Shown here one piece after another: positions 1 through 51,584 of a DNA stretch of 51,584 nt. The stretch lies in the NCBI GenBank assembly GCA_000993115.1, contig LBVN01000018.1, positions 1 through 51,584 of the forward strand. The letters are read 5' to 3'. Numbering within the stretch: the first letter of the stretch is position 1; each line of letters begins with the position of its first letter. Below the pieces are notes generated by a model. That model saw only the letters and a program-made list of their open reading frames with translations, was not told the DNA's origin and made no database searches. Origin of the DNA: Candidatus Woesebacteria bacterium GW2011_GWB1_38_8b. Its GTDB lineage: Bacteria; Patescibacteriota; Microgenomatia; UBA8517. The translations under genes were made by a program, and so were the position numbers.

Positions 1-165
1 AATATTTTGAGGGTTATTTAACTCACCCGCTATTTTATCCAATTTTTCCTGCGTCCTGGCAACTGCAATTATTTTTGCACCTTTTTCATTAAAAGCCTTG
101 CAGAGCTCATATCCAATTCCCCCCGTCGCACCCGTTATTAAAACAATTTTATCTTTTAAATTCAT
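1..165 (-). CDS. SDR-family (short-chain dehydrogenase/reductase) oxidoreductase, N-terminal part; runs off the window start
   Basis: Manual translation of the minus strand from ATG at 165: MNLKDKIVLITGATGGIGYELCKAFNEKGAKIIAVAR..., a TGxxxGIG Rossmann motif; not in the ORF track. Confidence 0.85.
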   Translation of the reverse strand, partial: MNLKDKIVLITGATGGIGYELCKAFNEKGAKIIAVARTQEKLDKIAGELNNPQNI

Positions 166-221
166 GTGCTTATAATTTACACCAAATTTACACTTAAAGC
201 ACTTACAAATCCTGTGTATGG

Positions 222-1118
222 TTACTTCAGTTTCGATTGATAATATTTGAAATAAGTGATTGGAAAATGAAGTGAGGAAAAAACTGACCACAAAAATCCT
301 TGCCTTCCATCCAAAATACCTTTATGCCTAAAGTAGAGCTTTAAAAAATTAACAGATGGCACAATAAATGAATATTTAAACAGATTCCAATTGGTTGCAG
401 GAATTTTTTTCGTCTCAAACTCTTTTGCCTGCAAATCCGTGTAGCGATTCATACGGTCCAAATACCTTTTTAAAGTAGGGGAGTCGTGGTGCTCCAAATC
501 GTTAAAAAGCCAACCGACTTCCCCATCAATTTCCATCAACTCATGAACCGATTTCGCTGGAAGTCTGGCTTTTCCGTTTTTAATAAGCCTTATTACCCCA
601 TCCGGGTAAACTCCCGCGTGGATTAAAGGTCTTCCTAAAAAGAAATTTCGTCGGGTGATAAAAAAGGCGACAACTTCGCCTGTTTTTTTGCCAAGGTGAC
701 CTTCCCTTTGCTCGATCAGTTTTTGGTGACGAAGAAATAATTTCAGGTGTTTGGAGGATAGTGTGTTGTGAACTGTGGAACTAGAAGAAAGCACCCTAGA
801 TTGATTTTCTTTATCTGAAAAATTAACAACTTCTTTAATTTCATCCGCCAGCTCTTTGGTCACACGCTCATCCGCATCAAGCTGCAAAACCCAATCCCCT
901 TTCGCCCTTTCAATAGCAAATTGTTTTGTTTCATGGAAATTGTTTTTATGAACAAAACTAAAAACTTTTGCGCCATGTTTTTTAGCGATTTCTACAGTTT
1001 TATCGCTAGAACCATCATCTACCACAATCATTTCATCGGCGATTTGTTTTACCGAATCCAAGCAAGCACCAATGTTTTCTTCTTCATTTTTAACTGCCAA
1101 GACAACTGATAATTTCAT
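222..1118 (-). CDS. GT2 family glycosyltransferase (KdtX/WcaA-like)
   Basis: KNEEENI, DDGSSDKT, LDADE (DxD) and VHE motifs; paralogous to 18831 and 20518 genes. Confidence 0.92.
   Translation of the reverse strand: MKLSVVLAVKNEEENIGACLDSVKQIADEMIVVDDGSSDKTVEIAKKHGAKVFSFVHKNNFHETKQFAIERAKGDWVLQLDADERVTKELADEIKEVVNFSDKENQSRVLSSSSTVHNTLSSKHLKLFLRHQKLIEQREGHLGKKTGEVVAFFITRRNFFLGRPLIHAGVYPDGVIRLIKNGKARLPAKSVHELMEIDGEVGWLFNDLEHHDSPTLKRYLDRMNRYTDLQAKEFETKKIPATNWNLFKYSFIVPSVNFLKLYFRHKGILDGRQGFLWSVFSSLHFPITYFKYYQSKLK
752..786 (-). repeat. Degenerate 5 x 7-nt array inside the GT2 CDS
   Basis: Coding strand TTCTAGT TCCACAG TTCACAA CACACTA TCCTCCA, encoding the Ser-rich segment SSSSTVHNTLSS. Confidence 0.4.
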
Positions 1119-1119
1119 A

Positions 1120-2391
1120 TTAATGCGATATTATTTTTGCAACTTTCTGTCCTAGTTCAACTGCATAGTTCGTTCCCCTGTCCCAAGGATACACCTGCTG
1201 AATATTGGCAAGGTATAACCCATCAATTGGTGTTTTAATACTGGGAATCTTGTTAGAGTAATTAAGAGGAACTATCGGTTGGGCAAAAAATGCTTTAAAA
1301 ATGTATGAGTCGATTATCCAGGATTTATTGAATTTCGGATTAATCTCACGAAGGGCGGGTAAAAATAGATTTACGAGTTCTGTCTCAGACTTAACAAAAT
1401 AATCATGTCCGGCAGGCAAGTAGTTGCCGATATAAATAATGTTTTCATTGTTGTAGTATTTTTTATCTACCAAGTTCGTGTGTTCAACAAGGGCCAAAAA
1501 CGGATACTTCCTGTTGTTAATATTGAGCCAGTAAGTTCCATCTTCAAAAAAGCTTTTGTTAAGAGATAAAACCAAAGTTACTGCCCCAAGACCTTCGAGT
1601 TTTTTTAAAGTGTTCAAGTAAACATCAGGAAGCCCTTTAGTTATTTTTGTGAAAATAGTTGTCGGTAGTGTGCAAATAACTTTATCAAATTCAAATCTGC
1701 TCTTATCGCTTAATCGCAAAGTAAATAATTCCTTTTTTTCTATTGATATCACTTGTTTTCTATACAAAACTACTCCTCCCAACTTTTGTATCTGTTCGGA
1801 CAAAGTTTGAGCAAGATCTTCAAAACCCCTTACCGGATACCCAAGTGACGCACTTCTTTTTTTGATCCTTGCCCAAAACCAAGAGGCAGGAATTTTATCT
1901 GCAAAATTACCAAATTTCCCAACGAATAATGGCTCCCACAATACTTTCCAGGCAGAATTTCCCATTGTACGAATTAAGTAATCTCTCGCAGTTAGAGTTT
2001 CCAAACTTTTCCAGTTGTTGGCCAGCTTCAAATATAACAACGACGCTCCGGCCCGTACCCGCGAAAAAAATGGTATGTGGGGAAATATTAATAAGCTAAG
2101 CGGTGAATCAAGTTGATAAATTTTGTTCCCTATCAAAATTGATGTTTTTGGACGGGAAAAATTTATTTCGTGATTTATTTCTTCGGCCAAAATTCTTATT
2201 GCATTGTCACTAACAAATAGATGGTGATAATGTTGTTCTATCGCCCACTCCCAATTCTTTGCACGAAAACCACCCGCCAATCCACCTGGTTTGTTTGCAG
2301 ACTCAAAAACTGTAACTTGGTGTCCTTTTTTTACAAGGACATATGCTGCCGACAATCCGGTAAATCCTGCACCAATAATTCCAATTTTCAT
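1120..2391 (-). CDS. FAD/NAD(P)-dependent oxidoreductase (COG1232/HemY-like fold), function unknown
   Basis: N-terminal GAGFTGL (GxGxxG), ESANKPGGLA, C-terminal YPWDRGTNYAV; start set at MKIGIIG (2391). Confidence 0.85.
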   Translation of the reverse strand: MKIGIIGAGFTGLSAAYVLVKKGHQVTVFESANKPGGLAGGFRAKNWEWAIEQHYHHLFVSDNAIRILAEEINHEINFSRPKTSILIGNKIYQLDSPLSLLIFPHIPFFSRVRAGASLLYLKLANNWKSLETLTARDYLIRTMGNSAWKVLWEPLFVGKFGNFADKIPASWFWARIKKRSASLGYPVRGFEDLAQTLSEQIQKLGGVVLYRKQVISIEKKELFTLRLSDKSRFEFDKVICTLPTTIFTKITKGLPDVYLNTLKKLEGLGAVTLVLSLNKSFFEDGTYWLNINNRKYPFLALVEHTNLVDKKYYNNENIIYIGNYLPAGHDYFVKSETELVNLFLPALREINPKFNKSWIIDSYIFKAFFAQPIVPLNYSNKIPSIKTPIDGLYLANIQQVYPWDRGTNYAVELGQKVAKIISH

Positions 2392-2423
2392 ATTTATAGA
2401 CTTTGACAAGTATGACTCAATCG

Positions 2424-4068
2424 TTAATTTGCGACAACTTCAAAATACAATTGTCCATTGCTACCATAAATACGCTTAATTATATTTGCTTCGTTCGGAA
2501 TTTCGCCGTCAGTTCCGGCTAATAAATAATTTGGATATTTTCCTTTGTCGCGATCAAAGTTAATACTACTGAATTCATATTTATCAAAAGCTGGGACTGT
2601 CGAAAAACCAAACCTGTCCCGGCCTAAAAGTACATGGTTATTTTGAAATTTTTCCGGAGGATATTTTAGGTAAAACAAAAATAAAATATATGGCTGGTCG
2701 TACCTGTCTGTAACTAAGACTTTCTTATCGCTACCTATACTTACTAAAAAGCTTGCAAGCTCTTTTACTCCGTATTGTGATGAATATTTATACTCTTTCG
2801 ACATATGCACCCAATACATATGCTCATAACGTACAAATTGTAAAACTATAACTGAGGTTATTAGAATACAGATCCCATATAGAGTATATTTATTCTTCAA
2901 TGTTTTTAAAAACCATGAAAGCATCTGTGAAATACCTATTGCACAAATTATTATGAGCGGAATCACCATATTTTGTGAACGAAGTGCGTGAGGAGATTGA
3001 AAAGTGAGTGCAGCAGCAGCTGGTGCAATCACTAACCACCATAAAAGAAGTTTTGTTTCTTTATTTAAATTTCTAATAAACCAACACAAACCAATAATTA
3101 ACCAAAAGAAGTCTAAAATATACATCTGACCTGTTTCCGGTACCCTGTTTCGTTCAATCACATCTCCCGATAAAAACAAGAACTCTCCATGGAAATGTTT
3201 TACCCAATTATCCAAGAAAGCCAAGCCATAATTTACCGGTTTATTATGATAAAGTTTTGCAATTAAACCGTTGTATTTATCATGCTCTCCTCTTTGTTCA
3301 TTGACACGCGAGAGTGGACCCGGATCGGCAAATAAACCAACACCAACAGCCCTGGAAGCTACATCGCCTTTGATAAAATCATTTGCCAATGGCAGGAGCA
3401 TGAATAAACAAAGTACCAAAACCCAAATTATTTTTTTAAGGTTTATCTTAATTGTGTCAAAATAGATGATAAAAATACCTAATCCCAGAAGGGGAACAAC
3501 GATTCGTGCAGCATGGTAAGTATAGAGTGATATTACAAAAAACATTCCGCTTAATATTAGATTGAATATCTTTTTGTTATCCCTAAATTGTAAAAAAAAC
3601 AATAGTCCTGCCATGATAAAGAAGGTTGCCGTATTTACTTCCCAACCTCCACGGCTAAAGTGTATATGCCAAGGAGAAATGGCAAGCATAAATGAAGCAA
3701 TAATTCCAAACTCTTTATTTGGATAAAGTTTCTCAACCAGCAAATATATTAAATACACGCAAAGTGCTCCCAATATTGCATTCGGAAGTCTAACTGACCA
3801 CTCATTAAGTCCGAAGAATTTAACGAAAGGTAAAACAATATAAAAATAAAGCCCTGGTTTATAATCGTTAAATGACTGAAAATGTATTGGCCAAGGATTT
3901 CCGTGTTCATCCTTACCTGTTTCTAAAAGCGAATATGCATTATATCCAATTGCTAATTGCTGCTTCGTCAGCATTAAAGGAGGGATAACTTCCCAACTTC
4001 CATAATCGAAGTGTGCCAGCCAAAATTATTATGAGGGTTAATATAACAAATTTGATTTTATTACTCAT
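2424..4068 (-). pseudogene. PMT/ArnT-like GT-C glycosyltransferase, frameshifted by a 7-bp tandem duplication
   Basis: ATG at 4068 reads MSNKIKFVILTLIIILAGTLRLWKLGSYPSFNADEAAI and then stops; ORF 2424-3974 continues AIGYNAYSLLETG. Removing one AATTGCT copy gives 1638 bp (546 codons). Confidence 0.85.
3948..3961 (+). repeat. 7-bp perfect tandem duplication (AATTGCT x2)
   Basis: Read directly at 3948-3954 and 3955-3961. Confidence 0.95.
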
Positions 4069-5738
4069 ATTTTCGATTCTAAAACTTTATAAATTACGTC
4101 CCCGTTTGGGTATTTAATATCTTTTATCAAATTGTAATCGTTTGGGTTATACGAAGTAATCACAACCGGCGTTCCTACAACCAAAGTTTTCGTTTTTAGT
4201 GGGATTGGCCAACTAAAAAAAGAAAAGGCGATGTTGTCAAGATTATCAACCAAACCAACGTCGGGTCCTAAGTAATTAGTAAGTTTTGCCTGGTCTTGAT
4301 ATTTTTTGGGATCATACTTTTCGTAAAAAAGAAAATAAATATATGGTTGCGCATAAGATTGTTGAATTATTACCTGCGAATAATTGTTTCTGATAGGCGA
4401 AACAGTTTGAACAATTTGTTTCATTCCATATTCCCAATATTTTGCATTATGAGTCGGTACATGAACAAGATATGAGTCTAAATAATACAAAAATGAGGCT
4501 GAGAAAATCGCTATAACCACAAACATCAATGGTATTTTAAATATAGGATGTTTGATTGTATTTACAAATTCAATTAAGTAAACTATACCAAAAGCAGAAA
4601 TTATAACAAATGGCACAAGCATGTTGTATGATCGAACTGCCTGCACAGCATCACGCGACATCGCAGCAGGGAGTGGTGCAAGTAACAACCAAAGCAATAT
4701 AAATTTCCCAATATTTTTATAATTTGTTCTGATTAGACCCATAACGCCCAACGGTAACAAAAGTAAATCAAATAATAATAATGTTCCATGATTAGGTGGA
4801 GTGTGACGCGGATTTGCCCAATCGCCTTCGAAGAATAAAAACCTTCCGGAGAGATGATTAAACCATCGTCCCATTACTCCACGAGTAAAATTAAGAGTTT
4901 CAGAATGAAATAAATAATAACTTAATGTACCGTATTTTTCACTTCCTTCATCAAGAAAGTTCTGCAGATAGTCGCGTGGTCTTGGATATGAGAAAACACT
5001 AAACACTTCAAGTCTACCTGCAGCACCAGTAAAAATACTAAATATTATCGGAGTTGAAATTAATAAGCCAAGAATTAGTGACTTAACAACATCAATTTTA
5101 TCCGTTTTTATAATCTCGATAATCTCTTTGTAAAAAGCAACGCAAAGACAAAGTACAACAATTGCTGTTGATAATTTTGCCCCCTGGTACGTTAATAGTG
5201 TCGCTGCAAAAGCAATCACAGAAATTTTCAGATATTTAATTTGTGTGAGCGACTGCAGAAAATAATATATTCCGAGAAGTGTCAGAGTTAAGGCAACATT
5301 TACTTCCCAAGCCCCTCTTGAAAATTGTATATGCCAAGGTGATATTGCAAGTAAAAAAGCCGACCAAATCCCTAACTCTTTTTTATTTGTCAACTTATAT
5401 AAAATTAAATATAGCAAAAATACACTAAATACTCCCGAAAGGGCAGAAGGTAGTCGAACTGACCATTCGTTAAGCCCAAAAACTGCGACAAAGGGAGCGG
5501 TTAAATAAACGTAAAATCCGGGTTTATAATCACCAAACGATTTAAAAATTACGGGAAGGAATTTTCCGTACTCGTCTCTACCTGTTTTTAAAATCGAATA
5601 CGCGTTATATCCGAGCGCCGCTTCATCGGGAGTTAGTCCTGGGGGGATTTTGTTTAAATTCCAAATTCTCAAAAACGCTGACAAAACAATTATCAAAAGC
5701 AGTATTATATTGATTTTTGATTTCATTTTATTAAACAT
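4065..5738 (-). CDS. PMT/ArnT-like GT-C membrane glycosyltransferase
   Basis: FLRIW..PPGLTPDEAALGYNAYSILKTGRDEYG, SVRLPSA, SPWHIQFSRGAWE motifs; many TM segments; start at MFNKMK just after the upstream stop. Confidence 0.88.
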   Translation of the reverse strand: MFNKMKSKINIILLLIIVLSAFLRIWNLNKIPPGLTPDEAALGYNAYSILKTGRDEYGKFLPVIFKSFGDYKPGFYVYLTAPFVAVFGLNEWSVRLPSALSGVFSVFLLYLILYKLTNKKELGIWSAFLLAISPWHIQFSRGAWEVNVALTLTLLGIYYFLQSLTQIKYLKISVIAFAATLLTYQGAKLSTAIVVLCLCVAFYKEIIEIIKTDKIDVVKSLILGLLISTPIIFSIFTGAAGRLEVFSVFSYPRPRDYLQNFLDEGSEKYGTLSYYLFHSETLNFTRGVMGRWFNHLSGRFLFFEGDWANPRHTPPNHGTLLLFDLLLLPLGVMGLIRTNYKNIGKFILLWLLLAPLPAAMSRDAVQAVRSYNMLVPFVIISAFGIVYLIEFVNTIKHPIFKIPLMFVVIAIFSASFLYYLDSYLVHVPTHNAKYWEYGMKQIVQTVSPIRNNYSQVIIQQSYAQPYIYFLFYEKYDPKKYQDQAKLTNYLGPDVGLVDNLDNIAFSFFSWPIPLKTKTLVVGTPVVITSYNPNDYNLIKDIKYPNGDVIYKVLESKI

Positions 5739-5739
5739 G

Positions 5740-7491
5740 CTAAATATTTGAGTAAATCGTAAACGCGGTTGTTCCGTCCAGATAAACAATTTCTTTAAGC
5801 TTGTTCCAAGTCTTTGGAACGCTATCTGAATCTGAAAACAATAAGCATTTTTGGGTTGTGCAGTCAGTTAACGCACCTTTCTCTGTTACAAAAGGTTGCC
5901 ACTCTTCGGTTGGAATGTCCCACTCATTTACAAAAATAAATTTATAAAAGGAATCCACCCAATTCCATTCAGACTGATTATAACGTACTAAACCCGGGTC
6001 ATTAATATACTTTGCAGGATCCCACTTAAGATAAAATAGCAAAAACTCGTGAGGCTCTCCATATTTTTTGGTAAATATAATTTTGTCATAATTATGATAA
6101 TTTCCCTGAATATAGTCAGTGGCTTCTCTGTATCCGTATTGCCAACTCCATGAGTAATTTTGTCTATACTCGTTGAAATATTTTGTCATATATTTGCTCG
6201 CAGAGATGATAAGTAAAATGAGGAAAGCAAAATATAAAGCTTTCTTTGTTGATATCCACCAACCCGCCAACCAGCTTATACTCATTTTCTCGCCAAGAGT
6301 ATTATGTGACCATTCAATAAATATTACCAAACCAACAGAAGTCAAAATCATAGGAACCGGAAGCAAGGTAATTGTACGAAGTACATGAGGAGCCTCGCGG
6401 GTTAAACTACCTGCTATCGGAGCAAGGAAAATCCACAATAATATCAAACGGGATTTTTTAAAGTTCTTTAGAATAAAGAGTAAGCCCAATAACAAAAATG
6501 GTAAATCGATTAAATATAACAATCCGGTTTTCGGAATACTAAATTGATAATTATCCCCTCCTTCTATAAATAAAAACTTAGGGGAGTATGTTGATACCCA
6601 ATTTTTGGCAAATTGCATTGAAACGTAAGAATATTTATTAATAATCAGCCGTTCGATATTGGGATTGAAATTAAAATTTTGTCTCGCTGCGACAATTTTC
6701 CCAATAGCCCCTTCGTCAATAATTGAAACTTTTGAGAATCGGGCGGTTCCGGATGATTGTAAAAGCTGTATAAGCATGGGAACAAATAAAACTGTGACAA
6801 TTAATGTTGAAGCAAACGCAATAGTTTTATTGTTTTGCATTACATTAATAAACTTCTGTCTATACATTATTAATATTGAAATCAGCATTAGTGGTGTAAA
6901 AATCCGATTCGAATTATAAGTCCATACAGAAAGACCCAATAAAAGTAGCGAAAGAGGTAAATACTTGTACTTTTCCGACGATTTCAGGAGTAAATAATAT
7001 CCGGTTACAAAAAATGCCAAAGCCAAATTTGCTTCAAAAGCAGGTCTCGACAGAAACAAGCTCCATGGCTCAACTGCCACTAATAATGATGACAACAATC
7101 CCACAAAAACCAAAGAAGTCGCGTTTTTAAAAACACCTCGTAACAATTCTTTTGACAAAAAAAAGGAAATAATTATTGTTATTGTTCCCGCAATAACACT
7201 TGGTAGTCTCACAGCAAATCCATTGAGGCCAAAAAACAGCTCTGATAGTGAGGTTAAATATATATAAACGGGTAGTTTGTAATCACCGTAAGCTTTAAAT
7301 ATTATCGGAAATTTAACCCCCCATTCGTCAGCACCTGTTTTAAGAATTGCGTAAGCATTATACCCATGACTTATTTCATCCCAATTAAGACTTGGTGGAT
7401 TATCGGATAGCTTATAAATACGAAGACAAAATCCAAAAAGTGAAATTAAAAATAGTATAACCAGTGGGTTAATCTTTTGATTCTTTAGCAT
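5740..7491 (-). CDS. PMT/ArnT-like GT-C membrane glycosyltransferase
   Basis: LNWDEISHGYNAYAILKTGADEWG, AVRLPS, EPWSLFLSRPAFE motifs; start at MLKNQK. Confidence 0.88.
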   Translation of the reverse strand: MLKNQKINPLVILFLISLFGFCLRIYKLSDNPPSLNWDEISHGYNAYAILKTGADEWGVKFPIIFKAYGDYKLPVYIYLTSLSELFFGLNGFAVRLPSVIAGTITIIISFFLSKELLRGVFKNATSLVFVGLLSSLLVAVEPWSLFLSRPAFEANLALAFFVTGYYLLLKSSEKYKYLPLSLLLLGLSVWTYNSNRIFTPLMLISILIMYRQKFINVMQNNKTIAFASTLIVTVLFVPMLIQLLQSSGTARFSKVSIIDEGAIGKIVAARQNFNFNPNIERLIINKYSYVSMQFAKNWVSTYSPKFLFIEGGDNYQFSIPKTGLLYLIDLPFLLLGLLFILKNFKKSRLILLWIFLAPIAGSLTREAPHVLRTITLLPVPMILTSVGLVIFIEWSHNTLGEKMSISWLAGWWISTKKALYFAFLILLIISASKYMTKYFNEYRQNYSWSWQYGYREATDYIQGNYHNYDKIIFTKKYGEPHEFLLFYLKWDPAKYINDPGLVRYNQSEWNWVDSFYKFIFVNEWDIPTEEWQPFVTEKGALTDCTTQKCLLFSDSDSVPKTWNKLKEIVYLDGTTAFTIYSNI

Positions 7492-9184
7492 AATAGGACG
7501 ACCCTGTGTCGACAATATAAATTAAGTCTTCCCCGCTGGGTGTCGCAAATTTCTTTATGGGTATTATGTTTTCGGGAAATTCCTCTGGTTTTCCGATTAA
7601 AATTACATCTTTTCCCTTCCATTCTTCATAATAAATATTTTTAAATAAATAATTACCTAGACGATATTCTCCCATTTGATCTACCCAACCTAATCCCTTT
7701 TCTTTAAAATTCCAATTCTTCGAATTAAGCTGATAATCTTTAGGATTGGTCTTGTTCACAAACGCCACGTAAATATGTGGCTCTGATAATTTCCTACTCA
7801 CAACGATTTGCCCATCATAACCAGCCACATATTTAAGACTTTCTAAATTTCCGGAAAGCATATCTTTAGCGATTTTACTTGGTGCTACAAAAAAATAGTT
7901 TTCCAAAAAGGAGACTACAAATACTGTAGAAAGTAGTGCGTAAAACAGAATAAAATATTTTTGATCTAGTTTAAATTTTACAAAATCTACTTTTAATTTC
8001 GACAATTCATAGGCTCCGATTGCCAAAAATAGATATACAGAAGGAAGCATCACCACTGCCCTATTTGCTGCAAATCCTGGTCCGATTGCAAGAGAAGCCG
8101 GGATAGGGGATACTAAAAACCAAAAAACAAATAGCCCCATCGATTTCCCAATCTTTTGTTTTACCAAAAATCGTAGAAATAGTATCAAAAGCGGCAGTTC
8201 AAACCAATAAAGCACTCCCCGATCATCGGACATTCCGTAAGTCTTCTCCCCTGCCCCCCGCACAAAAAGAAATTGCGGAGAAAGATAACTCAAATAATTC
8301 GAGGTACCTGTCTTCCCGAAAACCTGATATTTATTATGAAACGCTCTTGCTATCGCATCGGGTAAGCCATTATTGTAGGCACGGATTCGCTCAACCGAGG
8401 CTTGATTAAGAGATAATTTATAGATTGATACATCTGCCAGCCTTGCTCCGGCGCCTTGTAAAAATGTATAAGCCGTAAGAAGCAAAAAAACCAAAAATAT
8501 AAAGACAGATTTTGCTAACGTCTTTTTATCTCTAATCACGTCTTTGAAAAAAATCAAAGCAAGTGCCGCCATAACTAAACCTGTAACTAGTTTTGCTGAA
8601 TGATAAGTAAATAAATTCAAACCAAACCCCAACGAAGACAAATATAAAAAGTTAGGTTTTTTTGAGTTTAAATATTTAAAAAACAAGAAGAGAGAAAGAG
8701 GAATAAAAAATGTGGTTAGATTCGCTTCGAATGCTCCCCTACTCATTGCTATATGCCACGGCGAAATTGAAAACAAAATTGCCCCCAGCGTTGCTACAAA
8801 TTCTTTTTTGGATTTAAAGTCTGCCCTAAACCAAGAGTTGCCGCTTCTTTCTTCATAATCAAATACTTCTTTTATTAAAAAATAAAAAACCAGTACAGCA
8901 AATGAGCCTAAAATCGCATTCGGGAGTCGCACAGAGGTGGGATTTAATCCATTTATCCAGACAAACGGTATTGCAAGATAAGAATAAAGCGGCGCCTTAT
9001 AATCTCCAAAAGACTCTAAAACCAGTGGAAACTTCTTACCCCACTGATCAGCACCTGTTTTTAATATCGTGTATGCATCATACCCGAAAGAGGCTTCATC
9101 GGGATTAAACCCAATCGGGGCTTTGGAAATCTGTATTGTTCTTAGAAACAAAGCCAGAATAAATACGAGGATTATTCTTTTCAC
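7469..9184 (-). CDS. PMT/ArnT-like GT-C membrane glycosyltransferase
   Basis: FNPDEASFGYDAYTILKTGADQWG, SVRLPNA, SPWHIAMSRGAFE motifs; GTG start. Confidence 0.88.
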   Translation of the reverse strand: MKRIILVFILALFLRTIQISKAPIGFNPDEASFGYDAYTILKTGADQWGKKFPLVLESFGDYKAPLYSYLAIPFVWINGLNPTSVRLPNAILGSFAVLVFYFLIKEVFDYEERSGNSWFRADFKSKKEFVATLGAILFSISPWHIAMSRGAFEANLTTFFIPLSLFLFFKYLNSKKPNFLYLSSLGFGLNLFTYHSAKLVTGLVMAALALIFFKDVIRDKKTLAKSVFIFLVFLLLTAYTFLQGAGARLADVSIYKLSLNQASVERIRAYNNGLPDAIARAFHNKYQVFGKTGTSNYLSYLSPQFLFVRGAGEKTYGMSDDRGVLYWFELPLLILFLRFLVKQKIGKSMGLFVFWFLVSPIPASLAIGPGFAANRAVVMLPSVYLFLAIGAYELSKLKVDFVKFKLDQKYFILFYALLSTVFVVSFLENYFFVAPSKIAKDMLSGNLESLKYVAGYDGQIVVSRKLSEPHIYVAFVNKTNPKDYQLNSKNWNFKEKGLGWVDQMGEYRLGNYLFKNIYYEEWKGKDVILIGKPEEFPENIIPIKKFATPSGEDLIYIVDTGSSYYAKESKD

Positions 9185-9190
9185 AAGATA

Positions 9191-9199
9191 ATTATAGCA
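9191..9199 (-). promoter_or_regulatory. Extended -10 element (TGcTATAAT) 6 nt upstream of the GTG at 9184; probable leaderless promoter
   Basis: Minus strand TTGC-TATAAT-TATCTT-GTG; no SD-like motif. Confidence 0.6.
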
Positions 9200-9285
9200 A
9201 TTTCAAACCAATATGTCGTTCCCTCTTTCGTTATGAAATTGATATATAGTTACAATCGCTTCAAAGCAGGGGTTTTAAGTCTATG

Positions 9286-10596
9286 TCAATTTTTCTTCAA
9301 CAATTTGCGAGTGATGTTTGTTTTTGACAAAAAATACCAAAGCAGTCCAACAAAAGCCAATAAATTTACTACTGATAACACTTTAGGAACAAACTCGGTC
9401 TCAAGCAAACTTCGAATTAAAGGAAGTTCAGGAATCCAGAAAAGGTTAAACATGTTAAGAAGAAATGTTGCAGAAAGTATGGCATAGATGTAAATTAGCT
9501 TCGGATAGTAAAGTAATAAAATTGTCGCCACAGGGAAGAAAGGATACATGTATCGCTCATGAATTCGTGTCATAAACAAAAATGCACTGATGGCAGTAAT
9601 TGCGAGAGAAAATACAATGTTGGCGTTCGTGGTATTCCTAAAAGACTTATACGAAACCAAAATCGTGCTGACTACAAAAATCAGTACACCCCAAATTCGG
9701 TAAGGAACCCTCATAAAAACATTTGAATCGAGATATTTTCCCGGGTTTATCAGCCACCAAAAATTGAAAGCGTTTGCCGTTAAGTAACCAATTTCCCCAG
9801 GGATAAACCTTGTTGAATAGAGGTTAAATAACCAGGAAAACAAGTCAATCCCGGGGTGAAACCAAAGGGAAACTAAAACTACAGTAAATGAAGCATAAAT
9901 GAAAGTATTTAACCAAACCTTAAGACTGTACTTTTGTAAAAGTGCAACCAAGAATAAAAATGGTACAAAAATTGCCAATGAACCTTTAAACAAAAGCGAT
10001 AAAGTAAATAACACTCCAAATTTCGTTAATTTTTTATTTAGAAGAGAAAATATTGCGGCTAACCCCAATAAATTTACAATCGGATCCGTTTGCCCCCAAA
10101 CAGAGCTGTTATACCATGAAATAGGGTTGAACAACCAAAGAATTGTCAGAAGCATTACTGATTTTTTGTTATGGCTTTTTTCTAGTAAACCATCTTTTAG
10201 GAAACGGTATATCACCCAACCAATACCTAAATCAGCCAAAAGGCTAGGAAGTTTAATCAAAATTATCATCCCCCATTTTCCCCAAAACCAAACGAAAGGA
10301 GACGGAAATATTCCTATATTATTATTTAAAAACCATACCAGATCCGTTATTATTTTCCACAAATAAGAAATTGCATAAAATAAAAGTATTGTTAAGGGTG
10401 GCTGATTCGGAGCTGAGAAAGGCCAGTTACCGCTTTCGTAAAACCCGCGCAAACCCCTCTCTAGCGAAAGAAGCCCCCATGATATATTGTTATTCAAATC
10501 CCCATGATACCCAACAAAAATCATACAAATTCGCAAAAATAGTGCTGTGACAAAAACAACTAGAATCAGCTTATGTTCTCGAAATAATTTTTTCAT
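9286..10596 (-). CDS. GT-C membrane glycosyltransferase (GT87/PIG-M/ALG6-like mannosyltransferase type)
   Basis: YHGDL, PNQPPL, KLPSLLAD, WGQTD, NAFNFW, RIHERY motifs; polytopic. Confidence 0.75.
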   Translation of the reverse strand: MKKLFREHKLILVVFVTALFLRICMIFVGYHGDLNNNISWGLLSLERGLRGFYESGNWPFSAPNQPPLTILLFYAISYLWKIITDLVWFLNNNIGIFPSPFVWFWGKWGMIILIKLPSLLADLGIGWVIYRFLKDGLLEKSHNKKSVMLLTILWLFNPISWYNSSVWGQTDPIVNLLGLAAIFSLLNKKLTKFGVLFTLSLLFKGSLAIFVPFLFLVALLQKYSLKVWLNTFIYASFTVVLVSLWFHPGIDLFSWLFNLYSTRFIPGEIGYLTANAFNFWWLINPGKYLDSNVFMRVPYRIWGVLIFVVSTILVSYKSFRNTTNANIVFSLAITAISAFLFMTRIHERYMYPFFPVATILLLYYPKLIYIYAILSATFLLNMFNLFWIPELPLIRSLLETEFVPKVLSVVNLLAFVGLLWYFLSKTNITRKLLKKN

Positions 10597-10597
10597 T

Positions 10598-11848
10598 TCA
10601 TCCGTTAAGATATTTTACTCTGAGTCTTTCCAAATAAAAAAACGTAAACAGGTTTAAGAGACAAAATCCAATCTCTACGTTTCGAGCGCTTAGTATATAT
10701 TTAAATAAATCCCCTCCCGGTACCCACCAAAAATGATAAAGGTTTATTGAAAATATAATTGTAGCTAATATCAAAACAAACGCAGTCCTTTTATATAGGC
10801 TACCAAGTATTACCAAAAGTATAAATGTTAAATAGAAATAACGCTCATGCATTCGTGTTAGAAACAAAAATGCCGAATAACTAATAAGTGAAGTGGTTAA
10901 AAGTTTTAACTCTAACTTCTTTTCTTTAAAAATAAGTACCGAATAGTAAATCCAAAACACCAAAGTAAATAGTGCTCCTAAATAAAAAGATTTTATGCCA
11001 AACCAAAGAGTCTGATCAGAAATCGTACCGAAACCGAAAATAATACCCCACAAATTAAAGGTATTACTTGTTACGTATCCCTGAATTTCCCGTATATTGT
11101 AAACATAAAAATTAATAATTTGTGACGGCACCGGCAATATCCCGAATGGTAGGCCAACAGCAAAAAGCAAAATAATTGAGAGTATTACTCCCTTAAATAA
11201 ATCTTTATTTACGCCGTCAACTAATGATGTTAAATAAATTGGCGCCAGTAAAACCGCTGTCGGTTTTATTAAAAAAGAAATTGTAAATAATAATATTGAC
11301 AAGGTAATTTTTTTATCAAAAAAAAGAAAATAAAATGAAACCAGCAATGGCAAAAGATATATGCTGTCTGTCTGTCCCCAAACGCTGCTTAAATACCAGG
11401 AAGGGGGTAAAAATAAAAACAACGATAATGCTATGGCCGCACTTTTATTGTCTCGTAATTTTAATACTGCCAAATAAATTAGATAGCCAATTGCTAAATC
11501 ACAAAATATTGGTAGTAATTTATTAAAGGCGATTCTTCCCCTGTTACTTTCATACCATAGATAAAATTGGGACGGGAATATTTTTACTTTAGTATTAATT
11601 CCCCACATCACATTTCGGCTCAACAGGTAAACAGAATTATTCGCGTAAATTGTTAGGAAGTATAGAGGAGGATAATTAGGGTCTCCTGCGTCGGGAATAT
11701 CGCGATCATAAAACCCTATGAGACCGTTTCTCTCTAAATCCTTAGCCCAATTGAGCTGATCAAATACGTCCTTGTGAAATACAACCGGAACAAAAATCAA
11801 ACGTAAAACAAAAGCGAGAATTAAAATTATAATTAGTTTCGTTTTCAC
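10598..11848 (-). CDS. GT-C membrane glycosyltransferase, tandem paralog of 9286-10596
   Basis: FHKDV, PNYPPL, KLLPIFCD, WGQTD, NTFNLW, RMHERY motifs. Confidence 0.75.
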   Translation of the reverse strand: MKTKLIIILILAFVLRLIFVPVVFHKDVFDQLNWAKDLERNGLIGFYDRDIPDAGDPNYPPLYFLTIYANNSVYLLSRNVMWGINTKVKIFPSQFYLWYESNRGRIAFNKLLPIFCDLAIGYLIYLAVLKLRDNKSAAIALSLFLFLPPSWYLSSVWGQTDSIYLLPLLVSFYFLFFDKKITLSILLFTISFLIKPTAVLLAPIYLTSLVDGVNKDLFKGVILSIILLFAVGLPFGILPVPSQIINFYVYNIREIQGYVTSNTFNLWGIIFGFGTISDQTLWFGIKSFYLGALFTLVFWIYYSVLIFKEKKLELKLLTTSLISYSAFLFLTRMHERYFYLTFILLVILGSLYKRTAFVLILATIIFSINLYHFWWVPGGDLFKYILSARNVEIGFCLLNLFTFFYLERLRVKYLNG

Positions 11849-11887
11849 TTATATTCTAAGATATCAATCGGATTACAATCAAAAACT

Positions 11888-11958
11888 TCACTATTTGCTT
11901 TTTTCAAAAAGATAAGCAGAGCTTGTCATTTTTCGCTTCGCTCAAAAAGATAATAAGC
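11888..11958 (+). repeat. Degenerate duplicate of the 3' end of the 11926 gene, overlapping a REP-like hairpin
   Basis: 11888-11917 (minus strand AYLFEKSK*) resembles 11926-11958 (AYYLFERSEK*); 11928-11950 ATTTTTCGCTTCGCTCAAAAAGA fits YTTCG-N5-CTCAR. Confidence 0.55.
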
Positions 11959-13684
11959 GGGCTCGCCAGAAGGGTAAGCAATTGCTTTAATTAAGTGAAG
12001 ACCTGCCGGTACTTTATTTGGCTCCATTATTAAATTAGTACCGACTTCTCTGTGCACTGCAATATACAGCGTTTTATCATCCAAAATCCTCGGTAGTGCA
12101 TAAAACCCTTCCTTTCCTACTTGACCGAAATAGTATTTGCCGGTGTGTTTAAGTGTTTCAAAACCGGCAATGTATTCGTCCTGCAAACCTTTTTGATAAA
12201 TTTCAGGAGGATACTGGTTCCATGCCAAGAAAAAGATCAGAGGCGGTTCATTGGCGTTTGAAATAATTATTTTGTCGTACTTGTCCTGCACCTCACGCAT
12301 TGCTTCAAATGTTTCTTTAAATCCTGAGTGCCACCACCTCTCACTATACCAGGGGTTATGGACCCAATAATTATGTTGATAAAAGGTAAAATTAATACTC
12401 ATAAGTACAAAAACGGTGAGTGCAAAAATATATTTCCAACGACCCGCTAAAACTTTATAAAAAACAACCAAACCGTACGATATTAAAAATATTAACGGTG
12501 GTAAAATTAAAATCAATCTCGTTGCATGAGTTCCTCCATCCCGTGTTATTGAAGCCGGAATTACTCCTAATAATATCCACAAAGCCATGACTGCAATAAT
12601 TCTTTTATTTTTATGAAGAAAGAAAAACAGACCAATTCCCAATAAAAGCCCGATTGCATCAGCTTTATACAACTGTCCCACTCCTTCAACAGAATGCCTA
12701 AGATTAATATCCCCTTTATTAAAAAGAAAATCAGATGAAAACGGAGCGAACATGTTATCAATTACTTTTTCACCCCAAAAAGTATATTTATTATGAGCCG
12801 CTCTAGCCATAGCTTTTTCAATAATTCCCCCGCCGTATTTTTGAACCATTTTCGCGTCATTAAGCCGCGCAAAACCTACGTCTCCTTCCATAGTCGGATC
12901 TGTAAAAACGCTCAAATAATTGAAACGCTGTGCTCCTCCTCCGAAAATTGTACTGTATGCAATCGGAATACCAAGAATAAGTCCTACAAGACATGTTTTT
13001 AATAAATCTTTTTTAGGTATTCGTATAATTTCTTTTCTGAAAAGAACTAAAAGCACGAGCATAAAGAGAGGCATAAATAATTTTGCGGTGCTATAAATCC
13101 AGGGGGTTAAAACAAAAAACGCAATAGCAATCCAAAGGTATTTACCACTGTCCTTTCGAAGTGACTTAAAAAAGAAATACAAACCGAAAAGTAGAAATGC
13201 CAGAAGCATTGTAACTTCAAATGCAGCCCGACTGTACTGTATATGCCACGGTGAAATTGTCAGCAGGAAAGCAGCAAGTAGTGCCCTGGGGTGATTTTTT
13301 TGATATTCGACTCCGTAACTTAAAATTTCTTTTACAGCCAAATACATCGCCCAAACCCCAAGTACACCAAAGATCATTGCGGGTAAGCGTACGCCAAGAG
13401 GACTTATTCCAAAAATCGCGACTGTGGGGACTTATTCCAAAAATCGCGACTGTGGGGACGGAAGAATATAAATACAAAGGAGTCCTCCACTCTGCAAGTG
13501 AATGAAAATGCATAGGCCAAGAATTTCCCGAATAATCTTTACCTGTTTTTAAAATCGAGTAAGCCTGATACCCAACGTCCAATTCGTCTCCAAAAAGTGA
13601 AACCGGCACTTCATTTATTTTCCAAAAACGAAGAAATGAAGCTAAAAGAAGTATTACTATTAATATTTTTTTGTTTTTATCCAT
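11926..13684 (-). pseudogene. PMT/ArnT-like GT-C glycosyltransferase split by a 28-bp tandem duplication
   Basis: ORF 13217-13684 carries FGDELDVGYQAYSILKTG...VAIFGISP; the frame resumes as LGVRLPAMIFG into ORF 11926-13377; removing one 28-bp copy restores the frame. Confidence 0.9.
13401..13456 (+). repeat. 28-bp perfect tandem duplication
   Basis: GACTTATTCCAAAAATCGCGACTGTGGG at 13401-13428 and 13429-13456. Confidence 0.97.
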
Positions 13685-13712
13685 AATTAATTTTCTAAAC
13701 CATTATAGTCTC

Positions 13713-13756
13713 TGACAATATGTTGTCATACTATTAATATAAAGTAACTACTTTAT
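13713..13756. promoter_or_regulatory. Two adjacent inverted repeats in an intergenic gap (operator or terminator candidates)
   Basis: TGACAA-TATG-TTGTCA (13713-13728) and ATAAAGTA-AC-TACTTTAT (13739-13756); minus-strand TATAAT at 13702-13707. Confidence 0.4.
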
Positions 13757-13763
13757 TGGTGTA

Positions 13764-14606
13764 CTAGTTGCGTACATTGTACCAATCTTTTCCCTTAAGA
13801 AACCTAACTATTTTTTGTAACTTTGTTGTAGTCCAGATTATAAAAGTAATTGCAGAGTGGTTTACCAAACCATGGTAAATTTTACTTGAAGTAATCAATC
13901 GCCTCCATTGATTTTGACCATCTGCGATGTTTTTTCCACTTTCACCATGATAGTGTATGACTCGAGAGTTAGGTAAATAAAATACTTTTAGTCCGTTTTT
14001 CCAAACACGCCTACAATAATCCAAATCCTCGTAATACATAAAATAACGCTCATCAAAAAATCCAATTTTTTCTAATGCCTTGGGTGTAATTAAAAAACTT
14101 GCTCCTACCACTGCATCCACCACTTGAGGGTTCTCACCGGATGGTGCATATTTATCTAAAATATTTTTATGTCCCAACCAAAATTGCTCTATCGTACGAA
14201 TAAGAGTCGGAAATCTAAAACACGAAGCTTGAACACTCCCATCCTTATTTAAAAGCTGTGAACCTATAACTCCTTCATCGGGATTACTTTCAGCAAAATC
14301 CAACAGCAAATCAATTGCGCCTTCTTTTACTAAAGTGTCGGAATTCAATATTAGTTTATATTTTCCCCCAGCTTTTTTTATTCCTAAATTACAAGCTTTT
14401 GAAAAACCAAGATTTTCTTTATTTTCAATAACGATAGTGTCCTTGTGGAAATTATTTTTTAAAGCCTTTACGCTACCGTCAGTTGAAGCATTATCAATTA
14501 CAATAATTTCAAAGCTTGATTTCGGTCTACTTTTTTTAATTGATGCGACACAATCAAGTACTAATTTTTTAGTGTTGAAGTTCGGTATTATTATCGAAAC
14601 ATCCAT
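13764..14606 (-). CDS. GT2 glycosyltransferase (WbbL/rhamnosyltransferase-like)
   Basis: SIIIPNFN, DNASTDGS, NLGFSKACN, LNSD, YEDLDYC motifs; start at MDVSII. Confidence 0.9.
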   Translation of the reverse strand: MDVSIIIPNFNTKKLVLDCVASIKKSRPKSSFEIIVIDNASTDGSVKALKNNFHKDTIVIENKENLGFSKACNLGIKKAGGKYKLILNSDTLVKEGAIDLLLDFAESNPDEGVIGSQLLNKDGSVQASCFRFPTLIRTIEQFWLGHKNILDKYAPSGENPQVVDAVVGASFLITPKALEKIGFFDERYFMYYEDLDYCRRVWKNGLKVFYLPNSRVIHYHGESGKNIADGQNQWRRLITSSKIYHGLVNHSAITFIIWTTTKLQKIVRFLKGKDWYNVRN

Positions 14607-14619
14607 AAAACAAAAGTTA

Positions 14620-15513
14620 CTATGAAAAGCTAGAAAATATTGCTTCGTCAGAGATTTTACTCTCTTTAACTTCCTTCCTCCTTCTTTTAAGTACAATGGG
14701 AAGTTTGTAAATTCCCATTACCAAAATTAGTATATAACCGGGGTGTTTTATTATTCTCTTTACCAAACCAATTAAATGTTTGCGCATATATACTTTTGAA
14801 GTTAAATTTTTCCAAATAAATAAAAGTTGGTTTCTTTCCAAAATCCGTTCTTTGTATTTTTTTGAAATTTTACTTGTTGTTGATTCATGAATATGTGTAA
14901 CGTGTGACTGTGGATTCCAAAGGATTATAAACCCCCGCTTTTGTGCCCGGTATGAAAGATCTAAATCCTCCCAATAATAAGGACTCAAAAGTTGTTCGTC
15001 AAAACTCCCCAACTCCAAAAATACTTTTCGCCGCATTATGCAGCTTCCCCCGTTTGCCCAAAATGTTTTTACTACATTTTGCGTTTCTTTTTGTCCAATG
15101 TGAACAACAAAACCGTCCATAAATTTTCCGTGACTTCCTCCATACCCTTTTTCATGAAATGATACTGCAAACACCTCTTTTTGTTCAAAAAGTTTCAATG
15201 AGGATTCTATAAAGTCTATATCAACCGAGACGTCGTTATTTAAAAGAGAAATGAATTCTCCTTTAGCCATTCTTACTCCTGTATTGATGGCTGAAGAAAA
15301 ACCACGGTTCACTGTATGTTTGATTGTCCGTATTTTGGGAAAATTCTTTTTTAGATAATCTATGGTTTTGTCCGTTGAACCATCATCAATCACTATTACT
15401 TCCAGGATATTATTCTTTGAATTTTCACAAGCACTCAAAATACTACCCAAATATTTTTCTAACAACTCTTTCCCGTTAAATGTCGGGATTAATATTGATA
15501 CTTTTTCGTTCAT
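14620..15513 (-). CDS. GT2 glycosyltransferase
   Basis: SILIPTFNG, DDGSTD, NRGFSSAIN, LLNND, WEDLDLS motifs; start at MNEKVS. Confidence 0.9.
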   Translation of the reverse strand: MNEKVSILIPTFNGKELLEKYLGSILSACENSKNNILEVIVIDDGSTDKTIDYLKKNFPKIRTIKHTVNRGFSSAINTGVRMAKGEFISLLNNDVSVDIDFIESSLKLFEQKEVFAVSFHEKGYGGSHGKFMDGFVVHIGQKETQNVVKTFWANGGSCIMRRKVFLELGSFDEQLLSPYYWEDLDLSYRAQKRGFIILWNPQSHVTHIHESTTSKISKKYKERILERNQLLFIWKNLTSKVYMRKHLIGLVKRIIKHPGYILILVMGIYKLPIVLKRRRKEVKESKISDEAIFSSFS

Positions 15514-17906
15514 ATACCCATAATCCAATCAGTAAGCTAACGGTAATTATACAGGACACTATACCTATTTTATACGACATTGATTTGTATTGAAAACTAA
15601 CTAAATGTTCACCTTTTGGGATAAAAATTGATTGAAATAAATAGTTTGCGACAAATATTTCGGAATCTTTTCCATCAACGTAAGCCTTCCAACCTGGATA
15701 ATATGATTCGGATAAAAACAAAAGCGAATCTTCATCCGAAGACGTATTAAATTTAATTTCATTATATCCTTTAACAATTTCTGTAACGCTGTACTTGGGG
15801 TTATTTTTCCCCAAGATTTCACGAGGTGTTTTATTAAGCAGCAGTATTGGATAATCGGACTTGATCATTTTATTTACCGAATCATTAATATTTTCAGCTA
15901 CAAAATAATTATTTGTTAACCAAACATAAGGAAGAGCTTTCTTGTTTTCAAATATAGTTATTTCACCTTCTCTAAATACTTCGAGGTATCGCAGGGAATC
16001 AACGCCCTTGTAGAAATCTCCCTTACTATTTATTTGACCATGAATGTCTTTTTTATAATCAACAATGTATTTAACAGCCGCATAGTTAATCGCTGACGAT
16101 TCAAAATAGTGTATTATCCCGTATCTTCCACCTAAATTATCAGTGTTACCCCAATCAACAATCGAATACCACCTCGAGTTTTTTTCAGGATATAACGGAT
16201 CATATCCTTCCGCCGAATACAGCTTGTAAGGCATAAACAAATTAGTTGGAATTCCGCCTGCAATTCGTGAAGTTCCGCTATTGTTACTTAAATAGTTGGT
16301 TATTTCTGTCTCGGGAAACAAGAACTTTATCGGTCCAAAAGCTGTATTTTTCCAGGCAAATCTTAGAATATCGGCAAGAGATAAAAGCATCATCAATACA
16401 ACCGTAAGGTAAAGGAAATAATTTTCGATCTTTCTACCTCCAAATACCAATTTAGCTTTGTAAAACACTGTTAAAACACACAAAAAGAATATCAATAAAA
16501 CTGTTTGAGGAATCATGTTTCGAAAAGAAACACTTAAGTTAGATATTGTTGGATAAGTAAAGTTTGTATATTGACTATTAAGCATTATCAATCTCAATAA
16601 CCCCATACTTATACAGCACAGTACCGTTATTAAAAATGTAATTTTTAATAACTTAGTGTCTTTTGATTTCAACCATTTGTCTATCCCATAAGCAGTTAGC
16701 GCTGCCAAACTAAAATCAACTAAATAAATAATCCTGCTTGCAGAACTTGTACTTAATCCGGGAATTTGTAATTTATAAGGTAATAGGCCAAAAGGAGTCG
16801 GAAATAAAAATATTAAACTTATAAATAACAGGAACCAAAAAAATTTCTCTAATATTGCTTTTTTAACAATAAACGAATAAAAAACATAAACTAAGGGAAT
16901 TATTCCCACGTAACTTATATATTCGTGAAAACCATATTTACCCCAATAATTTCTGGTAACAATATTTCCGAAGAAATCAGGCCAAATAAAATTTGTTATT
17001 TTTTCCCAACCCATCAAACCATAAAAATATTCTTTTATATATGGGTCATACTGTCTAACAGATTAGATATATCAAGTTCTTCAAGCTTTCTTTTTTTTGT
17101 TTTATTTCGAAGTAAATCAAATAAGCTCCAAACAATAAATAAGTAATACTTATAAACAGTGGGACTTGAAAATCTCCCGCAGTAAAAATCATAAAATATG
17201 TGGCGACTACTGCAATAACGTAAATTGCTTTTTTTTCTAAAAGCATTTTTCTTTCAAAATATAACAAAAGTGGTAACCAAAGTCCTGCATGACCACCTGT
17301 CGCAAATTCGAGCCAAGCAACCATATATCCTGAAAAAGCAAAAGTTATTCCACCCATAAGTGAGGCTATATTTCTTAAATTTAGACTTCTAAGAAAGACG
17401 TACATAAAAATCCCGGAAAGAAGTATTTGCGAGAAAACCAGGCTACTCCAGGCAATATAGTCATTAAAAAATACGTAAAGCAAATTCAGAGGATAGAGAG
17501 CAGCGGAATGAAGTGTAGCTAAAAAAGGAGTTCCATTAAACATGTATGGATTCCACAATGGGACTTTTCCAGCTCTCCAAAATTCACCGACCAACTTTCG
17601 CCATGGGTAAAACTGGGATATTGCGTCTGTAATTTCCTGATTTTTAATCGGTACTCCAGCTGGATAACCTTTCCATTTAACTTCAGACCATGGTATGTGA
17701 GCCCCGACCAAAGCATCTGTCGGTAGAGGTATTTTGTTTTCTAAAAATACGGGGTAAAAAAATAAGAGTGAAATTAGAATAAATATAAAGATCGGCCAAT
17801 ATTTTTTAAAGAATTGAAACAATCTTTTTTTCAAACTGAAGTAAACTGAACTTTTGACAGTCTTCGATTGTTTTTTCTGATAATTTTTGAAGTTTTTCTT
17901 TGTCAT
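15476..17906 (-). pseudogene. YfhO-like (GT-C) membrane protein split into two frames near 17060, probably by an internal deletion
   Basis: ORF 17055-17906 (PLWNPYMFNGTPFLA) ends ...LKNLIYLIC*; the other frame opens SVRQYDPY...PDFFGN and runs to a YfhO-type C-terminus (LSESYYPGWKAYVDG); true start uncertain. Confidence 0.75.
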
Positions 17907-18831
17907 TTATTAGCTCTACTGTTTTTTTAACAAGTTCATTTGTATTATGCCACAAATAACCGTTCACTTCATTTTGGATAGTTTCTTTATGGCCTCCTGC
18001 ATTATAGACAAGTGGAACACACCCACCGGCCATAGACTCAACTGTACTGATTCCAAAATGTTCAACTTTCATAGGATCTTTTAATTCATCTATTTCAAAA
18101 CCGCTTGCCGACCAAAATAATTTTGATTTTCCATACAGACTATAAAGTGTTTTTACATCCGGGCTCTCAATAATTTCAATGTTTAAATCTTTAATCATAT
18201 TTTTTAAGCTTTTAATATATTCATGCGCGCCAACTTCAGTTCCTCCAGCCAATATTAATTTCCAATTTTTGATTCCCTTTTTAACAAGTTTTTGAAATGC
18301 ACTTATCAAAACGTCCTGTCTTTTTGCCTGAGTGAGTTGAGAAAATCTTCCGACCGACAAAATAACATTCTGTTTATTAAGAGTTCTGATTTTATCGACA
18401 TCTACAGGCGGATAAATTACCTCGGAGTTAACACCATACTCTTTATCTATGAAATTTTTTGTAAACAAACTGTTAACAACAATATGGTTTATTCTATAAA
18501 GCTTCATTTTGTTTAGTAGGCTTCTTCCGGATACATTCTGGAAAGGAAATTGAAAATGTAAAATATTATTTCGCGAATGAAGAATCGGAATGCTGCCATC
18601 CGATACCCAAAAACACAAGTCATATCCTTCACCTTTTTTTATATCGTCAATTGTATTTAGTCCGTTTAACGTTATACCGAATCTTTTCTCAAATTTATCT
18701 AAAATTGATGAGTCCTTCCAAAATATGTTCACGTCAAAACCGTTATTAAGTAAGACTTTCGCAAAAGACAAAGTGTATCGTTCTCCTCCACCCAATGTAT
18801 CCAAATATGGATTGTAAATAGCCGCTCTCAT
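17806..18831 (-). CDS. GT4 family glycosyltransferase
   Basis: LGGGERY, YPPVD, ILSVGRF, EHFGISTVESMAGG (EX7E) motifs; start overlaps the upstream stop (TAATG). Confidence 0.92.
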   Translation of the reverse strand: MRAAIYNPYLDTLGGGERYTLSFAKVLLNNGFDVNIFWKDSSILDKFEKRFGITLNGLNTIDDIKKGEGYDLCFWVSDGSIPILHSRNNILHFQFPFQNVSGRSLLNKMKLYRINHIVVNSLFTKNFIDKEYGVNSEVIYPPVDVDKIRTLNKQNVILSVGRFSQLTQAKRQDVLISAFQKLVKKGIKNWKLILAGGTEVGAHEYIKSLKNMIKDLNIEIIESPDVKTLYSLYGKSKLFWSASGFEIDELKDPMKVEHFGISTVESMAGGCVPLVYNAGGHKETIQNEVNGYLWHNTNELVKKTVELINDKEKLQKLSEKTIEDCQKFSLLQFEKKIVSIL

Positions 18832-19598
18832 TATATTTTTAATTTGTTTTCCTGCATTTCCCAAAGTTTAGCGTAAGATATAGACTTAGAATACATTTGA
18901 TAGATAGAATAAATTATACCCTCCTGTCCGTCTAAATAACCTTTTTCGACGAACAGTCTTTTCCAAAGTTCCCTACTCATCGCAGTAATAAATCGTACGG
19001 TATTCATCTTAGGATGATTTGCCTTAAACATTAATTGTGCCTCAACTGCAGACCATGTATTAGTTTTTTCCAACATATCAGTTAAATTATTGTGTTTTAA
19101 ATGTATTAGCGGATTTTCTAAATATCCTAATTTACCGAGGTATATTGGTTCTTCATGCAAATCCCCAGTCCATTTTTTCAAATGATTTTTTTTATAAAGT
19201 CTTTTAACGTAATCCGGCCACCAGCCACCGTGTTTCATTAACCTACCCAAAATAATATTTTGCCGAGGGATTACAAATAATGAATACTTTGTTTCCGAGT
19301 TGATTACTTCTAAAATTTCATTTTTCAATTTGTCGGAACATCTTTCATCGCAATCAATATAAATAATCCAGTCAGTTTTTGCTTTTTCCAAACCTAAATT
19401 ACGCCAATCTGAATAATTACCTCCTTTAGTTTTGTAAATAGTATTCGTAAATTTTTCTGCAATCTTAACAGTTTTGTCAGTTGAATCGGTGTCTACAACA
19501 ACAATTTCATCACACCACGTAACCGACTTTAAACAATCGTCTATATTTTTCTCTTCATTTTTTGCAATTATTACCGCGCTTATCGTTTTTTTATTCAT
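18831..19598 (-). CDS. GT2 glycosyltransferase (KdtX-like)
   Basis: AKNEEKNI, DTDSTDKT, YIDCDER, GGWWPDY, LHE motifs. Confidence 0.9.
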   Translation of the reverse strand: MNKKTISAVIIAKNEEKNIDDCLKSVTWCDEIVVVDTDSTDKTVKIAEKFTNTIYKTKGGNYSDWRNLGLEKAKTDWIIYIDCDERCSDKLKNEILEVINSETKYSLFVIPRQNIILGRLMKHGGWWPDYVKRLYKKNHLKKWTGDLHEEPIYLGKLGYLENPLIHLKHNNLTDMLEKTNTWSAVEAQLMFKANHPKMNTVRFITAMSRELWKRLFVEKGYLDGQEGIIYSIYQMYSKSISYAKLWEMQENKLKI

Positions 19599-19600
19599 TA

Positions 19601-20512
19601 TTACCAACTTCCTTTTCCAAACCTGAACAAATAAAAATCTCTAATCCCCATACGCTGCCATTTACGTCCACCACTTAAGAGTTTTACGCTTTCTTTAACT
19701 AATGCCGCCTTTGTCCTAATACTGGCATACTTTAACCCAAACAGCATTCTGTTTCTCGAAATGTAATAATCATTTAATTCGCTACCAATTCGACTACTTT
19801 GTGATACTTTATGCCATAATCGTGCCTCTGGAATATAAACGACTTCAAATCCGTTTTTTTTCATCCGAATAGATAAGTCTGCATCTTCCAAGTACATATA
19901 ATATTTCTCATCAAACATTCCTGTTTTTTTAATGGCATCACTTTTAATAAACATTGCAGCTCCGGTTGCAAAATCTACCGGCTGCTGTGTATTGTATTGT
20001 CCGCGATCAGGCTCATCAACACCAATATTTTTCCCGTAAACATTATCCCAATCGATTTCTCCTCCCGCGTACCACAATATTTTCCCCGTTTCTTCTTTTT
20101 TGTAATTATTTTTATGAAATTCAAAACCTTTAGCAAAATATATCTTCGGAGTAAGAATTCCGGCTTGCGGATGTTCCAAACTCGCCTTTAGAAGATTCTC
20201 AATTAAATCTTCGTGGACTACAGTATCGTTATTTAATATAAAAATGTATTTTGAATCGTGGTTTAGGGCATGTTTAATACCAACGTTATTGCCTGCCGCA
20301 AACCCCAAATTTTTTCCGGTAGGAATTACTTCATAAGAAAAACCGTTGGTTTTGATTTTTTTTAGTTCCTCTTCAGAACCATCAGTTGAACCGTTGTCGA
20401 CAACAATTATTTCGATTTCGTCCTTTTTTAAATTTGATTTAAGAAGTGAATCTACACACTCTTTTGTATCTCCTTTTCTATTCCAGTTTAAAATAACTAC
20501 AGATAATTTCAT
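19601..20512 (-). CDS. GT2 glycosyltransferase
   Basis: VILNWN, DNGSTDGS, NLGFAAGNN, LNND, LEDADLS motifs; start at MKLSVV. Confidence 0.9.
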   Translation of the reverse strand: MKLSVVILNWNRKGDTKECVDSLLKSNLKKDEIEIIVVDNGSTDGSEEELKKIKTNGFSYEVIPTGKNLGFAAGNNVGIKHALNHDSKYIFILNNDTVVHEDLIENLLKASLEHPQAGILTPKIYFAKGFEFHKNNYKKEETGKILWYAGGEIDWDNVYGKNIGVDEPDRGQYNTQQPVDFATGAAMFIKSDAIKKTGMFDEKYYMYLEDADLSIRMKKNGFEVVYIPEARLWHKVSQSSRIGSELNDYYISRNRMLFGLKYASIRTKAALVKESVKLLSGGRKWQRMGIRDFYLFRFGKGSW

Positions 20513-20517
20513 AAAAA

Positions 20518-21408
20518 CTACACCTTCAATTTTCGCCTTATTCGATAAACCAGTCCGCCATTTTCCTTTACCATTGAGTCTGCCTCCCAAAAGTGAAAAT
20601 CTTTTTCAATAATTTTCAAAGTTGTAAGAACATTCGAAAGTGGAGTGTTTTGTTTTTCAAATTTATTTATCTCCCAAATCTTTAAAAATACTATTAACTC
20701 ACTGAACCCCTGAAGAAGAGATAAAGCTAACCCATGTGCTCCATCTTTGTATCCCTGACCTAAAAAGTACCTGCTTAAAAATTCATTTGAAGGTTTTATC
20801 AATAAATCTTTCCACGAAAATTTTTCTCCTTTTTTCACCCGCTCAGCCGATTGAGCATTCGTATAGCGGTTCAGACGTTCCAAATACTGCGAAATGGAAT
20901 CATAATGGTGATGAATTATTGCATTATCTTCCCTTTCGTCGACATCCGCTCCTCGTCCGGTAGTAATCGGAACCGAATGTATCATTTCGCTCCATTCAAC
21001 TGACCCTTTCTTAAAAAATCGGATATTATAGTCCGGCCACCACCGTGAGTATTTAAGCCACTTATTAAAAACAATATTTTTACGAGGAATTCGAAAATAA
21101 TCCGCAGTATTATTTTTTACTTCTTCTTTAAGTTTTACCGAAAGTGAGGGACACAACTGCTCATCAGGGTCCAGAATCAAAATCCAATCTCCACTGGCTT
21201 TCGAAATTCCAAAATTCCTAGCCAATTCGACATAATCCATCCGTTTATGTGTAAATACTTTTGCACCCAAGTCTTTAGCTATCTCAACGCTCCTGTCATC
21301 CGACTCCATATCGATGACAACTATCTCGTCTGCAAACTTCTTAACCGATGAAATTGCATCAGCTAAACGCGCACTCTCATTTAATGTGTTAATTACTACC
21401 GAAATCAT
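20518..21408 (-). CDS. GT2 glycosyltransferase (KdtX-like)
   Basis: NTLNES, DMESDD, LDPDE, WWPDY motifs. Confidence 0.9.
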   Translation of the reverse strand: MISVVINTLNESARLADAISSVKKFADEIVVIDMESDDRSVEIAKDLGAKVFTHKRMDYVELARNFGISKASGDWILILDPDEQLCPSLSVKLKEEVKNNTADYFRIPRKNIVFNKWLKYSRWWPDYNIRFFKKGSVEWSEMIHSVPITTGRGADVDEREDNAIIHHHYDSISQYLERLNRYTNAQSAERVKKGEKFSWKDLLIKPSNEFLSRYFLGQGYKDGAHGLALSLLQGFSELIVFLKIWEINKFEKQNTPLSNVLTTLKIIEKDFHFWEADSMVKENGGLVYRIRRKLKV

Positions 21409-21411
21409 TTT

Positions 21412-23139
21412 TTACTTTTGGACTTTGTAAATAGTTACGTACTCGTTTTCAAATATCATATTGAGTCCCAGTTGTGACTCACCCAATCTGGCCCGTTGAC
21501 CTTTAAGCCAATACACATAGTTTATATCATTCGATAATAAAAATTCACGAACGAAACCGTGATCTAAACTATCATAAAAATAAAGCTCCTCATCGCGCCG
21601 TGTTTTCCAATCATATCCAGTGATATCCAAATTTACTTCATCCTCAAGATAAATGTCCTTTTTTGAATAAGCTGAAACATATGCTGTTGAGTCATATAAG
21701 TAAAGCGGTCTTGGAGGATTTATCGCTGCCTCTTTTGCTTTATTTATATCAAACGGGTATGTAAGCACAAAACCGTCTGTTTGTTTTGCTAAAAATTTCA
21801 AAGCCTCCAGCTCCTCCTTCGAAATTTTTGCGGGTGGGCGAATTGGTAAATAATGGTGCGTTAGTGTTGCAATGGAAGTTGGAATCGTGATAAGTATAAT
21901 TAAAGAGGCAACGATGCTTGCAACCACGCTCTTCTTTGAGTTTAACCATTCACCAATTACAATCCCCGACAAAACTCCTGAAAATATAAGCGAATAATAA
22001 ATAAACTGTATAGTATTCCAAGGACTTCCGGATTGAACAACAAACATCGGAATTATAACTCCTGCAATTACCATTGACCCAAATAATAATTCAACAAAGT
22101 TGACTTCTTTATACTTAACTATTTTTTTAATAAACCAAATAAGAGAAATAAACCTCGTTCCAAAATTTCCTATTACAAAAATCGCAAATGCGGCAGAATA
22201 AGCAACAATTGCTTTCAGGTAAATATGACCGAACCTGTAAGTTGTCATTGCGGAATGAAATTTTAGCCAACCTAGTCTGTCTGTTAATGCCATCATGTTT
22301 TCCAAAAACCAAAAAGGCTGCCAGATTATTTGACTCGAAGCAGTTGTGTTTAATGGAAAAAATACCAAAATTGATATAATTAGTGCACCCGTAAATATCT
22401 TAAGTAAAGTAAAATTTTGTTTTTTAAAAACTTCCCAGATTGATGAGCAAAACAAACTTCCTAAAATTAAAAGTCCTGCATATACTTTAACCTGTATCAA
22501 AACTCCAAAAAGAAAAGTTGCGATCATAAGTTTCTTTTTGTCATTTTCTTTTTTTCCTTCAGTTAAATATATTAACGCGACAAATATAATAAGAATTGAT
22601 AATGCAAATGGAGGATTAACTAATGTAGAAATAGATTGTGCAGACCAAAATAGCGACTCCCCGTCAAAATTACCATAACGGATTAAATTGGCCAACCATC
22701 CAAAACTTCCTCCAAAATAAACAAAAAATGTTGACCAAAACGCACTCTTGGGTGAACCGGTCCAAAGAGATACAAACTTATAACAGTAAAATCCTATTAA
22801 TAATGCCAAGACAACGGGAAGTATTTGAAAGTATAAAACTGGTACTGGGATAAAGGTTAACTTATGAATTATTGCGGTTATTAAATCAAAACCCACATGA
22901 TAGTTTCTAAATGTATCTCCCGCAAAAACAGGCATTCCCCAACTTCCGCGGGCAAGACTTTCGATAACAGCAATATGCCAAATACCATCATGTCCGTTCG
23001 GTCCCCAAAAACCTACTCCATAATCTCTTAAAATACCGCTTTTTACCATAGTTAGTGACCAGGTTAATGTTCCGATAAATATAATTGCGATTAAATAAAT
23101 GTTACTTTTTGACAAAAGGCGTAATAATTTTTTTAACAT
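21412..23139 (-). CDS. Polytopic membrane protein, probable GT-C-fold glycosyltransferase of unassigned family
   Basis: One N-terminal TM, a loop with HDGIWH, more than 10 TM segments and a soluble C-terminal domain; glycosylation-cluster context. Confidence 0.6.
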   Translation of the reverse strand: MLKKLLRLLSKSNIYLIAIIFIGTLTWSLTMVKSGILRDYGVGFWGPNGHDGIWHIAVIESLARGSWGMPVFAGDTFRNYHVGFDLITAIIHKLTFIPVPVLYFQILPVVLALLIGFYCYKFVSLWTGSPKSAFWSTFFVYFGGSFGWLANLIRYGNFDGESLFWSAQSISTLVNPPFALSILIIFVALIYLTEGKKENDKKKLMIATFLFGVLIQVKVYAGLLILGSLFCSSIWEVFKKQNFTLLKIFTGALIISILVFFPLNTTASSQIIWQPFWFLENMMALTDRLGWLKFHSAMTTYRFGHIYLKAIVAYSAAFAIFVIGNFGTRFISLIWFIKKIVKYKEVNFVELLFGSMVIAGVIIPMFVVQSGSPWNTIQFIYYSLIFSGVLSGIVIGEWLNSKKSVVASIVASLIILITIPTSIATLTHHYLPIRPPAKISKEELEALKFLAKQTDGFVLTYPFDINKAKEAAINPPRPLYLYDSTAYVSAYSKKDIYLEDEVNLDITGYDWKTRRDEELYFYDSLDHGFVREFLLSNDINYVYWLKGQRARLGESQLGLNMIFENEYVTIYKVQK

Positions 23140-24592
23140 CTTCGATAAGTTTTTTCCCTTCCAGTAAATAAAGACTCGACGCATAAATAACCGATCCGAA
23201 AATAATCAAAACAAAAAACACCAACAGAGAACTCTTGTTTATCAATCCTTTTAACAAAAATAGACCGAGTCCCATACATAATGATGCAATTAGAGGCGTT
23301 ACTACACTGCCGTAGATCGACCAATTAAGCGCTTTTTTAACAATGTAAAAAACCACAAACGAGCTTGCACTTACTAAAGCGTAGGCCAAAGACGCTCCGT
23401 TTAAACCGTATTTGATAGATAACATCGGAACTAAAATCCAGGTTAGTGTTGTCCACATAACCATCAATTTCATTGTCGTTTTAATCTTTCCGGTTGAATT
23501 AAGAAGGTTGGTAAGTTGGGTAGTTGCTGCGGCGATGAGCGTATTGGCCGACAGCAGTATTATTGGAATATATGCAGGCTCCCACTTTTTATATTTTGGT
23601 ATTACTTCAATTAAAACCGGAAAAAGAACAATTAAACCGATAATACTGGGAAAAACCAAAGCGCAAATAAAAAATATCGAGCGGGTAAGTGACCTCTCTA
23701 GGTCAGCCTTATCGTCCTGCATTCTTGAGAACGCCGGGAAAGTAACTTTTGTTACATTATCCATAAAAAATCGTAAAGGATATTGGACTAGTTTTTGGGC
23801 AGTACCTAAAATTCCCAATCCGTACGAACCCAGAATTCCTCCAACGACAATTGTCATACCGTCATCCTTAACTGTAGCCAGTAAATTATTTATCTGATAA
23901 GGTATACCGAATTTCAGAAGGGATTTAAGCGAACTTTTAGAAAGGGCGAAACCAGGCTTCCACGGCTGTACTACATACATTGCAATTACCCCCAAAACCC
24001 CGCGAACCAAAACAGCATAAGTAAAGCTTGTTATTCCAAATCCTCGCCAGGCAAAATAAACTAATGTCACGTTATAAATCACATTCTCCAAAACTTGAGG
24101 TACTACAAATTTTACAAAATCCAATTTTCTCTCCAATATTATTGACGGGATATTCTTAAGTGATGCTAGGAAAAAAGAAATATTTAGGGCATACAAAAGC
24201 ATTAATCCCTGGTGGCTAAGTGAGTGAGTCCTGGAAATAATCGGGCTGATTGCGAATACAACCAGACAAATTGTTACGACTAGAATCTCCTGAACTGCAA
24301 ATACGGTTTTGTAATCGGAAGATTCAGGCTTTTCTTTTTTTTGAATAAGCGCCGCCCCAAGACCGATATCAGCGAAATAGCTTAAAAAATTAATGGTTGC
24401 AGAAACCAATAAAAATACACCGAATTCTCCCGGTTCAATAAATAACCACAAAAGGCCTTGTGCAACAAAAGAAATTACATTAAGGATTAGGGTTCTCCCC
24501 GTGAGCACTGCTACTCCCGAAACAGCACGTTTTTTTACATTATCAAGTGTAATTTCGTTTGTCGGATCCAAGTGACCGGAATTTTCATCCAT
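23102..24592 (-). CDS. wzx: Wzx-type oligosaccharide flippase (MOP superfamily)
   Basis: EFGVF, FADIGLGAALIQ, LERKLDF, TFPAFSRMQ motifs; many TM segments. Confidence 0.88.
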   Translation of the reverse strand: MDENSGHLDPTNEITLDNVKKRAVSGVAVLTGRTLILNVISFVAQGLLWLFIEPGEFGVFLLVSATINFLSYFADIGLGAALIQKKEKPESSDYKTVFAVQEILVVTICLVVFAISPIISRTHSLSHQGLMLLYALNISFFLASLKNIPSIILERKLDFVKFVVPQVLENVIYNVTLVYFAWRGFGITSFTYAVLVRGVLGVIAMYVVQPWKPGFALSKSSLKSLLKFGIPYQINNLLATVKDDGMTIVVGGILGSYGLGILGTAQKLVQYPLRFFMDNVTKVTFPAFSRMQDDKADLERSLTRSIFFICALVFPSIIGLIVLFPVLIEVIPKYKKWEPAYIPIILLSANTLIAAATTQLTNLLNSTGKIKTTMKLMVMWTTLTWILVPMLSIKYGLNGASLAYALVSASSFVVFYIVKKALNWSIYGSVVTPLIASLCMGLGLFLLKGLINKSSLLVFFVLIIFGSVIYASSLYLLEGKKLIEDVKKIITPFVKK

Positions 24593-24598
24593 GAATCT

Positions 24599-24607
24599 AT
24601 TTTACCA
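24599..24607 (-). promoter_or_regulatory. Extended -10 (TGgTAAAAT) 6 nt upstream of the wzx ATG; probable leaderless promoter
   Basis: Minus strand TGG-TAAAAT-AGATTC-ATG. Confidence 0.55.
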
Positions 24608-24627
24608 ATATTATGGTTAAAGGGGAA

Positions 24628-26397
24628 TTAAATGTTCTTTGGTTTATTTCTACGAAGGTAAAGTACAATAAAAAAGAGTGAGAATGACCCCAAACTAATA
24701 ATATTTGATATCGTTCTGACAGGTGTATTATACAGTTTGGCGTAAATCTCATGATCTCCCATTGGAAGGTCAATCCAGAATCTGCCGAACATCTCTTCCT
24801 CAGGAATATATTTTTTAAGCTCAATACCGTTTGCAAAAACTCTCCAATTGGGAAAATCAAGCGTATTAATTCTTACTTTGGAATCCTCGGATAATACTTT
24901 AGCTTTAAATCTTATCCAATTGGTTCCTTCAGACGGCTCACTAATTTCAACTTTTCCGTCCATTATTTCAGCAATTACCCTTTTGGGTCCGTTGGGAGCA
25001 ATCTTTGCTTGTATGGGTAAATAATCATAAATTCCGGCTGTCTGCTGCAAATCCCAAGCTACACCGGAAAACTTTCCCTCATCTGTCACTGGTCCTATTG
25101 TTTCAACTTTAAAATAATTCCAATTAAAAACAATTAAAAGTAAAGTTAATAATAATAATATTGCACTTGAAAAAATTTTAAGTGAAAATTTTATAAGCCA
25201 GCTTCTTCCTTCAAAAAACTTTAATATAATATAGGGAATAAAACCTGCGATAAAAGAGAAGGAGAAAATTGTAATTGTTATAAATCTCCAGGGAAATTGT
25301 AAATATCGAAGTTGTTCAATGGCAGACCATATAATGGCCGATTTTTGATGCACAAAAAATGCACTAACCCAACCAACACAAAACAAAAATCCTGTAAGAA
25401 ATAGTGTATCATTTTCTTTTATGATTATTATCAATTTATCTCTCTTTTTGATAAGGTAAGCAGCTAACAAAAATATTACGATAATTGAGGCAATCCAATG
25501 AAAATGTCCAACCGGAAAAGCCATACGGTCCGCTTCGATTCCCCAGACAGAAGGCCCGAACCCCCAAAATCTGGAAAAAAGAAGCTGATAAATACTTACA
25601 AAATGTGCAGAATAATCATAATATCCCTGAAGCTGAGATTTCACTTGTGTAAATTTATTTTCCAACAAAGCCGGTAATGTAAAAAAAGATGCCATTCCAA
25701 GTCCCAATAGCCCATAAAATAGATATTCAAAAATTTTACTGGTTATAGCTTTTTCGATAAACAAACGCAAAAAAAGCCAGACCATCACAATTGGAATAAA
25801 TATCAAAACCATCAAATTGTGTGTTGTCAAAAGACAAAATAATGATACCGAAAAAACCAATCCCCACCCGTTTTCAAGAAATTTCTTTTTGGTTTTTAAC
25901 ATTTCGTACGAGGACAAGAATATCAAAGGAAACCAAACCAAAGCCCAACTTTCATTCATTGCACCTCTAACATAAACATCTACAGCATGATACGGAGCCC
26001 AGACATAAAAAACTGATGAAATAAATCCTCCAAACTTTCCAAAAAATCTTCGGGAAAATAAATACATCGTTATCCCTGAAAGGATTATCGAAAGCGCAAA
26101 GGTATATTTTGCAGTATCTGTAAAAGGCAACCCCATTGTTCTAAATACCTGTCCGATTAAATATGGAAGCGGAGGATAATAATTAAAAAGCGGAAATCCA
26201 TAGCCGTACGCCATATCAGGAACCCAGCGGCAGGGAATTTGCCCATCCTTAAAGCACTTTTCCAACTGAAGTTGTCTCATCATTTGCAAATCATCATGCA
26301 TTGGAAAATAACCGAACCTAAATAAATCCCTTGAGGCCAATATTCCAACAACCAATATCAAAAATATTACTAGGGAATTTTTAATTTTATTTATCAT
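24628..26397 (-). CDS. PTPS-related-domain / YfhO-like GT-C membrane protein
   Basis: HDD, RWVPD.AYGYGFPLFNYYPPL, RGAMNE, QFPWRF, FPNWRV motifs. Confidence 0.8.
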   Translation of the reverse strand: MINKIKNSLVIFLILVVGILASRDLFRFGYFPMHDDLQMMRQLQLEKCFKDGQIPCRWVPDMAYGYGFPLFNYYPPLPYLIGQVFRTMGLPFTDTAKYTFALSIILSGITMYLFSRRFFGKFGGFISSVFYVWAPYHAVDVYVRGAMNESWALVWFPLIFLSSYEMLKTKKKFLENGWGLVFSVSLFCLLTTHNLMVLIFIPIVMVWLFLRLFIEKAITSKIFEYLFYGLLGLGMASFFTLPALLENKFTQVKSQLQGYYDYSAHFVSIYQLLFSRFWGFGPSVWGIEADRMAFPVGHFHWIASIIVIFLLAAYLIKKRDKLIIIIKENDTLFLTGFLFCVGWVSAFFVHQKSAIIWSAIEQLRYLQFPWRFITITIFSFSFIAGFIPYIILKFFEGRSWLIKFSLKIFSSAILLLLTLLLIVFNWNYFKVETIGPVTDEGKFSGVAWDLQQTAGIYDYLPIQAKIAPNGPKRVIAEIMDGKVEISEPSEGTNWIRFKAKVLSEDSKVRINTLDFPNWRVFANGIELKKYIPEEEMFGRFWIDLPMGDHEIYAKLYNTPVRTISNIISLGSFSLFFIVLYLRRNKPKNI

Positions 26398-27555
26398 TTA
26401 TTAATATTTTATCCTCTTTGGATAGTAGATACAGATAGAAAATTGAGGCACCTGCAAATATGCTTCTGACAAGACTTTTTAGCAGATTCACATCAAAATA
26501 TCTCTGGATATAACTCGACAGCGGAGCAACATAACTTAAAGATTCGTTTAAGGGATTAAATAGACCAATATTTAAAGTTTGATCAAACATCATAACCATT
26601 GGGGATGATAATGTGTAATCGAAAATATTAAAAGCAAAATAAAGATAAAAATATTATTAATCTCATATTTATTTTTAAGATAATATAAATAAAAATAAAA
26701 TAAACACAATAATATCACAAAAGGAAACAAGACCTCAGCTCCGGATACAGGAAAACCCATAAATAACATTTTTTGGCTTTTGGGAGAAAACAATACCATT
26801 TGACGAAATACACTTGACCCAATAAAAGGAAGGATAATCAAAACGAAAGGTAGAAACCCGGAAATTGTATATTTTATCCTTTGTTTAACATTAGAAGTTA
26901 ATACAAATGCCAATGGCAAAATGAACAATAAAGGAAACATTTTATAAGAGCCTCCAATTCCCAAAGACAACATTGCCAAATAAGGTTTATTTTTAGCTAC
27001 AAGAAAGTATGACAAAACTACAAAAAATACAGGTAAAATATCAAATTGCCCTATCATGAAAGTAGCATAAAGAGTTACAGGATTAAGAATCCAAAGGATG
27101 AGAGCTTTTTTCTTTTTAACAATATCCGTAAAAAAATTTGAAATCATAAATCCCAAACCTAAATCAAAAAAAATATATGGCAGCTTATAAAGAAAAATAT
27201 TTAATTTCAAATCGTTTCTTGAGTAAAGGTCGGCCATGTGCGACATCACAAAAGGAACAAAGTTTGGATCAACAAAAGGTTTTATCGCTAAGCGGAAAAA
27301 TCCTAAAGAAAAATAAGCTAAGGGCGGATATATAAAAATATCATTTATTGAAAAAGTAGTCAGAATTGGATGATCTTTGGGAAGATTAACCATATATTCG
27401 TAAACATTAAGCTTTCCCTCGTAGGCAAAAAAATAAGCAGTAAAGGTGTGTCCCCATAAATCGGGATGAAGGGTAATTGGCATTAGAATTACACGGATTA
27501 ATAAACCCAATATTAGAATTTTTAAATACCACTTGCCGGAAAGCTTGGAAAGCAT
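26387..27555 (-). pseudogene. GT87/DUF2029-like GT-C protein split near 26595 (frameshift, probable deletion)
   Basis: ORF 26590-27567 (HPDL, YPPLAY, KLPY, GQFD) ends HYHPQWL*; the C-terminal part (MMFDQTLNIGLFNPL...) is in another frame at 26387-26599. Confidence 0.72.
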
Positions 27556-27588
27556 AATCAATATCAATTATATTACAATATTGTACAT

Positions 27589-29208
27589 TTACGAAAACAA
27601 AACCCACTCACGCCTTCCTGAAGAGATCGGGTTCATATTCTTAATCTTAATCAGGTACAAAGTATCTCTCGGACCATGAAGCGTGTATTCGTGAACAAAT
27701 TGTGGCCGGAATGCTTTTGGGAAAGATGCAACAATTTCAAATTCAGGTGAATCCAGTGGCATTTTAAGCCGTGAACTGTTAATAACTAAATATGTACTGT
27801 TTCCAAATTCGACAGATTCATTTAAGTTTCTTGGTATCTCGTGTAAATCAATCCCAACTCCGATAACTGAAATCGGATAGGCGGCGGTATACATCTGAAA
27901 ACCGTCGGGTAAGGTTCCAAAATATCCTTCTGTTCCTACAACTATTTTTTTGGAAGGATTTTTCATATACTCCCCAACAATAATATCTGTCGATTCTTTT
28001 ATCCCAATCCCCGATGTCCATTCTTCAAAAAATCCAGACCTGTCCGTTCGTGCTAATGGGGTTTTTTGTAGATTTGTTTGAAATATAAAGAAGAAATATA
28101 TTGACTGGACAGCAAATAATACCATAAGTACGCCTTTTATTTTTGCGTATGTTTTTTTAAAATCAAAATCTTTAAATGCTATTCCACAAAGGATTGCATA
28201 ATAAGGAAATGTAAAAAAAACATATCTTGTCGTAAATGCTTTTGCAAACATCGACTGCACTAAAATTGGAATAATAAATAAGCCGATAAGTACGAGTACC
28301 TCTTTCCAATACTTTTTTATATTTGCCAAACCAAATAGGAATAATCCCACCAACCACCAGGATCCATAAATTACATACCACTCTCTTGCCCTGTCGAAAT
28401 GAAAAATAAAAGGATCTTTCGGATTTTGCCAAAGATGAGAAATTGGAAAAACATAATCCAAATTTCGAAGACCAATCATGTGGAAATTCGGGCCCAATCG
28501 GAGGATAAAATTGTACGAAAAATACGCAATAAAGTATGAAATGAAAAATAACAACAATATTTTTAGTATTTTTCCTAAGTTTGGGTTTTTGGATTTAGTG
28601 AACTTTACCAATAAAGAAGTAGTCGGTATTAAAAGGGAGAAAAACAAAGCCGGAGATTTGGTTAAAAGTGCCCCTCCTAATAAAAACCCAAGAATCATTG
28701 CTAAATCCAGACGTTGTAGTTTTACTAACAAGATTGCCACAATTACACTCCAAATCCCGAAAAACGATAATAACGAATCGGCCATTGCAAGCCGGTCAAA
28801 GAAAAATCCAAACGGGGCAATCATATAAATAAACATAGAGGCAAGAGAAACATTTTTTGATTTAAGAAGTAAATATGAAAGTACAAATATTCCAATTCCG
28901 GTTCCTAACCCGGTTAAAACACTTACCATTCTTCCGGCAACCAGAGGGTCACTAAATATTTTTAAAAAGGGCATCATAACCCACATAAAAAGGGGTTGCT
29001 TTCCGTCCGATAGAGGTAAAAACCGAAGTGTCGGTTCATTTCTCATGATCTGCGCCCAACGGATATAAATTGCCTCATCACCAAATACCGGTAGATGAGT
29101 TAAATTAAAAGTTCGGAGAAATGTTCCGATTAAAAGGATTATTAAACCAATAAATATTGTAATTTTCCAATCTTTGAATAGTTTCTTTAGCAGAATTTTT
29201 TGATCCAT
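27589..29208 (-). CDS. PMT/ArnT-like GT-C membrane glycosyltransferase
   Basis: FLRTFNLTHLPVFGDEAIYIRWA, DGKQPL, FDRLAMAD, TKSPA motifs. Confidence 0.85.
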   Translation of the reverse strand: MDQKILLKKLFKDWKITIFIGLIILLIGTFLRTFNLTHLPVFGDEAIYIRWAQIMRNEPTLRFLPLSDGKQPLFMWVMMPFLKIFSDPLVAGRMVSVLTGLGTGIGIFVLSYLLLKSKNVSLASMFIYMIAPFGFFFDRLAMADSLLSFFGIWSVIVAILLVKLQRLDLAMILGFLLGGALLTKSPALFFSLLIPTTSLLVKFTKSKNPNLGKILKILLLFFISYFIAYFSYNFILRLGPNFHMIGLRNLDYVFPISHLWQNPKDPFIFHFDRAREWYVIYGSWWLVGLFLFGLANIKKYWKEVLVLIGLFIIPILVQSMFAKAFTTRYVFFTFPYYAILCGIAFKDFDFKKTYAKIKGVLMVLFAVQSIYFFFIFQTNLQKTPLARTDRSGFFEEWTSGIGIKESTDIIVGEYMKNPSKKIVVGTEGYFGTLPDGFQMYTAAYPISVIGVGIDLHEIPRNLNESVEFGNSTYLVINSSRLKMPLDSPEFEIVASFPKAFRPQFVHEYTLHGPRDTLYLIKIKNMNPISSGRREWVLFS

Positions 29209-29216
29209 ACTTTTTG

Positions 29217-29251
29217 CTTACTACCTACTTCTTACAACTTACATCCTATTT
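29217..29251 (+). repeat. 5 x 7-nt degenerate array (CYTACNN) abutting a stop codon
   Basis: CTTACTA CCTACTT CTTACAA CTTACAT CCTATTT; 31/35 identical to 48571-48605. Confidence 0.8.
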
Positions 29252-29998
29252 ATATTCCCCTTTTAAAGCGTTCATTCTCACCCTTACTAAATCACGAAAT
29301 CCTTCCCAGGAATCCTTAATCGGACTCACTTCCCGCCGTTCATTAAACTCAAACCATTCAACGGGAACTTCGGCTACTTTATAACCTAATTTTCTAGCTA
29401 TATATAAAACTTCCAAATCGAATCCTGCCGTAACCGAAGCCCCGCTTGCCCGCACTCTTTCGCTATATACTCGCATTTTTTTAAATATCGTCTCTGCTGC
29501 TTCTTTTTTAAATAATTTAAACCCACACTGGGTATCCTTGTATGGAAGTCTTAGTATTAAACTTCTTAACACTACCCACCCCGCAGCCATAATTTTTCTC
29601 TCAATTGTCTGACCGGGACGTCCGCTTCTTGACCCAATCACTATATCGTATCCTTTTTCAACTTTCGGTAAAAACTTTTCCAGTTGGTTCAATGGGGTTG
29701 ATTGGTCCATGTCAGAAAACAAAACGTATTTACCCCGGGCTTTTAGGATCCCTGCAATTATCGCTCCTCCTTTTCCTCTATGAGGTTCTTTCATCAATTT
29801 AATGCCACGATTATCTTTCATAAATTTTTCTATTATTTTTACAGTATCATCACTGGAACCATCATCTACAAAAATTACTTCCCAACTAAACTTTTGGGTT
29901 TTCAAATAATCAACAATTTTTCCCAAAACTCCTCTTTTAAGATTTTTGGCTTCGTTATATGCAGGTGTTACTATTGATAAAAATATTTTATTTTCCAT
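29246..29998 (-). CDS. DPM1/ALG5-like polyprenol-phosphate glycosyltransferase (GT2)
   Basis: PAYNE, DDGSSD, GKGGA, FSDMD, IGSR, DTQCGFK, FDLE motifs. Confidence 0.9.
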   Translation of the reverse strand: MENKIFLSIVTPAYNEAKNLKRGVLGKIVDYLKTQKFSWEVIFVDDGSSDDTVKIIEKFMKDNRGIKLMKEPHRGKGGAIIAGILKARGKYVLFSDMDQSTPLNQLEKFLPKVEKGYDIVIGSRSGRPGQTIERKIMAAGWVVLRSLILRLPYKDTQCGFKLFKKEAAETIFKKMRVYSERVRASGASVTAGFDLEVLYIARKLGYKVAEVPVEWFEFNERREVSPIKDSWEGFRDLVRVRMNALKGEYK

Positions 29999-30012
29999 AT
30001 TTTTTGTAATAA

Positions 30013-31500
30013 TTACTCAGGAAATCCCCACATCGGCTCACTAAGATTATAGTCGACCCCGTCACATTTTTCATTTATCAAATCGCTCTTGTAATGTTTG
30101 TAGTCGGGATAGATTAAACCTATTGCACCTCTTGTTTGATCTGTTCTAAAAATATCTTTTAGTGGATAAACAATCGTATAGACCGGAACAAAATCTGAAA
30201 TTGGCTTTAACTTTAATCCCTGTCTATAAAAAAGATATCTATAGCCCAAATTATATCCTGGGTCGGCAATATAGGAAATCGAAACACATGGATAACCCCG
30301 CATAGTCGAATCTCTTTTTATCTCAGTTATTATTTCGTTTCTGGCGACGTACCCGCTTTTATTAATCGGGGTAATCACAAAGTTTCTAATACCAAAAACA
30401 ACTGATAAATTTATCAAAATTAACGATATATGCCTCCATTTTTCCGATTCGTAAAGCTTTGAAAGTGTAATTGCGCAAACTACTAAAAACACCAAAAGGC
30501 AACCGTTTAGATAATACTCGGATACAATTTTTGAATATGTCGAAAAGAAAAACCAAAAAGTCATAACCCAAACGGAAAACATTATCGCCCATTTATAGGA
30601 AATTAATTTTTTTATGACCAAAATTATTAGAGCTCCAGTAAGTACGTAAACAACCCACTCAAATTTAATTCCCGGATAAGACCCCACTAATAACCCGTGT
30701 ACATTTTTTGATATTAGTAATAACGTCCTTTCAAATTTATATAAACCACTAATCACATCCTGCTGAGGAGTGGTAAGTGAAACTAATAATGATTTTGTTT
30801 GACTAAACCCATGCCGAAACTCAAAAAGAAATAAAGGTAATGACAATACCAAAAATAGCACCGCCGATCTTATAACAGCACCTAATTCAAATTTCTTTTT
30901 CGACAAAATCATTGCAACAATTACCAGAGGAAGCGTCAAAACAAGCGCGAAGTTCATATGCCAAATCAAAGTCGCCAATATTGCAACTAAAATAAGGCCT
31001 TTTTTCCAATTTTTATTAAGGATTAAATGTAAGCTGTACAAAAACCATATGGTCCAAATAATAACTGGCATTGTGGGAACAACTTCGCGATCGTTCATGA
31101 CCATGTAGAAAGAAAGCGAATATATTAACAAAGCAAAAACCGCTGTTGTTTTACCAAATATCTTATTTACAACAAAATACAAGCTCAATATACCAAATAA
31201 TGATATTGTAAGTATTAAATATGCTCCCCCGATAGGGTCCATCCCGAAAATCTTATAAAACAAAGTCATCAAATAGTAATAAATCGGACCAATAAATATT
31301 CCGGTTGTTGAAGTTTCCTGTCCAATTAATCGGAAGTGGTGATTGACTAGGATGTCTTTGACAAACCAAGATGCCAAATCCTGATCGTGTCCGTAAGAAA
31401 AGCGGTCAAAAAGTTGATAGAAACGCAAAAACATTCCAACCGCAATTATTAAGATAACTAGCCAGTTATTTTTTACAAATTCCGTAAATTTTTTATACAT
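30013..31500 (-). CDS. PMT/ArnT-like GT-C membrane glycosyltransferase
   Basis: FLRFY..F.YGHDQD, IGPIYYYL motifs; polytopic with a C-terminal soluble domain. Confidence 0.8.
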   Translation of the reverse strand: MYKKFTEFVKNNWLVILIIAVGMFLRFYQLFDRFSYGHDQDLASWFVKDILVNHHFRLIGQETSTTGIFIGPIYYYLMTLFYKIFGMDPIGGAYLILTISLFGILSLYFVVNKIFGKTTAVFALLIYSLSFYMVMNDREVVPTMPVIIWTIWFLYSLHLILNKNWKKGLILVAILATLIWHMNFALVLTLPLVIVAMILSKKKFELGAVIRSAVLFLVLSLPLFLFEFRHGFSQTKSLLVSLTTPQQDVISGLYKFERTLLLISKNVHGLLVGSYPGIKFEWVVYVLTGALIILVIKKLISYKWAIMFSVWVMTFWFFFSTYSKIVSEYYLNGCLLVFLVVCAITLSKLYESEKWRHISLILINLSVVFGIRNFVITPINKSGYVARNEIITEIKRDSTMRGYPCVSISYIADPGYNLGYRYLFYRQGLKLKPISDFVPVYTIVYPLKDIFRTDQTRGAIGLIYPDYKHYKSDLINEKCDGVDYNLSEPMWGFPE

Positions 31501-31513
31501 ATAACTCCAATAA

Positions 31514-32974
31514 TTAAAGCCGTTTTCGCCTTTGCACAGTTATTTGGCCAAATTTTGATTCTTCTAAAACTTCACCGATTCCCTTTTGTCTTTCCAGCCA
31601 AGCTTGCAGTCTTTGAGGGTTGGGGGGGTCTGCTTCAAAAAGTGTATACAAAACCGGTAAGTTTTCAGTTTTTACTAGACCACACAAAGTTGGTTTACAG
31701 CTCTGAGCTTGTCGAAGGGTTCCCTGCCATAAAAACAGATAATCGTAGGAGTGGGGGATAACGGGAGGGACATAAACATCAACATTAAACTTCTGACTGT
31801 ATTTTTGGGCATCATCATAAACCCAATTCACAGCTTGAAGTTGATCTTCGATTGCAATTGGCCTTGTCGCAACAGTTGCCGTTAAATAATTCTTAATAGG
31901 TACTAAGTTTAAATTTGCAAAGTAATAAAAATACAAAGCAACAATTATAAAACCACCCCAATGTTTCGTCAGCTCTCCCATACCAAGTGCAAAAAATAAA
32001 ATAAGCGGCATAAAATAACCTATCGTGTAATAATCGTAAATATTTCCGTAATTCCCCTGAAAAAGTGTGTAGCCGACAATCGGCGTTATAAAGAAAATTG
32101 CAAACAGAATTAAATGTTTTTTAAATTTAGGTAAATATCCAAATAACATTGAAGCGGAAATTGTTGCAAGAGTAGTGATTAACACTCCGGTTCCTAAAAA
32201 TATTTTTCCGGAATAAACACCCCAAAAATATTTGGCTCTTTCCTCTAATATAAACTTTGTAATACCGCGGAATGCTTTTTCGCCAAGCAGTAAATCCAAA
32301 AAATTTTTAAATAGTAAGTTGTCGTGGCGGAAATTAAATAAAATCTGGGGAGCCAGTGTTGCCAAAAAAAACATCCCAGCAATTAAAATATATTTAAAAG
32401 GCGGTAATTTTTTTCGCTGCCAGATGCTAAACACAAAAAACAAAGGTATATAAAAGACAGCACTTGCCGATTCAAAGTGAAGTGATACTCCGATTGTTAG
32501 AACTGCTAAAACCCAAAATAAATATATTTTCTTTTTCTCACCTATTGTAATTTCCCATAAAAACCAAAAGAGTAGTGTGGAAAGAAGAAGCATCGGAGTA
32601 GGGTTTGAAAGCCAACGGGAAAGTGTAAAAATATTATAAGAAAACGCGGCAATTGTGGCAGCGATAAGACCGGTAATTCTAGAGTGCATCTTGGTGCCCA
32701 AGACGTAAAGCATAAATATAGCCATTACCGTTGTAAACGAAAGAAATACCGCCGGGTAAGCAGGATTTCCGCGGCCGATTAAATAAAAAGGTGCGATTAG
32801 GTAATAATAAAACGGTCCTAAAAATATTCCCTTAAGTCCTGTAATCGGACCGATTAAAAAGGGTTTATGATTATGCCATAAATCCAAAATTGCACAAAGT
32901 AAAATATAGATTAAAGGATGGGTAAAAACTTCCTTTCTAATTTTCCCATAAACATCTGAGGCAAATTTCTTCAT
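31514..32974 (-). CDS. PMT/ArnT-like GT-C protein apparently lacking the FLR...D(E/Q) loop (in-frame deletion near 32885); may be non-catalytic
   Basis: LGPFYYYL and WLSNP motifs present, but LLCAIL joins directly to DLWHNHKPFLIGP, about 25 residues shorter than paralogs 30013 and 33984. Confidence 0.7.
   Translation of the reverse strand: MKKFASDVYGKIRKEVFTHPLIYILLCAILDLWHNHKPFLIGPITGLKGIFLGPFYYYLIAPFYLIGRGNPAYPAVFLSFTTVMAIFMLYVLGTKMHSRITGLIAATIAAFSYNIFTLSRWLSNPTPMLLLSTLLFWFLWEITIGEKKKIYLFWVLAVLTIGVSLHFESASAVFYIPLFFVFSIWQRKKLPPFKYILIAGMFFLATLAPQILFNFRHDNLLFKNFLDLLLGEKAFRGITKFILEERAKYFWGVYSGKIFLGTGVLITTLATISASMLFGYLPKFKKHLILFAIFFITPIVGYTLFQGNYGNIYDYYTIGYFMPLILFFALGMGELTKHWGGFIIVALYFYYFANLNLVPIKNYLTATVATRPIAIEDQLQAVNWVYDDAQKYSQKFNVDVYVPPVIPHSYDYLFLWQGTLRQAQSCKPTLCGLVKTENLPVLYTLFEADPPNPQRLQAWLERQKGIGEVLEESKFGQITVQRRKRL
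31701..31719 (-). repeat. REP-like hairpin copy inside a CDS (encodes TLRQAQS)
   Basis: Minus strand CCCTTCG-ACAAG-CTCAGAG, the same core as the repeats at 38975 and 39291. Confidence 0.65.
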
Positions 32975-33987
32975 AATTCTTTTTTATTTGAAGATTCTTC
33001 GATATATTCTTTTGCATATTTTCTGGCAGTTACTAAGACTTTTTCGACAGCCTCGTCAAAGTTTTCAAAATCAAACCAAGCTCCTGCGGAAGCTTTGTGT
33101 CCAGAACCTCCGAACTCCTGCGCAATTTTAGAAACATCAAAATTCGTCCTAGATCGTAAACTCATATTTAAAACATTTGGCCTTTGTTCTACTATTACAA
33201 TTCCAAAGTCGGTGTTTTTTACCGTTCTGAAAATTACACTTGCCGCTAATGACTTCGCTTCTCCAGGCTTACCGAATTCCAGAAATTTATCGTATGGAAC
33301 CGCAGTCCAAACAAATCTATACTCTGAATCAATATTCATGTTTTTCAGCATCTCACCCCAAAATTTAAGCAGTTTATATTCATTTGAGTGAAATAAATTT
33401 AAAATTATGTCTTTAGTATTTGCACCTAACTTTACAAGTTCGCCTGAAACTATAAACGTACTAGAGTATGTTTTGTCTGTTTGAAACGAAACCGAATCTG
33501 CATAAATTCCTGTTAAAAGAGTTGTTGCCAAATTCTTTGTGATTTTAATACCCCAATCGTGGAAAACCTTATATAAAACTTCGCACGTAGAACTTGTTAC
33601 TTCCAAAAGATTAATTTCTCCATATTTTTCATTTGTAGAATGATGATCGATTGTAACCATGGAGATATTTGGCATTTTTAAATCTTTTATTCCAACTAAT
33701 TGATCATATGATGAGGAATCTAGCGCAATAAACAAGTCATAATCGCTGTAATCAAATTTTGTAATATCAACTTTTATTATTTTATCGAAATAAGGTACAA
33801 AATTATAAGCCGAATGTACAGTATCAGGAGAAATTACATCAATCAACTTTTTCATACCTGTCAAAACTTGATACATTGCGAGGTTACTTGCAATACTATC
33901 CGGGTCAGGGCTTTTGTGACAACTTAAAAGTATTTTCTTGGCTTTTTTTATTTTATCTAAAATATCCTTTGACTCTTTGTAATTCAT
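32971..33987 (-). CDS. DHH/DHHA1 family phosphoesterase (NrnA-like)
   Basis: HKSPDPDS, ALD, IDHH, GIYADS, SLRS, GGSGHKASAG motifs. Confidence 0.92.
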   Translation of the reverse strand: MNYKESKDILDKIKKAKKILLSCHKSPDPDSIASNLAMYQVLTGMKKLIDVISPDTVHSAYNFVPYFDKIIKVDITKFDYSDYDLFIALDSSSYDQLVGIKDLKMPNISMVTIDHHSTNEKYGEINLLEVTSSTCEVLYKVFHDWGIKITKNLATTLLTGIYADSVSFQTDKTYSSTFIVSGELVKLGANTKDIILNLFHSNEYKLLKFWGEMLKNMNIDSEYRFVWTAVPYDKFLEFGKPGEAKSLAASVIFRTVKNTDFGIVIVEQRPNVLNMSLRSRTNFDVSKIAQEFGGSGHKASAGAWFDFENFDEAVEKVLVTARKYAKEYIEESSNKKEL

Positions 33988-35639
33988 TGCGTGTGTATTA
34001 ACTTATAAACTATAACACCTCCAACTTCCCACTCCCCATCAATTTTACTCCAACCAAAATTGGCAATTTCGGCTTTCGGAGAATGAGTTGGATCGCATTC
34101 AATTTTTGGCATTTCGCAAACTACAAACAATTGGTTAGCAACCGTATCAGAAAGCGTAAGCGGATCAATGTCGAAAACGGGTTGTCTTTCTTTTTCAAGA
34201 AAATATTGGTATCCGTCTTCGTAATTTTGTTTTGCAATAACTGCTAAATTAAATTTTTCATTTCCTGATTCCGATTTAATTTTATCCGCAACAATTTGCG
34301 CTCTTTTCATCTGCATATTCGGTCGGTATTTAAGCGGATTCTCCCGCAAGTTAACACAAATTAAATACGCAAAAACCAAAATCAACAAAGCTTTTACCCA
34401 AACTCCGTACTTTTCCCACAGATGAGAATAAAATCCTCCGAACAAAATAAAAGGTGCCGCAAAAATAAAACCAAAATAATGATCATAAATATGTTGTTTA
34501 TAAAGCCCAAGACCCAAAATTGCAAAAAATAACCAGACAGTCAGTATAAATAATGAGGAAATAAAATTGTTGTCGGAGATTTCTTTATCATCACCACGTA
34601 ATATTTTAAATAGGTTTTTCCAAAATTTAAGAAGATAAAGAATAATCAAATCAAAAATTCCGAAGGCAATCCAAAGTCCCGCAGTTGCATTCTTCCCCCC
34701 AACAATTCTTGTTATGAAATCGTCTTTCCAGATTGGAAACATGTTAGGAATGGATTTCCAGGGTTTTATTGAAACGGTAGTTTGACGCTCACTAAAAAAT
34801 TTTGAAATTGCTCCGAAATTCTGCCAACCATGACGAGCGTCAAAAATGACCAATGGAGACATAAGAAATAGAAACACTACAGTACCTATTAACGAATACT
34901 TTATAAAATTAGAAAGTTGAGATTTGTTATTTAGGCTTTTTCCGGAATTACCAATTACTAATTTATAATTCCTAACTAATTTCAAAATAACTATGAACCA
35001 AAAAATAAATATTGTCGGCAGTAGAAGAAGCCCTAAGTAGTGGGACTGAAGTACAAACGAAAAAGAAATTCCCAATACTACCAACCATTTATAATTTGCT
35101 TTTTCCCAGACTTGCCAAAGGCTGTAAATACATAAAAGTGAAAAAAACGGCATGATGTTTGGGTTCCAGGAAGATTTTGAGTAAATAATCACAACCGGGG
35201 ATATTGCATAAAGTGTTGCAGCCGCGAGTGCCCCATAATGGATATTTTTTACATTTCTCGAAGCAAACCATTCACGGGTTATAAACCAGACCATAAACAC
35301 GGTAACAGTTCCCATAAGCGCAATCAAAATTGCCGGACCAACAGGAGAAAAGTTCGAAAGAAGAAGTGCGGGAGCCATTAAGTAGTAATACAGCGGACCC
35401 AAATACATGTTTCCGATTGATGTTCCGGGCCCAATTAAAATCGGGTCAAAATTTACAAGCAACCTTCGGACAACGATAGCATCCCGTCCCTCGTCTCCCA
35501 AAAAAGTCATGTAATCGCCAATTTTATAAAGCCGGAGAAACGCGCTGATTAGTAAAATAATTGCAAGAAGTACTGTCTCTTTCTTATGCTCAATAATCCA
35601 AGTCTTAATACTCAATGCATAAATTTCTAATTTTTTCAT
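33984..35639 (-). CDS. PMT/ArnT-like GT-C membrane glycosyltransferase
   Basis: FLRLYKI..F LGDEGRD, LGPLYYYL, SSWNPN, QSHY motifs; ATGA overlap with the upstream gene. Confidence 0.85.
   Translation of the reverse strand: MKKLEIYALSIKTWIIEHKKETVLLAIILLISAFLRLYKIGDYMTFLGDEGRDAIVVRRLLVNFDPILIGPGTSIGNMYLGPLYYYLMAPALLLSNFSPVGPAILIALMGTVTVFMVWFITREWFASRNVKNIHYGALAAATLYAISPVVIIYSKSSWNPNIMPFFSLLCIYSLWQVWEKANYKWLVVLGISFSFVLQSHYLGLLLLPTIFIFWFIVILKLVRNYKLVIGNSGKSLNNKSQLSNFIKYSLIGTVVFLFLMSPLVIFDARHGWQNFGAISKFFSERQTTVSIKPWKSIPNMFPIWKDDFITRIVGGKNATAGLWIAFGIFDLIILYLLKFWKNLFKILRGDDKEISDNNFISSLFILTVWLFFAILGLGLYKQHIYDHYFGFIFAAPFILFGGFYSHLWEKYGVWVKALLILVFAYLICVNLRENPLKYRPNMQMKRAQIVADKIKSESGNEKFNLAVIAKQNYEDGYQYFLEKERQPVFDIDPLTLSDTVANQLFVVCEMPKIECDPTHSPKAEIANFGWSKIDGEWEVGGVIVYKLIHTQ
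34903..34980. repeat. Imperfect inverted pair of heptamer arrays inside a CDS
   Basis: AATTACC AATTACT AATTTAT AATTCCT AACTAAT (34946-34980); 34906-34924 matches the reverse complement of 34946-34964 at 14/19. Confidence 0.55.
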
Positions 35640-36346
35640 CTTATCTGCCACCAAAGTTTTAACAAATCACGAAGACTTCGAAGAATTACTTTCAAATCCG
35701 CTCCGGTTTGGTGTCCAAATTTTCTAGGATAATGATTTACTTTCACTTCCGCAAATTTAAATCCGTGCCGCTGCGCCTTAACCAGCATCTCAATTTGGGT
35801 AACTTTCTCCTCCCCCACCAATGGCAATACTTTTTTATATACTTCTTTTTTAATAAGTTTAAATCCGCAGGAGTAATCAGTTACCCGAAGACCCAAAAGT
35901 ATTCTTGGCAGAATTTTTGACCAAACCAGCGTAAAAAGTTTGCGAATGAACGGATCTGCCCTGTTACCCCTAATTCCCAAAACCAAGTCTGCGTCAGTTT
36001 CTTTTTGTTTTTCTATAAACAATTTTATTTCCGAGAAATCAAATTGTCCGTCGGCGTCGGCAAATGCAACCCATTTAAATTCTGAGTTTTCATAACCGGA
36101 CTTAAGTGCCCCACCATAGCCTCTGTTTGGGCTGTGGTGAATAACTTTTATCCTTTTATCGGCTTTTGCTAAACCATCGGAAATTATTCCTGTTTTGTCG
36201 CGTGATCCGTCATCAACAATAATTATTTCCCATTTCGAAGAAATTTCCTCAAGCACTTTTTTTGCGTCACCAATCGTCTTTTTAATATTTTTTTCTTCGT
36301 TATACGCCGGAAAGAAAGCTGAGATTTCGTCAATTAATTTCGCCAT
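35636..36346 (-). CDS. DPM1-like polyprenol-phosphate glycosyltransferase (GT2)
   Basis: PAYNEE, DDGSRDKT, NRGYGGA, FADADGQ, DYSCGFK motifs. Confidence 0.9.
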   Translation of the reverse strand: MAKLIDEISAFFPAYNEEKNIKKTIGDAKKVLEEISSKWEIIIVDDGSRDKTGIISDGLAKADKRIKVIHHSPNRGYGGALKSGYENSEFKWVAFADADGQFDFSEIKLFIEKQKETDADLVLGIRGNRADPFIRKLFTLVWSKILPRILLGLRVTDYSCGFKLIKKEVYKKVLPLVGEEKVTQIEMLVKAQRHGFKFAEVKVNHYPRKFGHQTGADLKVILRSLRDLLKLWWQIR

Positions 36347-36400
36347 ATTAACCCCAAGTCTAACATAAAGAAGGCTGACGTTTCCACAAAAACTTTATCC

Positions 36401-36429
36401 TTGTCAATTCAGGCTCAAAGGGTTATCAT
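36401..36429 (+). promoter_or_regulatory. Sigma70-type promoter for the 36439 gene
   Basis: TTGTCA (36401-36406), 17 bp, TATCAT (36424-36429); ATG 9 nt downstream. Confidence 0.6.
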
Positions 36430-36438
36430 CAAAAGTAA

Positions 36439-37590
36439 ATGAAGAAATTTTTTAAAGATCTTCCTCCTGTTCTGTTTTTTTCAATTATCCCAATAGTTTT
36501 AGTTTGGATTCCATTTATTTTTAGGCTTGATTCATTTTGGAATATACCTCTTACAAAAAATGGCTTGGCAACAATTGTCGCTAATTACGACGGACCGCTT
36601 TATTTAATTATTGCGAAAACTTTGTATAACACGGAAAGCATTAAAACCATGTTCTCTGTTCCCCTTCCGGTTGAATATTACGCGGCACATTTTCCACTAT
36701 TTCCAATCCTAATTAGATTATTTTCGTTTATCGGAAATTACCCTTATGCAATGCTCACGGCTACCGTGCTTTCATCGGTTTATGCAATGTACTTTTTCAA
36801 AAAATTAATTTCCCAATTTGTACGTGAAGAAAATATAGTCTGGATGATGCTTATTTTTGCAATCCTTCCCGCCAGGTGGCTAATTGTACGATCTGTCGGA
36901 TCCCCCGAGCCGCTTTTTGTCGGAAGTATAATAGCATCACTTTTTTATTTTAAGAATAAAAAATATCTTCTGGCCGGTATATTCGGCGCAATTGCACAGA
37001 TTACAAAATCCCCAGGGATATTACTTTTTGCAGGATACATTGGATTCTTTATTTTTGAAGCAATTTACAACGCATCGATAAGTCACAAAACCGTAAATTT
37101 TAACTTCGTTCGCAAACTACCGCTTTTTTTGATTCCCTTATCGCTTTTGGGGGTGTTTTTTCTCTATTCAAAAGTATACGGGAATTTTTATGCATATTTT
37201 GACTCAGGCGACAACATCCACCTTTTCTTCCCACCGTTTCAGATTTTTAATTACAGCCAGCCGTGGGTAAATACTTTTTGGTTGGAGGAAGTAGTTTTAG
37301 TCTACATCATCGCACTCTTGGGAATTTTCAAGCTTTTTGAGAAAAAAGAATTTGAGTACGCCATATTTACAGCCGTATTTTTTACAACCATTATATTTGT
37401 TTCACACCGCGACATTATCCGCTATGCATTACCGATTGTTCCCTTTATACTAGCCGGGTTCTCAGAAACTCTCACGAAAAAATCATTCAGATTGTTACTT
37501 TTAATAGTAGCTTTACCGATTTATTTATTTTCCCTAGCCTACATTTCCCAAAATGTAATGCCAATCTCCAACTGGGCTCCTTTCCTTTGA
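36439..37590 (+). CDS. GT-C mannosyltransferase-like membrane protein (PIG-V type)
   Basis: NYDGPLY, AHFPLFP, GSPEPLF, DIIRY motifs; polytopic. Confidence 0.7.
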   Translation: MKKFFKDLPPVLFFSIIPIVLVWIPFIFRLDSFWNIPLTKNGLATIVANYDGPLYLIIAKTLYNTESIKTMFSVPLPVEYYAAHFPLFPILIRLFSFIGNYPYAMLTATVLSSVYAMYFFKKLISQFVREENIVWMMLIFAILPARWLIVRSVGSPEPLFVGSIIASLFYFKNKKYLLAGIFGAIAQITKSPGILLFAGYIGFFIFEAIYNASISHKTVNFNFVRKLPLFLIPLSLLGVFFLYSKVYGNFYAYFDSGDNIHLFFPPFQIFNYSQPWVNTFWLEEVVLVYIIALLGIFKLFEKKEFEYAIFTAVFFTTIIFVSHRDIIRYALPIVPFILAGFSETLTKKSFRLLLLIVALPIYLFSLAYISQNVMPISNWAPFL

Positions 37591-37633
37591 GCTTCGAGAC
37601 CCCCTGAAAAGATAAGTCGGATACACTTTTTAT

Positions 37634-37879
37634 ATGATTGCAGACAGAATTGCTGAAAAATTAGAGAGTCTGCTGGAAAGATCCGGAGTCCTACCTCCAC
37701 TGCAACCTATACAAATACACTTGAGACCACACCTAAGTTCAAACGACTTACTTTTTCTTAGCCAAGCCAAGAGAACTATCGATGGAAATCCTGGTCCTGT
37801 TGTAGAAGCTTCAATCCACCACCCAAGGTCAAAACTACGGAGAGCTGAAATGCAAACACACCTAGATGAAACATTTTAA
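37634..37879 (+). CDS. Hypothetical protein (81 aa)
   Basis: ATG-started ORF filling the gap, co-oriented with neighbours; no recognisable motif. Confidence 0.4.
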   Translation: MIADRIAEKLESLLERSGVLPPLQPIQIHLRPHLSSNDLLFLSQAKRTIDGNPGPVVEASIHHPRSKLRRAEMQTHLDETF

Positions 37880-37884
37880 TATAT

Positions 37885-38103
37885 ATGGCGCAATCTGGAG
37901 TTAGTACTACTATATCAAGACGTTGGAGAAATAAAGAGTCATATACGGAATTTACCGGAAGCAAGTGTGGCAATTGTGGCGACAGAAGAATTCCAGCAAG
38001 AGATGTGTGTCCGAATTGCGGAAACGACAAAATAATCAGGGACAGAGTTCTAGAAAGAGAATCTAGGTTTGCTACTCAACCTCCTGTGCAAAGTGGTAGT
38101 TAA
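37885..38103 (+). CDS. Stand-alone zinc-ribbon protein (DUF35 N-terminal-like)
   Basis: RRWR...GSKCGNCG...PARDVCPNCG (two CxxC); no OB-fold domain follows. Confidence 0.75.
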   Translation: MAQSGVSTTISRRWRNKESYTEFTGSKCGNCGDRRIPARDVCPNCGNDKIIRDRVLERESRFATQPPVQSGS

Positions 38104-38944
38104 TTTCGGATTTTACCTGAAGCGGATTAAATGCTACATTTTTTCGCTTTAACTCCAAATACTTTTCGTAACCGGTTAATGCCTCGTAAACACCTGCTCT
38201 AAATTCTTTTTTGTCTTTTACCAAACCGAACTTTTCCAAATCCAGAAATTCATAATCCTGGAGTTTATAGCTTTGGAAATTATCTAACTTCGACAATTTT
38301 TGGGGCAATTTAATCTGAAATACTTCAACCCGAACATCTGCAATGTCCAAATACATAAATGGTTTTGGCCGTGTTGGAATTAATGAAAGAGGTAAATTTC
38401 TGTCAATCGCAAGCTCAGTAAATACTTCCTGCTGTAAAATCCTTAAAATCCCATCTTCGCGCTTTTCATTAATTTTTGAAAAACCCATAGGAATAGAAAT
38501 TGAAGAAAATGGTTTTCCGTAATAAGACCTTGGTGTTGAAACATCACGGCCTGTTAATACCATTTTCTGGCTATTAAAAGGCGTAATAATCAATCCCGTC
38601 CCAAGCCTCCTTGTAACCCCTTCCTTGATGTAAGAAAGCACACGGTAAAGAGTAACCGCAGAAGTTATAAAACTGGGTGGCATTTTTTTATAGAGTTTAT
38701 CCAAAGGGATGTCCTCGTGAACCATCTTGGCCAAAAAATTAACAACCTCACTTAATTTACTGTTTGGTCCGGCAGCTTTTATAATTCCCCACTTATCCAA
38801 AATTCTTTGGTATTGGGCGTAAGATATAGGAATGTCGAGATGATGATATCTGAAAACTTCATCTACCGATCCAAGCTTAAGGTATTCGCGAACAAGAAAT
38901 TTATTAAATTCAATCTCATTGTTTACAGGAAATTTTGCTGTCAT
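38072..38944 (-). CDS. Hypothetical protein with a helical N-terminus and a degenerate Nudix box
   Basis: 290-aa ORF; G154-x5-E160-x7-R168-I-L-Q-Q-E173 resembles GX5EX7REUXEE. Confidence 0.6.
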   Translation of the reverse strand: MTAKFPVNNEIEFNKFLVREYLKLGSVDEVFRYHHLDIPISYAQYQRILDKWGIIKAAGPNSKLSEVVNFLAKMVHEDIPLDKLYKKMPPSFITSAVTLYRVLSYIKEGVTRRLGTGLIITPFNSQKMVLTGRDVSTPRSYYGKPFSSISIPMGFSKINEKREDGILRILQQEVFTELAIDRNLPLSLIPTRPKPFMYLDIADVRVEVFQIKLPQKLSKLDNFQSYKLQDYEFLDLEKFGLVKDKKEFRAGVYEALTGYEKYLELKRKNVAFNPLQVKSEINYHFAQEVE

Positions 38945-38974
38945 ATTGTATTATATTATTAATCATTCCCTTTT

Positions 38975-39000
38975 GTCATTCTGAGCAAAGCGAAGAATCT
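38975..39000 (+). repeat. Left REP-like hairpin repeat
   Basis: GTC-ATTCT-GAGCAAAGCGA-AGAAT-CT; stem ATTCT/AGAAT. Confidence 0.85.
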
Positions 39001-39003
39001 ATT

Positions 39004-39288
39004 GTGTATTACGTGTACATACTAACAAACAAGTACAATAATGTCCTATACACGGGTGTTACTAACAATATAGTTCGAAGGGTATATGAACATAAGAAGA
39101 AATACATTAAAGGGTTTACGAGCAAATATAATGTTAATAAATTAATATATTTTGAAATATTTAGCTCCAGTATCGAAGCAATCAGTCGCGAAAAACAGAT
39201 CAAAGGTTGGACAAGAATAAGAAAAATTAACCTAATTTTAAAAAATAATCCCAACTTTGAAGATCTGTATAGTGATTTAATCAAATAA
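39004..39288 (+). CDS. GIY-YIG nuclease family protein (YhbQ-like, single domain)
   Basis: YYVYILTN...LYTGVTNN..RR..EH, FTSKY, AISREKQIK motifs; GTG start inferred at 39004. Confidence 0.92.
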   Translation: MYYVYILTNKYNNVLYTGVTNNIVRRVYEHKKKYIKGFTSKYNVNKLIYFEIFSSSIEAISREKQIKGWTRIRKINLILKNNPNFEDLYSDLIK

Positions 39289-39290
39289 CT

Positions 39291-39316
39291 AGATCCTTCG
39301 TTATACTCAGGATGAC
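39291..39316 (-). repeat. Right REP-like hairpin repeat (inverted)
   Basis: AG-ATCCT-TCGTTATACTC-AGGAT-GAC; stem ATCCT/AGGAT. Confidence 0.85.
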
Positions 39317-39320
39317 TATG

Positions 39321-40460
39321 TCACTTTTTGCTCCAGGGAAGTTTCCAGGTCTTCCAGATTACCGCGTTATACATGAAATAGTTATACGGAAGTACTAATA
39401 ACAAAATAATAATGGGCAGAAGCAGTTGTCTTTTGTCCGCACCCAGGAAATAAACACCTATTGTTCCGAAAACCGCCTGAATTGCGAGGGCTCCGAGTGA
39501 CGTTCCGTTAAACTGCAGGAATTTTGAAAGTAATTTTCCGACTCCTGTTATTTTCTCCGACTTAAAAGTCCAGAGATTATTTAAAATAAAATTAGAAATT
39601 ATCGCCATTTCTGTCGCCGCCGCCCAGATTCCCCATTCGGGAAATGCAGTCCGGCCAAAAAGCTCCAGTCCTAGCGCATTAACGACGTAACCAATAAAGC
39701 CTACAGTACCAAATTTTATAAATCTGGCTTTATCTTTTATACCCAAATAAGTTGCCAACTTGAGTGATGCCAATGTTTCCGCTTGGTTAAATTTAGACTT
39801 GTCAGTAATTCTGGGACGAAATTCTAAAGGGACTTCAACGGTTTTCTTGGAATTTTTAATACTTTGATAAATTAGATCAATTTTGTACGCAAACCGCGTT
39901 GGCTCTTTTAGGTTATCTAAATCAATTTTGTCTAAAACACCTTTGACTTTTGTAAGTCTAAAACCCGTTGTTAAATCATGAATTCCCGGTTTAAGAAGTA
40001 CTATTCTTATATAAAGATTTCCAAAATAACTTACAGCTTTTCTGAAAAGCGCCCACTCTTTCGGAATTGAGCCACCTTTTACATAACGCGACCCGATAAC
40101 ATATTCTGCGCCAGCTAAATATGCATCCACCATCGGCTTTACAAATTCAGGCGGATGTTGACCGTCAGCATCCATTTCCATCACGGCATCAGCTTCCAAT
40201 TTATCAACGGCATATTTAAATCCGGAGATATAAGCATTTCCCAATCCTTTGCCTGTTTGTTGGACAATATGAAGGTTTTTTCTTTCCTTCATTTCTTCTT
40301 CGATTATTTCGGTCATACCGTCCGTGGATTTGTTGTCGGCAACAAGAAGATGCATGTCTGCATCTATTTTTGGAAATACTTCGTCAAACAAAGTATTGAC
40401 CATCTTTTTAATATTTTCCGCCTCATTCCAAGCGGCCATAACAATCACTACTTTATCCAT
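39321..40460 (-). CDS. DPM1-like polyprenol-phosphate glycosyltransferase fused to a C-terminal GtrA domain
   Basis: WNEAEN, DNKSTDG, GLGNAY, EMDADGQH, IGSRY, DLTTGFR; C-terminal RFIKFGTVG...VN...NFILNNLWTF. Confidence 0.92.
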   Translation of the reverse strand: MDKVVIVMAAWNEAENIKKMVNTLFDEVFPKIDADMHLLVADNKSTDGMTEIIEEEMKERKNLHIVQQTGKGLGNAYISGFKYAVDKLEADAVMEMDADGQHPPEFVKPMVDAYLAGAEYVIGSRYVKGGSIPKEWALFRKAVSYFGNLYIRIVLLKPGIHDLTTGFRLTKVKGVLDKIDLDNLKEPTRFAYKIDLIYQSIKNSKKTVEVPLEFRPRITDKSKFNQAETLASLKLATYLGIKDKARFIKFGTVGFIGYVVNALGLELFGRTAFPEWGIWAAATEMAIISNFILNNLWTFKSEKITGVGKLLSKFLQFNGTSLGALAIQAVFGTIGVYFLGADKRQLLLPIIILLLVLPYNYFMYNAVIWKTWKLPWSKK

Positions 40461-40466
40461 ATGCTA

Positions 40467-40495
40467 ATGTTAACTAAGAATTAGTATAAATACAA
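40467..40495 (-). promoter_or_regulatory. Sigma70-type promoter; -10 lies 6 nt from the ATG at 40460 (leaderless)
   Basis: Minus strand TTGTAT, 17 bp, TAACAT, TAGCAT, ATG. Confidence 0.6.
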
Positions 40496-40505
40496 GAAAT
40501 AAGTA

Positions 40506-40778
40506 TTAAGTTGTGGTTTTTGTATTATTTTCAATAAATGCCAAGAGTTCGGTTGAATTACTGGGAACAAACATTCGGTTTCTGAGAATGTGTTCTTTAT
40601 CCGGAGTAGCCACGAGGTCGCCCCTAAGTGTGCATCGTTTATAAAGTGGACAACCCAGCTCCCTGCAGAACCCAGTATCATCTCCAATATGAGAATCACG
40701 ACCATCAAATTGTATTTTTGCATACCCATTATTTTTACGGGCTACTTTTAAAACCTTGCATACCGTATTTTCTATCAT
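40506..40778 (-). CDS. Hypothetical protein (90 aa, four Cys)
   Basis: ATG-started ORF filling the gap, co-oriented; no recognisable family. Confidence 0.45.
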   Translation of the reverse strand: MIENTVCKVLKVARKNNGYAKIQFDGRDSHIGDDTGFCRELGCPLYKRCTLRGDLVATPDKEHILRNRMFVPSNSTELLAFIENNTKTTT

Positions 40779-40798
40779 TTCTAAATTTTCAAAATTAA

Positions 40799-40870
40799 CT
40801 ACTCACACCGAATAGCCTCAATACTTCGACAGGTTCAACATTCCGGCTATTCGTAACGAATTGCCTCAAT
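40799..40870 (+). repeat. 24-bp direct repeats (19/24) duplicating the permease 3' end around a degenerate REP-like core
   Basis: 40799-40822 (IEAIRCE*) vs 40847-40870 (IEAIRYE*); spacer ACTTCGACAGGTTCAACATTCCGG. Confidence 0.75.
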
Positions 40871-42058
40871 TGGGGACAGTTTTGCCGCACGGCGAGCAGG
40901 AAAAACTCCGAAGAAAACTCCGATTGCCGAAGGGACAATAAACGAAACCAGGACGGCAAGTAAATTAACACTTGCCGGAAAAAAAGTCCTGATTGCAAAA
41001 ACTGAGAGCGATGCGAAAAGAAGTCCCAAGATTCCGCCAAAAATTGAAAGCATAAGCGATTCAGTTAAAAACTGTTGTAAAATATCATTTTGAGTGGCAC
41101 CAACTGCACGTCTTATACCGATTTCTTTCGTTCGCTCCGTAACTGTTGCATACATGATGTTCATAATTCCTACTCCTCCAACCAAAAGTGAAATTGATCC
41201 AATTGCAATTAAAACCATATTTATTATTCCGAAAATCTGATTTATAGAATTTAAAAGCTCGGACTGCTCAGTCACCGCAAAATCATCCGCTTTATAACGC
41301 TTCAGCAAAGCTTCCTCGGCTTTTGCTTTTACCGTCGGCAAAATATCATCGGATTTTATTCCAAGATAAATTGCCCAAAATTTCTTGTCGGGATTAATAC
41401 TTGCGTACGTTGTCCGAAACGGAACATATAACGCCCCATCAGCTTGTTGGTCACCTTTTTTCTTTGCTACCCCCACAATCTTAAATCTTTGATCATTTAC
41501 CCGTACTGTTTTCCCCAATGCATCAGACGGATTTCCGTACAATTTTTCAGCCAATGTATATCCAATTACAGATACTTTAGTTGCGGCCTGAATATCTGTT
41601 TTTGTAAACTCCGTACCGTATTCCATCTCAACATTCATCAGCTTAAAAGCATCATCATTTATTCCCATTACATATCCGAACTTTTTATCGCTATCTCCCT
41701 CAATTGAAGCACCTTTCATAACTATCGGTACTATATAATCAATCTCGGAAATACGCTCCAAGGTGTTTAAATCCCTTTCGTCAAAACTGACACCCCCGAC
41801 CGTTCCTTGTCCGCCAAATCCTGCTCCTCCTTCACCTGTAAATCCGCTTCCGGGTAAAATCATAATTAAATTTGCCCCCATGCTATTAAATTGTCCTTCA
41901 ATATAATTTTTTAAGCCTAATCCCAATGCAATAAGTAACACCACCGAGTAAACTCCTATCATAATTCCCAAAGAAGTTAAAATTGTTCTAACTTTGTTTC
42001 TTCGGAAATCGGATAAGGCAGTTTTAACTAAATGAACGTAGCCGTTTTGTATTTTCAT
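40847..42058 (-). CDS. MacB/FtsX-type ABC transporter permease
   Basis: RTILTSLGIMIG, ISLLVGGVGIMNIM..TVTERTKEIGIRRAVGA, PARRAAKLSPIEAIRYE motifs. Confidence 0.95.
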   Translation of the reverse strand: MKIQNGYVHLVKTALSDFRRNKVRTILTSLGIMIGVYSVVLLIALGLGLKNYIEGQFNSMGANLIMILPGSGFTGEGGAGFGGQGTVGGVSFDERDLNTLERISEIDYIVPIVMKGASIEGDSDKKFGYVMGINDDAFKLMNVEMEYGTEFTKTDIQAATKVSVIGYTLAEKLYGNPSDALGKTVRVNDQRFKIVGVAKKKGDQQADGALYVPFRTTYASINPDKKFWAIYLGIKSDDILPTVKAKAEEALLKRYKADDFAVTEQSELLNSINQIFGIINMVLIAIGSISLLVGGVGIMNIMYATVTERTKEIGIRRAVGATQNDILQQFLTESLMLSIFGGILGLLFASLSVFAIRTFFPASVNLLAVLVSFIVPSAIGVFFGVFPARRAAKLSPIEAIRYE

Positions 42059-42732
42059 AAATATTTCTCTACGACTTTTCCGTCTTTTATATAAATTTGT
42101 CTTTTTGTTTTTGCCGCAATATCGTGTTCATGAGTAACTAAAATTACAGTAACGCCGAATTCTTTATTCAAATTCTTTAATATATCCAAAATTTCATCAC
42201 CTGTTTTGCTATCAAGATTTCCCGTCGGTTCGTCCGCCAGAATAATTTTCGGATTCATAATCAACGCTCTTGCAATTGCAACCCTTTGCTGCTGTCCACC
42301 GGAAATCTTATTAGGGTAAAAATTTCTTCGCTCTAATATTCCGAATCTTTTAAGTAGTTCCATTGCTTTTTCCGTAAAATCCTGAGGTGTTCGTTCTTTT
42401 GAATATTTTGTCGGAAGAAGTACGTTTTCCAAAACCGTAAATCGGTTTATCAAATTAAACGATTGGAAGACAAATCCGACTGTTTTATTTCTGATTTTAG
42501 AAAGCTCCGCATCGGTAAGTTTTGATATATCTTTTCCATCCAAAATTATTTTACCTGAAGTAGGCAGTTCCAAAAGTCCGATAATATGCATTAAAGTTGA
42601 TTTTCCGGATCCGGACGAGCCTAAAATACCAATGAACTCCTTTTCCTTTATTTCAAGGTTTATATCAACAACCGCGTTTACAATATCTTCTCCCAAAGAA
42701 TAAATTTTACTGACGTTTTGAAGACTAATCAT
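42055..42732 (-). CDS. ABC transporter ATP-binding protein (MacB/LolD type)
   Basis: Walker [40 protein letters not shown]. Confidence 0.97.
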
Positions 42733-42758
42733 AAGTAGAGCTTGTGATTAACTTTTTG

Positions 42759-43826
42759 TTAATCAAAAACAGTTTGTCCTTCGTTAACACCACTTTTAAT
42801 TTCTATCGCATCTTCGCCCTCCAAACCTGTTTCAACGTAAACCTTACTCTTTTTACGGTCTAGTTTGACGTATTTTCCCTTACTGTCTGTCTTTACATAT
42901 TTCGGAGGCAAATACAAAACGTCACTGACTTTAGACATTATGAATTTTGCATCACCGCCTAAGCCAATTCTGAATTTTTCGATGTCGGTATTTAAACTAT
43001 CTGCAAATTTAATTTTAACTTTGTAGGCTGTTCCTGTGTCACCAATTCGGGGGGTATACGAAACAAAAGTTACAATCCCATCGTAAGTATCATTTGGGTA
43101 GGAATCAATTACAATTCTTACCGTCTGACCAACTTTAATATTTATAACTTCTGTCTGGTCTGCGCTGACATTAAAATACATTGTTTGGGGGTTTATAACT
43201 TCAAACTGAGTCTGTGCATAAATTACATTAATTCCGGAAAACGGTGCTGTAACTGAAGTAACTACTCCCTCAAACGGAGAGTGCAGTGTTGCATTTTTTA
43301 AATTGTCTTCTGCGATTTTAACTGCTTCATAAGCGCGATCTTTTGTAACTTCAGCTGTGGTTCTTGTGTCTTTTTGAACGAAGGTTTCATCACCTGAATG
43401 ATCTTTAACTTGGTTATGAATGTTTTCGACAGTTGCATCAGCGGCACGTAGAGCGGAAAGCGCTTGCTGATACGCGGCATTAAGCGAAGTTGTGTCCAGC
43501 TTTCCCAAAGCCTGTCCTTTTTTTACTTTATCTCCTTCTTTCACTCCAACCCAGGAAACTTTTCCGCTCACCGGATAAGAAAGTGCAACATACTCGTCCG
43601 CGTCAATTTTTCCTGATAAAATCAACTCTTCTCGTACTTCACCCCGCTTTACCTCTGTGGACTGGCTCCCGTTTTTACCATTTTTCGACGCCACTCCTCT
43701 ATAAACAAAAAACCCGATTGCCAAAATAATAAACAGGGCTACAAGTAGTTTTTTTCTTTTAAGGATTTTATTAATAAGAGACTCTTTTTCTTTTGAATTT
43801 TCTTTATCTTTCATTTTTTGATTCAC
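42759..43826 (-). CDS. Efflux periplasmic adaptor subunit (MacA/HlyD family)
   Basis: N-terminal TM, lipoyl motifs VSGKV..VGVKEGDKVKKGQ and ATLHSPFEGVV; start could be 43814. Confidence 0.9.
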   Translation of the reverse strand: MNQKMKDKENSKEKESLINKILKRKKLLVALFIILAIGFFVYRGVASKNGKNGSQSTEVKRGEVREELILSGKIDADEYVALSYPVSGKVSWVGVKEGDKVKKGQALGKLDTTSLNAAYQQALSALRAADATVENIHNQVKDHSGDETFVQKDTRTTAEVTKDRAYEAVKIAEDNLKNATLHSPFEGVVTSVTAPFSGINVIYAQTQFEVINPQTMYFNVSADQTEVINIKVGQTVRIVIDSYPNDTYDGIVTFVSYTPRIGDTGTAYKVKIKFADSLNTDIEKFRIGLGGDAKFIMSKVSDVLYLPPKYVKTDSKGKYVKLDRKKSKVYVETGLEGEDAIEIKSGVNEGQTVFD

Positions 43827-43958
43827 CCTGCATTTATTTGGCAGTGTACATCTACAAATAAAGCTATCAGGGAAAACTACAAAGCAATTCTACATCAAAT
43901 GACGCATAGTAAGCAAGCTCGGTCATGATACATAATAAAGAAATTTAGCCGGAATTCT

Positions 43959-44612
43959 TTAGGGGCTTTTTGTAGTCACGGCAAACGCAATCACTAACCA
44001 TATTACAATTATGCTTAGAAAAAAAGTTGGGCTTTCTAAATTCTGCTTCGCAAAACCTGAAAACCTCGATAATAAAATGGCAACCAAGAAACCGTACGGT
44101 AGCATAAAGATTGGTACGATAAAAATCTTTTTGAAATTGTGCCTTTCCAAGCCTGCGTTAAAAAAGTAAAAAGAGAGTAAATTGGGGTGTAGCATAGATA
44201 CAAATATTCCTTTACTGTAAATTTCTGTTTTTTTCAACCTTTCCATATTAATTCCGCTTTTTGTCGAAATCCAACTCCCCACCAAATAATTAATAATCGA
44301 GGTGATCGTCAAAGCAAGATCCACGACCAAAGTAATAATTGCAAGCGAGGAAAAACTGCCATCAGAAAAAAATACAGCTAAAGCAATTATAAAAGAGCCC
44401 GGAATGTATAAACCTAAATATGCGATACTCTCCAAGAAAGTGGCTATGAATAAGCCAAAATAGCCATATACTTGATACAGGTTTTCCAAATACCTCAATA
44501 TATCCTGAGGAGTCGGTATTATTTTTATGGACCATAACGCCAATATTCCCAGATAAAAAAGGAGTGCCGTCAGAGGCAACTTGGGAATATTCTTAAGAAT
44601 TCTGAAGGTCAT
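43959..44612 (-). CDS. DedA/VTT family membrane protein
   Basis: YGYFGLFIATFLES...GLYIPGS, SIINYLVG motifs. Confidence 0.75.
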   Translation of the reverse strand: MTFRILKNIPKLPLTALLFYLGILALWSIKIIPTPQDILRYLENLYQVYGYFGLFIATFLESIAYLGLYIPGSFIIALAVFFSDGSFSSLAIITLVVDLALTITSIINYLVGSWISTKSGINMERLKKTEIYSKGIFVSMLHPNLLSFYFFNAGLERHNFKKIFIVPIFMLPYGFLVAILLSRFSGFAKQNLESPTFFLSIIVIWLVIAFAVTTKSP

Positions 44613-44618
44613 ACATTA

Positions 44619-44627
44619 ACTATACCA
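44619..44627 (-). promoter_or_regulatory. Extended -10 (TGgTATAGT) 6 nt upstream of the DedA ATG
   Basis: Minus strand TGG-TATAGT-TAATGT-ATG. Confidence 0.55.
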
Positions 44628-45375
44628 AACCGACAACGCATGCAAATCTGCCTTGCTTATCATGTGGCAATATATTCTGACGGTAATGGGAAAAAAAGCG
44701 GTTGTCGGTAACTGTATCAATTCCGGAGTCGTAAATATTACTATTTAAAACACCCGAATCAAGAAGTTGATGTCTGCAAAACCCCGAAACATCTACCTTA
44801 AACTTTCCATCGCCAACTTCCTCCAAAAAATCTTTCCATCTAACATCGTTTATTTGACCGGGGTTTTCTTTTATGTAATTTTCTTTCCTGGCAGATGGCC
44901 CAAATCCAACAATTAAATCTTTGGGATCCGTCCTATATACTTCTTCCATGCGATTTAAAGTCTTTTTAACAATTTCCAAATCCGCCCCGCGCCAACCTAC
45001 ATGAACAATTCCCAATGCTTTATTCTTTGGGTCGAATAATATTACTTGCAAACAATCAGCAATAAGAAGAAATAAAAATAAATTTCTTTGTTTTGTAATT
45101 AACGCGTCACAGCGAACCGCGTGTTCTTTATCCGTCATGCTTATTCCGGCTTGCATTGGGTCGGCAACCAAAACCCGATCTTCTCCTTCAACCCAAATTC
45201 CGATTGTTTTATTTATATCTATACCAATTTTTTCAAAAAACTTTTTTCTATTTTCGGATACTTTATCTTTGTCAGCTGCCTGACCGTTAAAAAAATAAGA
45301 TAAATTCCCGTCCTTTGCGTCCGATATTGTATGGAATAAGTTTGGATATTTTAAAAGATTTGGAATTTGTACCAT
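44620..45375 (-). CDS. pgeF: PgeF/YfiH (laccase-domain, purine nucleoside phosphorylase-like) family protein
   Basis: CDALIT, IADCLQVIL, VHVGWRG, GPSA, FFSHYR, GRF motifs; start at MVQIP. Confidence 0.85.
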   Translation of the reverse strand: MVQIPNLLKYPNLFHTISDAKDGNLSYFFNGQAADKDKVSENRKKFFEKIGIDINKTIGIWVEGEDRVLVADPMQAGISMTDKEHAVRCDALITKQRNLFLFLLIADCLQVILFDPKNKALGIVHVGWRGADLEIVKKTLNRMEEVYRTDPKDLIVGFGPSARKENYIKENPGQINDVRWKDFLEEVGDGKFKVDVSGFCRHQLLDSGVLNSNIYDSGIDTVTDNRFFSHYRQNILPHDKQGRFACVVGLV

Positions 45376-45397
45376 CACATAAAGTATAATAGAGTAA
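45376..45397. promoter_or_regulatory. Overlapping back-to-back -10 elements for divergent pgeF and trmD
   Basis: Plus strand TATAAT (45385-45390) is 7 nt from ATG 45398; minus strand TATACT (45383-45388) is 7 nt from ATG 45375. Confidence 0.6.
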
Positions 45398-46123
45398 ATG
45401 AAAATTGATATTATTACAATTTTTCCCTCAATGTTTACCGGACCTTTTGATACCTCGATGTTAAAAAAGGCAAAAGATAAAGGAGCCGTCGAAATTAACA
45501 TTCATGATTTGCGTCGCTGGAGCAGTGATAAACATAAAACAGTAGATGACAGACCGTTTGGAGGCGGCATGGGAATGGTACTGAAAGTGGAGCCGATTTA
45601 CAAAGCACTCGAAGATTTAAAGTTAAAAAGGAAAAAAGGTAAATGCAAAGTAGTTTTGCTCTCTCCTGCAGGTACAACTTTTAATCAACATAAAGCAGTC
45701 GATTTCTCAGGGCTTGACCATTTAATTTTTATCTGCGGACACTATGAAGGAGTTGATCAAAGAGTTGCTGACAATTTGGTTGATGAATCGGTTTCGATCG
45801 GAGACTATGTTTTGACCGGAGGAGAAATCCCTACAATGGCAATCGTCGATTCTGTAGTTAGGTTACTACCAGGAGTATTAGAGATCGAAGCAACATTAAA
45901 AGAGTCTTTTTCGTCCACAGAAACCCAAAAACCTACAACTTACCACTTACACCCCACAACTTATTTGGATTACCCCGTCTATACCCGCCCGGCAAAATTT
46001 AAAAACTGGGGAGTTCCGGAAATTTTACTTAAAGGAAATCATAAAGAAATTGAGGGTTGGCGCCACAGTGAAGCGCATAGGTTAACCAAAAAAATCAGGC
46101 CTGATTTAATTAAAGATAATTAA
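45398..46123 (+). CDS. trmD: tRNA (guanine37-N1)-methyltransferase TrmD
   Basis: [53 protein letters not shown] motifs. Confidence 0.98.
45932..45966 (+). repeat. 5 x 7-nt CYTACNN array inside trmD
   Basis: CCTACAA CTTACCA CTTACAC CCCACAA CTTATTT, encoding [12 protein letters not shown] between ESFS and DYPVYTRP. Confidence 0.75.
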
Positions 46124-46929
46124 CTTTGCACAATATCGACTTCTGGACGATTTAGTACCACCCGCAACCCACCTCGAATTAATCTACTGTATCTTCCACT
46201 TTTTAAATCACCTACTCCATGCTTCTCACTTTCAATTCTTCTTTGCATTTCTACTGATTCAATGGCTGGCATAATTTCGCTATCATAAATAGCAGGAAGT
46301 GAATTTTTAATTACATCTTCCGCTGGAATTAGATTAATGTTAATTTTACCCCTTCTTAGCTTTTCCATCCCTTCTAAAAAGTCTGGGTCTCTTTCATCGT
46401 CAAATATCAACCACTCCAAATTATTTATAATTGCGTCAATTCTTGGAATATGATATTCATTAGTTAATACTCCCACATCCGTACAATCGCTAAGTTGGGC
46501 AACTTTTATTAAACCGATAATTTCTGAAATCGTGTCTAGCGTGTTCGGATCACTTATTATATTGTTACGCTCTACACCTGCATATTGAAGTTCAGCAGCT
46601 ATAACTTCTGCAGGAGCTTTCTTTTCATCTTTAGGATATTTACCGCCAACAACTACTTGTAAATCCGAATTACTTTTTGAAATAACCGTCGCTGCTGCAA
46701 CTCTCATTATTCCCCCCCCAGCCATACCATGTTCTAAACCCAGATAACCTGGAGACCCATAAGCAATTTTATCTTCACTCTCGCTAACTTCCACAGAGCC
46801 GCCTGCCAGAACCCGAACCATTTGCATATTTTCAAATTTCTTCAAATATTCATTTGGCTCTTTCACAGAATATTCTTTTGCCGCTTTCAGTATCGGGTTT
46901 TCTATTACCTTTAGGTCTTCAGTTTCCAT
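46120..46929 (-). CDS. YdcF/DUF218 (ElyC/SanA-like) family protein
   Basis: [37 protein letters not shown] motifs. Confidence 0.65.
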
Positions 46930-46953
46930 AGAAGTAATTATATTAGAAATGAC

Positions 46954-47880
46954 TTAAGAAGTAATTCCCTGCGCAATCAGTGTGTCAATAATTTTTCTCC
47001 ATGGACTAAAATTTATCCCTAATTTTGCCTGGGTTTTTCTGACAGTTAAACCTCCAAATTTTGGATACCGCAAAGGGGAGCTGCCTGTATTTTTAATAAA
47101 TTCATCTAGTAAGATTGGCTTAACGGCATTTTTTACTCCTCTTGTCTTTTCTAATAAATAATTTACAATCTCAAACGGCGTTCCCGTGTCTGAAGAGCTC
47201 ACATGATAAATACCAAACAACTTAAGATTAATTATCTTGTCCAGTGCTTTTGCTACTTCATCAATAAAAGAGATCGAGATTGTTTGATCCGAAAATATCG
47301 GGTACAACTTTCCCTCATCGAAAAGCTTTAAGGGTTTTCGTAAATAATCAGTTTTGATTGAAAACTTTGCACGGACAGGGTAAATCATACGGACTATTGT
47401 TGCAGAATCCTGCATTTCCTCCATAACCTGTCTTTCTGCCTCAGCCTTAGTAAAACCATACCAAGTTAATTTATCCGTAGGAATACGAGGAGTTAAAGTT
47501 TCCTCATATGGACCTTTCATTTCCATGCTTCCCGGAAAAACCATATCTGTCGAAATCTGAATAAATTGTATTTTTCCTGCTAAAGGTTTAACTGCATTCA
47601 ATAAATTTTTAACGCCAACAACATTTACCTGATATGCCAAACCTTCCTTTTTATTCCGCTGTTTTTCTGCCTCACCCACATCTGTAAATGCGGCAAAATT
47701 AACTACTGCCCGAAACTCATAACTTTGAAATAAATTATAAATGTCACCTGTGTTTGTTAAATCGAGGTCCACTTGGGCAGGTGTATGAAGATAATCACGG
47801 TTTTCGGAAAGCTCCAAAAATCGTGAACCCACAAGTCCATCCGACCCTGTTACTAAAATTCTTCCGTTATTTTTATCCAT
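46954..47880 (-). CDS. rmlD: dTDP-4-dehydrorhamnose reductase-like NAD(P)-dependent oxidoreductase
   Basis: ILVTGSDGLVG, VNFAAFTDV, ISTDMVFPG, YGFTKAEAE motifs; start at MDKNNG. Confidence 0.8.
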   Translation of the reverse strand: MDKNNGRILVTGSDGLVGSRFLELSENRDYLHTPAQVDLDLTNTGDIYNLFQSYEFRAVVNFAAFTDVGEAEKQRNKKEGLAYQVNVVGVKNLLNAVKPLAGKIQFIQISTDMVFPGSMEMKGPYEETLTPRIPTDKLTWYGFTKAEAERQVMEEMQDSATIVRMIYPVRAKFSIKTDYLRKPLKLFDEGKLYPIFSDQTISISFIDEVAKALDKIINLKLFGIYHVSSSDTGTPFEIVNYLLEKTRGVKNAVKPILLDEFIKNTGSSPLRYPKFGGLTVRKTQAKLGINFSPWRKIIDTLIAQGITS

Positions 47881-48433
47881 TATTGGGTTCCCAAACTTCT
47901 TCTGAAATACAATTCCATTTAAACTTAAATTCATCAGAAGGATCAAAAACATCAGTTTGAAAATTTAAAACATCAATTGAAGGCGGAGTCAAAGCTTTCC
48001 AGCCGTGCATTATCCCGGGTGGAATTCTAAGAAGCCTAGGTTTATTAACATTAAAAAAAACGCAGTTTATATGTCCGAATGTTTTGGATTTTTTTCTTAC
48101 ATCAATTAAATTTACCTGTAATTTCCCACTAAAACAGCACAACTGGTCAGTGTGCTTTGCATGTAAATGCCAACATTTTACGACATGAAAATCAGTGCCG
48201 CTTTTATAAATGTGTTTTGGGTAGTCAAAACCCTCATTTTTTACCCAGGGTTCGCTCCAAAGCTCAATTATATCGCCTCTTCCGTCGGGAATTACATTGA
48301 GATCTTTTAAAATTACGCCAGTTATAGTTGGAGTTTTATAAATATTTTGACGAAGGAACAATCCCTTTTTTTCACTCTTTTTCAGCCAATCTTCAGTCAC
48401 ATAACTAATATCTTCAGTTTGATTAAGTTTCAT
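47873..48433 (-). CDS. rmlC: dTDP-4-dehydrorhamnose 3,5-epimerase family (cupin)
   Basis: DGRG, WHLH, D.RKKSKTFG, IPPGIMHGW motifs. Confidence 0.75.
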   Translation of the reverse strand: MKLNQTEDISYVTEDWLKKSEKKGLFLRQNIYKTPTITGVILKDLNVIPDGRGDIIELWSEPWVKNEGFDYPKHIYKSGTDFHVVKCWHLHAKHTDQLCCFSGKLQVNLIDVRKKSKTFGHINCVFFNVNKPRLLRIPPGIMHGWKALTPPSIDVLNFQTDVFDPSDEFKFKWNCISEEVWEPNNG

Positions 48434-48570
48434 TATTCGTCAATCAGAGACTATCTACTTTATACCACCCCAATCCTTGTTTTGCAAAAATATCACAACA
48501 AGATTGTTTGTAACGGCAGTTGTCTTCACTGAAACCATAATAGAGTTCCCGGTTTAACTAGTGTTTGCAA

Positions 48571-48605
48571 CTTACTACTTACTTCTTACAACCTACTTCC
48601 TATCT
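48571..48605 (+). repeat. 5 x 7-nt CYTACNN array abutting a stop codon
   Basis: CTTACTA CTTACTT CTTACAA CCTACTT CCTATCT; 31/35 identical to 29217-29251. Confidence 0.8.
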
Positions 48606-49128
48606 ATGTATGCTTGTCGGCCACACTTGAAGCTCCCCATGAATCAGGTTTTGTTTTCGCAGTAAATCCGTTCCCTGTTACCAATCCAACTACTTCCCGA
48701 ATCATTTCGCGTGTCGGGCCAAGTGACCCTACATCAATGTGAATTTCTAGGTCATATTTTGCAGGTGAAATTCTCTTTCTAATGTCAGGAACTATAACTT
48801 GTGCCAAGTTAAGGCTCATCATTGTCTCCGTATAAATTTTATCGCGAAGTACAGGTACTTTTCCAATCCGCTTAACTTTTCTGTAAAAATAGCGCGCACC
48901 TTTTCCGATACGGTGCACAACAACAGCAGTAACAAAATCAACTTCAGAATCTCCATTATCCCGTCTTGCCTGACTGTCTGATCCAATTACAAGTCTGTAA
49001 AAACTACTTGGATCTTCATCAACAAATTTTGCAATCTCGCCTACCATCAGATCCAAACCAAGCTTTAACCCGGAAGGGCTTGTAAAAATTACATTTTTCG
49101 CATCAATTTCGCTTATATCCGATTTCAT
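48604..49128 (-). CDS. RNase H-like YkuK (DUF458) family protein
   Basis: VIGSDSQ, FVTAVVVHR.GKG, LEIHIDVG..G.T, KPDSWGASSVAD motifs. Confidence 0.88.
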   Translation of the reverse strand: MKSDISEIDAKNVIFTSPSGLKLGLDLMVGEIAKFVDEDPSSFYRLVIGSDSQARRDNGDSEVDFVTAVVVHRIGKGARYFYRKVKRIGKVPVLRDKIYTETMMSLNLAQVIVPDIRKRISPAKYDLEIHIDVGSLGPTREMIREVVGLVTGNGFTAKTKPDSWGASSVADKHT

Positions 49129-49208
49129 TGGGCAAATTATACCCTTAAATTTACACAGCTTCCAATAAGTACTTGATTAGAACCAGTGAATAGACAATAA
49201 TCACCAAC

Positions 49209-49490
49209 ATGCCTCTGGAAGTTGAACATGGTGAATCCGACCAAAGAAAATTTGTATTAAAAGGCGGATACAGTTATGCCGGAAGTCTTAAAATAAACTA
49301 TGACGGAGACAGAACCGGAGAAGTTTCGATCGTCGATGAGTCCCAAAAACCACCCAAGGTTGTTGGGCTTGTCTTACTAAGAAGAAGGGGCCAACAACAC
49401 ACTTTTACTATCAGACTAAATGTAACTAGTGTTTTCAGCGGAAATTACGCTCAACAAACTATTACTCGAATTGATGTAAAGAGAATTTAA
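49209..49490 (+). CDS. Small hypothetical protein (93 aa), paralog of the next ORF
   Basis: GYSYAGSLKINYDGDRTGEVSIVD resembles GIQYVGGGLAIDYEGDNKGKVTLRD; both end (D/L)V(K/T)RI. Confidence 0.6.
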   Translation: MPLEVEHGESDQRKFVLKGGYSYAGSLKINYDGDRTGEVSIVDESQKPPKVVGLVLLRRRGQQHTFTIRLNVTSVFSGNYAQQTITRIDVKRI

Positions 49491-49519
49491 GCACTTGATA
49501 ATCTTTAAAATGGGAATAA

Positions 49520-49819
49520 AATGCTTTTACGTGTCCGATAAGAATAGATGTAACAGAAATTCAGTGGGAAAAACCACCGCATCAGTATAAAATCGGACCG
49601 AATAGTGGAATTCAATATGTGGGTGGAGGATTAGCTATTGATTATGAGGGTGATAATAAAGGGAAGGTAACATTAAGAGATTCAGACACTAATAAAGACG
49701 GATCTTATAGAACTCATTCAAGCGCTAGATTACTTATTAGAGGAGAAGCATGCAAATTATTTGCCCCCGCAGACAAATTAGGACAATATCAGGTTCCTAT
49801 TTTGGTAACAAGAATATAA
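49520..49819 (+). CDS. Small hypothetical protein, paralog of 49209-49490; start uncertain
   Basis: Frame is open from 49520, but the first canonical start is GTG 49619; a GTG at 49531 is 1 nt out of frame. Confidence 0.5.
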   Translation, partial: NAFTCPIRIDVTEIQWEKPPHQYKIGPNSGIQYVGGGLAIDYEGDNKGKVTLRDSDTNKDGSYRTHSSARLLIRGEACKLFAPADKLGQYQVPILVTRI

Positions 49820-49839
49820 CTAGTTCTTTGTAAAAGCAC

Positions 49840-49869
49840 TTGATGTAAATACCTCAAACAATTTATAAT
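49840..49869 (+). promoter_or_regulatory. Sigma70-type promoter for galU
   Basis: TTGATG (49840-49845), 18 bp, TATAAT (49864-49869); preceded by AAGCAC, a motif also at 49167 and 49489. Confidence 0.55.
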
Positions 49870-49879
49870 TTAGTCCTCT

Positions 49880-50776
49880 GTGAAAACACGAAAAAAAATA
49901 ACTAAAGCCGTAATTGCAGTCGCGGGCTATGGCACCCGCTTTTTACCCGCGACAAAAAACCAACCAAAACAAATGCTTCCGATAATTGATAAGCCAATTA
50001 TTCACTATGTCGTTGAAGAGGCGGTTAATTCCGGAATAGAGCAAATTATTCTGGTAACCCAAGCCGGTCAGCACATTATGGAAGATTATTTCGACAGCAG
50101 TTTCGAAATCGAACAAACCTTAGAAAGAAGCGGTAAACTCGACTATTTGAAAATCGTTCAGGATATTCCTCTCATGGCAAATTTTATTTATATGCGGCAA
50201 AAGAAAAATCTACCCTATGGTAACGCCACACCTCTTCTTGTTGCAAAAGATTTAATCGACAAAGATGAAGCGTTTTTGTACATGTTCGGCGATGACATGA
50301 CGCTTTCTCACAATCATAAACCAATTTCGAAGCAACTCATTGACGTATTTAATCAATATCATCCATCGGCAGTAGTCGGAGTCCAAGCAGTTCCCTGGGA
50401 TCAGGTCCACCGCTATGGTACGACAAAATATAAAAAAGACTCAATAATTCCAAATGAGATGGAAAAGGGTGTCGAAAAAGTTTCCCGCGAAAATGCCCCT
50501 TCAAATATGGCGCAGTTCGGAAGATATGTACTAAGCTATGATGCAATAAAAATCGCAGAAGAAACTAAAATAGGAAAAGGGAATGAGTTATGGATTGTTG
50601 ACATTTTAAATAACCTTGTTAAATCGGGAAAAAAGGTAATCGCCCAACCGATTGACGGTGAATGGTTAACGACAGGAGATCCGCTTACATATATGCAGGC
50701 GCAAGTAAGATTTACATTGGAGAGAAAAGATATAGGCGAAGAATTCAAAAGGTACATCAAGAGCCTCAAGCTGTAG
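49880..50776 (+). CDS. galU: UTP--glucose-1-phosphate uridylyltransferase (GalU-like NTP transferase)
   Basis: KAVIAVAGYGTRFLPATKNQPKQMLPI.DKP, YGNA, FGDD, RYG, FGRY, GDPL motifs. Confidence 0.85.
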   Translation: MKTRKKITKAVIAVAGYGTRFLPATKNQPKQMLPIIDKPIIHYVVEEAVNSGIEQIILVTQAGQHIMEDYFDSSFEIEQTLERSGKLDYLKIVQDIPLMANFIYMRQKKNLPYGNATPLLVAKDLIDKDEAFLYMFGDDMTLSHNHKPISKQLIDVFNQYHPSAVVGVQAVPWDQVHRYGTTKYKKDSIIPNEMEKGVEKVSRENAPSNMAQFGRYVLSYDAIKIAEETKIGKGNELWIVDILNNLVKSGKKVIAQPIDGEWLTTGDPLTYMQAQVRFTLERKDIGEEFKRYIKSLKL

Positions 50777-50841
50777 AAATTCTTTCAGAATTTGTAGCAT
50801 CCTAAAGTTGTAGAAATTCTTTCAGAATTTGTGGCATCCTA
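50768..50841 (+). repeat. 37-bp tandem repeat x2 (2 mismatches), each with an internal 7-bp hairpin; first copy overlaps the galU stop
   Basis: AAGCTGTAGAAATTCTTTCAGAATTTGTAGCATCCTA / AAGTTGTAGAAATTCTTTCAGAATTTGTGGCATCCTA; hairpin AAATTCT-TTC-AGAATTT. Confidence 0.92.
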
Positions 50842-50859
50842 GAATTACCTATTAAAGGA

Positions 50860-51123
50860 CTAGGCTGTGAATATCAGCGACAAACCGACAATCAACCCCA
50901 ATGCCGCAATCGAAATGTATTCGACAATGATTGATAAATGAAGCTCATCGTGTTGGTGGTGATGAATAAGTCCCCAGACAACGTAGGATGCCGAAGCGGC
51001 AAAAATAATTACTGCCTGAAACGCTCTGTCATACCAAAAAATTAGGTAGCCGACAAAACTTATTGCCAAAATTCCAAAAAGGGGTGTGTAGTGTGCAATG
51101 TGTTTTGATATTTTTTTAAGCAT
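50860..51123 (-). CDS. Small three-TM hypothetical membrane protein
   Basis: 87 aa, hydrophobic, YVVWGLIHH..H...EY motif; TAAAAT 5 nt upstream. Confidence 0.7.
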   Translation of the reverse strand: MLKKISKHIAHYTPLFGILAISFVGYLIFWYDRAFQAVIIFAASASYVVWGLIHHHQHDELHLSIIVEYISIAALGLIVGLSLIFTA

Positions 51124-51137
51124 AATTTATTTTACTC

Positions 51138-51584
51138 TCAAAGGATTTTTCCAACTTGGCTCAAAATTGCCATTAAAAGAATTGTTCCTAAAAATGCCAA
51201 ATGGGCAGCGGTTCTCTACCCGACAATCTTGGAATTTTCTTTTTATAAACCACAACCGCATCAATTATCATAATTACCGACAAAAAGATTATTGTCAAAA
51301 GCGATACTGTTCTTGTTGTATCAAACGGCGAAACCAAAATTCCCAGTGGTGAGCGATTTTCGGGAGCCGCCTCTGTTACCATACCTCCTCCAACTTTTAT
51401 TGTGCTGGGTGTCGGAGTCAAAATAGGACTTGGCAACGCTGTTTCTGTTGGCACTTCGGTGCCTGTTGGGACAATAGTTGTAACTAAAGCTAAAGCAGGA
51501 GGTCTGGTCGGTGCCGGGGTTGGAGTCGACTGCGTAAACGCCTTAGCCACAGGGACCTGGTCGCTCGTACCCGACGGCGCGCCG
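51138..51584 (-). pseudogene. 3' part of a probable CAP-domain surface protein with Pro/Thr-rich linker and C-terminal membrane anchor; 2-bp frameshift near 51213
   Basis: Frame reads GAPSGTSDQVPVAKAFTQSTPTPAPT...; after RLSGR an extra GA (AGAGA) shifts the frame, and the other frame gives TAAHLAFLGTILLMAILSQVGKIL* ending at 51138. CAP assignment rests only on the terminal GAP motif and overall architecture. Confidence 0.55.

Follow-up and report, generated by a model that had tools for sequence, protein, structure and literature searches.

In mycobacteria and corynebacteria, LM/LAM and arabinogalactan are assembled by PimE, MptA/B/C, EmbA-C, and AftA-D together with the polyprenyl-P-mannose synthase Ppm1; one organism carries many GT-C enzymes, and polyprenyl-phosphate sugars are used to build a core envelope glycoconjugate stepwise at the outer face. 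The three-component systems (GtrA/GtrB/GtrC, CsbB/GtcA/YfhO, PgfS/PgfM1, and ArnC/ArnT) pair one GT2 polyprenyl-P-sugar synthase with one GT-C enzyme. Archaeal Agl (AglJ/AglD/AglB) and Campylobacter Pgl (PglB plus a flippase) are N-glycosylation pathways with en bloc transfer to proteins, and in eukaryotes ALG, PIG, and PMT enzymes act in the ER lumen.

Here we describe a locus of ~40 kb that shares features with each of these systems. It occupies positions 222 to 40460 of the window (the whole 51,584-nt stretch of DNA that was analyzed) and belongs to an uncultured tiny-genome bacterium of the Microgenomates (candidate phyla radiation [CPR]), whose relatives include Candidatus Blackburnbacteria (Microgenomates). 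Gene content was checked with Pfam, NCBIfam, and PDB profiles and with two fold predictions. As a preliminary description of this DNA had stated, the locus contains 16 distinct GT-C-type genes with polytopic products, along with genes for three DPM1/GtrB-like polyprenyl-phosphate sugar synthases, for a Wzx flippase, and for one GT4 and six other GT2s, and no characterized pathway that matches it was found in the literature. We think it likely that the locus is a copy of a cell envelope glycosylation supercluster found throughout the class Microgenomatia, made up of two linked parts and acting mostly at the outer face of the cytoplasmic membrane.

Like the LM/LAM system, the locus has a GT87/PimE-like member and a DPM1-like synthase, and its GT-C fold matches include AftA, AftD, and Emb structures; stepwise building with polyprenyl-phosphate sugars at the outer face is also what we propose here. 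Unlike that system, it packs its genes into a single operon-like array within a genome of ~0.9 Mb, lacks any Emb/Aft-type sequence family, and has a Wzx module and an STT3-like enzyme; we identified no DprE-type arabinose donor pathway, and the host, a CPR bacterium, is not known to have a mycolata-type wall. In common with the three-component systems, GT2 polyprenyl-P-sugar synthase genes adjoin GT-C genes, one member is YfhO/PgfM1-like, and the small GT2s best match GtrB, ArnC, and PgfS, but synthases and GT-Cs stand at ~1:5 rather than 1:1 and the sole GtrA-type domain of this genome is fused to a synthase. As in Agl and Pgl loci, a flippase gene is followed by a gene for an STT3-fold GT-C, with Leloir GTs alongside, and as in Agl, there is a full-length match to an archaeal Dol-P-Man synthase (39321-40460, described below), along with weak Agl23 and AglJ family matches. 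However, the STT3-like protein lacks WWDxG and an STT3 Pfam match, no sequon-bearing acceptor is known here, and the GT-Cs far outnumber those of any Agl/Pgl locus. The co-occurrence of PMT-like, PIG-M/ALG6-like, and STT3-like GT-Cs, for which we infer Dol-P-sugar-type donors, recalls the ER lumen, and the fold matches include ALG9, ALG12, ALG6, and PIG-M, but this is a bacterial host, identity at the sequence level is just 10 to 16%, and we found no evidence for orthology of the locus with the ALG/PIG/PMT enzymes or for a common product. The preliminary description had placed the locus closer to archaeal, actinobacterial, or ER logic than to O-antigen synthesis; the GT-C and lipid-donor synthase evidence agrees with this, but the resemblance is not pure, since a classical cytoplasmic oligosaccharide module that depends on Wzx is encoded there as well.

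RESULTS AND DISCUSSION

Gene packing and GT-C families

The array is tightly packed and nearly all on the minus strand (as are all genes below except 36439-37590), running from its first gene, 35636-36346, to the GT2 gene at 222-1118 (Pfam Glycos_transf_2; E, 1e-21). No gap exceeds 192 nt across 36 kb, which is operon-like; the ATGA and TAATG overlaps noted earlier are present at four junctions and one junction, respectively, and at six more, the genes are at most 5 nt apart. GT-C coding sequence amounts to 25.5 kb, which makes up 63% of this locus and 2.8% of the assembly (0.90 Mb). This is in keeping with the idea of a reduced-genome organism that devotes a large locus to glycosylation, and the share of GT-C sequence in the locus is not due to chance.

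HMM, profile, or fold evidence supports a GT-C assignment for each of the 16 membrane proteins, so the possibility that most of them lack this fold does not apply, and they represent at least six subfamilies, where at least five had been noted. Pfam cutoffs are reached by 11 genes (nine PMT_2/PMT, one YfhO, and one GT87), two of the nine PMT_2/PMT genes doing so only as summed or whole-genome-frame scores; a twelfth has Pfam support (PTPS_related) with a score under its cutoff. An Asp is found in the first loop after TM1 in 15 of the 16 proteins, the exception being 31514-32974 as called.

Family A comprises five tandem PMT_2/PMT paralogs: 2424-4068 (PMT, 48 bits; PMT_2, 46 bits), 4065-5789 (PMT_2/PMT by Pfam, with a DE motif after TM1), 5740-7515 (PMT_2 by Pfam), 7469-9184 (a weak single PMT_2 match, 33.3 bits summed, with 28 to 31% identity to the other members), and 11926-13684 (family A matches in a split gene). 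We grouped two PIG-M-like genes and a GT87-like gene as family B. The first of these, 9286-10596 (PIG-M/Gpi18-like, eight predicted TM helices), was assigned by profile match and has no Pfam match of its own, while some members of its family match Alg6_Alg8, PMT_2, or DUF2079. Its paralog 10598-11848 (30% identity; E, 9e-41) is included in the family B profile (A3), which matches the solved GPI mannosyltransferase 1 (E, 7.6e-8), and the small GT87 (PimE)-like GT-C 26590-27567 (25.2 bits; cutoff, 25) is distant kin (blastp E of 6e-6 to 9286-10596). Family C consists of 30013-31500, 31514-32974, and 33984-35654, which match PMT_2 with 36.8, 29.6, and 34.7 bits, respectively; the first two are 30% identical. 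The remaining genes include 15476-17906, a YfhO/PgfM1-like GT-C (YfhO at the C terminus, 45.5 bits; PgfM1 E, 8e-6), and 27589-29208, a PMT_2 GT-C (PMT_2, 32 bits; PMT, 23.9 bits; GDE motif after TM1). The PTPS_related-type gene 24628-26397 itself scores 20.6 bits and draws support from its family of nine, of which eight match PTPS_related (best E, 4e-15), three match PMT_2, and one matches YfhO. Divergent from the array, on the plus strand, 36439-37590 encodes a small GT-C-fold membrane protein of 383 aa with no Pfam match and an NCBIfam AZOBR_p60025 score (37.7 bits) under the cutoff; all significant Foldseek matches of its AF2 model (pLDDT, 86.7) are GT-C enzymes. A further candidate, 38072-38944, was rejected as a GT-C because its protein is soluble.

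Conservation across the class

Synteny and copy number, which had been suggested as a check, both extend beyond this genome. Synteny spans the entire locus in two complete genomes (G017 and G008) and in six further loci (L001 to L006), and the PMT_2 count per genome has a median of 23 (range, 8 to 36) in 41 genomes of the class compared to 3 (range, 0 to 19) in 115 genomes of the phylum's other classes. In a family A tree, each positional paralog forms a separate ortholog clade with support of 90 to 100, among them 5740-7515 (99/100), 7469-9184 (100/99), and 4065-5789, whose orthologs are 37 to 57% identical. Orthologs of the GT2 222-1118 (49 to 62% identity) stand right after the 2424-4068 ortholog in L001 to L006, G008, and G017, and those of 39321-40460 (64 to 65% identity) are at the same place in G008 and G017. 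The small GT-C gene 36439-37590 is a single-copy core gene of the class, present in 40 of 41 relatives at 43 to 63% identity. The locus is conserved throughout the class and is not peculiar to this genome. Because the paralogs are each old and individually conserved and their order is fixed, their sequences suggest that the locus would most likely assemble or decorate a core surface glycoconjugate step by step rather than act as a hypervariable antigen locus.

A probable Wzx-dependent oligosaccharide module

In the first part of the proposed supercluster, a priming phosphoglycosyltransferase from elsewhere in the genome would start a glycan, one GT4 and five soluble GT2s encoded in the locus would extend it at the cytoplasmic face, Wzx would flip the lipid-linked oligosaccharide, and an STT3/AglB-like GT-C would then use it. 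Priming transferases are present elsewhere in the genome and none lies within the locus. The GT4 (17806-18864) and three GT2s (18831-19607, 19601-20590, and 20518-21408), all identified by Pfam, form a run (17806-21408) in which neighbors are joined by a TAATG overlap or by gaps of 2 to 5 nt and whose order is unchanged in G017; the two other GT2s, 13764-14696 and 14620-15528 (Glycos_transf_2 E, 1e-26 and 2e-26), are of the soluble Leloir type with 0 TM helices. The Wzx/MOP flippase gene (23102-24592; Polysacc_synt_3 E, 2e-54; NCBIfam MOP flippase E, 1e-37) is directly followed by 21412-23139, which encodes an STT3/AglB/PglB-like GT-C, and the two genes adjoin in all seven genomes with a strong ortholog; G008 has wzx without an STT3-like neighbor. 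The STT3-like family has no Pfam model, and its more than 1,258 homologs are all annotated as hypothetical. The AF2 model of 21412-23139 (pLDDT, 85.6) matches, like that of 36439-37590, GT-C structures only; its top 16 Foldseek matches (E, 4e-9 to 1e-5) are all to OST catalytic subunits or DPY19, and its C-terminal domain resembles that of AglB. Given gene adjacency and fold, we regard it as a putative user of the Wzx-flipped oligosaccharide.

These properties also bear on a different emphasis, modeled on the archaeal Agl and Campylobacter Pgl pathways, in which the locus would be devoted mainly to protein glycosylation: the PMT-like enzymes would use polyprenyl-P-sugars to O-glycosylate proteins that are secreted or belong to the S-layer or pili, and the STT3-like protein would move the Wzx-flipped oligosaccharide en bloc to proteins. 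PMT and PMT_2 are protein O-mannosyltransferase families, and the OST-like fold of 21412-23139 (C-terminal domain included), its adjacency to wzx, the lack of a Wzy or WaaL Pfam match in the locus, and NCBIfam matches of GT2s to AglJ, PgfS, and Dol-P-hexose transferase are all consistent with such a role. However, PMT_2 also includes ArnT-like lipid and glycan transferases, WWDxG is absent from all 30 members of the 21412-23139 family, known protein glycosylation systems use far fewer GT-Cs than 16 different conserved ones, and no acceptor protein has been identified; we therefore view this as a possible but, on balance, unlikely main function. It overlaps the supercluster reading and does not exclude it.

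Putative donor synthases and their GT-C partners

In the second part of the supercluster, three DPM1/GtrB/ArnC-like GT2s would put single sugars on polyprenyl phosphate, and ~15 GT-C enzymes (five of family A, three of family C, and PIG-M/GT87-like, PTPS-related, YfhO-like, and small core GT-Cs) would pass these lipid-phosphate sugars to an extracytoplasmic acceptor. The DPM1-like assignments made earlier were confirmed: the best matches of these short GT2s are polyprenyl-phosphate glycosyltransferases (GtrB, ArnC, DPMS, PgfS, and PpgS), and all three have a DXD motif at residues 96 to 99. The soluble, 250-aa product of 29246-29998 (GT2 E, 5e-30; DMD motif at residue 96) has GtrB sll0501 (E, 4e-17), ArnC, and DPMS as its best solved matches and also matches PgfS and Dol-P-hexose transferase in NCBIfam. 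That of 35636-36346, likewise soluble (236 aa; GT2 E, 6e-30; DAD motif at residue 97), is ArnC-like (NCBIfam ArnC E, 3e-21; PpgS E, 2e-14). The third, 39321-40460, is an archaeal-type Dol-P-Man-synthase-like GT2 fused to a GtrA-type 4-TM domain (GT2 plus GtrA_DPMS_TM), the only GtrA domain of the genome, and aligns over its full length to Pyrococcus furiosus DPMS (5mlz; E, 2e-33). That the genome has a single GtrA domain counts against the proposed reading, in which the products of both soluble synthases would also have to arrive at the outer face. An ATGA overlap joins 35636-36346 to 33984-35654 as a translationally coupled synthase/GT-C pair, which is kept in G008 and G017, and 29246-29998 adjoins its downstream partner, the PMT_2 GT-C 27589-29208, as it also does in G017.

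Such pairs raise the alternative that the locus is a collection of co-located, independent three-component systems (GT2 synthase, flippase, and GT-C), each decorating a different preexisting polymer, with no single assembly line. GtrABC, CsbB/GtcA/YfhO, and ArnC/ArnT would be the models for these, and teichoic-acid-like polymers, peptidoglycan, or lipids would be the targets. The three adjacent or overlapping units (35636/33984, 29246/27589, and 39321 with its own GtrA domain) and the YfhO/PgfM1-like and GtrB-like matches speak for this arrangement, but ~15 GT-Cs are served by only three donor synthases, and the five family A genes, together with the PIG-M-like and PTPS-related ones, occur as a block of fixed order that has no synthase of its own, so that sequential action on one growing product fits better. 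We consider independent systems unlikely.

Disrupted and accessory genes

Lesions are present in 3 of the 16 GT-C genes of this assembly. In 2424-4068, a 7-bp tandem duplication (AGCAATT AGCAATT) lies just past the NADEA motif, and TM1 and NADEAAI are in another frame, starting from an ATG that overlaps the stop of 4065-5789; the counterparts are intact in six of six relatives. A perfect 28-bp tandem duplication at ~13403-13458, read directly in the sequence, splits 11926-13684, such that ORF 13217-13684 matches family A N termini and ORF 11926-13377 matches the remainder; the counterpart is one frame in L002 and L005. A deletion of ~80 nt with a frameshift near 17062 breaks 15476-17906, which in relatives is a single ORF of 780 to 845 aa; alignment to the ortholog L028 shows that one TM helix is missing. 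ORFs 17055-17906 and 13217-13684 were rejected as extra genes, being the N-terminal halves of broken genes. These lesions may reflect partial decay of this copy of the array or variants carried by the assembly. That the array here is a decaying, partly nonfunctional remnant, or that the breaks are assembly artifacts, with nothing special being made, is very unlikely: a relative's counterpart of 7469-9184 also shows an internal stop, which together with the three lesions favors decay, but 13 GT-C genes and all of the synthases, Wzx, and Leloir GTs are intact, additional paralogs occur elsewhere in the genome, and syntenic orthologs at 40 to 65% identity across the class imply purifying selection.

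Two other genes lie within the array. The first, 1120-2409, encodes an accessory FAD-dependent amine-oxidase/phytoene-desaturase-like oxidoreductase (Pfam Amino_oxidase E, 9e-26; NCBIfam PRK07233 E, 3e-127) with no match between the 2424-like and 222-like genes in L001 to L006. The second, 32971-33987, encodes an NrnA-like DHH/DHHA1 phosphoesterase (Pfam DHH E, 2e-16, plus DHHA1; NrnA E, 8e-20); it has an ATGA overlap at both ends and is also present beside the 33984-35654 ortholog in G008.

Gene content and organization of the locus

The contig belongs to an assembly of 0.90 Mb in 33 contigs (85.6% complete, ~35% G+C). Candidatus Blackburnbacteria (Microgenomates, CPR) is among its nearest public relatives, and several placeholder-named MAGs show 37 to 57% identity to the query protein. 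Between positions 36346 and 222, the minus strand carries twenty-seven genes with gaps of 192 nt or less, and the locus is completed by a divergent plus-strand gene (36439-37590) and a DPMS-like gene (39321-40460). The preliminary description had listed about 16 GT-C genes of at least five subfamilies, three DPM1-like GT2s, Wzx, six other GT2s, and one GT4, many of them linked by ATGA or TAATG overlaps. This gene content is confirmed. HMM, profile, and fold evidence yielded 16 distinct GT-C genes of at least six subfamilies, the accessory enzymes were all recovered by Pfam and NCBIfam searches, and ATGA overlaps were found at four junctions and a TAATG overlap at one, with six more junctions having gaps of 5 nt or less. 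Two additional ORFs, 17055-17906 and 13217-13684, were rejected as separate GT-C genes; they are the N-terminal parts of the YfhO-like gene (15476-17906) and of the fifth gene of a tandem PMT_2/PMT family (family A), respectively. Since both are pieces of broken genes, the count stands at 16. ORF 38072-38944 was also removed from the GT-C set, as it encodes a soluble protein with no family match.

Assignment of the membrane proteins to the GT-C superfamily

The membrane proteins, which the preliminary description had proposed for HMM assignment and structure prediction, were assigned to GT-C by Pfam, by PDB profile, or by AF2/Foldseek analysis. Every candidate had 6 to 10 transmembrane (TM) helices in a hydropathy scan, and the two AF2 models (21412-23139 and 36439-37590) were helical bundles. 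Eleven proteins reached or exceeded a Pfam GT-C cutoff: nine for PMT_2/PMT, one for the YfhO C terminus, and one for GT87 (the gene at 26590; 25.2 bits versus a cutoff of 25). Two of the nine, 7469-9184 and 11926-13684, passed only by summed or whole-genome-frame scores, their single hits being 22.4 and 24.7 bits against a cutoff of 26.1. A twelfth protein (24628-26397) matched PTPS_related below the cutoff; among its orthologues and paralogues, 8 of 9 matched PTPS_related (best E value, 4e-15), 3 matched PMT_2, and 1 matched YfhO. Neither 9286-10596 nor 10598-11848 had a Pfam match. A profile built from 27 homologues of this pair retrieved the solved GPI mannosyltransferase 1 (PIG-M) from the PDB with an E value of 7.6e-8, and some members of the family matched Alg6_Alg8, PMT_2, or DUF2079. 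PDB sequence-profile searches with the families of 21412-23139, 36439-37590, and 24628-26397 gave chance matches only; these assignments therefore came from a fold search or from Pfam scans of whole families, and the first two of these proteins were modeled because neither had a family match.

An Asp residue was present in the first loop after TM1 in every GT-C candidate except 31514-32974 as called. It lay within DE, GDE, HDQD, HGD, HKD, HPD, HDD, GHD, YDG, or TD motifs, ~30 residues or less after TM1; in the family A gene at 2424, a frameshift follows the motif (NADEA). Pfam PMT/PMT_2 matches above the cutoff, together with a loop-1 DE motif, are consistent with PMT/GT39 membership of family A (the genes at 2424, 4065, 5740, 7469, and 11926), family C (30013-31500, 31514-32974, and 33984-35654), and gene 27589-29208. 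Read from its ATGA-coupled start, 31514-32974 lacks the HDQD/GDE-type loop-1 motif that is present in both of its family C paralogues, and it may be a noncatalytic partner or have a miscalled start. PMT_2 also takes in ArnT-like enzymes whose acceptors are lipids or glycans; thus, the family match does not fix transfer of mannose to Ser/Thr as the reaction. From the family assignments and the co-encoded DPM1-like synthases and Wzx, the donors would be polyprenyl-phosphate(-diphosphate)-linked sugars.

An STT3-like protein encoded next to wzx

The AF2 model of 21412-23139 (pLDDT, 85.6) retrieved STT3, AglB, PglB, and DPY19 in Foldseek at E values of 4e-9 to 1e-5 and TM scores of ~0.5, followed by AftD, AftA, and Pmt4; every structure matched was a GT-C enzyme. 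The modeled C-terminal domain resembles that of AglB (3vu0; TMt, ~0.5), and the prediction as a whole is consistent with an STT3-type fold with a C-terminal extracytoplasmic domain. None of the motifs WWD, WW[DE].G, and W.D.G was found in any of 30 family members, and 21412-23139 itself had no Pfam family at an E value of ≤0.01 and no NCBIfam match; the family profile found no oligosaccharyltransferase (OST) in the PDB. The absence of WWDxG and of any STT3 HMM match rules out canonical OST membership, and the model indicates a protein that is OST-like in fold only.

More than 1,250 homologues make up the family, and no Pfam model covers any of them; at an E value of ≤1e-10 the family was confined to the class Microgenomatia (8 of 17 class genomes, this one included, versus 0 of 284 genomes of other classes). 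In this genome and in 7 of 7 others with a strong orthologue, the gene lies directly downstream of wzx (23102-24592 here). Coupling to wzx is not a universal rule, since in one complete genome of a relative (G008) wzx has no STT3-like neighbor; the STT3-like copies there are divergent paralogues only, at least 10 kb from wzx. In three more distant class genomes (G187:C1:279617-281305, G284:C1:512993-514591, and G313:C1:152087-153760), the STT3-like gene sits within an open frame of 1,021 to 1,144 amino acids (aa), which implies an N-terminal extension of ~450 to 550 aa, abutting wzx.

A second GT-C family without a Pfam model

The small protein encoded by 36439-37590 (AF2 pLDDT, 86.7) retrieved GT-C enzymes only in Foldseek (STT3, PglB, ALG12, ALG9, ArnT, PIG-M, Pmt4, ALG6, and Emb), with a probability of 1.0, TM scores of ~0.5, and E values of 8.5e-4 to 0.1. 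The gene belongs to the single-copy core, with orthologues of 43 to 63% identity in 40 of 41 relatives, and its family forms 151 clusters at an E value of ≤1e-30 with no Pfam coverage. One distant member (P0366) carries a fused C-terminal PA14 carbohydrate-binding domain, and five others (P0310, P0311, P0317, P0323, and P0375) have N-terminal extensions of ~300 to 400 aa with no Pfam match.

Donor synthases and associated genes

All three small GT2s (29246-29998, the gene at 35636, and 39321-40460) have a GT2 catalytic domain whose best matches are lipid-phosphate sugar synthases, and each has a DXD motif (DMD or DAD) at residues 96 to 99. Because all of their scores fell below the NCBIfam equivalog cutoffs, we claim no specific orthology. 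The product of 39321-40460 aligned end to end with the Pyrococcus furiosus Dol-P-Man synthase (E value, 2e-33), and the nearest solved structures to 29246-29998 were GtrB, ArnC, and DPMS. The former is anchored by a fused GtrA-type domain (39354-39716), the sole one in the genome. The other two have no TM helix, and we take them to be akin to human DPM1 or to the Ppm1 catalytic domain of mycobacteria, both of which need a partner; no obvious flippase or membrane partner accompanies them. Although Wzx is encoded, no locus protein had a Wzy_C or O-antigen-ligase Pfam match, so the locus does not show the combination of Wzx with a Wzy polymerase or WaaL-type ligase that marks the Wzx/Wzy-dependent polysaccharide pathway. 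Elsewhere in the genome are ~8 further PMT_2-type genes on other contigs, two Glycos_transf_4 genes, and one small Bac_transf priming transferase gene.

Conservation across the class

The preliminary description had called for synteny and copy number to be compared across related genomes. Six relatives' loci keep the order 11926, 9286, 7469, a PTPS-related gene, 5740, 4065, 2424, and GT2. Synteny extends over most of the full 40-kb order in two complete genomes (G017 and G008), where both GT2/GT-C pairs are retained, as is the block that holds Wzx, the GT2s, and the GT4. PMT_2 matches occurred in 41 of 41 sampled relatives of the same family, order, or class (median, 23; range, 8 to 36); in 115 genomes from the other classes of the phylum the median was 3 (range, 0 to 19), with five genomes at 13 or more. 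In a maximum-likelihood tree of family A, each positional paralogue formed its own clade with support of 90 to 100, which indicates that the duplications are old and that every copy has been kept. A recent, lineage-specific tandem expansion is ruled out by these separate orthologue clades. The locus is a GT-C supercluster that spans the lineage and is unusual in size and order, and it includes two GT-C families without a Pfam model.

A proposed assembly line and its alternatives

Taking the enzyme classes, folds, paralogy, tight codirectional packing, conservation, and adjacency of wzx and the STT3-like gene as directly observed, and drawing on established knowledge of GtrB, ArnC, and DPM1, of PMT, ArnT, PimE, PIG-M, and YfhO, of Wzx, and of OSTs, we infer the following route. 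On the cytoplasmic face, the three small GT2s would put single sugars onto polyprenyl phosphate. These lipid-phosphate sugars would pass to the outer face, with the one GtrA-type domain as the sole flippase candidate, and there the GT-C enzymes would move the sugars onto an extracytoplasmic acceptor. A parallel branch would begin with a priming transferase encoded elsewhere; with the GT4 and five soluble GT2s, it would assemble a lipid-diphosphate-linked oligosaccharide to be flipped by Wzx, and the STT3-like enzyme is the obvious candidate to use that oligosaccharide.

The earlier interpretation, that a reduced-genome organism devotes a large locus to extracytoplasmic glycosylation from lipid-linked donors, is supported, with refinements. 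Since the paralogues are ancient, individually conserved, and fixed in order, we consider a variable antigen locus less likely than a line that assembles or decorates a core envelope glycoconjugate step by step. One rival holds that protein glycosylation is the main role; it overlaps the reading that we favor. Another rival breaks the locus into a set of independent three-component decoration systems. The GT2/GT-C pairing is indeed that of the Gtr, CsbB/YfhO, Pgf, and Arn systems, but the GT2:GT-C ratio in those systems is 1:1, unlike that of this locus.

Other known systems offer partial likenesses to the proposed assembly line. The mycobacterial LM/LAM/AG machinery also has many GT-Cs supplied by polyprenyl-P-sugars but differs in families, organization, and host. 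The arrangement of a flippase with an STT3-fold enzyme recalls the Agl and Pgl pathways; unlike the enzymes of those pathways, the STT3-like protein lacks WWDxG (30 of 30 members) and an STT3 HMM match. A tentative and rather doubtful extension of the model is that its family is a previously unrecognized bacterial STT3/AglB-like branch that would transfer the Wzx-flipped lipid-linked oligosaccharide en bloc to an acceptor in the wall or to a surface protein, without Wzy/WaaL, after which ~15 GT-Cs would elaborate the product outside the membrane. If true, this would make for an ER-like glycosylation pathway in an ultrasmall bacterium. An STT3-like enzyme that does handle flipped oligosaccharides would widen the known range of bacterial OST-type enzymes, with a bearing on glycoengineering and on ideas about the origin of ER-type glycosylation.

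An attached life on other cells is generally assumed for CPR/Patescibacteria, whose surfaces, to our knowledge, are almost unstudied. The GT-C block takes up ~3% of a ~1-Mb genome and is conserved gene for gene across the class, which suggests that it is probably central to the envelope or to host contact. The two unannotated GT-C families and the three donor synthases are targets for biochemistry, and the locus can be used as a class marker. Our literature search found no characterization of the cluster beyond passing remarks, for other CPR genomes, on multiple Dol-P-Man transferases and a GT87 (PMC4736985, PMC6031116).

Disrupted GT-C genes

Three GT-C genes are disrupted in the assembly: the family A gene at 2424, the fifth family A gene, and the YfhO-like gene. 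The first truly begins at an ATG overlapping the stop codon of 4065-5789, from which TM1 and NADEAAI are encoded; a perfect tandem duplication of 7 bp (AGCAATT twice; in the interval 3960-4070) then shifts the frame. Orthologues of this gene are intact in 6 of 6 relatives. A perfect 28-bp tandem duplication (~13403-13458) breaks the fifth family A gene in two. Compared with an 828-aa orthologue, the YfhO-like gene lacks ~26 residues (one TM helix) and changes frame near 17062, the lesion being a deletion of ~80 nt (in the interval 17000-17120). A homopolymer sequencing error is ruled out for this break, as the ~26-aa stretch is missing from the alignment and the change is not slippage in the nearby A8 run. 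The three lesions may be fixed, may be variants within the population, or may be artifacts of assembly. They might mark this genome's copy as a partly decayed cluster, the least favored of the rivals. Because small, perfect tandem duplications are revertible, the lesions could conceivably act as switches or as population variants. In the complete chromosome of one relative, the counterpart of the gene at 7469 (L001:4624-6216) has an internal TAA; broken GT-C copies are therefore not confined to this assembly.

Other genes within and beside the locus

Several genes of other classes are interspersed with the glycosyltransferases. Between the last family A gene and the terminal GT2 lies a gene for an FAD-dependent amine-oxidase/phytoene-desaturase-like oxidoreductase (1120-2409; NCBIfam PRK07233; E value, 3e-127), which was not found at the corresponding position in the six relatives' loci; its substrate could be a sugar or the isoprenoid carrier. 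A DHH/DHHA1 (NrnA-like) phosphoesterase gene (32971-33987) is embedded among the GT-C genes with ATGA overlaps on both sides; it adjoins the orthologue of 33984-35654 in G008 and does not in G017. Between the soluble hypothetical protein gene (38072-38944) and the DPMS-like gene, a small plus-strand ORF (38935-39288) encodes a GIY-YIG nuclease (Pfam E value, 5e-18) and is probably a mobile or selfish element within the locus. The flanks (40847-43826 and 46954-50776) encode a MacB-type ABC exporter with an HlyD-like adaptor, RmlD, RmlC, and a sugar-phosphate nucleotidyltransferase, which may export, or feed precursors to, the same surface structure as the locus.

Follow-up and report, generated by a model that had tools for sequence, protein, structure and literature searches.

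A GIY-YIG nuclease gene between two inverted GTC-tagged hairpins: a probable Ssn/SRM cassette in a Woesebacteria-like genome

Within the 51,584-nt stretch of DNA analysed in this study (the window), which originates from a 0.9-Mb candidate-phyla-radiation (CPR, Woesebacteria-like) genome, a hairpin–ssn–hairpin cassette of 342 bp was found at positions 38975–39316. It is located between a GT2 gene (39321–40460, minus strand) and a gene encoding a hypothetical protein of 290 aa (38072–38944, minus strand). The ssn-type gene itself (39004–39288, plus strand) starts with GTG, ends with TAA and encodes a single-domain GIY-YIG nuclease of 94 aa, as deduced from a Pfam profile search and an alignment of homologues. 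PF01541 matched with an E-value of 4.7e-18 (residues 25–99 of a longer ORF) and was the only Pfam family detected; it covers nearly the whole protein, and no DNA-binding extension is present. All 23 columns that are invariant in 28 homologues are kept, including Y5, Y16, R26, E29, H30 and E63. The NCBIfam search assigned no family to the protein, and the PDB sequence search yielded a single, weak match, UPF0213 protein BH0048 (1ZG2; E 9e-4).

In order to evaluate the hairpins, a covariance model trained exclusively on copies in other genomes (R1) was run on the window and the genome. The left repeat (38973–39002, plus strand; 45.4 bits, E 5e-10) and the right repeat (39289–39318, minus strand; 40.1 bits, E 1.4e-8) were both recovered at full length, confirming that two hairpins bracket the nuclease gene, as the first-pass annotation of this DNA had reported. 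The left copy is composed of a TGTC tag, the stem strand ATTCT, G·A/A·G, GC, the loop AAA, GC and AGAAT, followed by C (TGTC-A[TTCT…AGAA]T-C). The right copy carries an AGTC tag, the stem ATCCT/AGGAT and the inner pair GT/AC (AGTC-A[TCCT…AGGA]T-C), and its differences from the left copy are compensatory. Each stem comprises seven Watson–Crick pairs and two G·A pairs, with a 3-nt loop, an A·T/T·A opening and a tail. Both copies have the GTC tag at the 5′ side and a C after the palindrome, and they are inverted around ssn with both tags pointing outward. The left repeat ends 1 nt short of the GTG start, and the right one begins 1 nt past the ssn stop and ends 2 nt short of the convergent GT2 stop codon. 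Some homologue ORFs also have hairpin-derived peptide tails at their ends, such as MSEANF… or …DSSLRSE.

The predicted ssDNA fold energy of the hairpins is weak (−1.9 kcal/mol, z about −0.3) and no better than that of shuffled sequences; their reality was deduced from conservation and covariation and not from fold energy. A tagged hairpin lies at most 200 nt away in 73 of 80 homologue loci, representing more than 15 phyla, and 48 of the 80 show an upstream gene-strand copy paired with a downstream opposite-strand copy. Over these loci, orientation is biased upstream (73 plus versus 28 minus) as well as downstream (76 minus versus 40 plus). Among 116 distinct copies, 105 are fully Watson–Crick at the three variable stem positions, compared with 35.5 in shuffles (maximum 48), and both-sided changes were found at each position. 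In an alignment of 23 sequences, 96% of the cells are paired versus 19–52% with a slid partner, and the covariation score was reached by none of 500 shuffles. The stem interior contains a conserved tandem G·A (…GAG-loop-CGA…) instead of Watson–Crick pairs. Short palindromes in AT-rich sequence might arise by chance or composition; the fold energies, the 79 matches that a loose tag-plus-stem finder yields in this AT-rich genome, and two further sites in the window that are individually compatible with chance (11929, E 0.29 genome-wide; 31703, E 2.7) fit such an artefact. For the two flanking copies, however, a chance origin is refuted by their E-values under a model trained elsewhere and by the layout recurring in many phyla, and this explanation is extremely improbable.

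Another explanation lets the hairpins act as RNA: the upstream copy would control ssn translation from the 5′-UTR, the downstream copy would serve as terminator or mRNA stabiliser, and the inversion would be incidental. Ending 1 nt before GTG, the left hairpin must be in the transcript, and a role as RNA elements downstream of genes has been put forward for REP-type repeats (PMC3733652). However, the downstream copy on the mRNA is the reverse complement, in which C·U and U·C take the place of the G·A pairs. Moreover, few G·U/G·T pairs occur in the outer stem (about 5 of 348 cells), as expected of a DNA palindrome, neither a terminator-like T-run nor an Rfam family match was found, and solo and arrayed copies occur distant from ssn genes in other genomes. 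Furthermore, SsnA does not bind RNA (PMC11893778). Altogether, a function as RNA elements is regarded as improbable.

The first-pass annotation had listed five hairpin instances and proposed that they form an undescribed, dispersed non-RAYT family that remodels gene 3′ ends on insertion, the GIY-YIG protein being its possible mobiliser or passenger. The flanking copies at 38973 and 39289 are certain and the instance at 11929 is borderline. The latter, a solo core-only hairpin (11929–11947, minus strand), scored 17.7 bits over model positions 7–25 only (E 0.016 in the window). Its core, TTTTT-GA-GC-GAA-GC-GA-AAAAA, has no GTCA/TC tags in matching orientation and encodes the C-terminal …LFERSEK-stop of the PMT_2 ORF 11926–13377; it could represent a degenerate SRM or have arisen by chance. 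PMT_2 orthologues end with …FYLF plus 3–5 variable residues and carry no hairpin. At the same place, a diverged tandem duplication of the last PMT_2 codons and stop was identified by repeat search (11888–11953, minus strand; 28 nt, 79% identical; 11888–11915 and 11926–53, 38-nt period), comprising the active end YLFERSEK-stop and a downstream relic, YLFEKSK-stop-stop. The string match CTGAGCTTGTCGAAG (31703–31717, plus strand; 9.6 bits) lacks support as a family member, being not significant in R1, untagged and imperfect in its stem; said to lie in-frame in a CDS, it is situated inside ORF 31514–32974 on the opposite strand. Rejected was the reported ‘degenerate’ instance at 40824–40837, which fails even the pattern of the first-pass annotation and has no R1 match at E ≤ 10. 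This site sits between 24-nt direct repeats (40799–40822 and 40847–70; 79% identical, spacing 48) that duplicate the 3′ end of a MacB/FtsX-like gene, and also within a 14-nt inverted repeat. Both duplications reported at gene 3′ ends are real, and only the one at 11929 holds a plausible family member.

Concerning motif frequency, the pattern YTGAG-N5-CGAAR, which was chosen post hoc, has four exact matches in the window (11931 minus, 31703 plus, 38981 plus, 39296 minus) versus 0.38 expected, a number reached by none of 100 shuffles; genome-wide, 13 matches compare with about 6.7 expected when the chance rate of the window is scaled up. The remodelling of gene ends was not borne out: short tandem duplications are common in the genome (44 versus about 1 in a Markov control) and also occur without an R1-type hairpin, e.g., at 50773/50810 (3′ end of ORF 49880–50776) and 13398/13426 (within the 5′ portion of the PMT_2 gene). 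In favour of the proposed dispersed family, the hairpin–nuclease link is real, the 11929 core lies exactly on a duplicated gene end, and the peptide tails mentioned above are derived from hairpins. Against it stand the two non-members among five instances, the hairpin-free duplications, an ERSEK tail within normal orthologue variation (e.g., EKERS-stop), the mere two certain copies in 0.9 Mb and the fact that the system has already been published. Altogether, this model is considered decidedly improbable.

The genome-wide R1 search yielded two copies at E ≤ 0.01 and three further matches at E 0.03–0.7; the hairpins are thus present at very low copy and do not form the dispersed family initially supposed. 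The third-ranked match, a solo at C8:46015 (E 0.03), has a stem of 8 bp with a loop of 4 nt and fully fits the description of CGTC-tagged REPs, and two others are core-only matches (E 0.3–0.7). In other host genomes, numbers of R1-type copies range from 1 to at least 150.

REP/REPIN sequences are small hairpin repeats of IS200/IS605-type Y1 HUH transposases (RAYT) and carry a GTAG tag. The cassette resembles REP/RAYT systems in its inverted hairpin repeats around the gene of a small enzyme that is here predicted to be specific for ssDNA hairpins, and in the solo and doublet copies dispersed in some genomes. In contrast, the window enzyme is a hydrolytic GIY-YIG nuclease and not an HUH tyrosine transposase, and its hairpin tag is GTC and not GTAG; no strand-transfer chemistry is known for GIY-YIG enzymes. 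The sole PF01797 (Y1_Tnp) match of the genome (C3:33666–33890) has no R1 match nearby on contig C3 and carries its own GTAG-type palindrome, CAAGGGATWATCCCTTG, unlike the ssn hairpin; no Y1 gene is flanked by R1 hairpins. The earlier view that the hairpins belong functionally to a single-domain GIY-YIG protein, and not to a RAYT, was corroborated.

The pairing of a GIY-YIG nuclease with GTC-tagged hairpins, previously taken for an undescribed system, is an already known one, described for the Ssn nucleases (CDD cd10448) and their NTS/SRM hairpins (Chenal et al. 2025, Nat Commun 16:2388; PMC11893778), and such repeats had been catalogued as CGTC-tagged REPs that lack a transposase (PMC3733652). 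The former study covers the repeat–gene–repeat layout and the REP/RAYT comparison for GIY-YIG nucleases of about 94 aa, and its text contains no mention of CPR or Patescibacteria. Like the Ssn/NTS-SRM systems, the window locus encodes a 94-aa single-domain protein that retains the catalytic residues Tyr, Tyr and Glu (Y5, Y16 and E63 correspond to Y6, Y17 and E64 of N. meningitidis SsnA and are invariant in the 28-sequence alignment), has inverted, IS-like repeats starting with (C/T)GTCA-T and ending with A-TC around the gene, and belongs to a widely but patchily distributed group. Homology is defined there by E < 1e-10 to N. meningitidis SsnA (CAX49033.1); here, it was judged by proxy, using GIY-YIG genes that have exact matches to the published NTS consensus on their flanks. 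This consensus is present in 62 of the 301 Burkholderiales genomes searched and gave zero matches in the control. The window protein and three such genes share 42–48% identity across 90 of the 94 residues, with E-values of 1e-27 to 1e-30.

Differences were also observed. Unlike the continuous GC-rich stem of NTS/SRM repeats, the window hairpin has the conserved tandem G·A and a 3-nt loop, and its 0.9-Mb CPR host carries two to three copies, not hundreds. The published SRM motif, HGTCWYN(0-2)YYVSBRHN(0-5)WNVSBRGN(0-2)RNCYNB, has no match in the genome, each flanking copy being two substitutions short; as a check of the implementation, it found 3–4 copies in each NTS-type locus, and it recovers only 4 copies across the 80 loci of the window gene's sub-clade. 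The motif mismatch, the G·A stem interior, the 3-nt loop and the weak fold energy weigh against an Ssn/SRM assignment. A further relative is represented by the CGTC-tagged REPs (CGTC-1 to CGTC-4; Di Nocera, De Gregorio and Rocco 2013, BMC Genomics 14:522; PMC3733652), which come without a transposase, have 8–9 uninterrupted pairs and 4–5-nt loops and were reported from five phyla. Shared with these are the terminal (C/T)GTC tag, the A·T, T·A stem opening, the short unpaired tail, the lack of a tyrosine transposase link and the possibility of copies inside genes. The window hairpin differs from that description by a stem broken by G·A/A·G, a loop of 3 nt, a right tag of AGTC and minimal copies; with two copies at E ≤ 0.01, this genome does not contain a repeated family of the kind that CGTC-tagged REPs represent.

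Comparison with relatives revealed how the cassette is placed. In seven same-family relatives, the distance from the GT2 stop to the start of the 290-aa-gene homologue is −55 to +38 nt, and neither ssn nor an R1 match was found at this junction; in the window, the gap measures 376 nt. Judged by these empty junctions, the 342-bp cassette is an apparent clean insertion into a tight gene junction. Furthermore, an ssn homologue is present in only 10 of 40 relatives, with at most 61% identity, whereas other phyla reach 68%. The nuclease gene and its hairpins are probably a horizontally acquired copy of the published Ssn nuclease/hairpin-repeat system. Based on the shared hairpin–gene–hairpin layout and the identity of 42–48% to NTS-flanked genes, the locus is assigned, with a probability of roughly 80%, to the Ssn/SRM group, i.e., an ssn gene with two inverted cognate GTC-tagged hairpins forming an IS-like cassette inserted at the GT2/hypothetical-gene junction of a CPR genome.

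SsnA of N. meningitidis and three homologues that have been tested act on ssDNA only, recognise one hairpin strand and cut on the 5′ side of the tag, at a distance of a few nucleotides (PMC11893778). Being homologous to these enzymes, the window protein would likewise bind and cleave ssDNA. It is predicted to bind the hairpin only as ssDNA and only on the strand reading GTCA-stem...stem-TC, and cleavage would occur on the 5′ side of the tag at the same short distance. Given the inversion of the two copies, the top strand would be cut shortly beyond the left end of the cassette and the bottom strand shortly beyond its right end. The role may consist in selfish spread of the cassette, in cutting of incoming or replicating hairpin-bearing ssDNA, or in both; with only two to three copies in the genome, it is difficult to envisage ‘ssDNA restriction’ directed at self-like DNA. 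A bolder proposal can be put forward tentatively, at less than even odds: the 342-bp unit may be an autonomous mobile element with the 94-aa hydrolytic GIY-YIG ssDNA nuclease as its sole protein and the G·A hairpin as a distinct pan-phylum specificity class, the insertion, the patchiness and the 60–70% cross-phylum identity being footprints of active transposition or homing and not of domesticated ssDNA restriction.

Results obtained for the Ssn/SRM cassette add ultra-small CPR genomes to the hosts of the Ssn/hairpin system and reveal a hairpin subtype with a tandem G·A interior, used by a large sub-clade from more than 15 phyla. Since the published SRM search motif misses this subtype, motif-based surveys undercount Ssn–repeat pairs. 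Moreover, the clean 342-bp insertion at a junction that measures 1–38 nt or overlaps in seven relatives is new: movement of the repeat–gene–repeat unit as a block, a hypothesis only in Chenal et al. 2025 (PMC11893778), receives direct comparative evidence from this precise insertion. The G·A-interior recognition sequence is also a candidate for a further specificity of ssDNA-cutting tools.

In the window, contig C18 of a host genome of 0.90 Mb (33 contigs, approximately 37% G+C), the open reading frame (ORF) at 39004-39288 (+) starts with GTG and encodes a protein of 94 aa consisting of a GIY-YIG domain alone (PF01541, E 4.7e-18), in which the catalytic Tyr, Tyr and Glu residues are kept according to a 28-sequence alignment. 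The gene, referred to here as ssn, is bracketed by two hairpins. The left one, TTGTCATTCTGAGCAAAGCGAAGAATCTAT (38973-39002, +), ends 1 nt upstream of the ORF, and the right one, the reverse complement of TAGTCATCCTGAGTATAACGAAGGATCTAG (39289-39318, -), begins 1 nt downstream of it. Both are composed of a GTC tag, an A, a 4-pair stem, G·A/A·G, two further pairs, a 3-nt loop, the return arm and T-C, and their stems differ by compensatory changes (ATTCT/AGAAT vs ATCCT/AGGAT; GC/GC vs GT/AC). The protein was not assigned to any NCBIfam family, and the PDB sequence search returned UPF0213 as its sole, weak match. Rfam, applied at gathering threshold, matched nothing in the whole window, and ARAGORN reported zero tRNA genes there. 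A hammerhead ribozyme, prompted by the string CUGA…GAA, was rejected since the core is devoid of the NGA of CUGANGA and no Rfam match was obtained.

Single-domain GIY-YIG proteins of approximately 94 aa constitute the Ssn family (CDD cd10448; Chenal et al. 2025, PMC11893778). Neisseria meningitidis SsnA binds its hairpin repeat NTS (CGTCATTCCCGCGMAVGCGGGAATCYRG) only as single-stranded DNA and on one strand only, and cuts a few nucleotides upstream of it; cutting depends on the nucleotides 5' of the palindrome, and binding on the C that follows it (PMC11893778). The related motif SRM was found near 71% of Ssn homologues, on both sides in 42%, and the NTS-ssnA-NTS arrangement was likened by the authors to an insertion sequence and to REP/RAYT (PMC11893778). 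Even earlier, Di Nocera et al. (2013, PMC3733652) had catalogued the repeats as REPs that carry a CGTC/TGTC tag and are 'lacking a dedicated transposase'. The pairing of nuclease and hairpin was thus already published and the repeats catalogued, so that the proposal of the first-pass annotation that the locus is a candidate for an undescribed system has to be withdrawn.

In order to relate the window protein to this family, NTS-flanked genes served as a proxy for the N. meningitidis SsnA sequence. The exact NTS consensus was present in 62 of 301 Burkholderiales genomes, reversed-pattern controls giving zero. A search of six NTS-rich genomes with the window protein gave a match in three (E<=0.001), and NTS copies were located near all three genes. 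Over 90 of 94 residues, their products are 42-48% identical to the window protein (E 1e-27 to 1e-30), and one of the genes (locus L094) also shares the layout of the window, with an upstream (+) and a downstream (-) hairpin. Judged from these sequence comparisons via the proxy genes, the window gene is a true Ssn homologue.

More than 5000 database relatives of the window protein were detected at E<=1e-10, the best of which are 60-70% identical and originate from unrelated phyla. Starting from the alignment of 28 relatives, 80 genomic loci were fetched that together represent more than 15 phyla, including Calditrichota, Gammaproteobacteria, Woesebacteria, Daviesbacteria, Cyanobacteriota, Bacteroidota, Bacillota, Chloroflexota, Omnitrophota, Planctomycetota, Nitrospirota and others. 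In most of them, the gene is preceded by GTCAT-NNN-GAG-[loop or extra stem-loop]-CGA(A)-NNN-ATC and followed by the reverse complement of this sequence. A tagged hairpin was located within 200 nt of the gene at 73 of the 80 loci, and the pair of an upstream gene-strand and a downstream opposite-strand hairpin at 48; the counts by orientation were 73 (+) vs 28 (-) upstream and 76 (-) vs 40 (+) downstream. The published SRM motif matched nowhere in the host genome, the window copies being two substitutions short of it, and only four copies were found across the 80 loci, yet three to four per NTS-type locus. The window hairpins differ from SRM as defined by their tandem G·A interior and 3-nt loop, a subtype characteristic of a large sub-clade that spans multiple phyla.

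Nearest-neighbour folding energies of the two flanking hairpins (-1.9 kcal/mol, z approximately -0.3) were not distinguishable from those of shuffles. Nearest-neighbour parameters credit tandem G·A pairs little, and the structural case therefore stands on covariation. Since MAFFT misaligned a 1-nt bulge that characterises the TTGC/AGCAA class, covariation was counted by an anchored regular expression with the invariant anchors fixed. All three free stem positions were Watson-Crick paired in 105 of 116 distinct copies (shuffles: mean 35.5, maximum 48). Two to three kinds of base pair occurred at each position (T·A/C·G/G·C; G·C/C·G/A·T; C·G/T·A), with G·T being rare. Moreover, 96.3% of cells were paired in a 23-row alignment, vs 19-52% with the partner slid; 16 cells represented double-sided changes, and the covariation score was reached by 0 of 500 shuffles.

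The first-pass annotation had grouped five sites of the window into one dispersed family. Its pattern gave four window matches where 0.38 were expected; as this pattern had been designed after the fact and matched only 13 times genome-wide, a covariance model (R1) was built instead from 23 copies, all from other genomes, and run on the window, with filters off, and on the whole genome. Only the two ssn-flanking copies were certain, namely the left (38973-39002, +; 45.4 bits, E 5e-10) and the right one (39289-39318, -; 40.1 bits, E 1.4e-8). The site at 11929-11947 is a doubtful, core-only candidate (17.7 bits) that covers model positions 7-25, with both tags absent (E 0.016 in the window, 0.29 genome-wide). 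The one at 31703-31717 is a string match (9.6 bits, E 2.7), for which alignment of the window paralogues was uninformative regarding an insertion, their C-terminal regions being too diverged, and at 40824 the window scan gave no match. Outside the window, only two sites approached significance in the whole-genome run. The solo TGTC-tagged hairpin TTGTCATGCTGAATTTCTTCAGCATCTGA on contig C8 (C8:46015-46043; 21.2 bits) forms a clean 8-bp stem with a 4-nt loop (-6.8 kcal/mol, z -3.6) and fits the description of the CGTC-1 REP better than the ssn-flanking copies do. A short CTTCG…CTCA hairpin (C16:19041-19057; 16.2 bits) starts within a tRNA 3' end. A loose 'GTC + 5-bp stem' finder, which gave 79 matches in this AT-rich genome, was too permissive and was left out of this census. 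With two certain and up to three doubtful copies, the hairpin therefore does not represent a dispersed family in this genome. In other hosts, R1-type copy numbers ranged from 1-4 up to at least 150; all R1 copy numbers are lower bounds because the model holds the unbulged class only, owing to the misplaced bulge.

The proposed link between hairpin and nuclease was borne out: the hairpins go with the GIY-YIG gene and do not track a RAYT/IS200 transposase. The genome encodes one Y1_Tnp-like protein (IS200/RAYT-like, 229 aa, 37 bits; contig C3:33200-34500, locus L089), and no R1 hairpin was found near its gene. This gene is flanked by another palindrome, CAAGGGATWATCCCTTG, next to GTAG/CTAC; CGAGGG variants also occur, and in-frame copies lie inside the gene. 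Three strict-pattern copies of this palindrome are present on C3, two at the gene and one 16 kb off at C3:17108. The Y1_Tnp gene and its palindromes are a minimal GTAG-type REP/RAYT unit, and each repeat type therefore goes with its own enzyme.

Approximately 11 small stand-alone GIY-YIG genes are encoded in the genome, among them those at C17:4818-5036, C16:18782-19000, C6:22205-22408, C26:5438-5641, C15:9046-9258, C1:84164-84307, C21:1286-1450 and C26:8400-8603. Ten of them are located outside the window, and of these, seven have a tRNA gene at a distance of 3-72 nt (the genome contains 43 tRNAs in 0.9 Mb); at several, a partial copy of that tRNA was observed on the far side of the GIY-YIG gene, e.g., the 5' half of tRNA-Leu (C21) and the 3' end of tRNA-Asn (C15). 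The tRNA-adjacent genes look like tRNA-lodged GIY-YIG cassettes; tRNA is unmentioned in PMC11893778.

Another claim of the first-pass annotation concerned the remodelling of gene ends. The duplications themselves are real. The last approximately 38 nt of a PMT_2 gene, including the stop, are repeated in tandem with 79% identity; the active copy reads YLFERSEK-stop and the relic YLFEKSK-stop-stop, relic differences being mostly G/C-to-A/T. Likewise, the last 24 nt of a MacB/FtsX-like gene were found again 48 nt downstream (40799-40870). No sign of the Ssn hairpin as their cause was seen, and perfect duplications elsewhere, at 50773/50810 (gene 3' end) and 13398/13426 (near a gene 5' end), contain no ssn hairpin. 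Genome-wide, 44 short-range tandem duplications were counted vs approximately one in the Markov control, several of them on gene ends. PMT_2 orthologues end in …FYLF plus three to five variable residues (e.g., EKERS-stop), so that nothing sets the hairpin-coded tail apart at the protein level.

At the stop of ORF 49880-50776, a perfect 37-nt tandem repeat (50773-50846) holds the GTAG-tagged palindrome GTAG-AAATTCT-TTC-AGAATTT-GT. A frameshift in the 5' part of a PMT_2 gene would result from the perfect 28-nt tandem repeat at 13398-13453; the ORF of this gene comprises 483 aa, whereas the open frames in relatives span 560-600 aa. Such perfect duplications could be assembly artefacts. The co-directional run at 4065-33987 (-) comprises at least nine paralogous ORFs of 480-590 aa with very divergent C-terminal regions; all three ORFs scanned matched Pfam PMT_2 (dolichyl-phosphate-mannose/ArnT-like glycosyltransferases), one just below the curated cut-off (24.7 vs 26.1 bits).

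In seven same-family relatives, the GT2 gene (39321-40460, -) adjoins the gene for a 290-aa hypothetical protein (38072-38944, -) with gaps of -55, -40, 1, 1, 6, 9 and 38 nt, and neither ssn nor an R1 match was found at these junctions. The corresponding gap in the window amounts to 376 nt, 342 nt of which represent the hairpin-ssn-hairpin cassette (38975-39316). Among 40 relatives, no more than 10 encode any ssn homologue (4 of 24 within the family), the best showing 61% identity, which is below the 68% reached in another phylum. A second sample contained the same strain with the cassette at the same position. Comparison of these junctions indicates that the cassette was acquired by insertion. 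The outward tag TGTCAT of the left hairpin (ATGACA on the minus strand) and a TATAAT 18 nt on yield an 11/12 sigma-70-like match at 38950-38979 (-), directed into the 290-aa gene, which the insertion separated from GT2; by this consensus match only, cassette insertion may have created a hybrid promoter.

The system itself is already known; worth recording are the hairpin subtype and the host lineage.

What the first reader, a model, noticed from the sequence alone, without database searches (positions are those of the whole stretch)
38975..39316. 342-bp cassette: GIY-YIG nuclease between inverted, covarying hairpins
Seen: the repeats start 3 nt before the inferred GTG and 2 nt after the stop, are 21/26 identical as inverted repeats, and keep their internal stems through compensatory change (ATTCT/AGAAT versus ATCCT/AGGAT), which points to selection on structure. 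There is no transposase and no obvious target-site duplication. Known: single-domain YhbQ-like GIY-YIG proteins are largely uncharacterised. Inference: a minimal selfish or mobile unit in which the nuclease recognises its own hairpins.
Basis: partly seen in the sequence, partly recalled or inferred. Interest (0 to 1): 0.8.

Follow-up and report, generated by a model that had tools for sequence, protein, structure and literature searches.

The report
Ssn nuclease gene with flanking hairpins
The 342-bp cassette is real and was inserted between two otherwise adjacent genes, but it belongs to a family described in 2025 (Ssn single-strand DNA nucleases flanked by their own target hairpins), so it is a new member of a known kind, and whether such cassettes move themselves is still open.

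Summary
Window 38975-39000 (+) and 39291-39316 (-) are 21/26 inverted repeats around a 94-aa GIY-YIG ORF (39004-39288). Four of the five differences form two compensated pairs.

It is not YhbQ-like. The protein groups with Neisseria SsnA (46% identity, E 9e-32; clade support 97/96) and keeps the residues matching SsnA Y6, Y17 and E64. The repeats share the frame of the Neisseria NTS: GTC, then a palindrome, then C. Chenal et al. 2025 (PMC11893778) showed that Ssn enzymes bind these hairpins in single-stranded DNA only and cut just 5' of them. They also described the hairpin-gene-hairpin layout as IS-like.

- In 80 homologue loci from many phyla, 74 have such a hairpin beside the gene and 44 have one on both sides, usually in this orientation.
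- In nine related genomes the two neighbouring genes are 0-45 nt apart with no cassette, so this is an insertion.
- It is identical in eight population contigs, and its hairpin type occurs nowhere else in this 0.9-Mb genome.

New here:
- clean empty sites;
- a hairpin subtype with a GA/GA internal loop that the published search pattern misses;
- a genome in which this hairpin type occurs only at the gene's own flanks.

Self-mobilisation by the nuclease remains unproven.

The parts
38975..39000 (+). Left Ssn-related hairpin motif (SRM), head GTCAT pointing outward: GTC-ATTCT-GA-GC-AAA-GC-GA-AGAAT-C(T).
   Evidence: It has the same GTC...palindrome...C frame as the Neisseria NTS.
39004..39288 (+). 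ssn-like gene: a 94-aa single-domain GIY-YIG nuclease with a GTG start and TAA stop. Catalytic-type residues are Y5, Y16, R26, H30 and E63.
   Evidence: Pfam PF01541 at 1.3e-18. 46% identity to gonococcal SsnA, E 9e-32. Same clade as SsnA, support 97/96. Invariant columns.
39291..39316 (-). Right SRM, read on the minus strand, head GTCAT pointing outward: GTC-ATCCT-GA-GT-ATA-AC-GA-AGGAT-C(T).
   Evidence: A downstream copy on the minus strand is the usual arrangement in homologues (51 of 67).
38945..38974 (.). 30-nt A/T-rich spacer between the cassette and the ATG of the 290-aa gene. Together with the outward end of the left SRM it makes ATGACA-18 nt-TATAAT on the minus strand (38979 to 38950), 5 nt before the ATG. 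This is a possible hybrid promoter, by inference only.
   Evidence: 11 of 12 consensus match. Whether the spacer came with the insert cannot be told.
39317..39320 (.). 4-nt spacer (TATG) between the right SRM and the stop codon of the GT2 gene.
38072..38944 (-). Flanking host gene: a 290-aa protein with no Pfam family, conserved in 10 of 40 relatives. It is the downstream partner of the GT2 gene.
39321..40460 (-). Flanking host gene: a glycosyltransferase family 2 + GtrA fusion. In relatives its stop lies 0-45 nt from, or overlaps, the start of the 290-aa gene.

Best explanation
The cassette is a member of the Ssn/SRM system. It is a 94-aa single-domain GIY-YIG nuclease of the Ssn clade (CDD cd10448 in the literature), bracketed by two copies of its cognate hairpin motif in outward-facing, inverted orientation.

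By homology with the four tested Ssn enzymes, the protein should bind each motif only when the DNA is single-stranded and folded. It should read the GTC before the palindrome and the C after it, and nick a few nucleotides 5' of GTCAT. That places one nick just outside the left end on the top strand and one just outside the right end on the bottom strand.

The unit entered this lineage as one piece, between a glycosyltransferase gene and a 290-aa gene that are otherwise adjacent or overlapping. It behaves as a horizontally spread, selfish module: close relatives at 55-67% identity occur in many phyla, the gene tree does not follow the organism tree, and occurrence among relatives is patchy and non-syntenic.

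Shown here: the anatomy, family membership, covariation, the gene-hairpin association and the insertion. Inferred: the ssDNA binding and nick positions for this protein, and any role of the nicks in spreading the unit.
For: Anatomy and non-chance:
-.
- GIY-YIG domain.

Membership:
- tblastn hit to the single ssnA-like gene of N. gonorrhoeae, E 1e-16 in 7.3 Gb.
- That gene is 94 aa with Y6, Y17 and E64, as in the paper, and is embedded in canonical NTS repeats.
- Pairwise comparison is gapless: 46% identity, 73% positives, E 9e-32.
- A clade with 97/96 support holds the window protein, SsnA and all 26 sampled homologues. It excludes eight paralogues of the same genome and BH0048.

Hairpin association:
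- 74 of 80 homologue loci have at least one GTCWY-stem-C hairpin within about 140 nt, and 44 of 80 have one on both sides.
- The nearest upstream copy is '+' in 47 of 54 loci and the nearest downstream copy is '-' in 51 of 67.
- With anchor-only detection the density is 0.39 per kb near the gene against 0.0076 per kb far from it.
- Covariation holds in 5 of 5 free pairs, with 0 of 500 shuffles reaching it.

Insertion:
- In nine relatives of the same family, the GT2 stop and the 290-aa gene start are 0-45 nt apart or overlapping, with no GIY-YIG. Here the gap is 376 nt.
- The ten closest Ssn-like genes in relatives have neither neighbour within 1.5 kb.

Biochemistry of homologues and the published NTS-ssnA-NTS architecture: PMC11893778.
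Against: - The published degenerate SRM pattern does not match either copy, so the hairpins are a different subtype.
- Each hairpin is weak as naked DNA. Over the whole single strand the two ends prefer to pair with each other.
- There is no sign of current activity. The cassette is 100% identical and present in all eight population contigs shown, out of 24 read. Multiple copies within related genomes are highly divergent.
- There is no target-site duplication.
- CDD assignment and enzymatic activity could not be tested.
- The empty-site relatives are distant (42-57% identity for the 290-aa protein), so the exact insert boundaries are unknown.
Confidence: 0.75

Rival explanations
1. Autonomous mini-transposon. 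The 94-aa nuclease is itself the mobilising enzyme, and the two hairpins are the transposon ends. Cuts at both outer borders release or copy the 342-bp unit, which then integrates elsewhere.
For: - The whole unit, bounded by the hairpins, is the insert.
- The outward-facing inverted orientation is strongly preferred across phyla.
- Unit length is tight, 331-520 bp with a median of 378.
- Frameshifted and gene-less forms exist (L030; C8:46017-46075).
- The authors of PMC11893778 raise the IS analogy themselves.
Against: - No strand-transfer or ligation activity is known for GIY-YIG enzymes; this rests on established knowledge of the superfamily.
- The predicted cuts are on opposite strands, unlike IS200/IS605.
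- There is no target-site duplication or conserved target beyond a pyrimidine at position -1.
- There are no near-identical copies within any genome examined.
- There is no population polymorphism.
Confidence: 0.25
2. Host-serving single-strand DNA restriction, as proposed for Neisseria. The nuclease cuts incoming single-stranded DNA (from transformation, conjugation or ssDNA phages) that carries the motif, and the flanking copies are incidental or regulatory.
For: - In N. meningitidis, SsnA lowers transformation by NTS-bearing DNA about five-fold.
- The same hairpin subtype is widespread in many phyla, so foreign DNA carrying it is plausible.
- The cassette is fixed and intact in the population.
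Against: - This genome has no expansion of the motif: 42 loose matches against a mean of 48.9 in shuffles, and only the two flanking copies of this subtype.
- The gene is absent from most close relatives and lies at an insertion site.
- There is no match to defence-system profiles.
Confidence: 0.15
3. The hairpins are only expression signals for the small gene or its neighbours (terminator, insulator, RBS occlusion, promoter donor), with no nuclease-hairpin interaction.
For: - The left hairpin ends 3 nt before the start codon and the right one begins 2 nt after the stop.
- The outward end of the left hairpin contributes a -35-like ATGACA to an 11 of 12 promoter match aimed at the 290-aa gene.
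Against: - No terminator-like site was found.
- The hairpins are too weak to act as intrinsic terminators.
- The conserved unpaired GTC and C flanks are the positions that control cutting and binding in the tested enzyme.
- The hairpins also occur dispersed away from any gene in other genomes.
Confidence: 0.05

Closest known systems
Ssn nucleases (SsnA of Neisseria meningitidis; CDD cd10448) with NTS/SRM hairpin repeats, Chenal et al., Nat Commun 2025 (PMC11893778)
   Same: - Both are 94-aa single-domain GIY-YIG proteins.
- 46% identity to the gonococcal orthologue, and the same clade.
- Catalytic residues sit at matching positions.
- The gene is flanked on both sides by hairpins with the GTC-palindrome-C frame.
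- The hairpin-gene-hairpin layout is the one described as IS-like.
   Different: - The hairpin stem is short and A/T-rich, with a GA/GA internal loop and a 2-bp inner stem. It folds at -1.9 kcal/mol against -8.9 kcal/mol for NTS, and the published SRM search pattern misses it.
- This hairpin type is not expanded in this genome; it occurs only at the gene's own flanks.
- The host is an ultra-small, low-GC genome (0.9 Mb, groundwater).
- The two copies are strictly inverted, whereas orientations around gonococcal ssnA are mixed.
IS200/IS605 and REP/RAYT systems (HUH Y1 enzymes acting on single-stranded DNA hairpins)
   Same: - A small element whose ends are imperfect hairpins recognised as single-stranded DNA.
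- No target-site duplication.
- An association between one enzyme gene and its flanking or dispersed palindromes.
   Different: - The enzyme is GIY-YIG, not HUH.
- The two hairpins lie on opposite strands rather than the same strand.
- No covalent-intermediate chemistry is known for GIY-YIG.
Free-standing GIY-YIG homing endonucleases (I-TevI, SegA-E)
   Same: - A GIY-YIG catalytic core with the same Y, Y, R, H and E residues.
- Selfish spread and patchy distribution.
   Different: - There is no DNA-binding domain or linker.
- Tested relatives have no double-strand DNA activity.
- It is not in an intron or phage context.
- It is bracketed by its own recognition motifs.
UPF0213 / YhbQ-type GIY-YIG proteins (BH0048, PDB 1zg2)
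   Same: Size and single GIY-YIG domain.
   Different: - The match is weak (E 8e-4 against the PDB).
- BH0048 falls outside the Ssn clade.
- I know of no hairpin association for that group; this was not tested here.

Membership tests
Ssn nuclease family (cd10448) with SRM hairpins | Single-domain GIY-YIG protein of about 94 aa | tested here: met
   94 aa; PF01541 covers residues 1-76; no other domain.
Ssn nuclease family (cd10448) with SRM hairpins | Homology to Neisseria SsnA at E < 1e-10 (the criterion used in PMC11893778) | tested here: met
   Tested against the N. gonorrhoeae orthologue (L120:1489-1773), not N. meningitidis itself. tblastn gave 1e-16 and pairwise BLASTP gave 9e-32 at 46% identity.
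Ssn nuclease family (cd10448) with SRM hairpins | Falls in one clade with SsnA, apart from other GIY-YIG groups | tested here: met
   Clade support is 97/96 and it excludes eight own-genome paralogues and BH0048. The tree is small and its bootstrap had not fully converged.
Ssn nuclease family (cd10448) with SRM hairpins | Residues equivalent to SsnA Y6, Y17 and E64, which are essential for cutting | tested here: met
   Y5, Y16 and E63 align without gaps and are invariant in 16 homologues.
Ssn nuclease family (cd10448) with SRM hairpins | Gene flanked by oriented hairpin repeats with GTC before and C after the palindrome | tested here: met
   Both flanks carry the motif. The same holds in 74 of 80 homologue loci. 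Covariation.
Ssn nuclease family (cd10448) with SRM hairpins | Match to the published degenerate SRM pattern HGTCWYN(0-2)YYVSBRHN(0-5)WNVSBRGN(0-2)RNCYNB | tested here: not met
   No match in the cassette or anywhere in the genome, while the pattern does match the NTS consensus. The pattern is a search aid, not a definition, but the hairpin is a distinct subtype.
Ssn nuclease family (cd10448) with SRM hairpins | CDD assignment to cd10448 | not testable with these tools
   No CDD library was available. NCBIfam has no model that hits the protein.
Ssn nuclease family (cd10448) with SRM hairpins | Site-specific cleavage of single-stranded DNA only, 5' of the motif | not testable with these tools
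   This needs biochemistry.
IS200/IS605-type single-strand transposons | HUH/Y1 transposase (TnpA), with both end hairpins on the same strand | tested here: not met
   The only ORF is GIY-YIG, and the hairpins are on opposite strands.
Classical IS/MITE | Terminal inverted repeats plus a target-site duplication and a DDE-type transposase, in cis or in trans | tested here: not met
   Inverted repeats are present, but there is no duplication here or in 35 other units, and there is no transposase ORF in the unit.
GIY-YIG homing endonucleases | Nuclease domain joined to a separate DNA-binding domain, in an intron, intein or phage intergenic context | tested here: not met
   94 aa with a single domain. 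No PHROG match. The site is an operon junction.
UPF0213 / YhbQ | Groups with YhbQ/BH0048-type sequences | tested here: not met
   BH0048 lies outside the clade and the PDB match is only E 8e-4. E. coli YhbQ itself was not compared.

The most novel reading that the evidence does not exclude
The hairpin-ssn-hairpin unit (342 bp here, 331-520 bp elsewhere) is an autonomous mobile element whose only protein, a 94-aa GIY-YIG single-strand nuclease, drives its own movement by nicking outside each outward-facing hairpin on opposite strands. That would be a transposition or homing mechanism outside the recognised transposase classes, and among the smallest self-contained mobile DNAs.
Probability: 0.25. 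Interest if true: 0.85.

Novelty: new member of a known kind. Interest (0 to 1): 0.38.

Why it matters
Ssn enzymes are the only known site-specific nucleases that cut single-stranded DNA exclusively, and each comes with its own recognition hairpin. This locus adds three things:

- An enzyme-site pair whose hairpin (short A/T stem, tandem GA/GA loop, 2-bp inner stem) lies outside the published search pattern, yet is shared by many phyla.
- A natural minimal case, in which this hairpin type occurs in the genome only at the gene's own flanks.
- Clean empty sites showing that the gene and both hairpins arrived together.

This makes the open question raised by the 2025 paper directly testable with a 342-bp construct: are these IS-like units mobile, and does the nuclease move them? 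If they are not mobile, the value is limited to one more specificity for single-strand DNA tools.

Tried and rejected
- Rfam on 38900-39400 at E up to 10 gave only a chance snoRNA hit.
- RNA folds of the flanks were not better than shuffles on the + strand, so an RNA-element reading was dropped.
- NCBIfam, PADLOC and PHROGs gave no hit for the nuclease or the 290-aa protein.
- The PDB by sequence gave only a weak UPF0213 hit.
- The published SRM pattern gave no hit in the whole genome.
- The supplement of PMC11893778 is not held.
- Population contigs showed no polymorphism.
- I looked for near-identical second copies to define the element ends:
  - L055 and L060 are two 95%-identical versions of one locus, not independent insertions.
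  - L090 and L099 (the second same-MAG pair) share no similarity.
  - Copies within G032, G035 and G018 share no nucleotide similarity beyond a 49-nt flank piece.
- A search for a target-site duplication found none. One apparent 9-bp repeat in L107 is explained by a further hairpin downstream.
- Chance as an explanation of the inverted repeat was rejected.
- A literature search for later work on SsnA found only the 2025 paper.

Full report
**The observation**

- The left arm, 38975-39000, reads GTCATTCTGAGCAAAGCGAAGAATCT.
- The right arm, 39291-39316, reads GTCATCCTGAGTATAACGAAGGATCT on the minus strand. The two are 21/26 identical as inverted repeats.
- The left arm ends 3 nt before a GTG at 39004. 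The right arm begins 2 nt after the TAA at 39286-39288.
- A degenerate pattern of the motif, with up to three mismatches, hits only these two places in the window; 100 dinucleotide shuffles gave none. With up to four mismatches it hits only these two places in the whole 904-kb, 37.6% GC assembly.

Both copies have the same architecture: GTC, a 5-bp stem, GA, a 2-bp stem, a 3-nt loop, the 2-bp stem, GA, the 5-bp stem, C. Of the five differences, four form two compensated pairs: T-A to C-G in the outer stem and C-G to T-A in the inner stem. The fifth is in the loop. The differences therefore preserve each local hairpin and not the pairing between the two ends.

The ORF between the repeats encodes 94 aa and matches Pfam GIY-YIG at 1.3e-18. 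Its translation starts M-Y-Y-V-Y-I-L, like many homologues.

**What it is**

A literature search found Chenal et al. 2025 (PMC11893778). They describe the Ssn family.
- Ssn proteins are single-domain GIY-YIG proteins (SsnA of N. meningitidis is 94 aa; CDD cd10448).
- They bind a hairpin repeat only as single-stranded DNA and cut a few nucleotides upstream of it. In Neisseria the repeat is NTS, CGTCATTCCCGCGMAVGCGGGAATCYRG; in general it is called an SRM.
- The three nucleotides before the palindrome mainly govern cutting. The C just after it is the most important base for binding. The reverse strand, duplex DNA and RNA are not cut.
- By their degenerate pattern, 71% of homologues have an SRM nearby and 42% have one on both sides.
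- Their Discussion calls the NTS-ssnA-NTS layout 'identical to' that of insertion sequences.

The window's repeats keep exactly that frame (GTC, palindrome starting AT and ending AT, then C), but with a different stem.

**Membership test**

PLSDB happens to hold two N. gonorrhoeae chromosomes labelled as plasmids.
- The window protein hits one place in each at E 1e-16.
- That place encodes a 94-aa protein with Y6, Y17 and E64, the residues mutated in the paper. It sits among nine canonical NTS copies within 3.3 kb.
- Pairwise, the two proteins are 46% identical and 73% similar over 90 residues, without gaps, at E 9e-32. Y5, Y16 and E63 of the window protein align with Y6, Y17 and E64.
- In a maximum-likelihood tree, the window protein, gonococcal SsnA and 26 sampled homologues form a clade with 97/96 support. 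The clade excludes eight other small GIY-YIG ORFs of the same genome and the UPF0213 protein BH0048.

The protein is therefore Ssn-type, not YhbQ-like. Two items fall short. The published degenerate SRM pattern does not match these hairpins, and CDD could not be run.

**Association with hairpins in homologues**

A scan of one genome per species returned 589 confirmed relatives. The best 80 are 55-67% identical and come from Patescibacteria, Cyanobacteriota, Bacillota, Bacteroidota, Omnitrophota, Elusimicrobiota, Pseudomonadota, Chloroflexota and others.

- A detector asked for GTC[AT][CT], an outer stem of at least 5 bp, then C. It found at least one hairpin within about 140 nt of the gene in 74 of 80 loci and on both sides in 44 of 80. 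The background more than 300 nt away was 0.34 per kb.
- The nearest upstream copy is on the gene's strand in 47 of 54 loci. The nearest downstream copy is on the opposite strand in 51 of 67. The window's '+/-' pair is the commonest arrangement, in 35 of the 47 loci that have both.
- A detector that fixes only the unpaired anchors leaves all stem positions free. It found 24 copies of the 25-nt subtype near the genes and 3 far away, which is 0.39 against 0.0076 per kb.
- On the 19 distinct sequences, all five free pairs change on both sides and 97% of cells pair. None of 500 shuffles and no slid register come close.

Some copies elsewhere are almost the same as the window's. One example is GTCATCCTGAGCAAAGCGAAGGATC in a Syntrophomonas MAG.

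**Insertion**

- The 290-aa gene to the left has orthologues in 10 of 40 related genomes.
- In nine of them the GT2-GtrA gene lies directly upstream. Its stop is 0-45 nt from the start of the 290-aa gene, sometimes overlapping it as ATGA, and there is no GIY-YIG sequence.
- In the window the two genes are 376 nt apart, and the cassette lies between them on the opposite strand.
- None of those nine genomes has a close Ssn homologue. Close homologues occur in other relatives (46-61% identity), at places with neither neighbour gene within 1.5 kb. One of them is frameshifted.

The relatives are distant, so I cannot say whether the 30-nt and 4-nt spacers came with the insert.

**No sign of current movement**

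- Contigs from several groundwater metagenomes that encode the identical 290-aa protein all carry the cassette. The 376-nt interval is 100% identical in the eight shown, out of 24 read.
- The loose detector finds 42 hairpins in the genome against a mean of 48.9 in shuffles, so there is no expansion.
- Copies within other genomes are highly divergent.
- Thirty-six '+/-' units, including this one, show no target-site duplication, only a pyrimidine at position -1.

**Mechanism**

By homology, the enzyme should bind each motif when the DNA is single-stranded and nick 5' of GTCAT. With outward-facing heads, one nick falls just left of the unit on the top strand and one just right of it on the bottom strand. 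This differs from IS200/IS605, where both cuts are on one strand, so a copy of that mechanism is unlikely.

Each hairpin alone is weak as DNA (-1.9 kcal/mol, no better than shuffles), against -8.9 kcal/mol for a gonococcal NTS. The whole 362-nt strand prefers a panhandle that pairs the two ends (-33.5 kcal/mol, z -2.5). Since covariation supports the local hairpins, they are probably stabilised by the protein or by the tandem G-A pairs. That last step is inference.

The outward end of the left hairpin also forms ATGACA-18 nt-TATAAT on the minus strand, 5 nt before the ATG of the 290-aa gene (11 of 12). This could restore expression of a gene cut off from its upstream partner. It is a consensus match only.

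**Verdict**

However, the family, the enzyme-hairpin relation and the IS-like layout were published in 2025. What is added here is:
- empty-site evidence that the gene and both hairpins arrived as one unit;
- a pan-phylum hairpin subtype missed by the published pattern;
- a genome in which this hairpin type occurs only at the gene's own flanks.

Earlier notes of this scan point to the same family in other Patescibacteria. I treat them as leads, not support.

Noticed in passing
own genome, outside the window: G000:C17:4818-5036, C16:18782-19000, C6:22205-22408, C26:5438-5641, C15:9046-9258, C21:1286-1450 (loci L001, L003, L004, L006, L007): At least five small non-Ssn GIY-YIG ORFs lie 3-70 nt downstream of tRNA genes on the same strand (Gln, Phe/Gly, Ala, Ser, Asn). 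At C15 the tRNA-Asn 3' end (CCTACCCGAGGAGC) is repeated after the ORF. At C21 a stop-ridden copy lies between two copies of a tRNA 5' half. This looks like a second, tRNA-targeting GIY-YIG element family.
   Followed up: partly
own genome G000:C8:46017-46075: An intergenic, gene-less pair of SRM-like hairpins of another subtype: GTCATGCTGAATTTCTTCAGCATC, then 7 nt, then an inverted partner whose head is ATCAT. It may be a miniature or remnant Ssn unit.
   Followed up: partly
own genome G000:C7:5320-5416 and 5603-5699; C12:4006-4142; C23:2037-2108: A repeat of about 100-136 nt, with ends ATGACATCCTCC...GGAGGATGACAT, occurs at least four times. One copy is in frame inside the 3' part of uvrC and another is just after its stop codon.
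   Followed up: partly
window 38950-38979 (minus strand): The outward end of the left hairpin plus the spacer gives ATGACA-18 nt-TATAAT (11 of 12), ending 5 nt before the ATG of the 290-aa gene. This is a possible element-donated -35 and a leaderless transcript. In 45 of 72 unit ends elsewhere the base before GTCAT is T, which gives the same ATGACA.
   Followed up: partly
window 38965-39326: As one single strand, the cassette folds into a panhandle that pairs its two ends (z -2.5). The local hairpins are no more stable than shuffled sequence.
   Followed up: yes
L120 (NZ_CP119140.1, 2.17 Mb) in the plasmid collection: Two complete N. gonorrhoeae chromosomes are filed as plasmids in PLSDB. This was useful here, but it is a database error.
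   Followed up: no
L055 1017-1453 and L060 1805-1893: Tandem units of about 51 nt lie next to the ssn gene in a Syntrophomonadaceae MAG. The two contigs are 95%-identical versions of one locus.
   Followed up: no

Follow-up and report, generated by a model that had tools for sequence, protein, structure and literature searches.

A permease gene end duplicated around a hairpin-repeat spacer in a Woesebacteria genome and its sporadic recurrence in Microgenomatia

Why should a bacterial gene carry its last codons twice, once in front of its stop codon and once behind it? The window analyzed here, a contig of 51,584 nucleotides in length from Candidatus Woesebacteria bacterium GW2011_GWB1_38_8b (LBVN01000018.1), contains a MacB/FtsX-type ABC transporter permease gene of 403 aa (40847..42058, minus strand; open reading frame list and Pfam, with MacB_PCD at 6.9e-37 and FtsX at 1.4e-18) as the last gene of an operon encoding a periplasmic adaptor, an ATPase and the permease. 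The translated last seven codons and TAG stop of this gene (copy 1; 40870..40847, minus strand; ATTGAGGCAATTCGTTACGAATAG) read IEAIRYE-stop and are followed by a 24-nt spacer (40846..40823, minus strand; CCGGAATGTTGAACCTGTCGAAGT) and by a second copy behind the stop codon (copy 2; 40822..40799, minus strand; ATTGAGGCTATTCGGTGTGAGTAG) that reads IEAIRCE-stop in the frame of copy 1. The copies are identical at 19 of 24 nucleotides, giving a 48-nt period with 79% identity in the repeat search, and copy 2 carries a two-base non-synonymous change from Tyr TAC to Cys TGT relative to copy 1. The plus strand of the spacer contains CTTCG-ACAGG-TTCAA. The first-pass annotation had described this arrangement and interpreted it as a decayed REP core inserted with target duplication, similar to the 3'-end duplications made by integrative elements and to a second locus of the window at 11888.

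The description itself was confirmed by pattern controls and by eight assemblies. A degenerate 24-mer pattern matched copy 1 and copy 2 only in the 0.9-Mb genome, while its reversed control gave no match in the same genome, and the spacer was unique both in the genome and in the window, where shuffles predicted no matches. The identical permease protein was found on 24 contigs, and eight of them, independently assembled and from the same species, carried exactly identical 72 nucleotides without any length polymorphism. An assembly artefact is therefore excluded, and the 72 nucleotides do not vary within the species. The permease reading frame is full length and reaches the canonical C-terminus of its family before the gap.

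The spacer of the window has the form AATGT-TGAACCTGTCGAA-GT+ATT, with a loop of 13 nucleotides and a 3' arm whose last three bases come from the first codon of copy 2. Two hairpins of this family, recognized by sequence and scored with covariance model R1, flank a small GIY-YIG (Ssn-type) nuclease gene located 1.5 kb downstream of the array (38935..39288, plus strand; Pfam GIY-YIG, 4.7e-18). They lie at 38976-39000 (plus strand) and 39291-39315 (minus strand) and read GTCATTC-TGAGCAAAGCGAA-GAATC and GTCATCC-TGAGTATAACGAA-GGATC, and about 10 further hairpins in the genome share a common 13-nt loop, TGAGCYTGTCGAA, with stems that vary by place. R1 was built from nine other hairpins of the window's genome (G000) with the array spacers left out. 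It gave 27.4 and 28.6 bits for the two GIY-YIG-flanking hairpins (both being training copies) and a weak match of 17.2 bits (E 0.06) to the window spacer at 40819-40843 of the minus strand. By contrast, the spacers of arrays found in other genomes reached 20.6-29.1 bits (E 2e-5 to 6e-3), which matches the level of the training copies. For the construct in general these model scores clearly point to membership in the Ssn-associated hairpin family, of which the window's spacer would be a degenerate copy. The window unit is the most degenerate but one among the arrays compared, its spacer loop has TGAACC in place of the TGAGCT of other arrays, and it lacks the 5' GTCAT flank present on the canonical hairpins of the window.

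The spacer pattern gave one match per array-bearing genome and no second copy in any of them, indicating that the spacer was not copied from a resident master element. The decayed REP core proposed earlier is thus retained as a decayed, low-scoring member of a REP-like hairpin family, but as a single-copy sequence and not as a multi-copy REP. No flanking direct repeats were seen at the other family hairpins of the genome, and a general link between the family and such repeats was dropped for this reason. Homologues of the small GIY-YIG nuclease occur in 88 of 139 genomes of the order, including seven of the eight array-bearing ones, so that their presence does not discriminate array-bearing genomes. 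A search with the Pfam Y1_Tnp profile (PF01797) gave one match of 37 bits, covering profile positions 40-119, to a 230-aa open reading frame on another contig of the genome (G000:C3:33666-33890), and a family hairpin lies 7.5 kb from this frame at C3:41345.

Is the construct peculiar to this species? The same order of gene end, hairpin and gene end at the same permease site was found in at least 18 other lineages, and a comparison table covers 18 arrays with the window's included. The arrays hold two to three gene-end copies, have Microgenomatia (CPR) as hosts, and are spread across many families of the class and no fewer than four permease clades. The spacer-pattern search identified arrays in three other genomes of the order, and a relaxed pattern added four more (one with a decayed third copy). 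Metagenomes contributed about six further distinct array lineages, one of them with three copies, while four other families of the class also carry an array and one more multi-copy array was found besides these. Spacers are 24, 25, 26 or 27 nt long, and once 35 nt, with a copy period of mostly 48-52 nt, and they are 96-100% identical between hosts in which the adjacent coding sequence is only about 64% identical. A real array is present in 8 of the 139 genomes of the order (about 6%) and in 4 of 30 members of an unbiased sample of the largest permease clade, and at least six gains or losses are needed on the permease tree; the distribution among genomes is sporadic. An array ancestral to one permease clade was considered and discarded, since the 7 of 8 in the first tree reflected discovery bias and the unbiased sample gave the 4 of 30 above.

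Most relatives end in a single-copy, 'empty' permease end. Comparison with relatives thus yielded empty ends and presence/absence polymorphism, as the earlier interpretation had anticipated, but no polymorphism within the species and no larger insert between the copies in any relative examined; 3'-end duplication by an integrative element, which had been offered as the precedent, is not supported for this reason. The window's copy is best described as an old, decaying footprint of the construct that is fixed in the species and without sign of present activity.

Several neighboring features were recorded in the course of this comparison. One genome (G016:C1, L014) has a single-copy IEALRYE-stop followed by a family hairpin loop, ACTACAGCCCTGAGCGTAGTCGAATGGGGG, without a second copy, for which either loss of the relic or independent insertion of the hairpin may account. 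In another (G035:C10, L172), four more family hairpins (17-28 bits, two per strand) lie directly downstream of the array at 1610-1751, forming a BIME-like cluster. Two metagenome contigs (L150 and L153) contain CCGGAATTTTGAGTTTTTTACGAAGG followed by ATTGAGGTCGTATCGG without a permease end upstream, which could be fortuitous or could be a spacer-like hairpin from a different setting. Fragments similar to the spacer loop (ACCTTGTCG, GTAGAGCTTGT and AAGCTTGCC) occur 1-25 nt after the last copy in G013 (L026) and likewise in G030 (L155) and G035 (L172), and may, from their sequence, be what is left of an additional spacer that has decayed; in G013, the ATG of the next gene is located where a third copy would start. 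Between the window's array and a GT2/GtrA glycosyltransferase gene lies a 90-aa open reading frame (40506-40778, minus strand) that matched no Pfam or PHROG family and in which a suspected HNH-like motif was not confirmed. The gap between permease and glycosyltransferase is about 50 nt in G012, about 0.76 kb in G015 and about 1.9 kb in G021, and this variation among relatives marks the site as a variable insertion spot.

Folding of units consisting of one copy plus its spacer gave two tandem hairpins in most arrays. In the first, HP1, the upstream-copy codons for E-A-[IL]-R pair with the stop codon and the first spacer bases, with compensatory changes across arrays in the form of GGCTATTCG/CGAATAGCC, GGCTTTAC/GTAAAGCC and GGCATTAC/GTAATGCC, and, in further arrays, GGCCTTA/TAAGGCC, GCGCTA/TAGCGC and GGCTC/GAGCC (the last with TGA as stop codon). 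The second, HP2, is the family hairpin, whose 3' arm is provided by the ATT with which the next copy begins and whose inner stem covaries as AC/GT, CC/GG, TC/GA and GT/GT (wobble); its equivalents in other arrays have stems of 5-6 bp and the same loop. Each upstream copy has a spacer as its pairing partner, while the last copy has none. In the window, HP1 is formed by GGCAATTCG-TTA-CGAATAGCC (40845..40865, minus strand), with 8 of 9 pairs and an A/A mismatch as read from the sequence and with the stop codon inside the 3' arm, and the copy 1 codons CGT TAC GAA TAG plus CC form a near-palindrome with the start of the spacer (inverted repeat I4). An alternative hairpin found only in this genome pairs CGAATAGCC of the stop region perfectly with GGCTATTCG of copy 2 (40809..40853, minus strand; inverted repeat I2) and is the minimum-free-energy fold in the window. 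The predicted mismatch and the alternative best fold both fit a degenerate unit.

A number of simple explanations were examined and rejected. Stop-codon readthrough does not hold because spacers of 24, 25, 26, 27 and 35 nt place copy 2 in all three frames, and in the window an in-frame TGA lies inside the spacer. Collapse of two tandem permease paralogues has no permease, hairpin, permease precursor in the 139 genomes. A small open reading frame over the spacer or copy 2 has no in-frame start codon and none is conserved across arrays, whereas the use of copy 2 as ribosome-binding site and start codon of the downstream gene fits L147 only, arrays with TAC having no ATG. No intrinsic terminator is present at the hairpins of the array, and Rfam gave no meaningful match to a known RNA family.

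How then did the second copy arise, and what has kept it recognizable? Fifteen adjacent copy pairs, found without requiring an intact later copy, were compared codon by codon. Their 75 differing codons comprise 69 synonymous and only 6 non-synonymous ones, compared with a mean of 59 non-synonymous codons in a neutral simulation in which none of 20000 runs was as low as 6. A predominance of synonymous differences like this would be expected had both copies evolved as real gene ends. Among the swaps are TTA/CTG and CGT/AGA, but AGY or TTY never occurs. Later copies appear to have been shaped by selection on the protein, and not to be recent duplicates of the preceding copy. Consistently, adjacent copies of IEALRYE-type arrays (14 pairs) differ at 5.9 of 24 nucleotides and random pairs of single-copy ends at 5.1 of 24, indicating that adjacent copies are not recent duplicates of each other; the smallest difference between copies in any array is 2 nucleotides.

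Codon usage separates the copies further. Upstream copies of IEALRYE-type arrays (n = 14) have GAG at Glu codon 2 in 10 of 14 cases, GAG at Glu codon 7 in 10 of 14 and a CGN codon for Arg in 13 of 14, compared with 7, 5 and 12 of 26 single-copy ends (p = 0.009, 0.002 and 0.005, respectively). By contrast, last copies of the same type (n = 12) have 5 of 12 at each of these three positions and do not differ from single-copy ends, being host-like. The upstream copies use the bases that HP1 pairing needs and are co-adapted with their spacers. Decay follows position as well. Third copies are decayed in G116 (IEVPRYN-stop) and G206, and second copies are decayed where the spacer is poor, as in the window's genome (17 bits, Tyr to Cys) and in G080 (21 bits, Ile to Asn). 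Decay is most advanced in the copies closest to the 3' end, as would be expected of an ageing relic.

These results are most readily accommodated, with about an even chance of being right in our judgment, by a module of about 50 nt, a gene end plus a hairpin, that was placed just 5' of the native gene end and turned the latter into an untranslated relic. The module would consist of its own copy of the last seven codons and stop, synonymously re-coded, followed by a family hairpin of 24-27 nt. Placed directly 5' of the native last eight codons, the module copy would be translated with the protein unchanged, while the native end, now behind a stop codon, would decay slowly as an untranslated relic. 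The module copy would pair with the first spacer bases to form HP1, and the relic's ATT would close HP2. We infer that the module came by horizontal transfer and recombination from an allele that already had an array. Homology would be provided on both sides by the ultra-conserved 24-nt gene end, and the process would be homing-like repair, short-patch recombination or repair synthesis following uptake of DNA. A role of the Ssn nuclease or of the Y1 transposase-like gene in this arrival is speculation.

A pair of genomes from one genus, G030 with an array and G028 without, bears on this placement 5' of the native end. Their permease genes share 93-98% identity across most of the terminal 405 nt, but only 70-80% in the last 120 nt or so adjoining the array (L015/L155 versus L017), a drop that indicates a recombination tract ending at the construct. 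G028 has a 263-aa gene between the permease and a TspO-like gene that is missing in G030. A large array-rich clade was tried as donor of the divergent tract and rejected because the tract is still closest to G028, and no donor/recipient pair closer than genus level was found. Codon usage, the position of decay and this tract together favor displaced native ends over translated sequence. Other results weigh against the arrival of a module: in the five IEAIRYE arrays, including that of the window, last copies have CGN TAC GAA and are module-like instead of host-like, and the relic of G030 is only 83% identical to the gene end of G028, below the expectation for an untouched native end. Furthermore, a spacer identity of 96-100% between distant hosts needs either continuing selection or an unexpectedly wide horizontal spread.

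The alternative that survives best is duplication in place, in which a hairpin element, about 24 nt in size, entered the gene end or the position right behind it and duplicated a 24-nt target, after which the translated copy was quickly re-coded. The copies would have been identical at birth, and selection or palindrome-driven template-switching would have re-coded the upstream one, leaving the untranslated copy native. This is weaker than module arrival and we consider it unlikely, yet it is a serious rival because a duplication of this kind is seen elsewhere in the window. At 11888-11958, a gene for a membrane protein of 483 aa (11926..13377, minus strand) ends in AYYLFERSEK-stop and is followed 8 nt after the stop by AYLFEKSK-stop. 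Near identity between these two copies extends over their first 14-17 nt, and the insert they enclose, 24 nt long and carrying a hairpin (16.7 bits with R1), encodes part of the new tail. Fifteen relatives are unduplicated, with single ends such as AFYLFEKERS-stop or AFYLFSGK-stop, and their resemblance to AYLFEKSK-stop makes the second copy look like the native end. Judged from its sequence, the duplication at 11888 is local and young, which sets it apart from the permease locus, and the near identity of its duplicated target favors duplication in place. The match between the two loci that had been claimed thus extends to a related hairpin footprint with a displaced end, but not to the age and local origin of the duplication.

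Within the arrays, duplication in place would explain why most copy differences fall at HP1 stem positions, with the pairing base in the upstream copy, and why last copies of IEALRYE-type arrays are host-like in their codons. However, the divergence between adjacent copies is that of unrelated gene ends, with a minimum of 2 differences and no array with near-identical copies found, and the third base of the Arg codon, which sits in the HP1 loop and is neutral to pairing, differs between copies in 8 of 11 arrays. In addition, no master copy of the spacer exists elsewhere in the genomes, and the other family hairpins of the genome are without flanking direct repeats. The missing master copy and the Arg third-base differences favor arrival of a module over duplication in place. 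Insertion with target duplication, as originally suggested, is thus preserved in that copy 2 looks like a displaced native end, whereas the target-duplication model is not supported by copies that differ like unrelated ends, by a copy 1 re-coded to pair with the spacer, and by recurrence of the construct at the same site in other lineages.

Selection on the structures themselves is an alternative that we regard as quite improbable. Here, the tandem hairpins would be kept as a functional 3'-end element, which could protect the mRNA, act in termination, or mark a boundary for Ssn-controlled recombination, and copy 2 would be needed only as a 3' arm (ATTGARGC). Compensatory changes in both HP1 and HP2 and the 96-100% conservation of spacers between distant hosts agree with it, as do the differences among relatives in the stretch behind the permease (about 50 nt in G012, the 90-aa open reading frame in the window and about 1.9 kb in G021) and the 263-aa downstream gene that is present in G028 and absent in G030. 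By contrast, it does not account for later copies being intact at the codon level in their remaining 16 nt, and most relatives do without an array. In the window, no terminator-like T tract follows the hairpins and the fold is no more stable than shuffled sequence (z = -0.64).

An even less probable explanation, which we would hold to be very doubtful, is that later copies are directly selected because ribosomes hop over the hairpin gap of about 50 nt, from copy 1 to the matching codon in copy 2 in a frame-independent manner, or decode these copies otherwise. It would account for later copies keeping IEA[IL]RYE-stop with six-fold-degenerate swaps, for a period of mostly 48-52 nt with a hairpin directly after the stop codon, for spacer lengths of 24, 25, 26 and 27 nt that rule out readthrough but permit a hop, and for a spacer far better conserved than neighboring synonymous sites. 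However, the product is identical with or without a hop, leaving no evident benefit, the arrays are sporadic (4 of 30, about 6%) and not clade-conserved, later copies decay in several lineages, and the host-like last-copy codons of IEALRYE-type arrays are explained by displaced native ends without exotic translation. If hopping did occur, a hairpin repeat would have given CPR bacteria a family of natural translational bypass sites.

Finally, chance similarity, or an assembly artefact joining two strain variants in tandem, would suit copies that encode nearly the same peptide with synonymous differences, like allelic variants, but is practically negligible given 72 nucleotides shared by eight independent assemblies, control patterns that match nothing, and the recurrence of this architecture and its conserved spacer across numerous metagenomes and genomes that are unrelated.

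Whichever origin applies, the arrays represent at least 19 natural cases of an Ssn-type hairpin at one conserved target together with a synonymous, structure-adapted copy of the target's last codons. They provide a defined pair of target and element for work on hairpin-repeat mobility and on post-uptake recombination in CPR bacteria. For annotation, they imply that a coding fragment which looks intact but follows a stop codon can be a native gene end that was displaced.

Among known systems, the arrays share with phage T4 gene 60 and the mitochondrial 'byp' elements of Magnusiomyces an untranslated gap of about 50 nt, a stop codon with a hairpin, and matching codons; every codon in copy 1 finds a synonymous counterpart in copy 2, and the spacer hairpin directly follows TAG. 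Matching codons and a stop plus hairpin after the take-off site would also be expected from any duplicated gene end. Bonocora and colleagues are said to have discussed in 2011 the 50-nt bypass of gene 60 together with the mobA cassette, the gap reportedly travelling as part of a small mobile cassette. In gene 60 and 'byp', the reading frame resumes only after the hop, whereas in the permease gene the frame is already closed when the gap starts. Like the spacer, Rickettsia palindromic elements and palindrome-associated derivatives of IS200/IS605 (PATEs) are gene-less hairpins in or at coding sequences of reduced genomes, but they insert in frame and are translated, or lie beside a 4-nt target, and none is known to bring a synonymous copy of the target's C-terminus.

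Closer to the spacer are the REP, BIME and REPIN sequences that RAYT (Y1/HUH) transposases mobilize, small extragenic palindromes just after a stop codon that are sometimes clustered, as in G035, and the window's genome has a Y1_Tnp-like frame, with the 37-bit match to part of the profile. REPs occur in many near-identical copies, whereas the window spacer is single-copy and its family conserves the loop with local stems. To our knowledge, REPs do not carry a replacement copy of a neighboring gene's end.

Ssn proteins are GIY-YIG single-strand DNA nucleases whose genes are flanked by NTS/SRM hairpin repeats, the layout also seen at the GIY-YIG gene of the window, and the spread of these repeats is an open question in the paper describing them (Chenal et al. 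2025, PMC11893778). The spacer resembles these repeats as a short inverted repeat (20-50 nt class) of one family with the two GIY-YIG-flanking hairpins, and in lying at a gene boundary beside a variable region. The published degenerate SRM pattern, HGTCWYN(0-2)YYVSBRHN(0-5)WNVSBRGN(0-2)RNCYNB, searched on both strands, gave by contrast no match in the window (the spacer and the GIY-YIG-flanking hairpins included) or in 18 arrays on either strand; this search pattern would miss the CPR hairpin family seen here. We know of no NTS/SRM repeat described with a flanking duplicated, re-coded gene end.

Such a replacement end is a property of integrative elements and genomic islands, which insert in the 3' end of tRNA or protein genes and carry a replacement 3' end. 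In both cases the incoming DNA would bring a functional gene end and the native end would be displaced as a direct repeat. The known elements place kilobases of DNA with an integrase between the repeats, and no recombinase-bearing element DNA lies between the repeats of the window or of other arrays, where the spacer is 24-35 nt and the whole element about 50 nt. Thus, if a module was indeed placed 5' of the native permease end, it would be the smallest known insertion to bring its own gene end, a strategy of kilobase-sized integrative elements.
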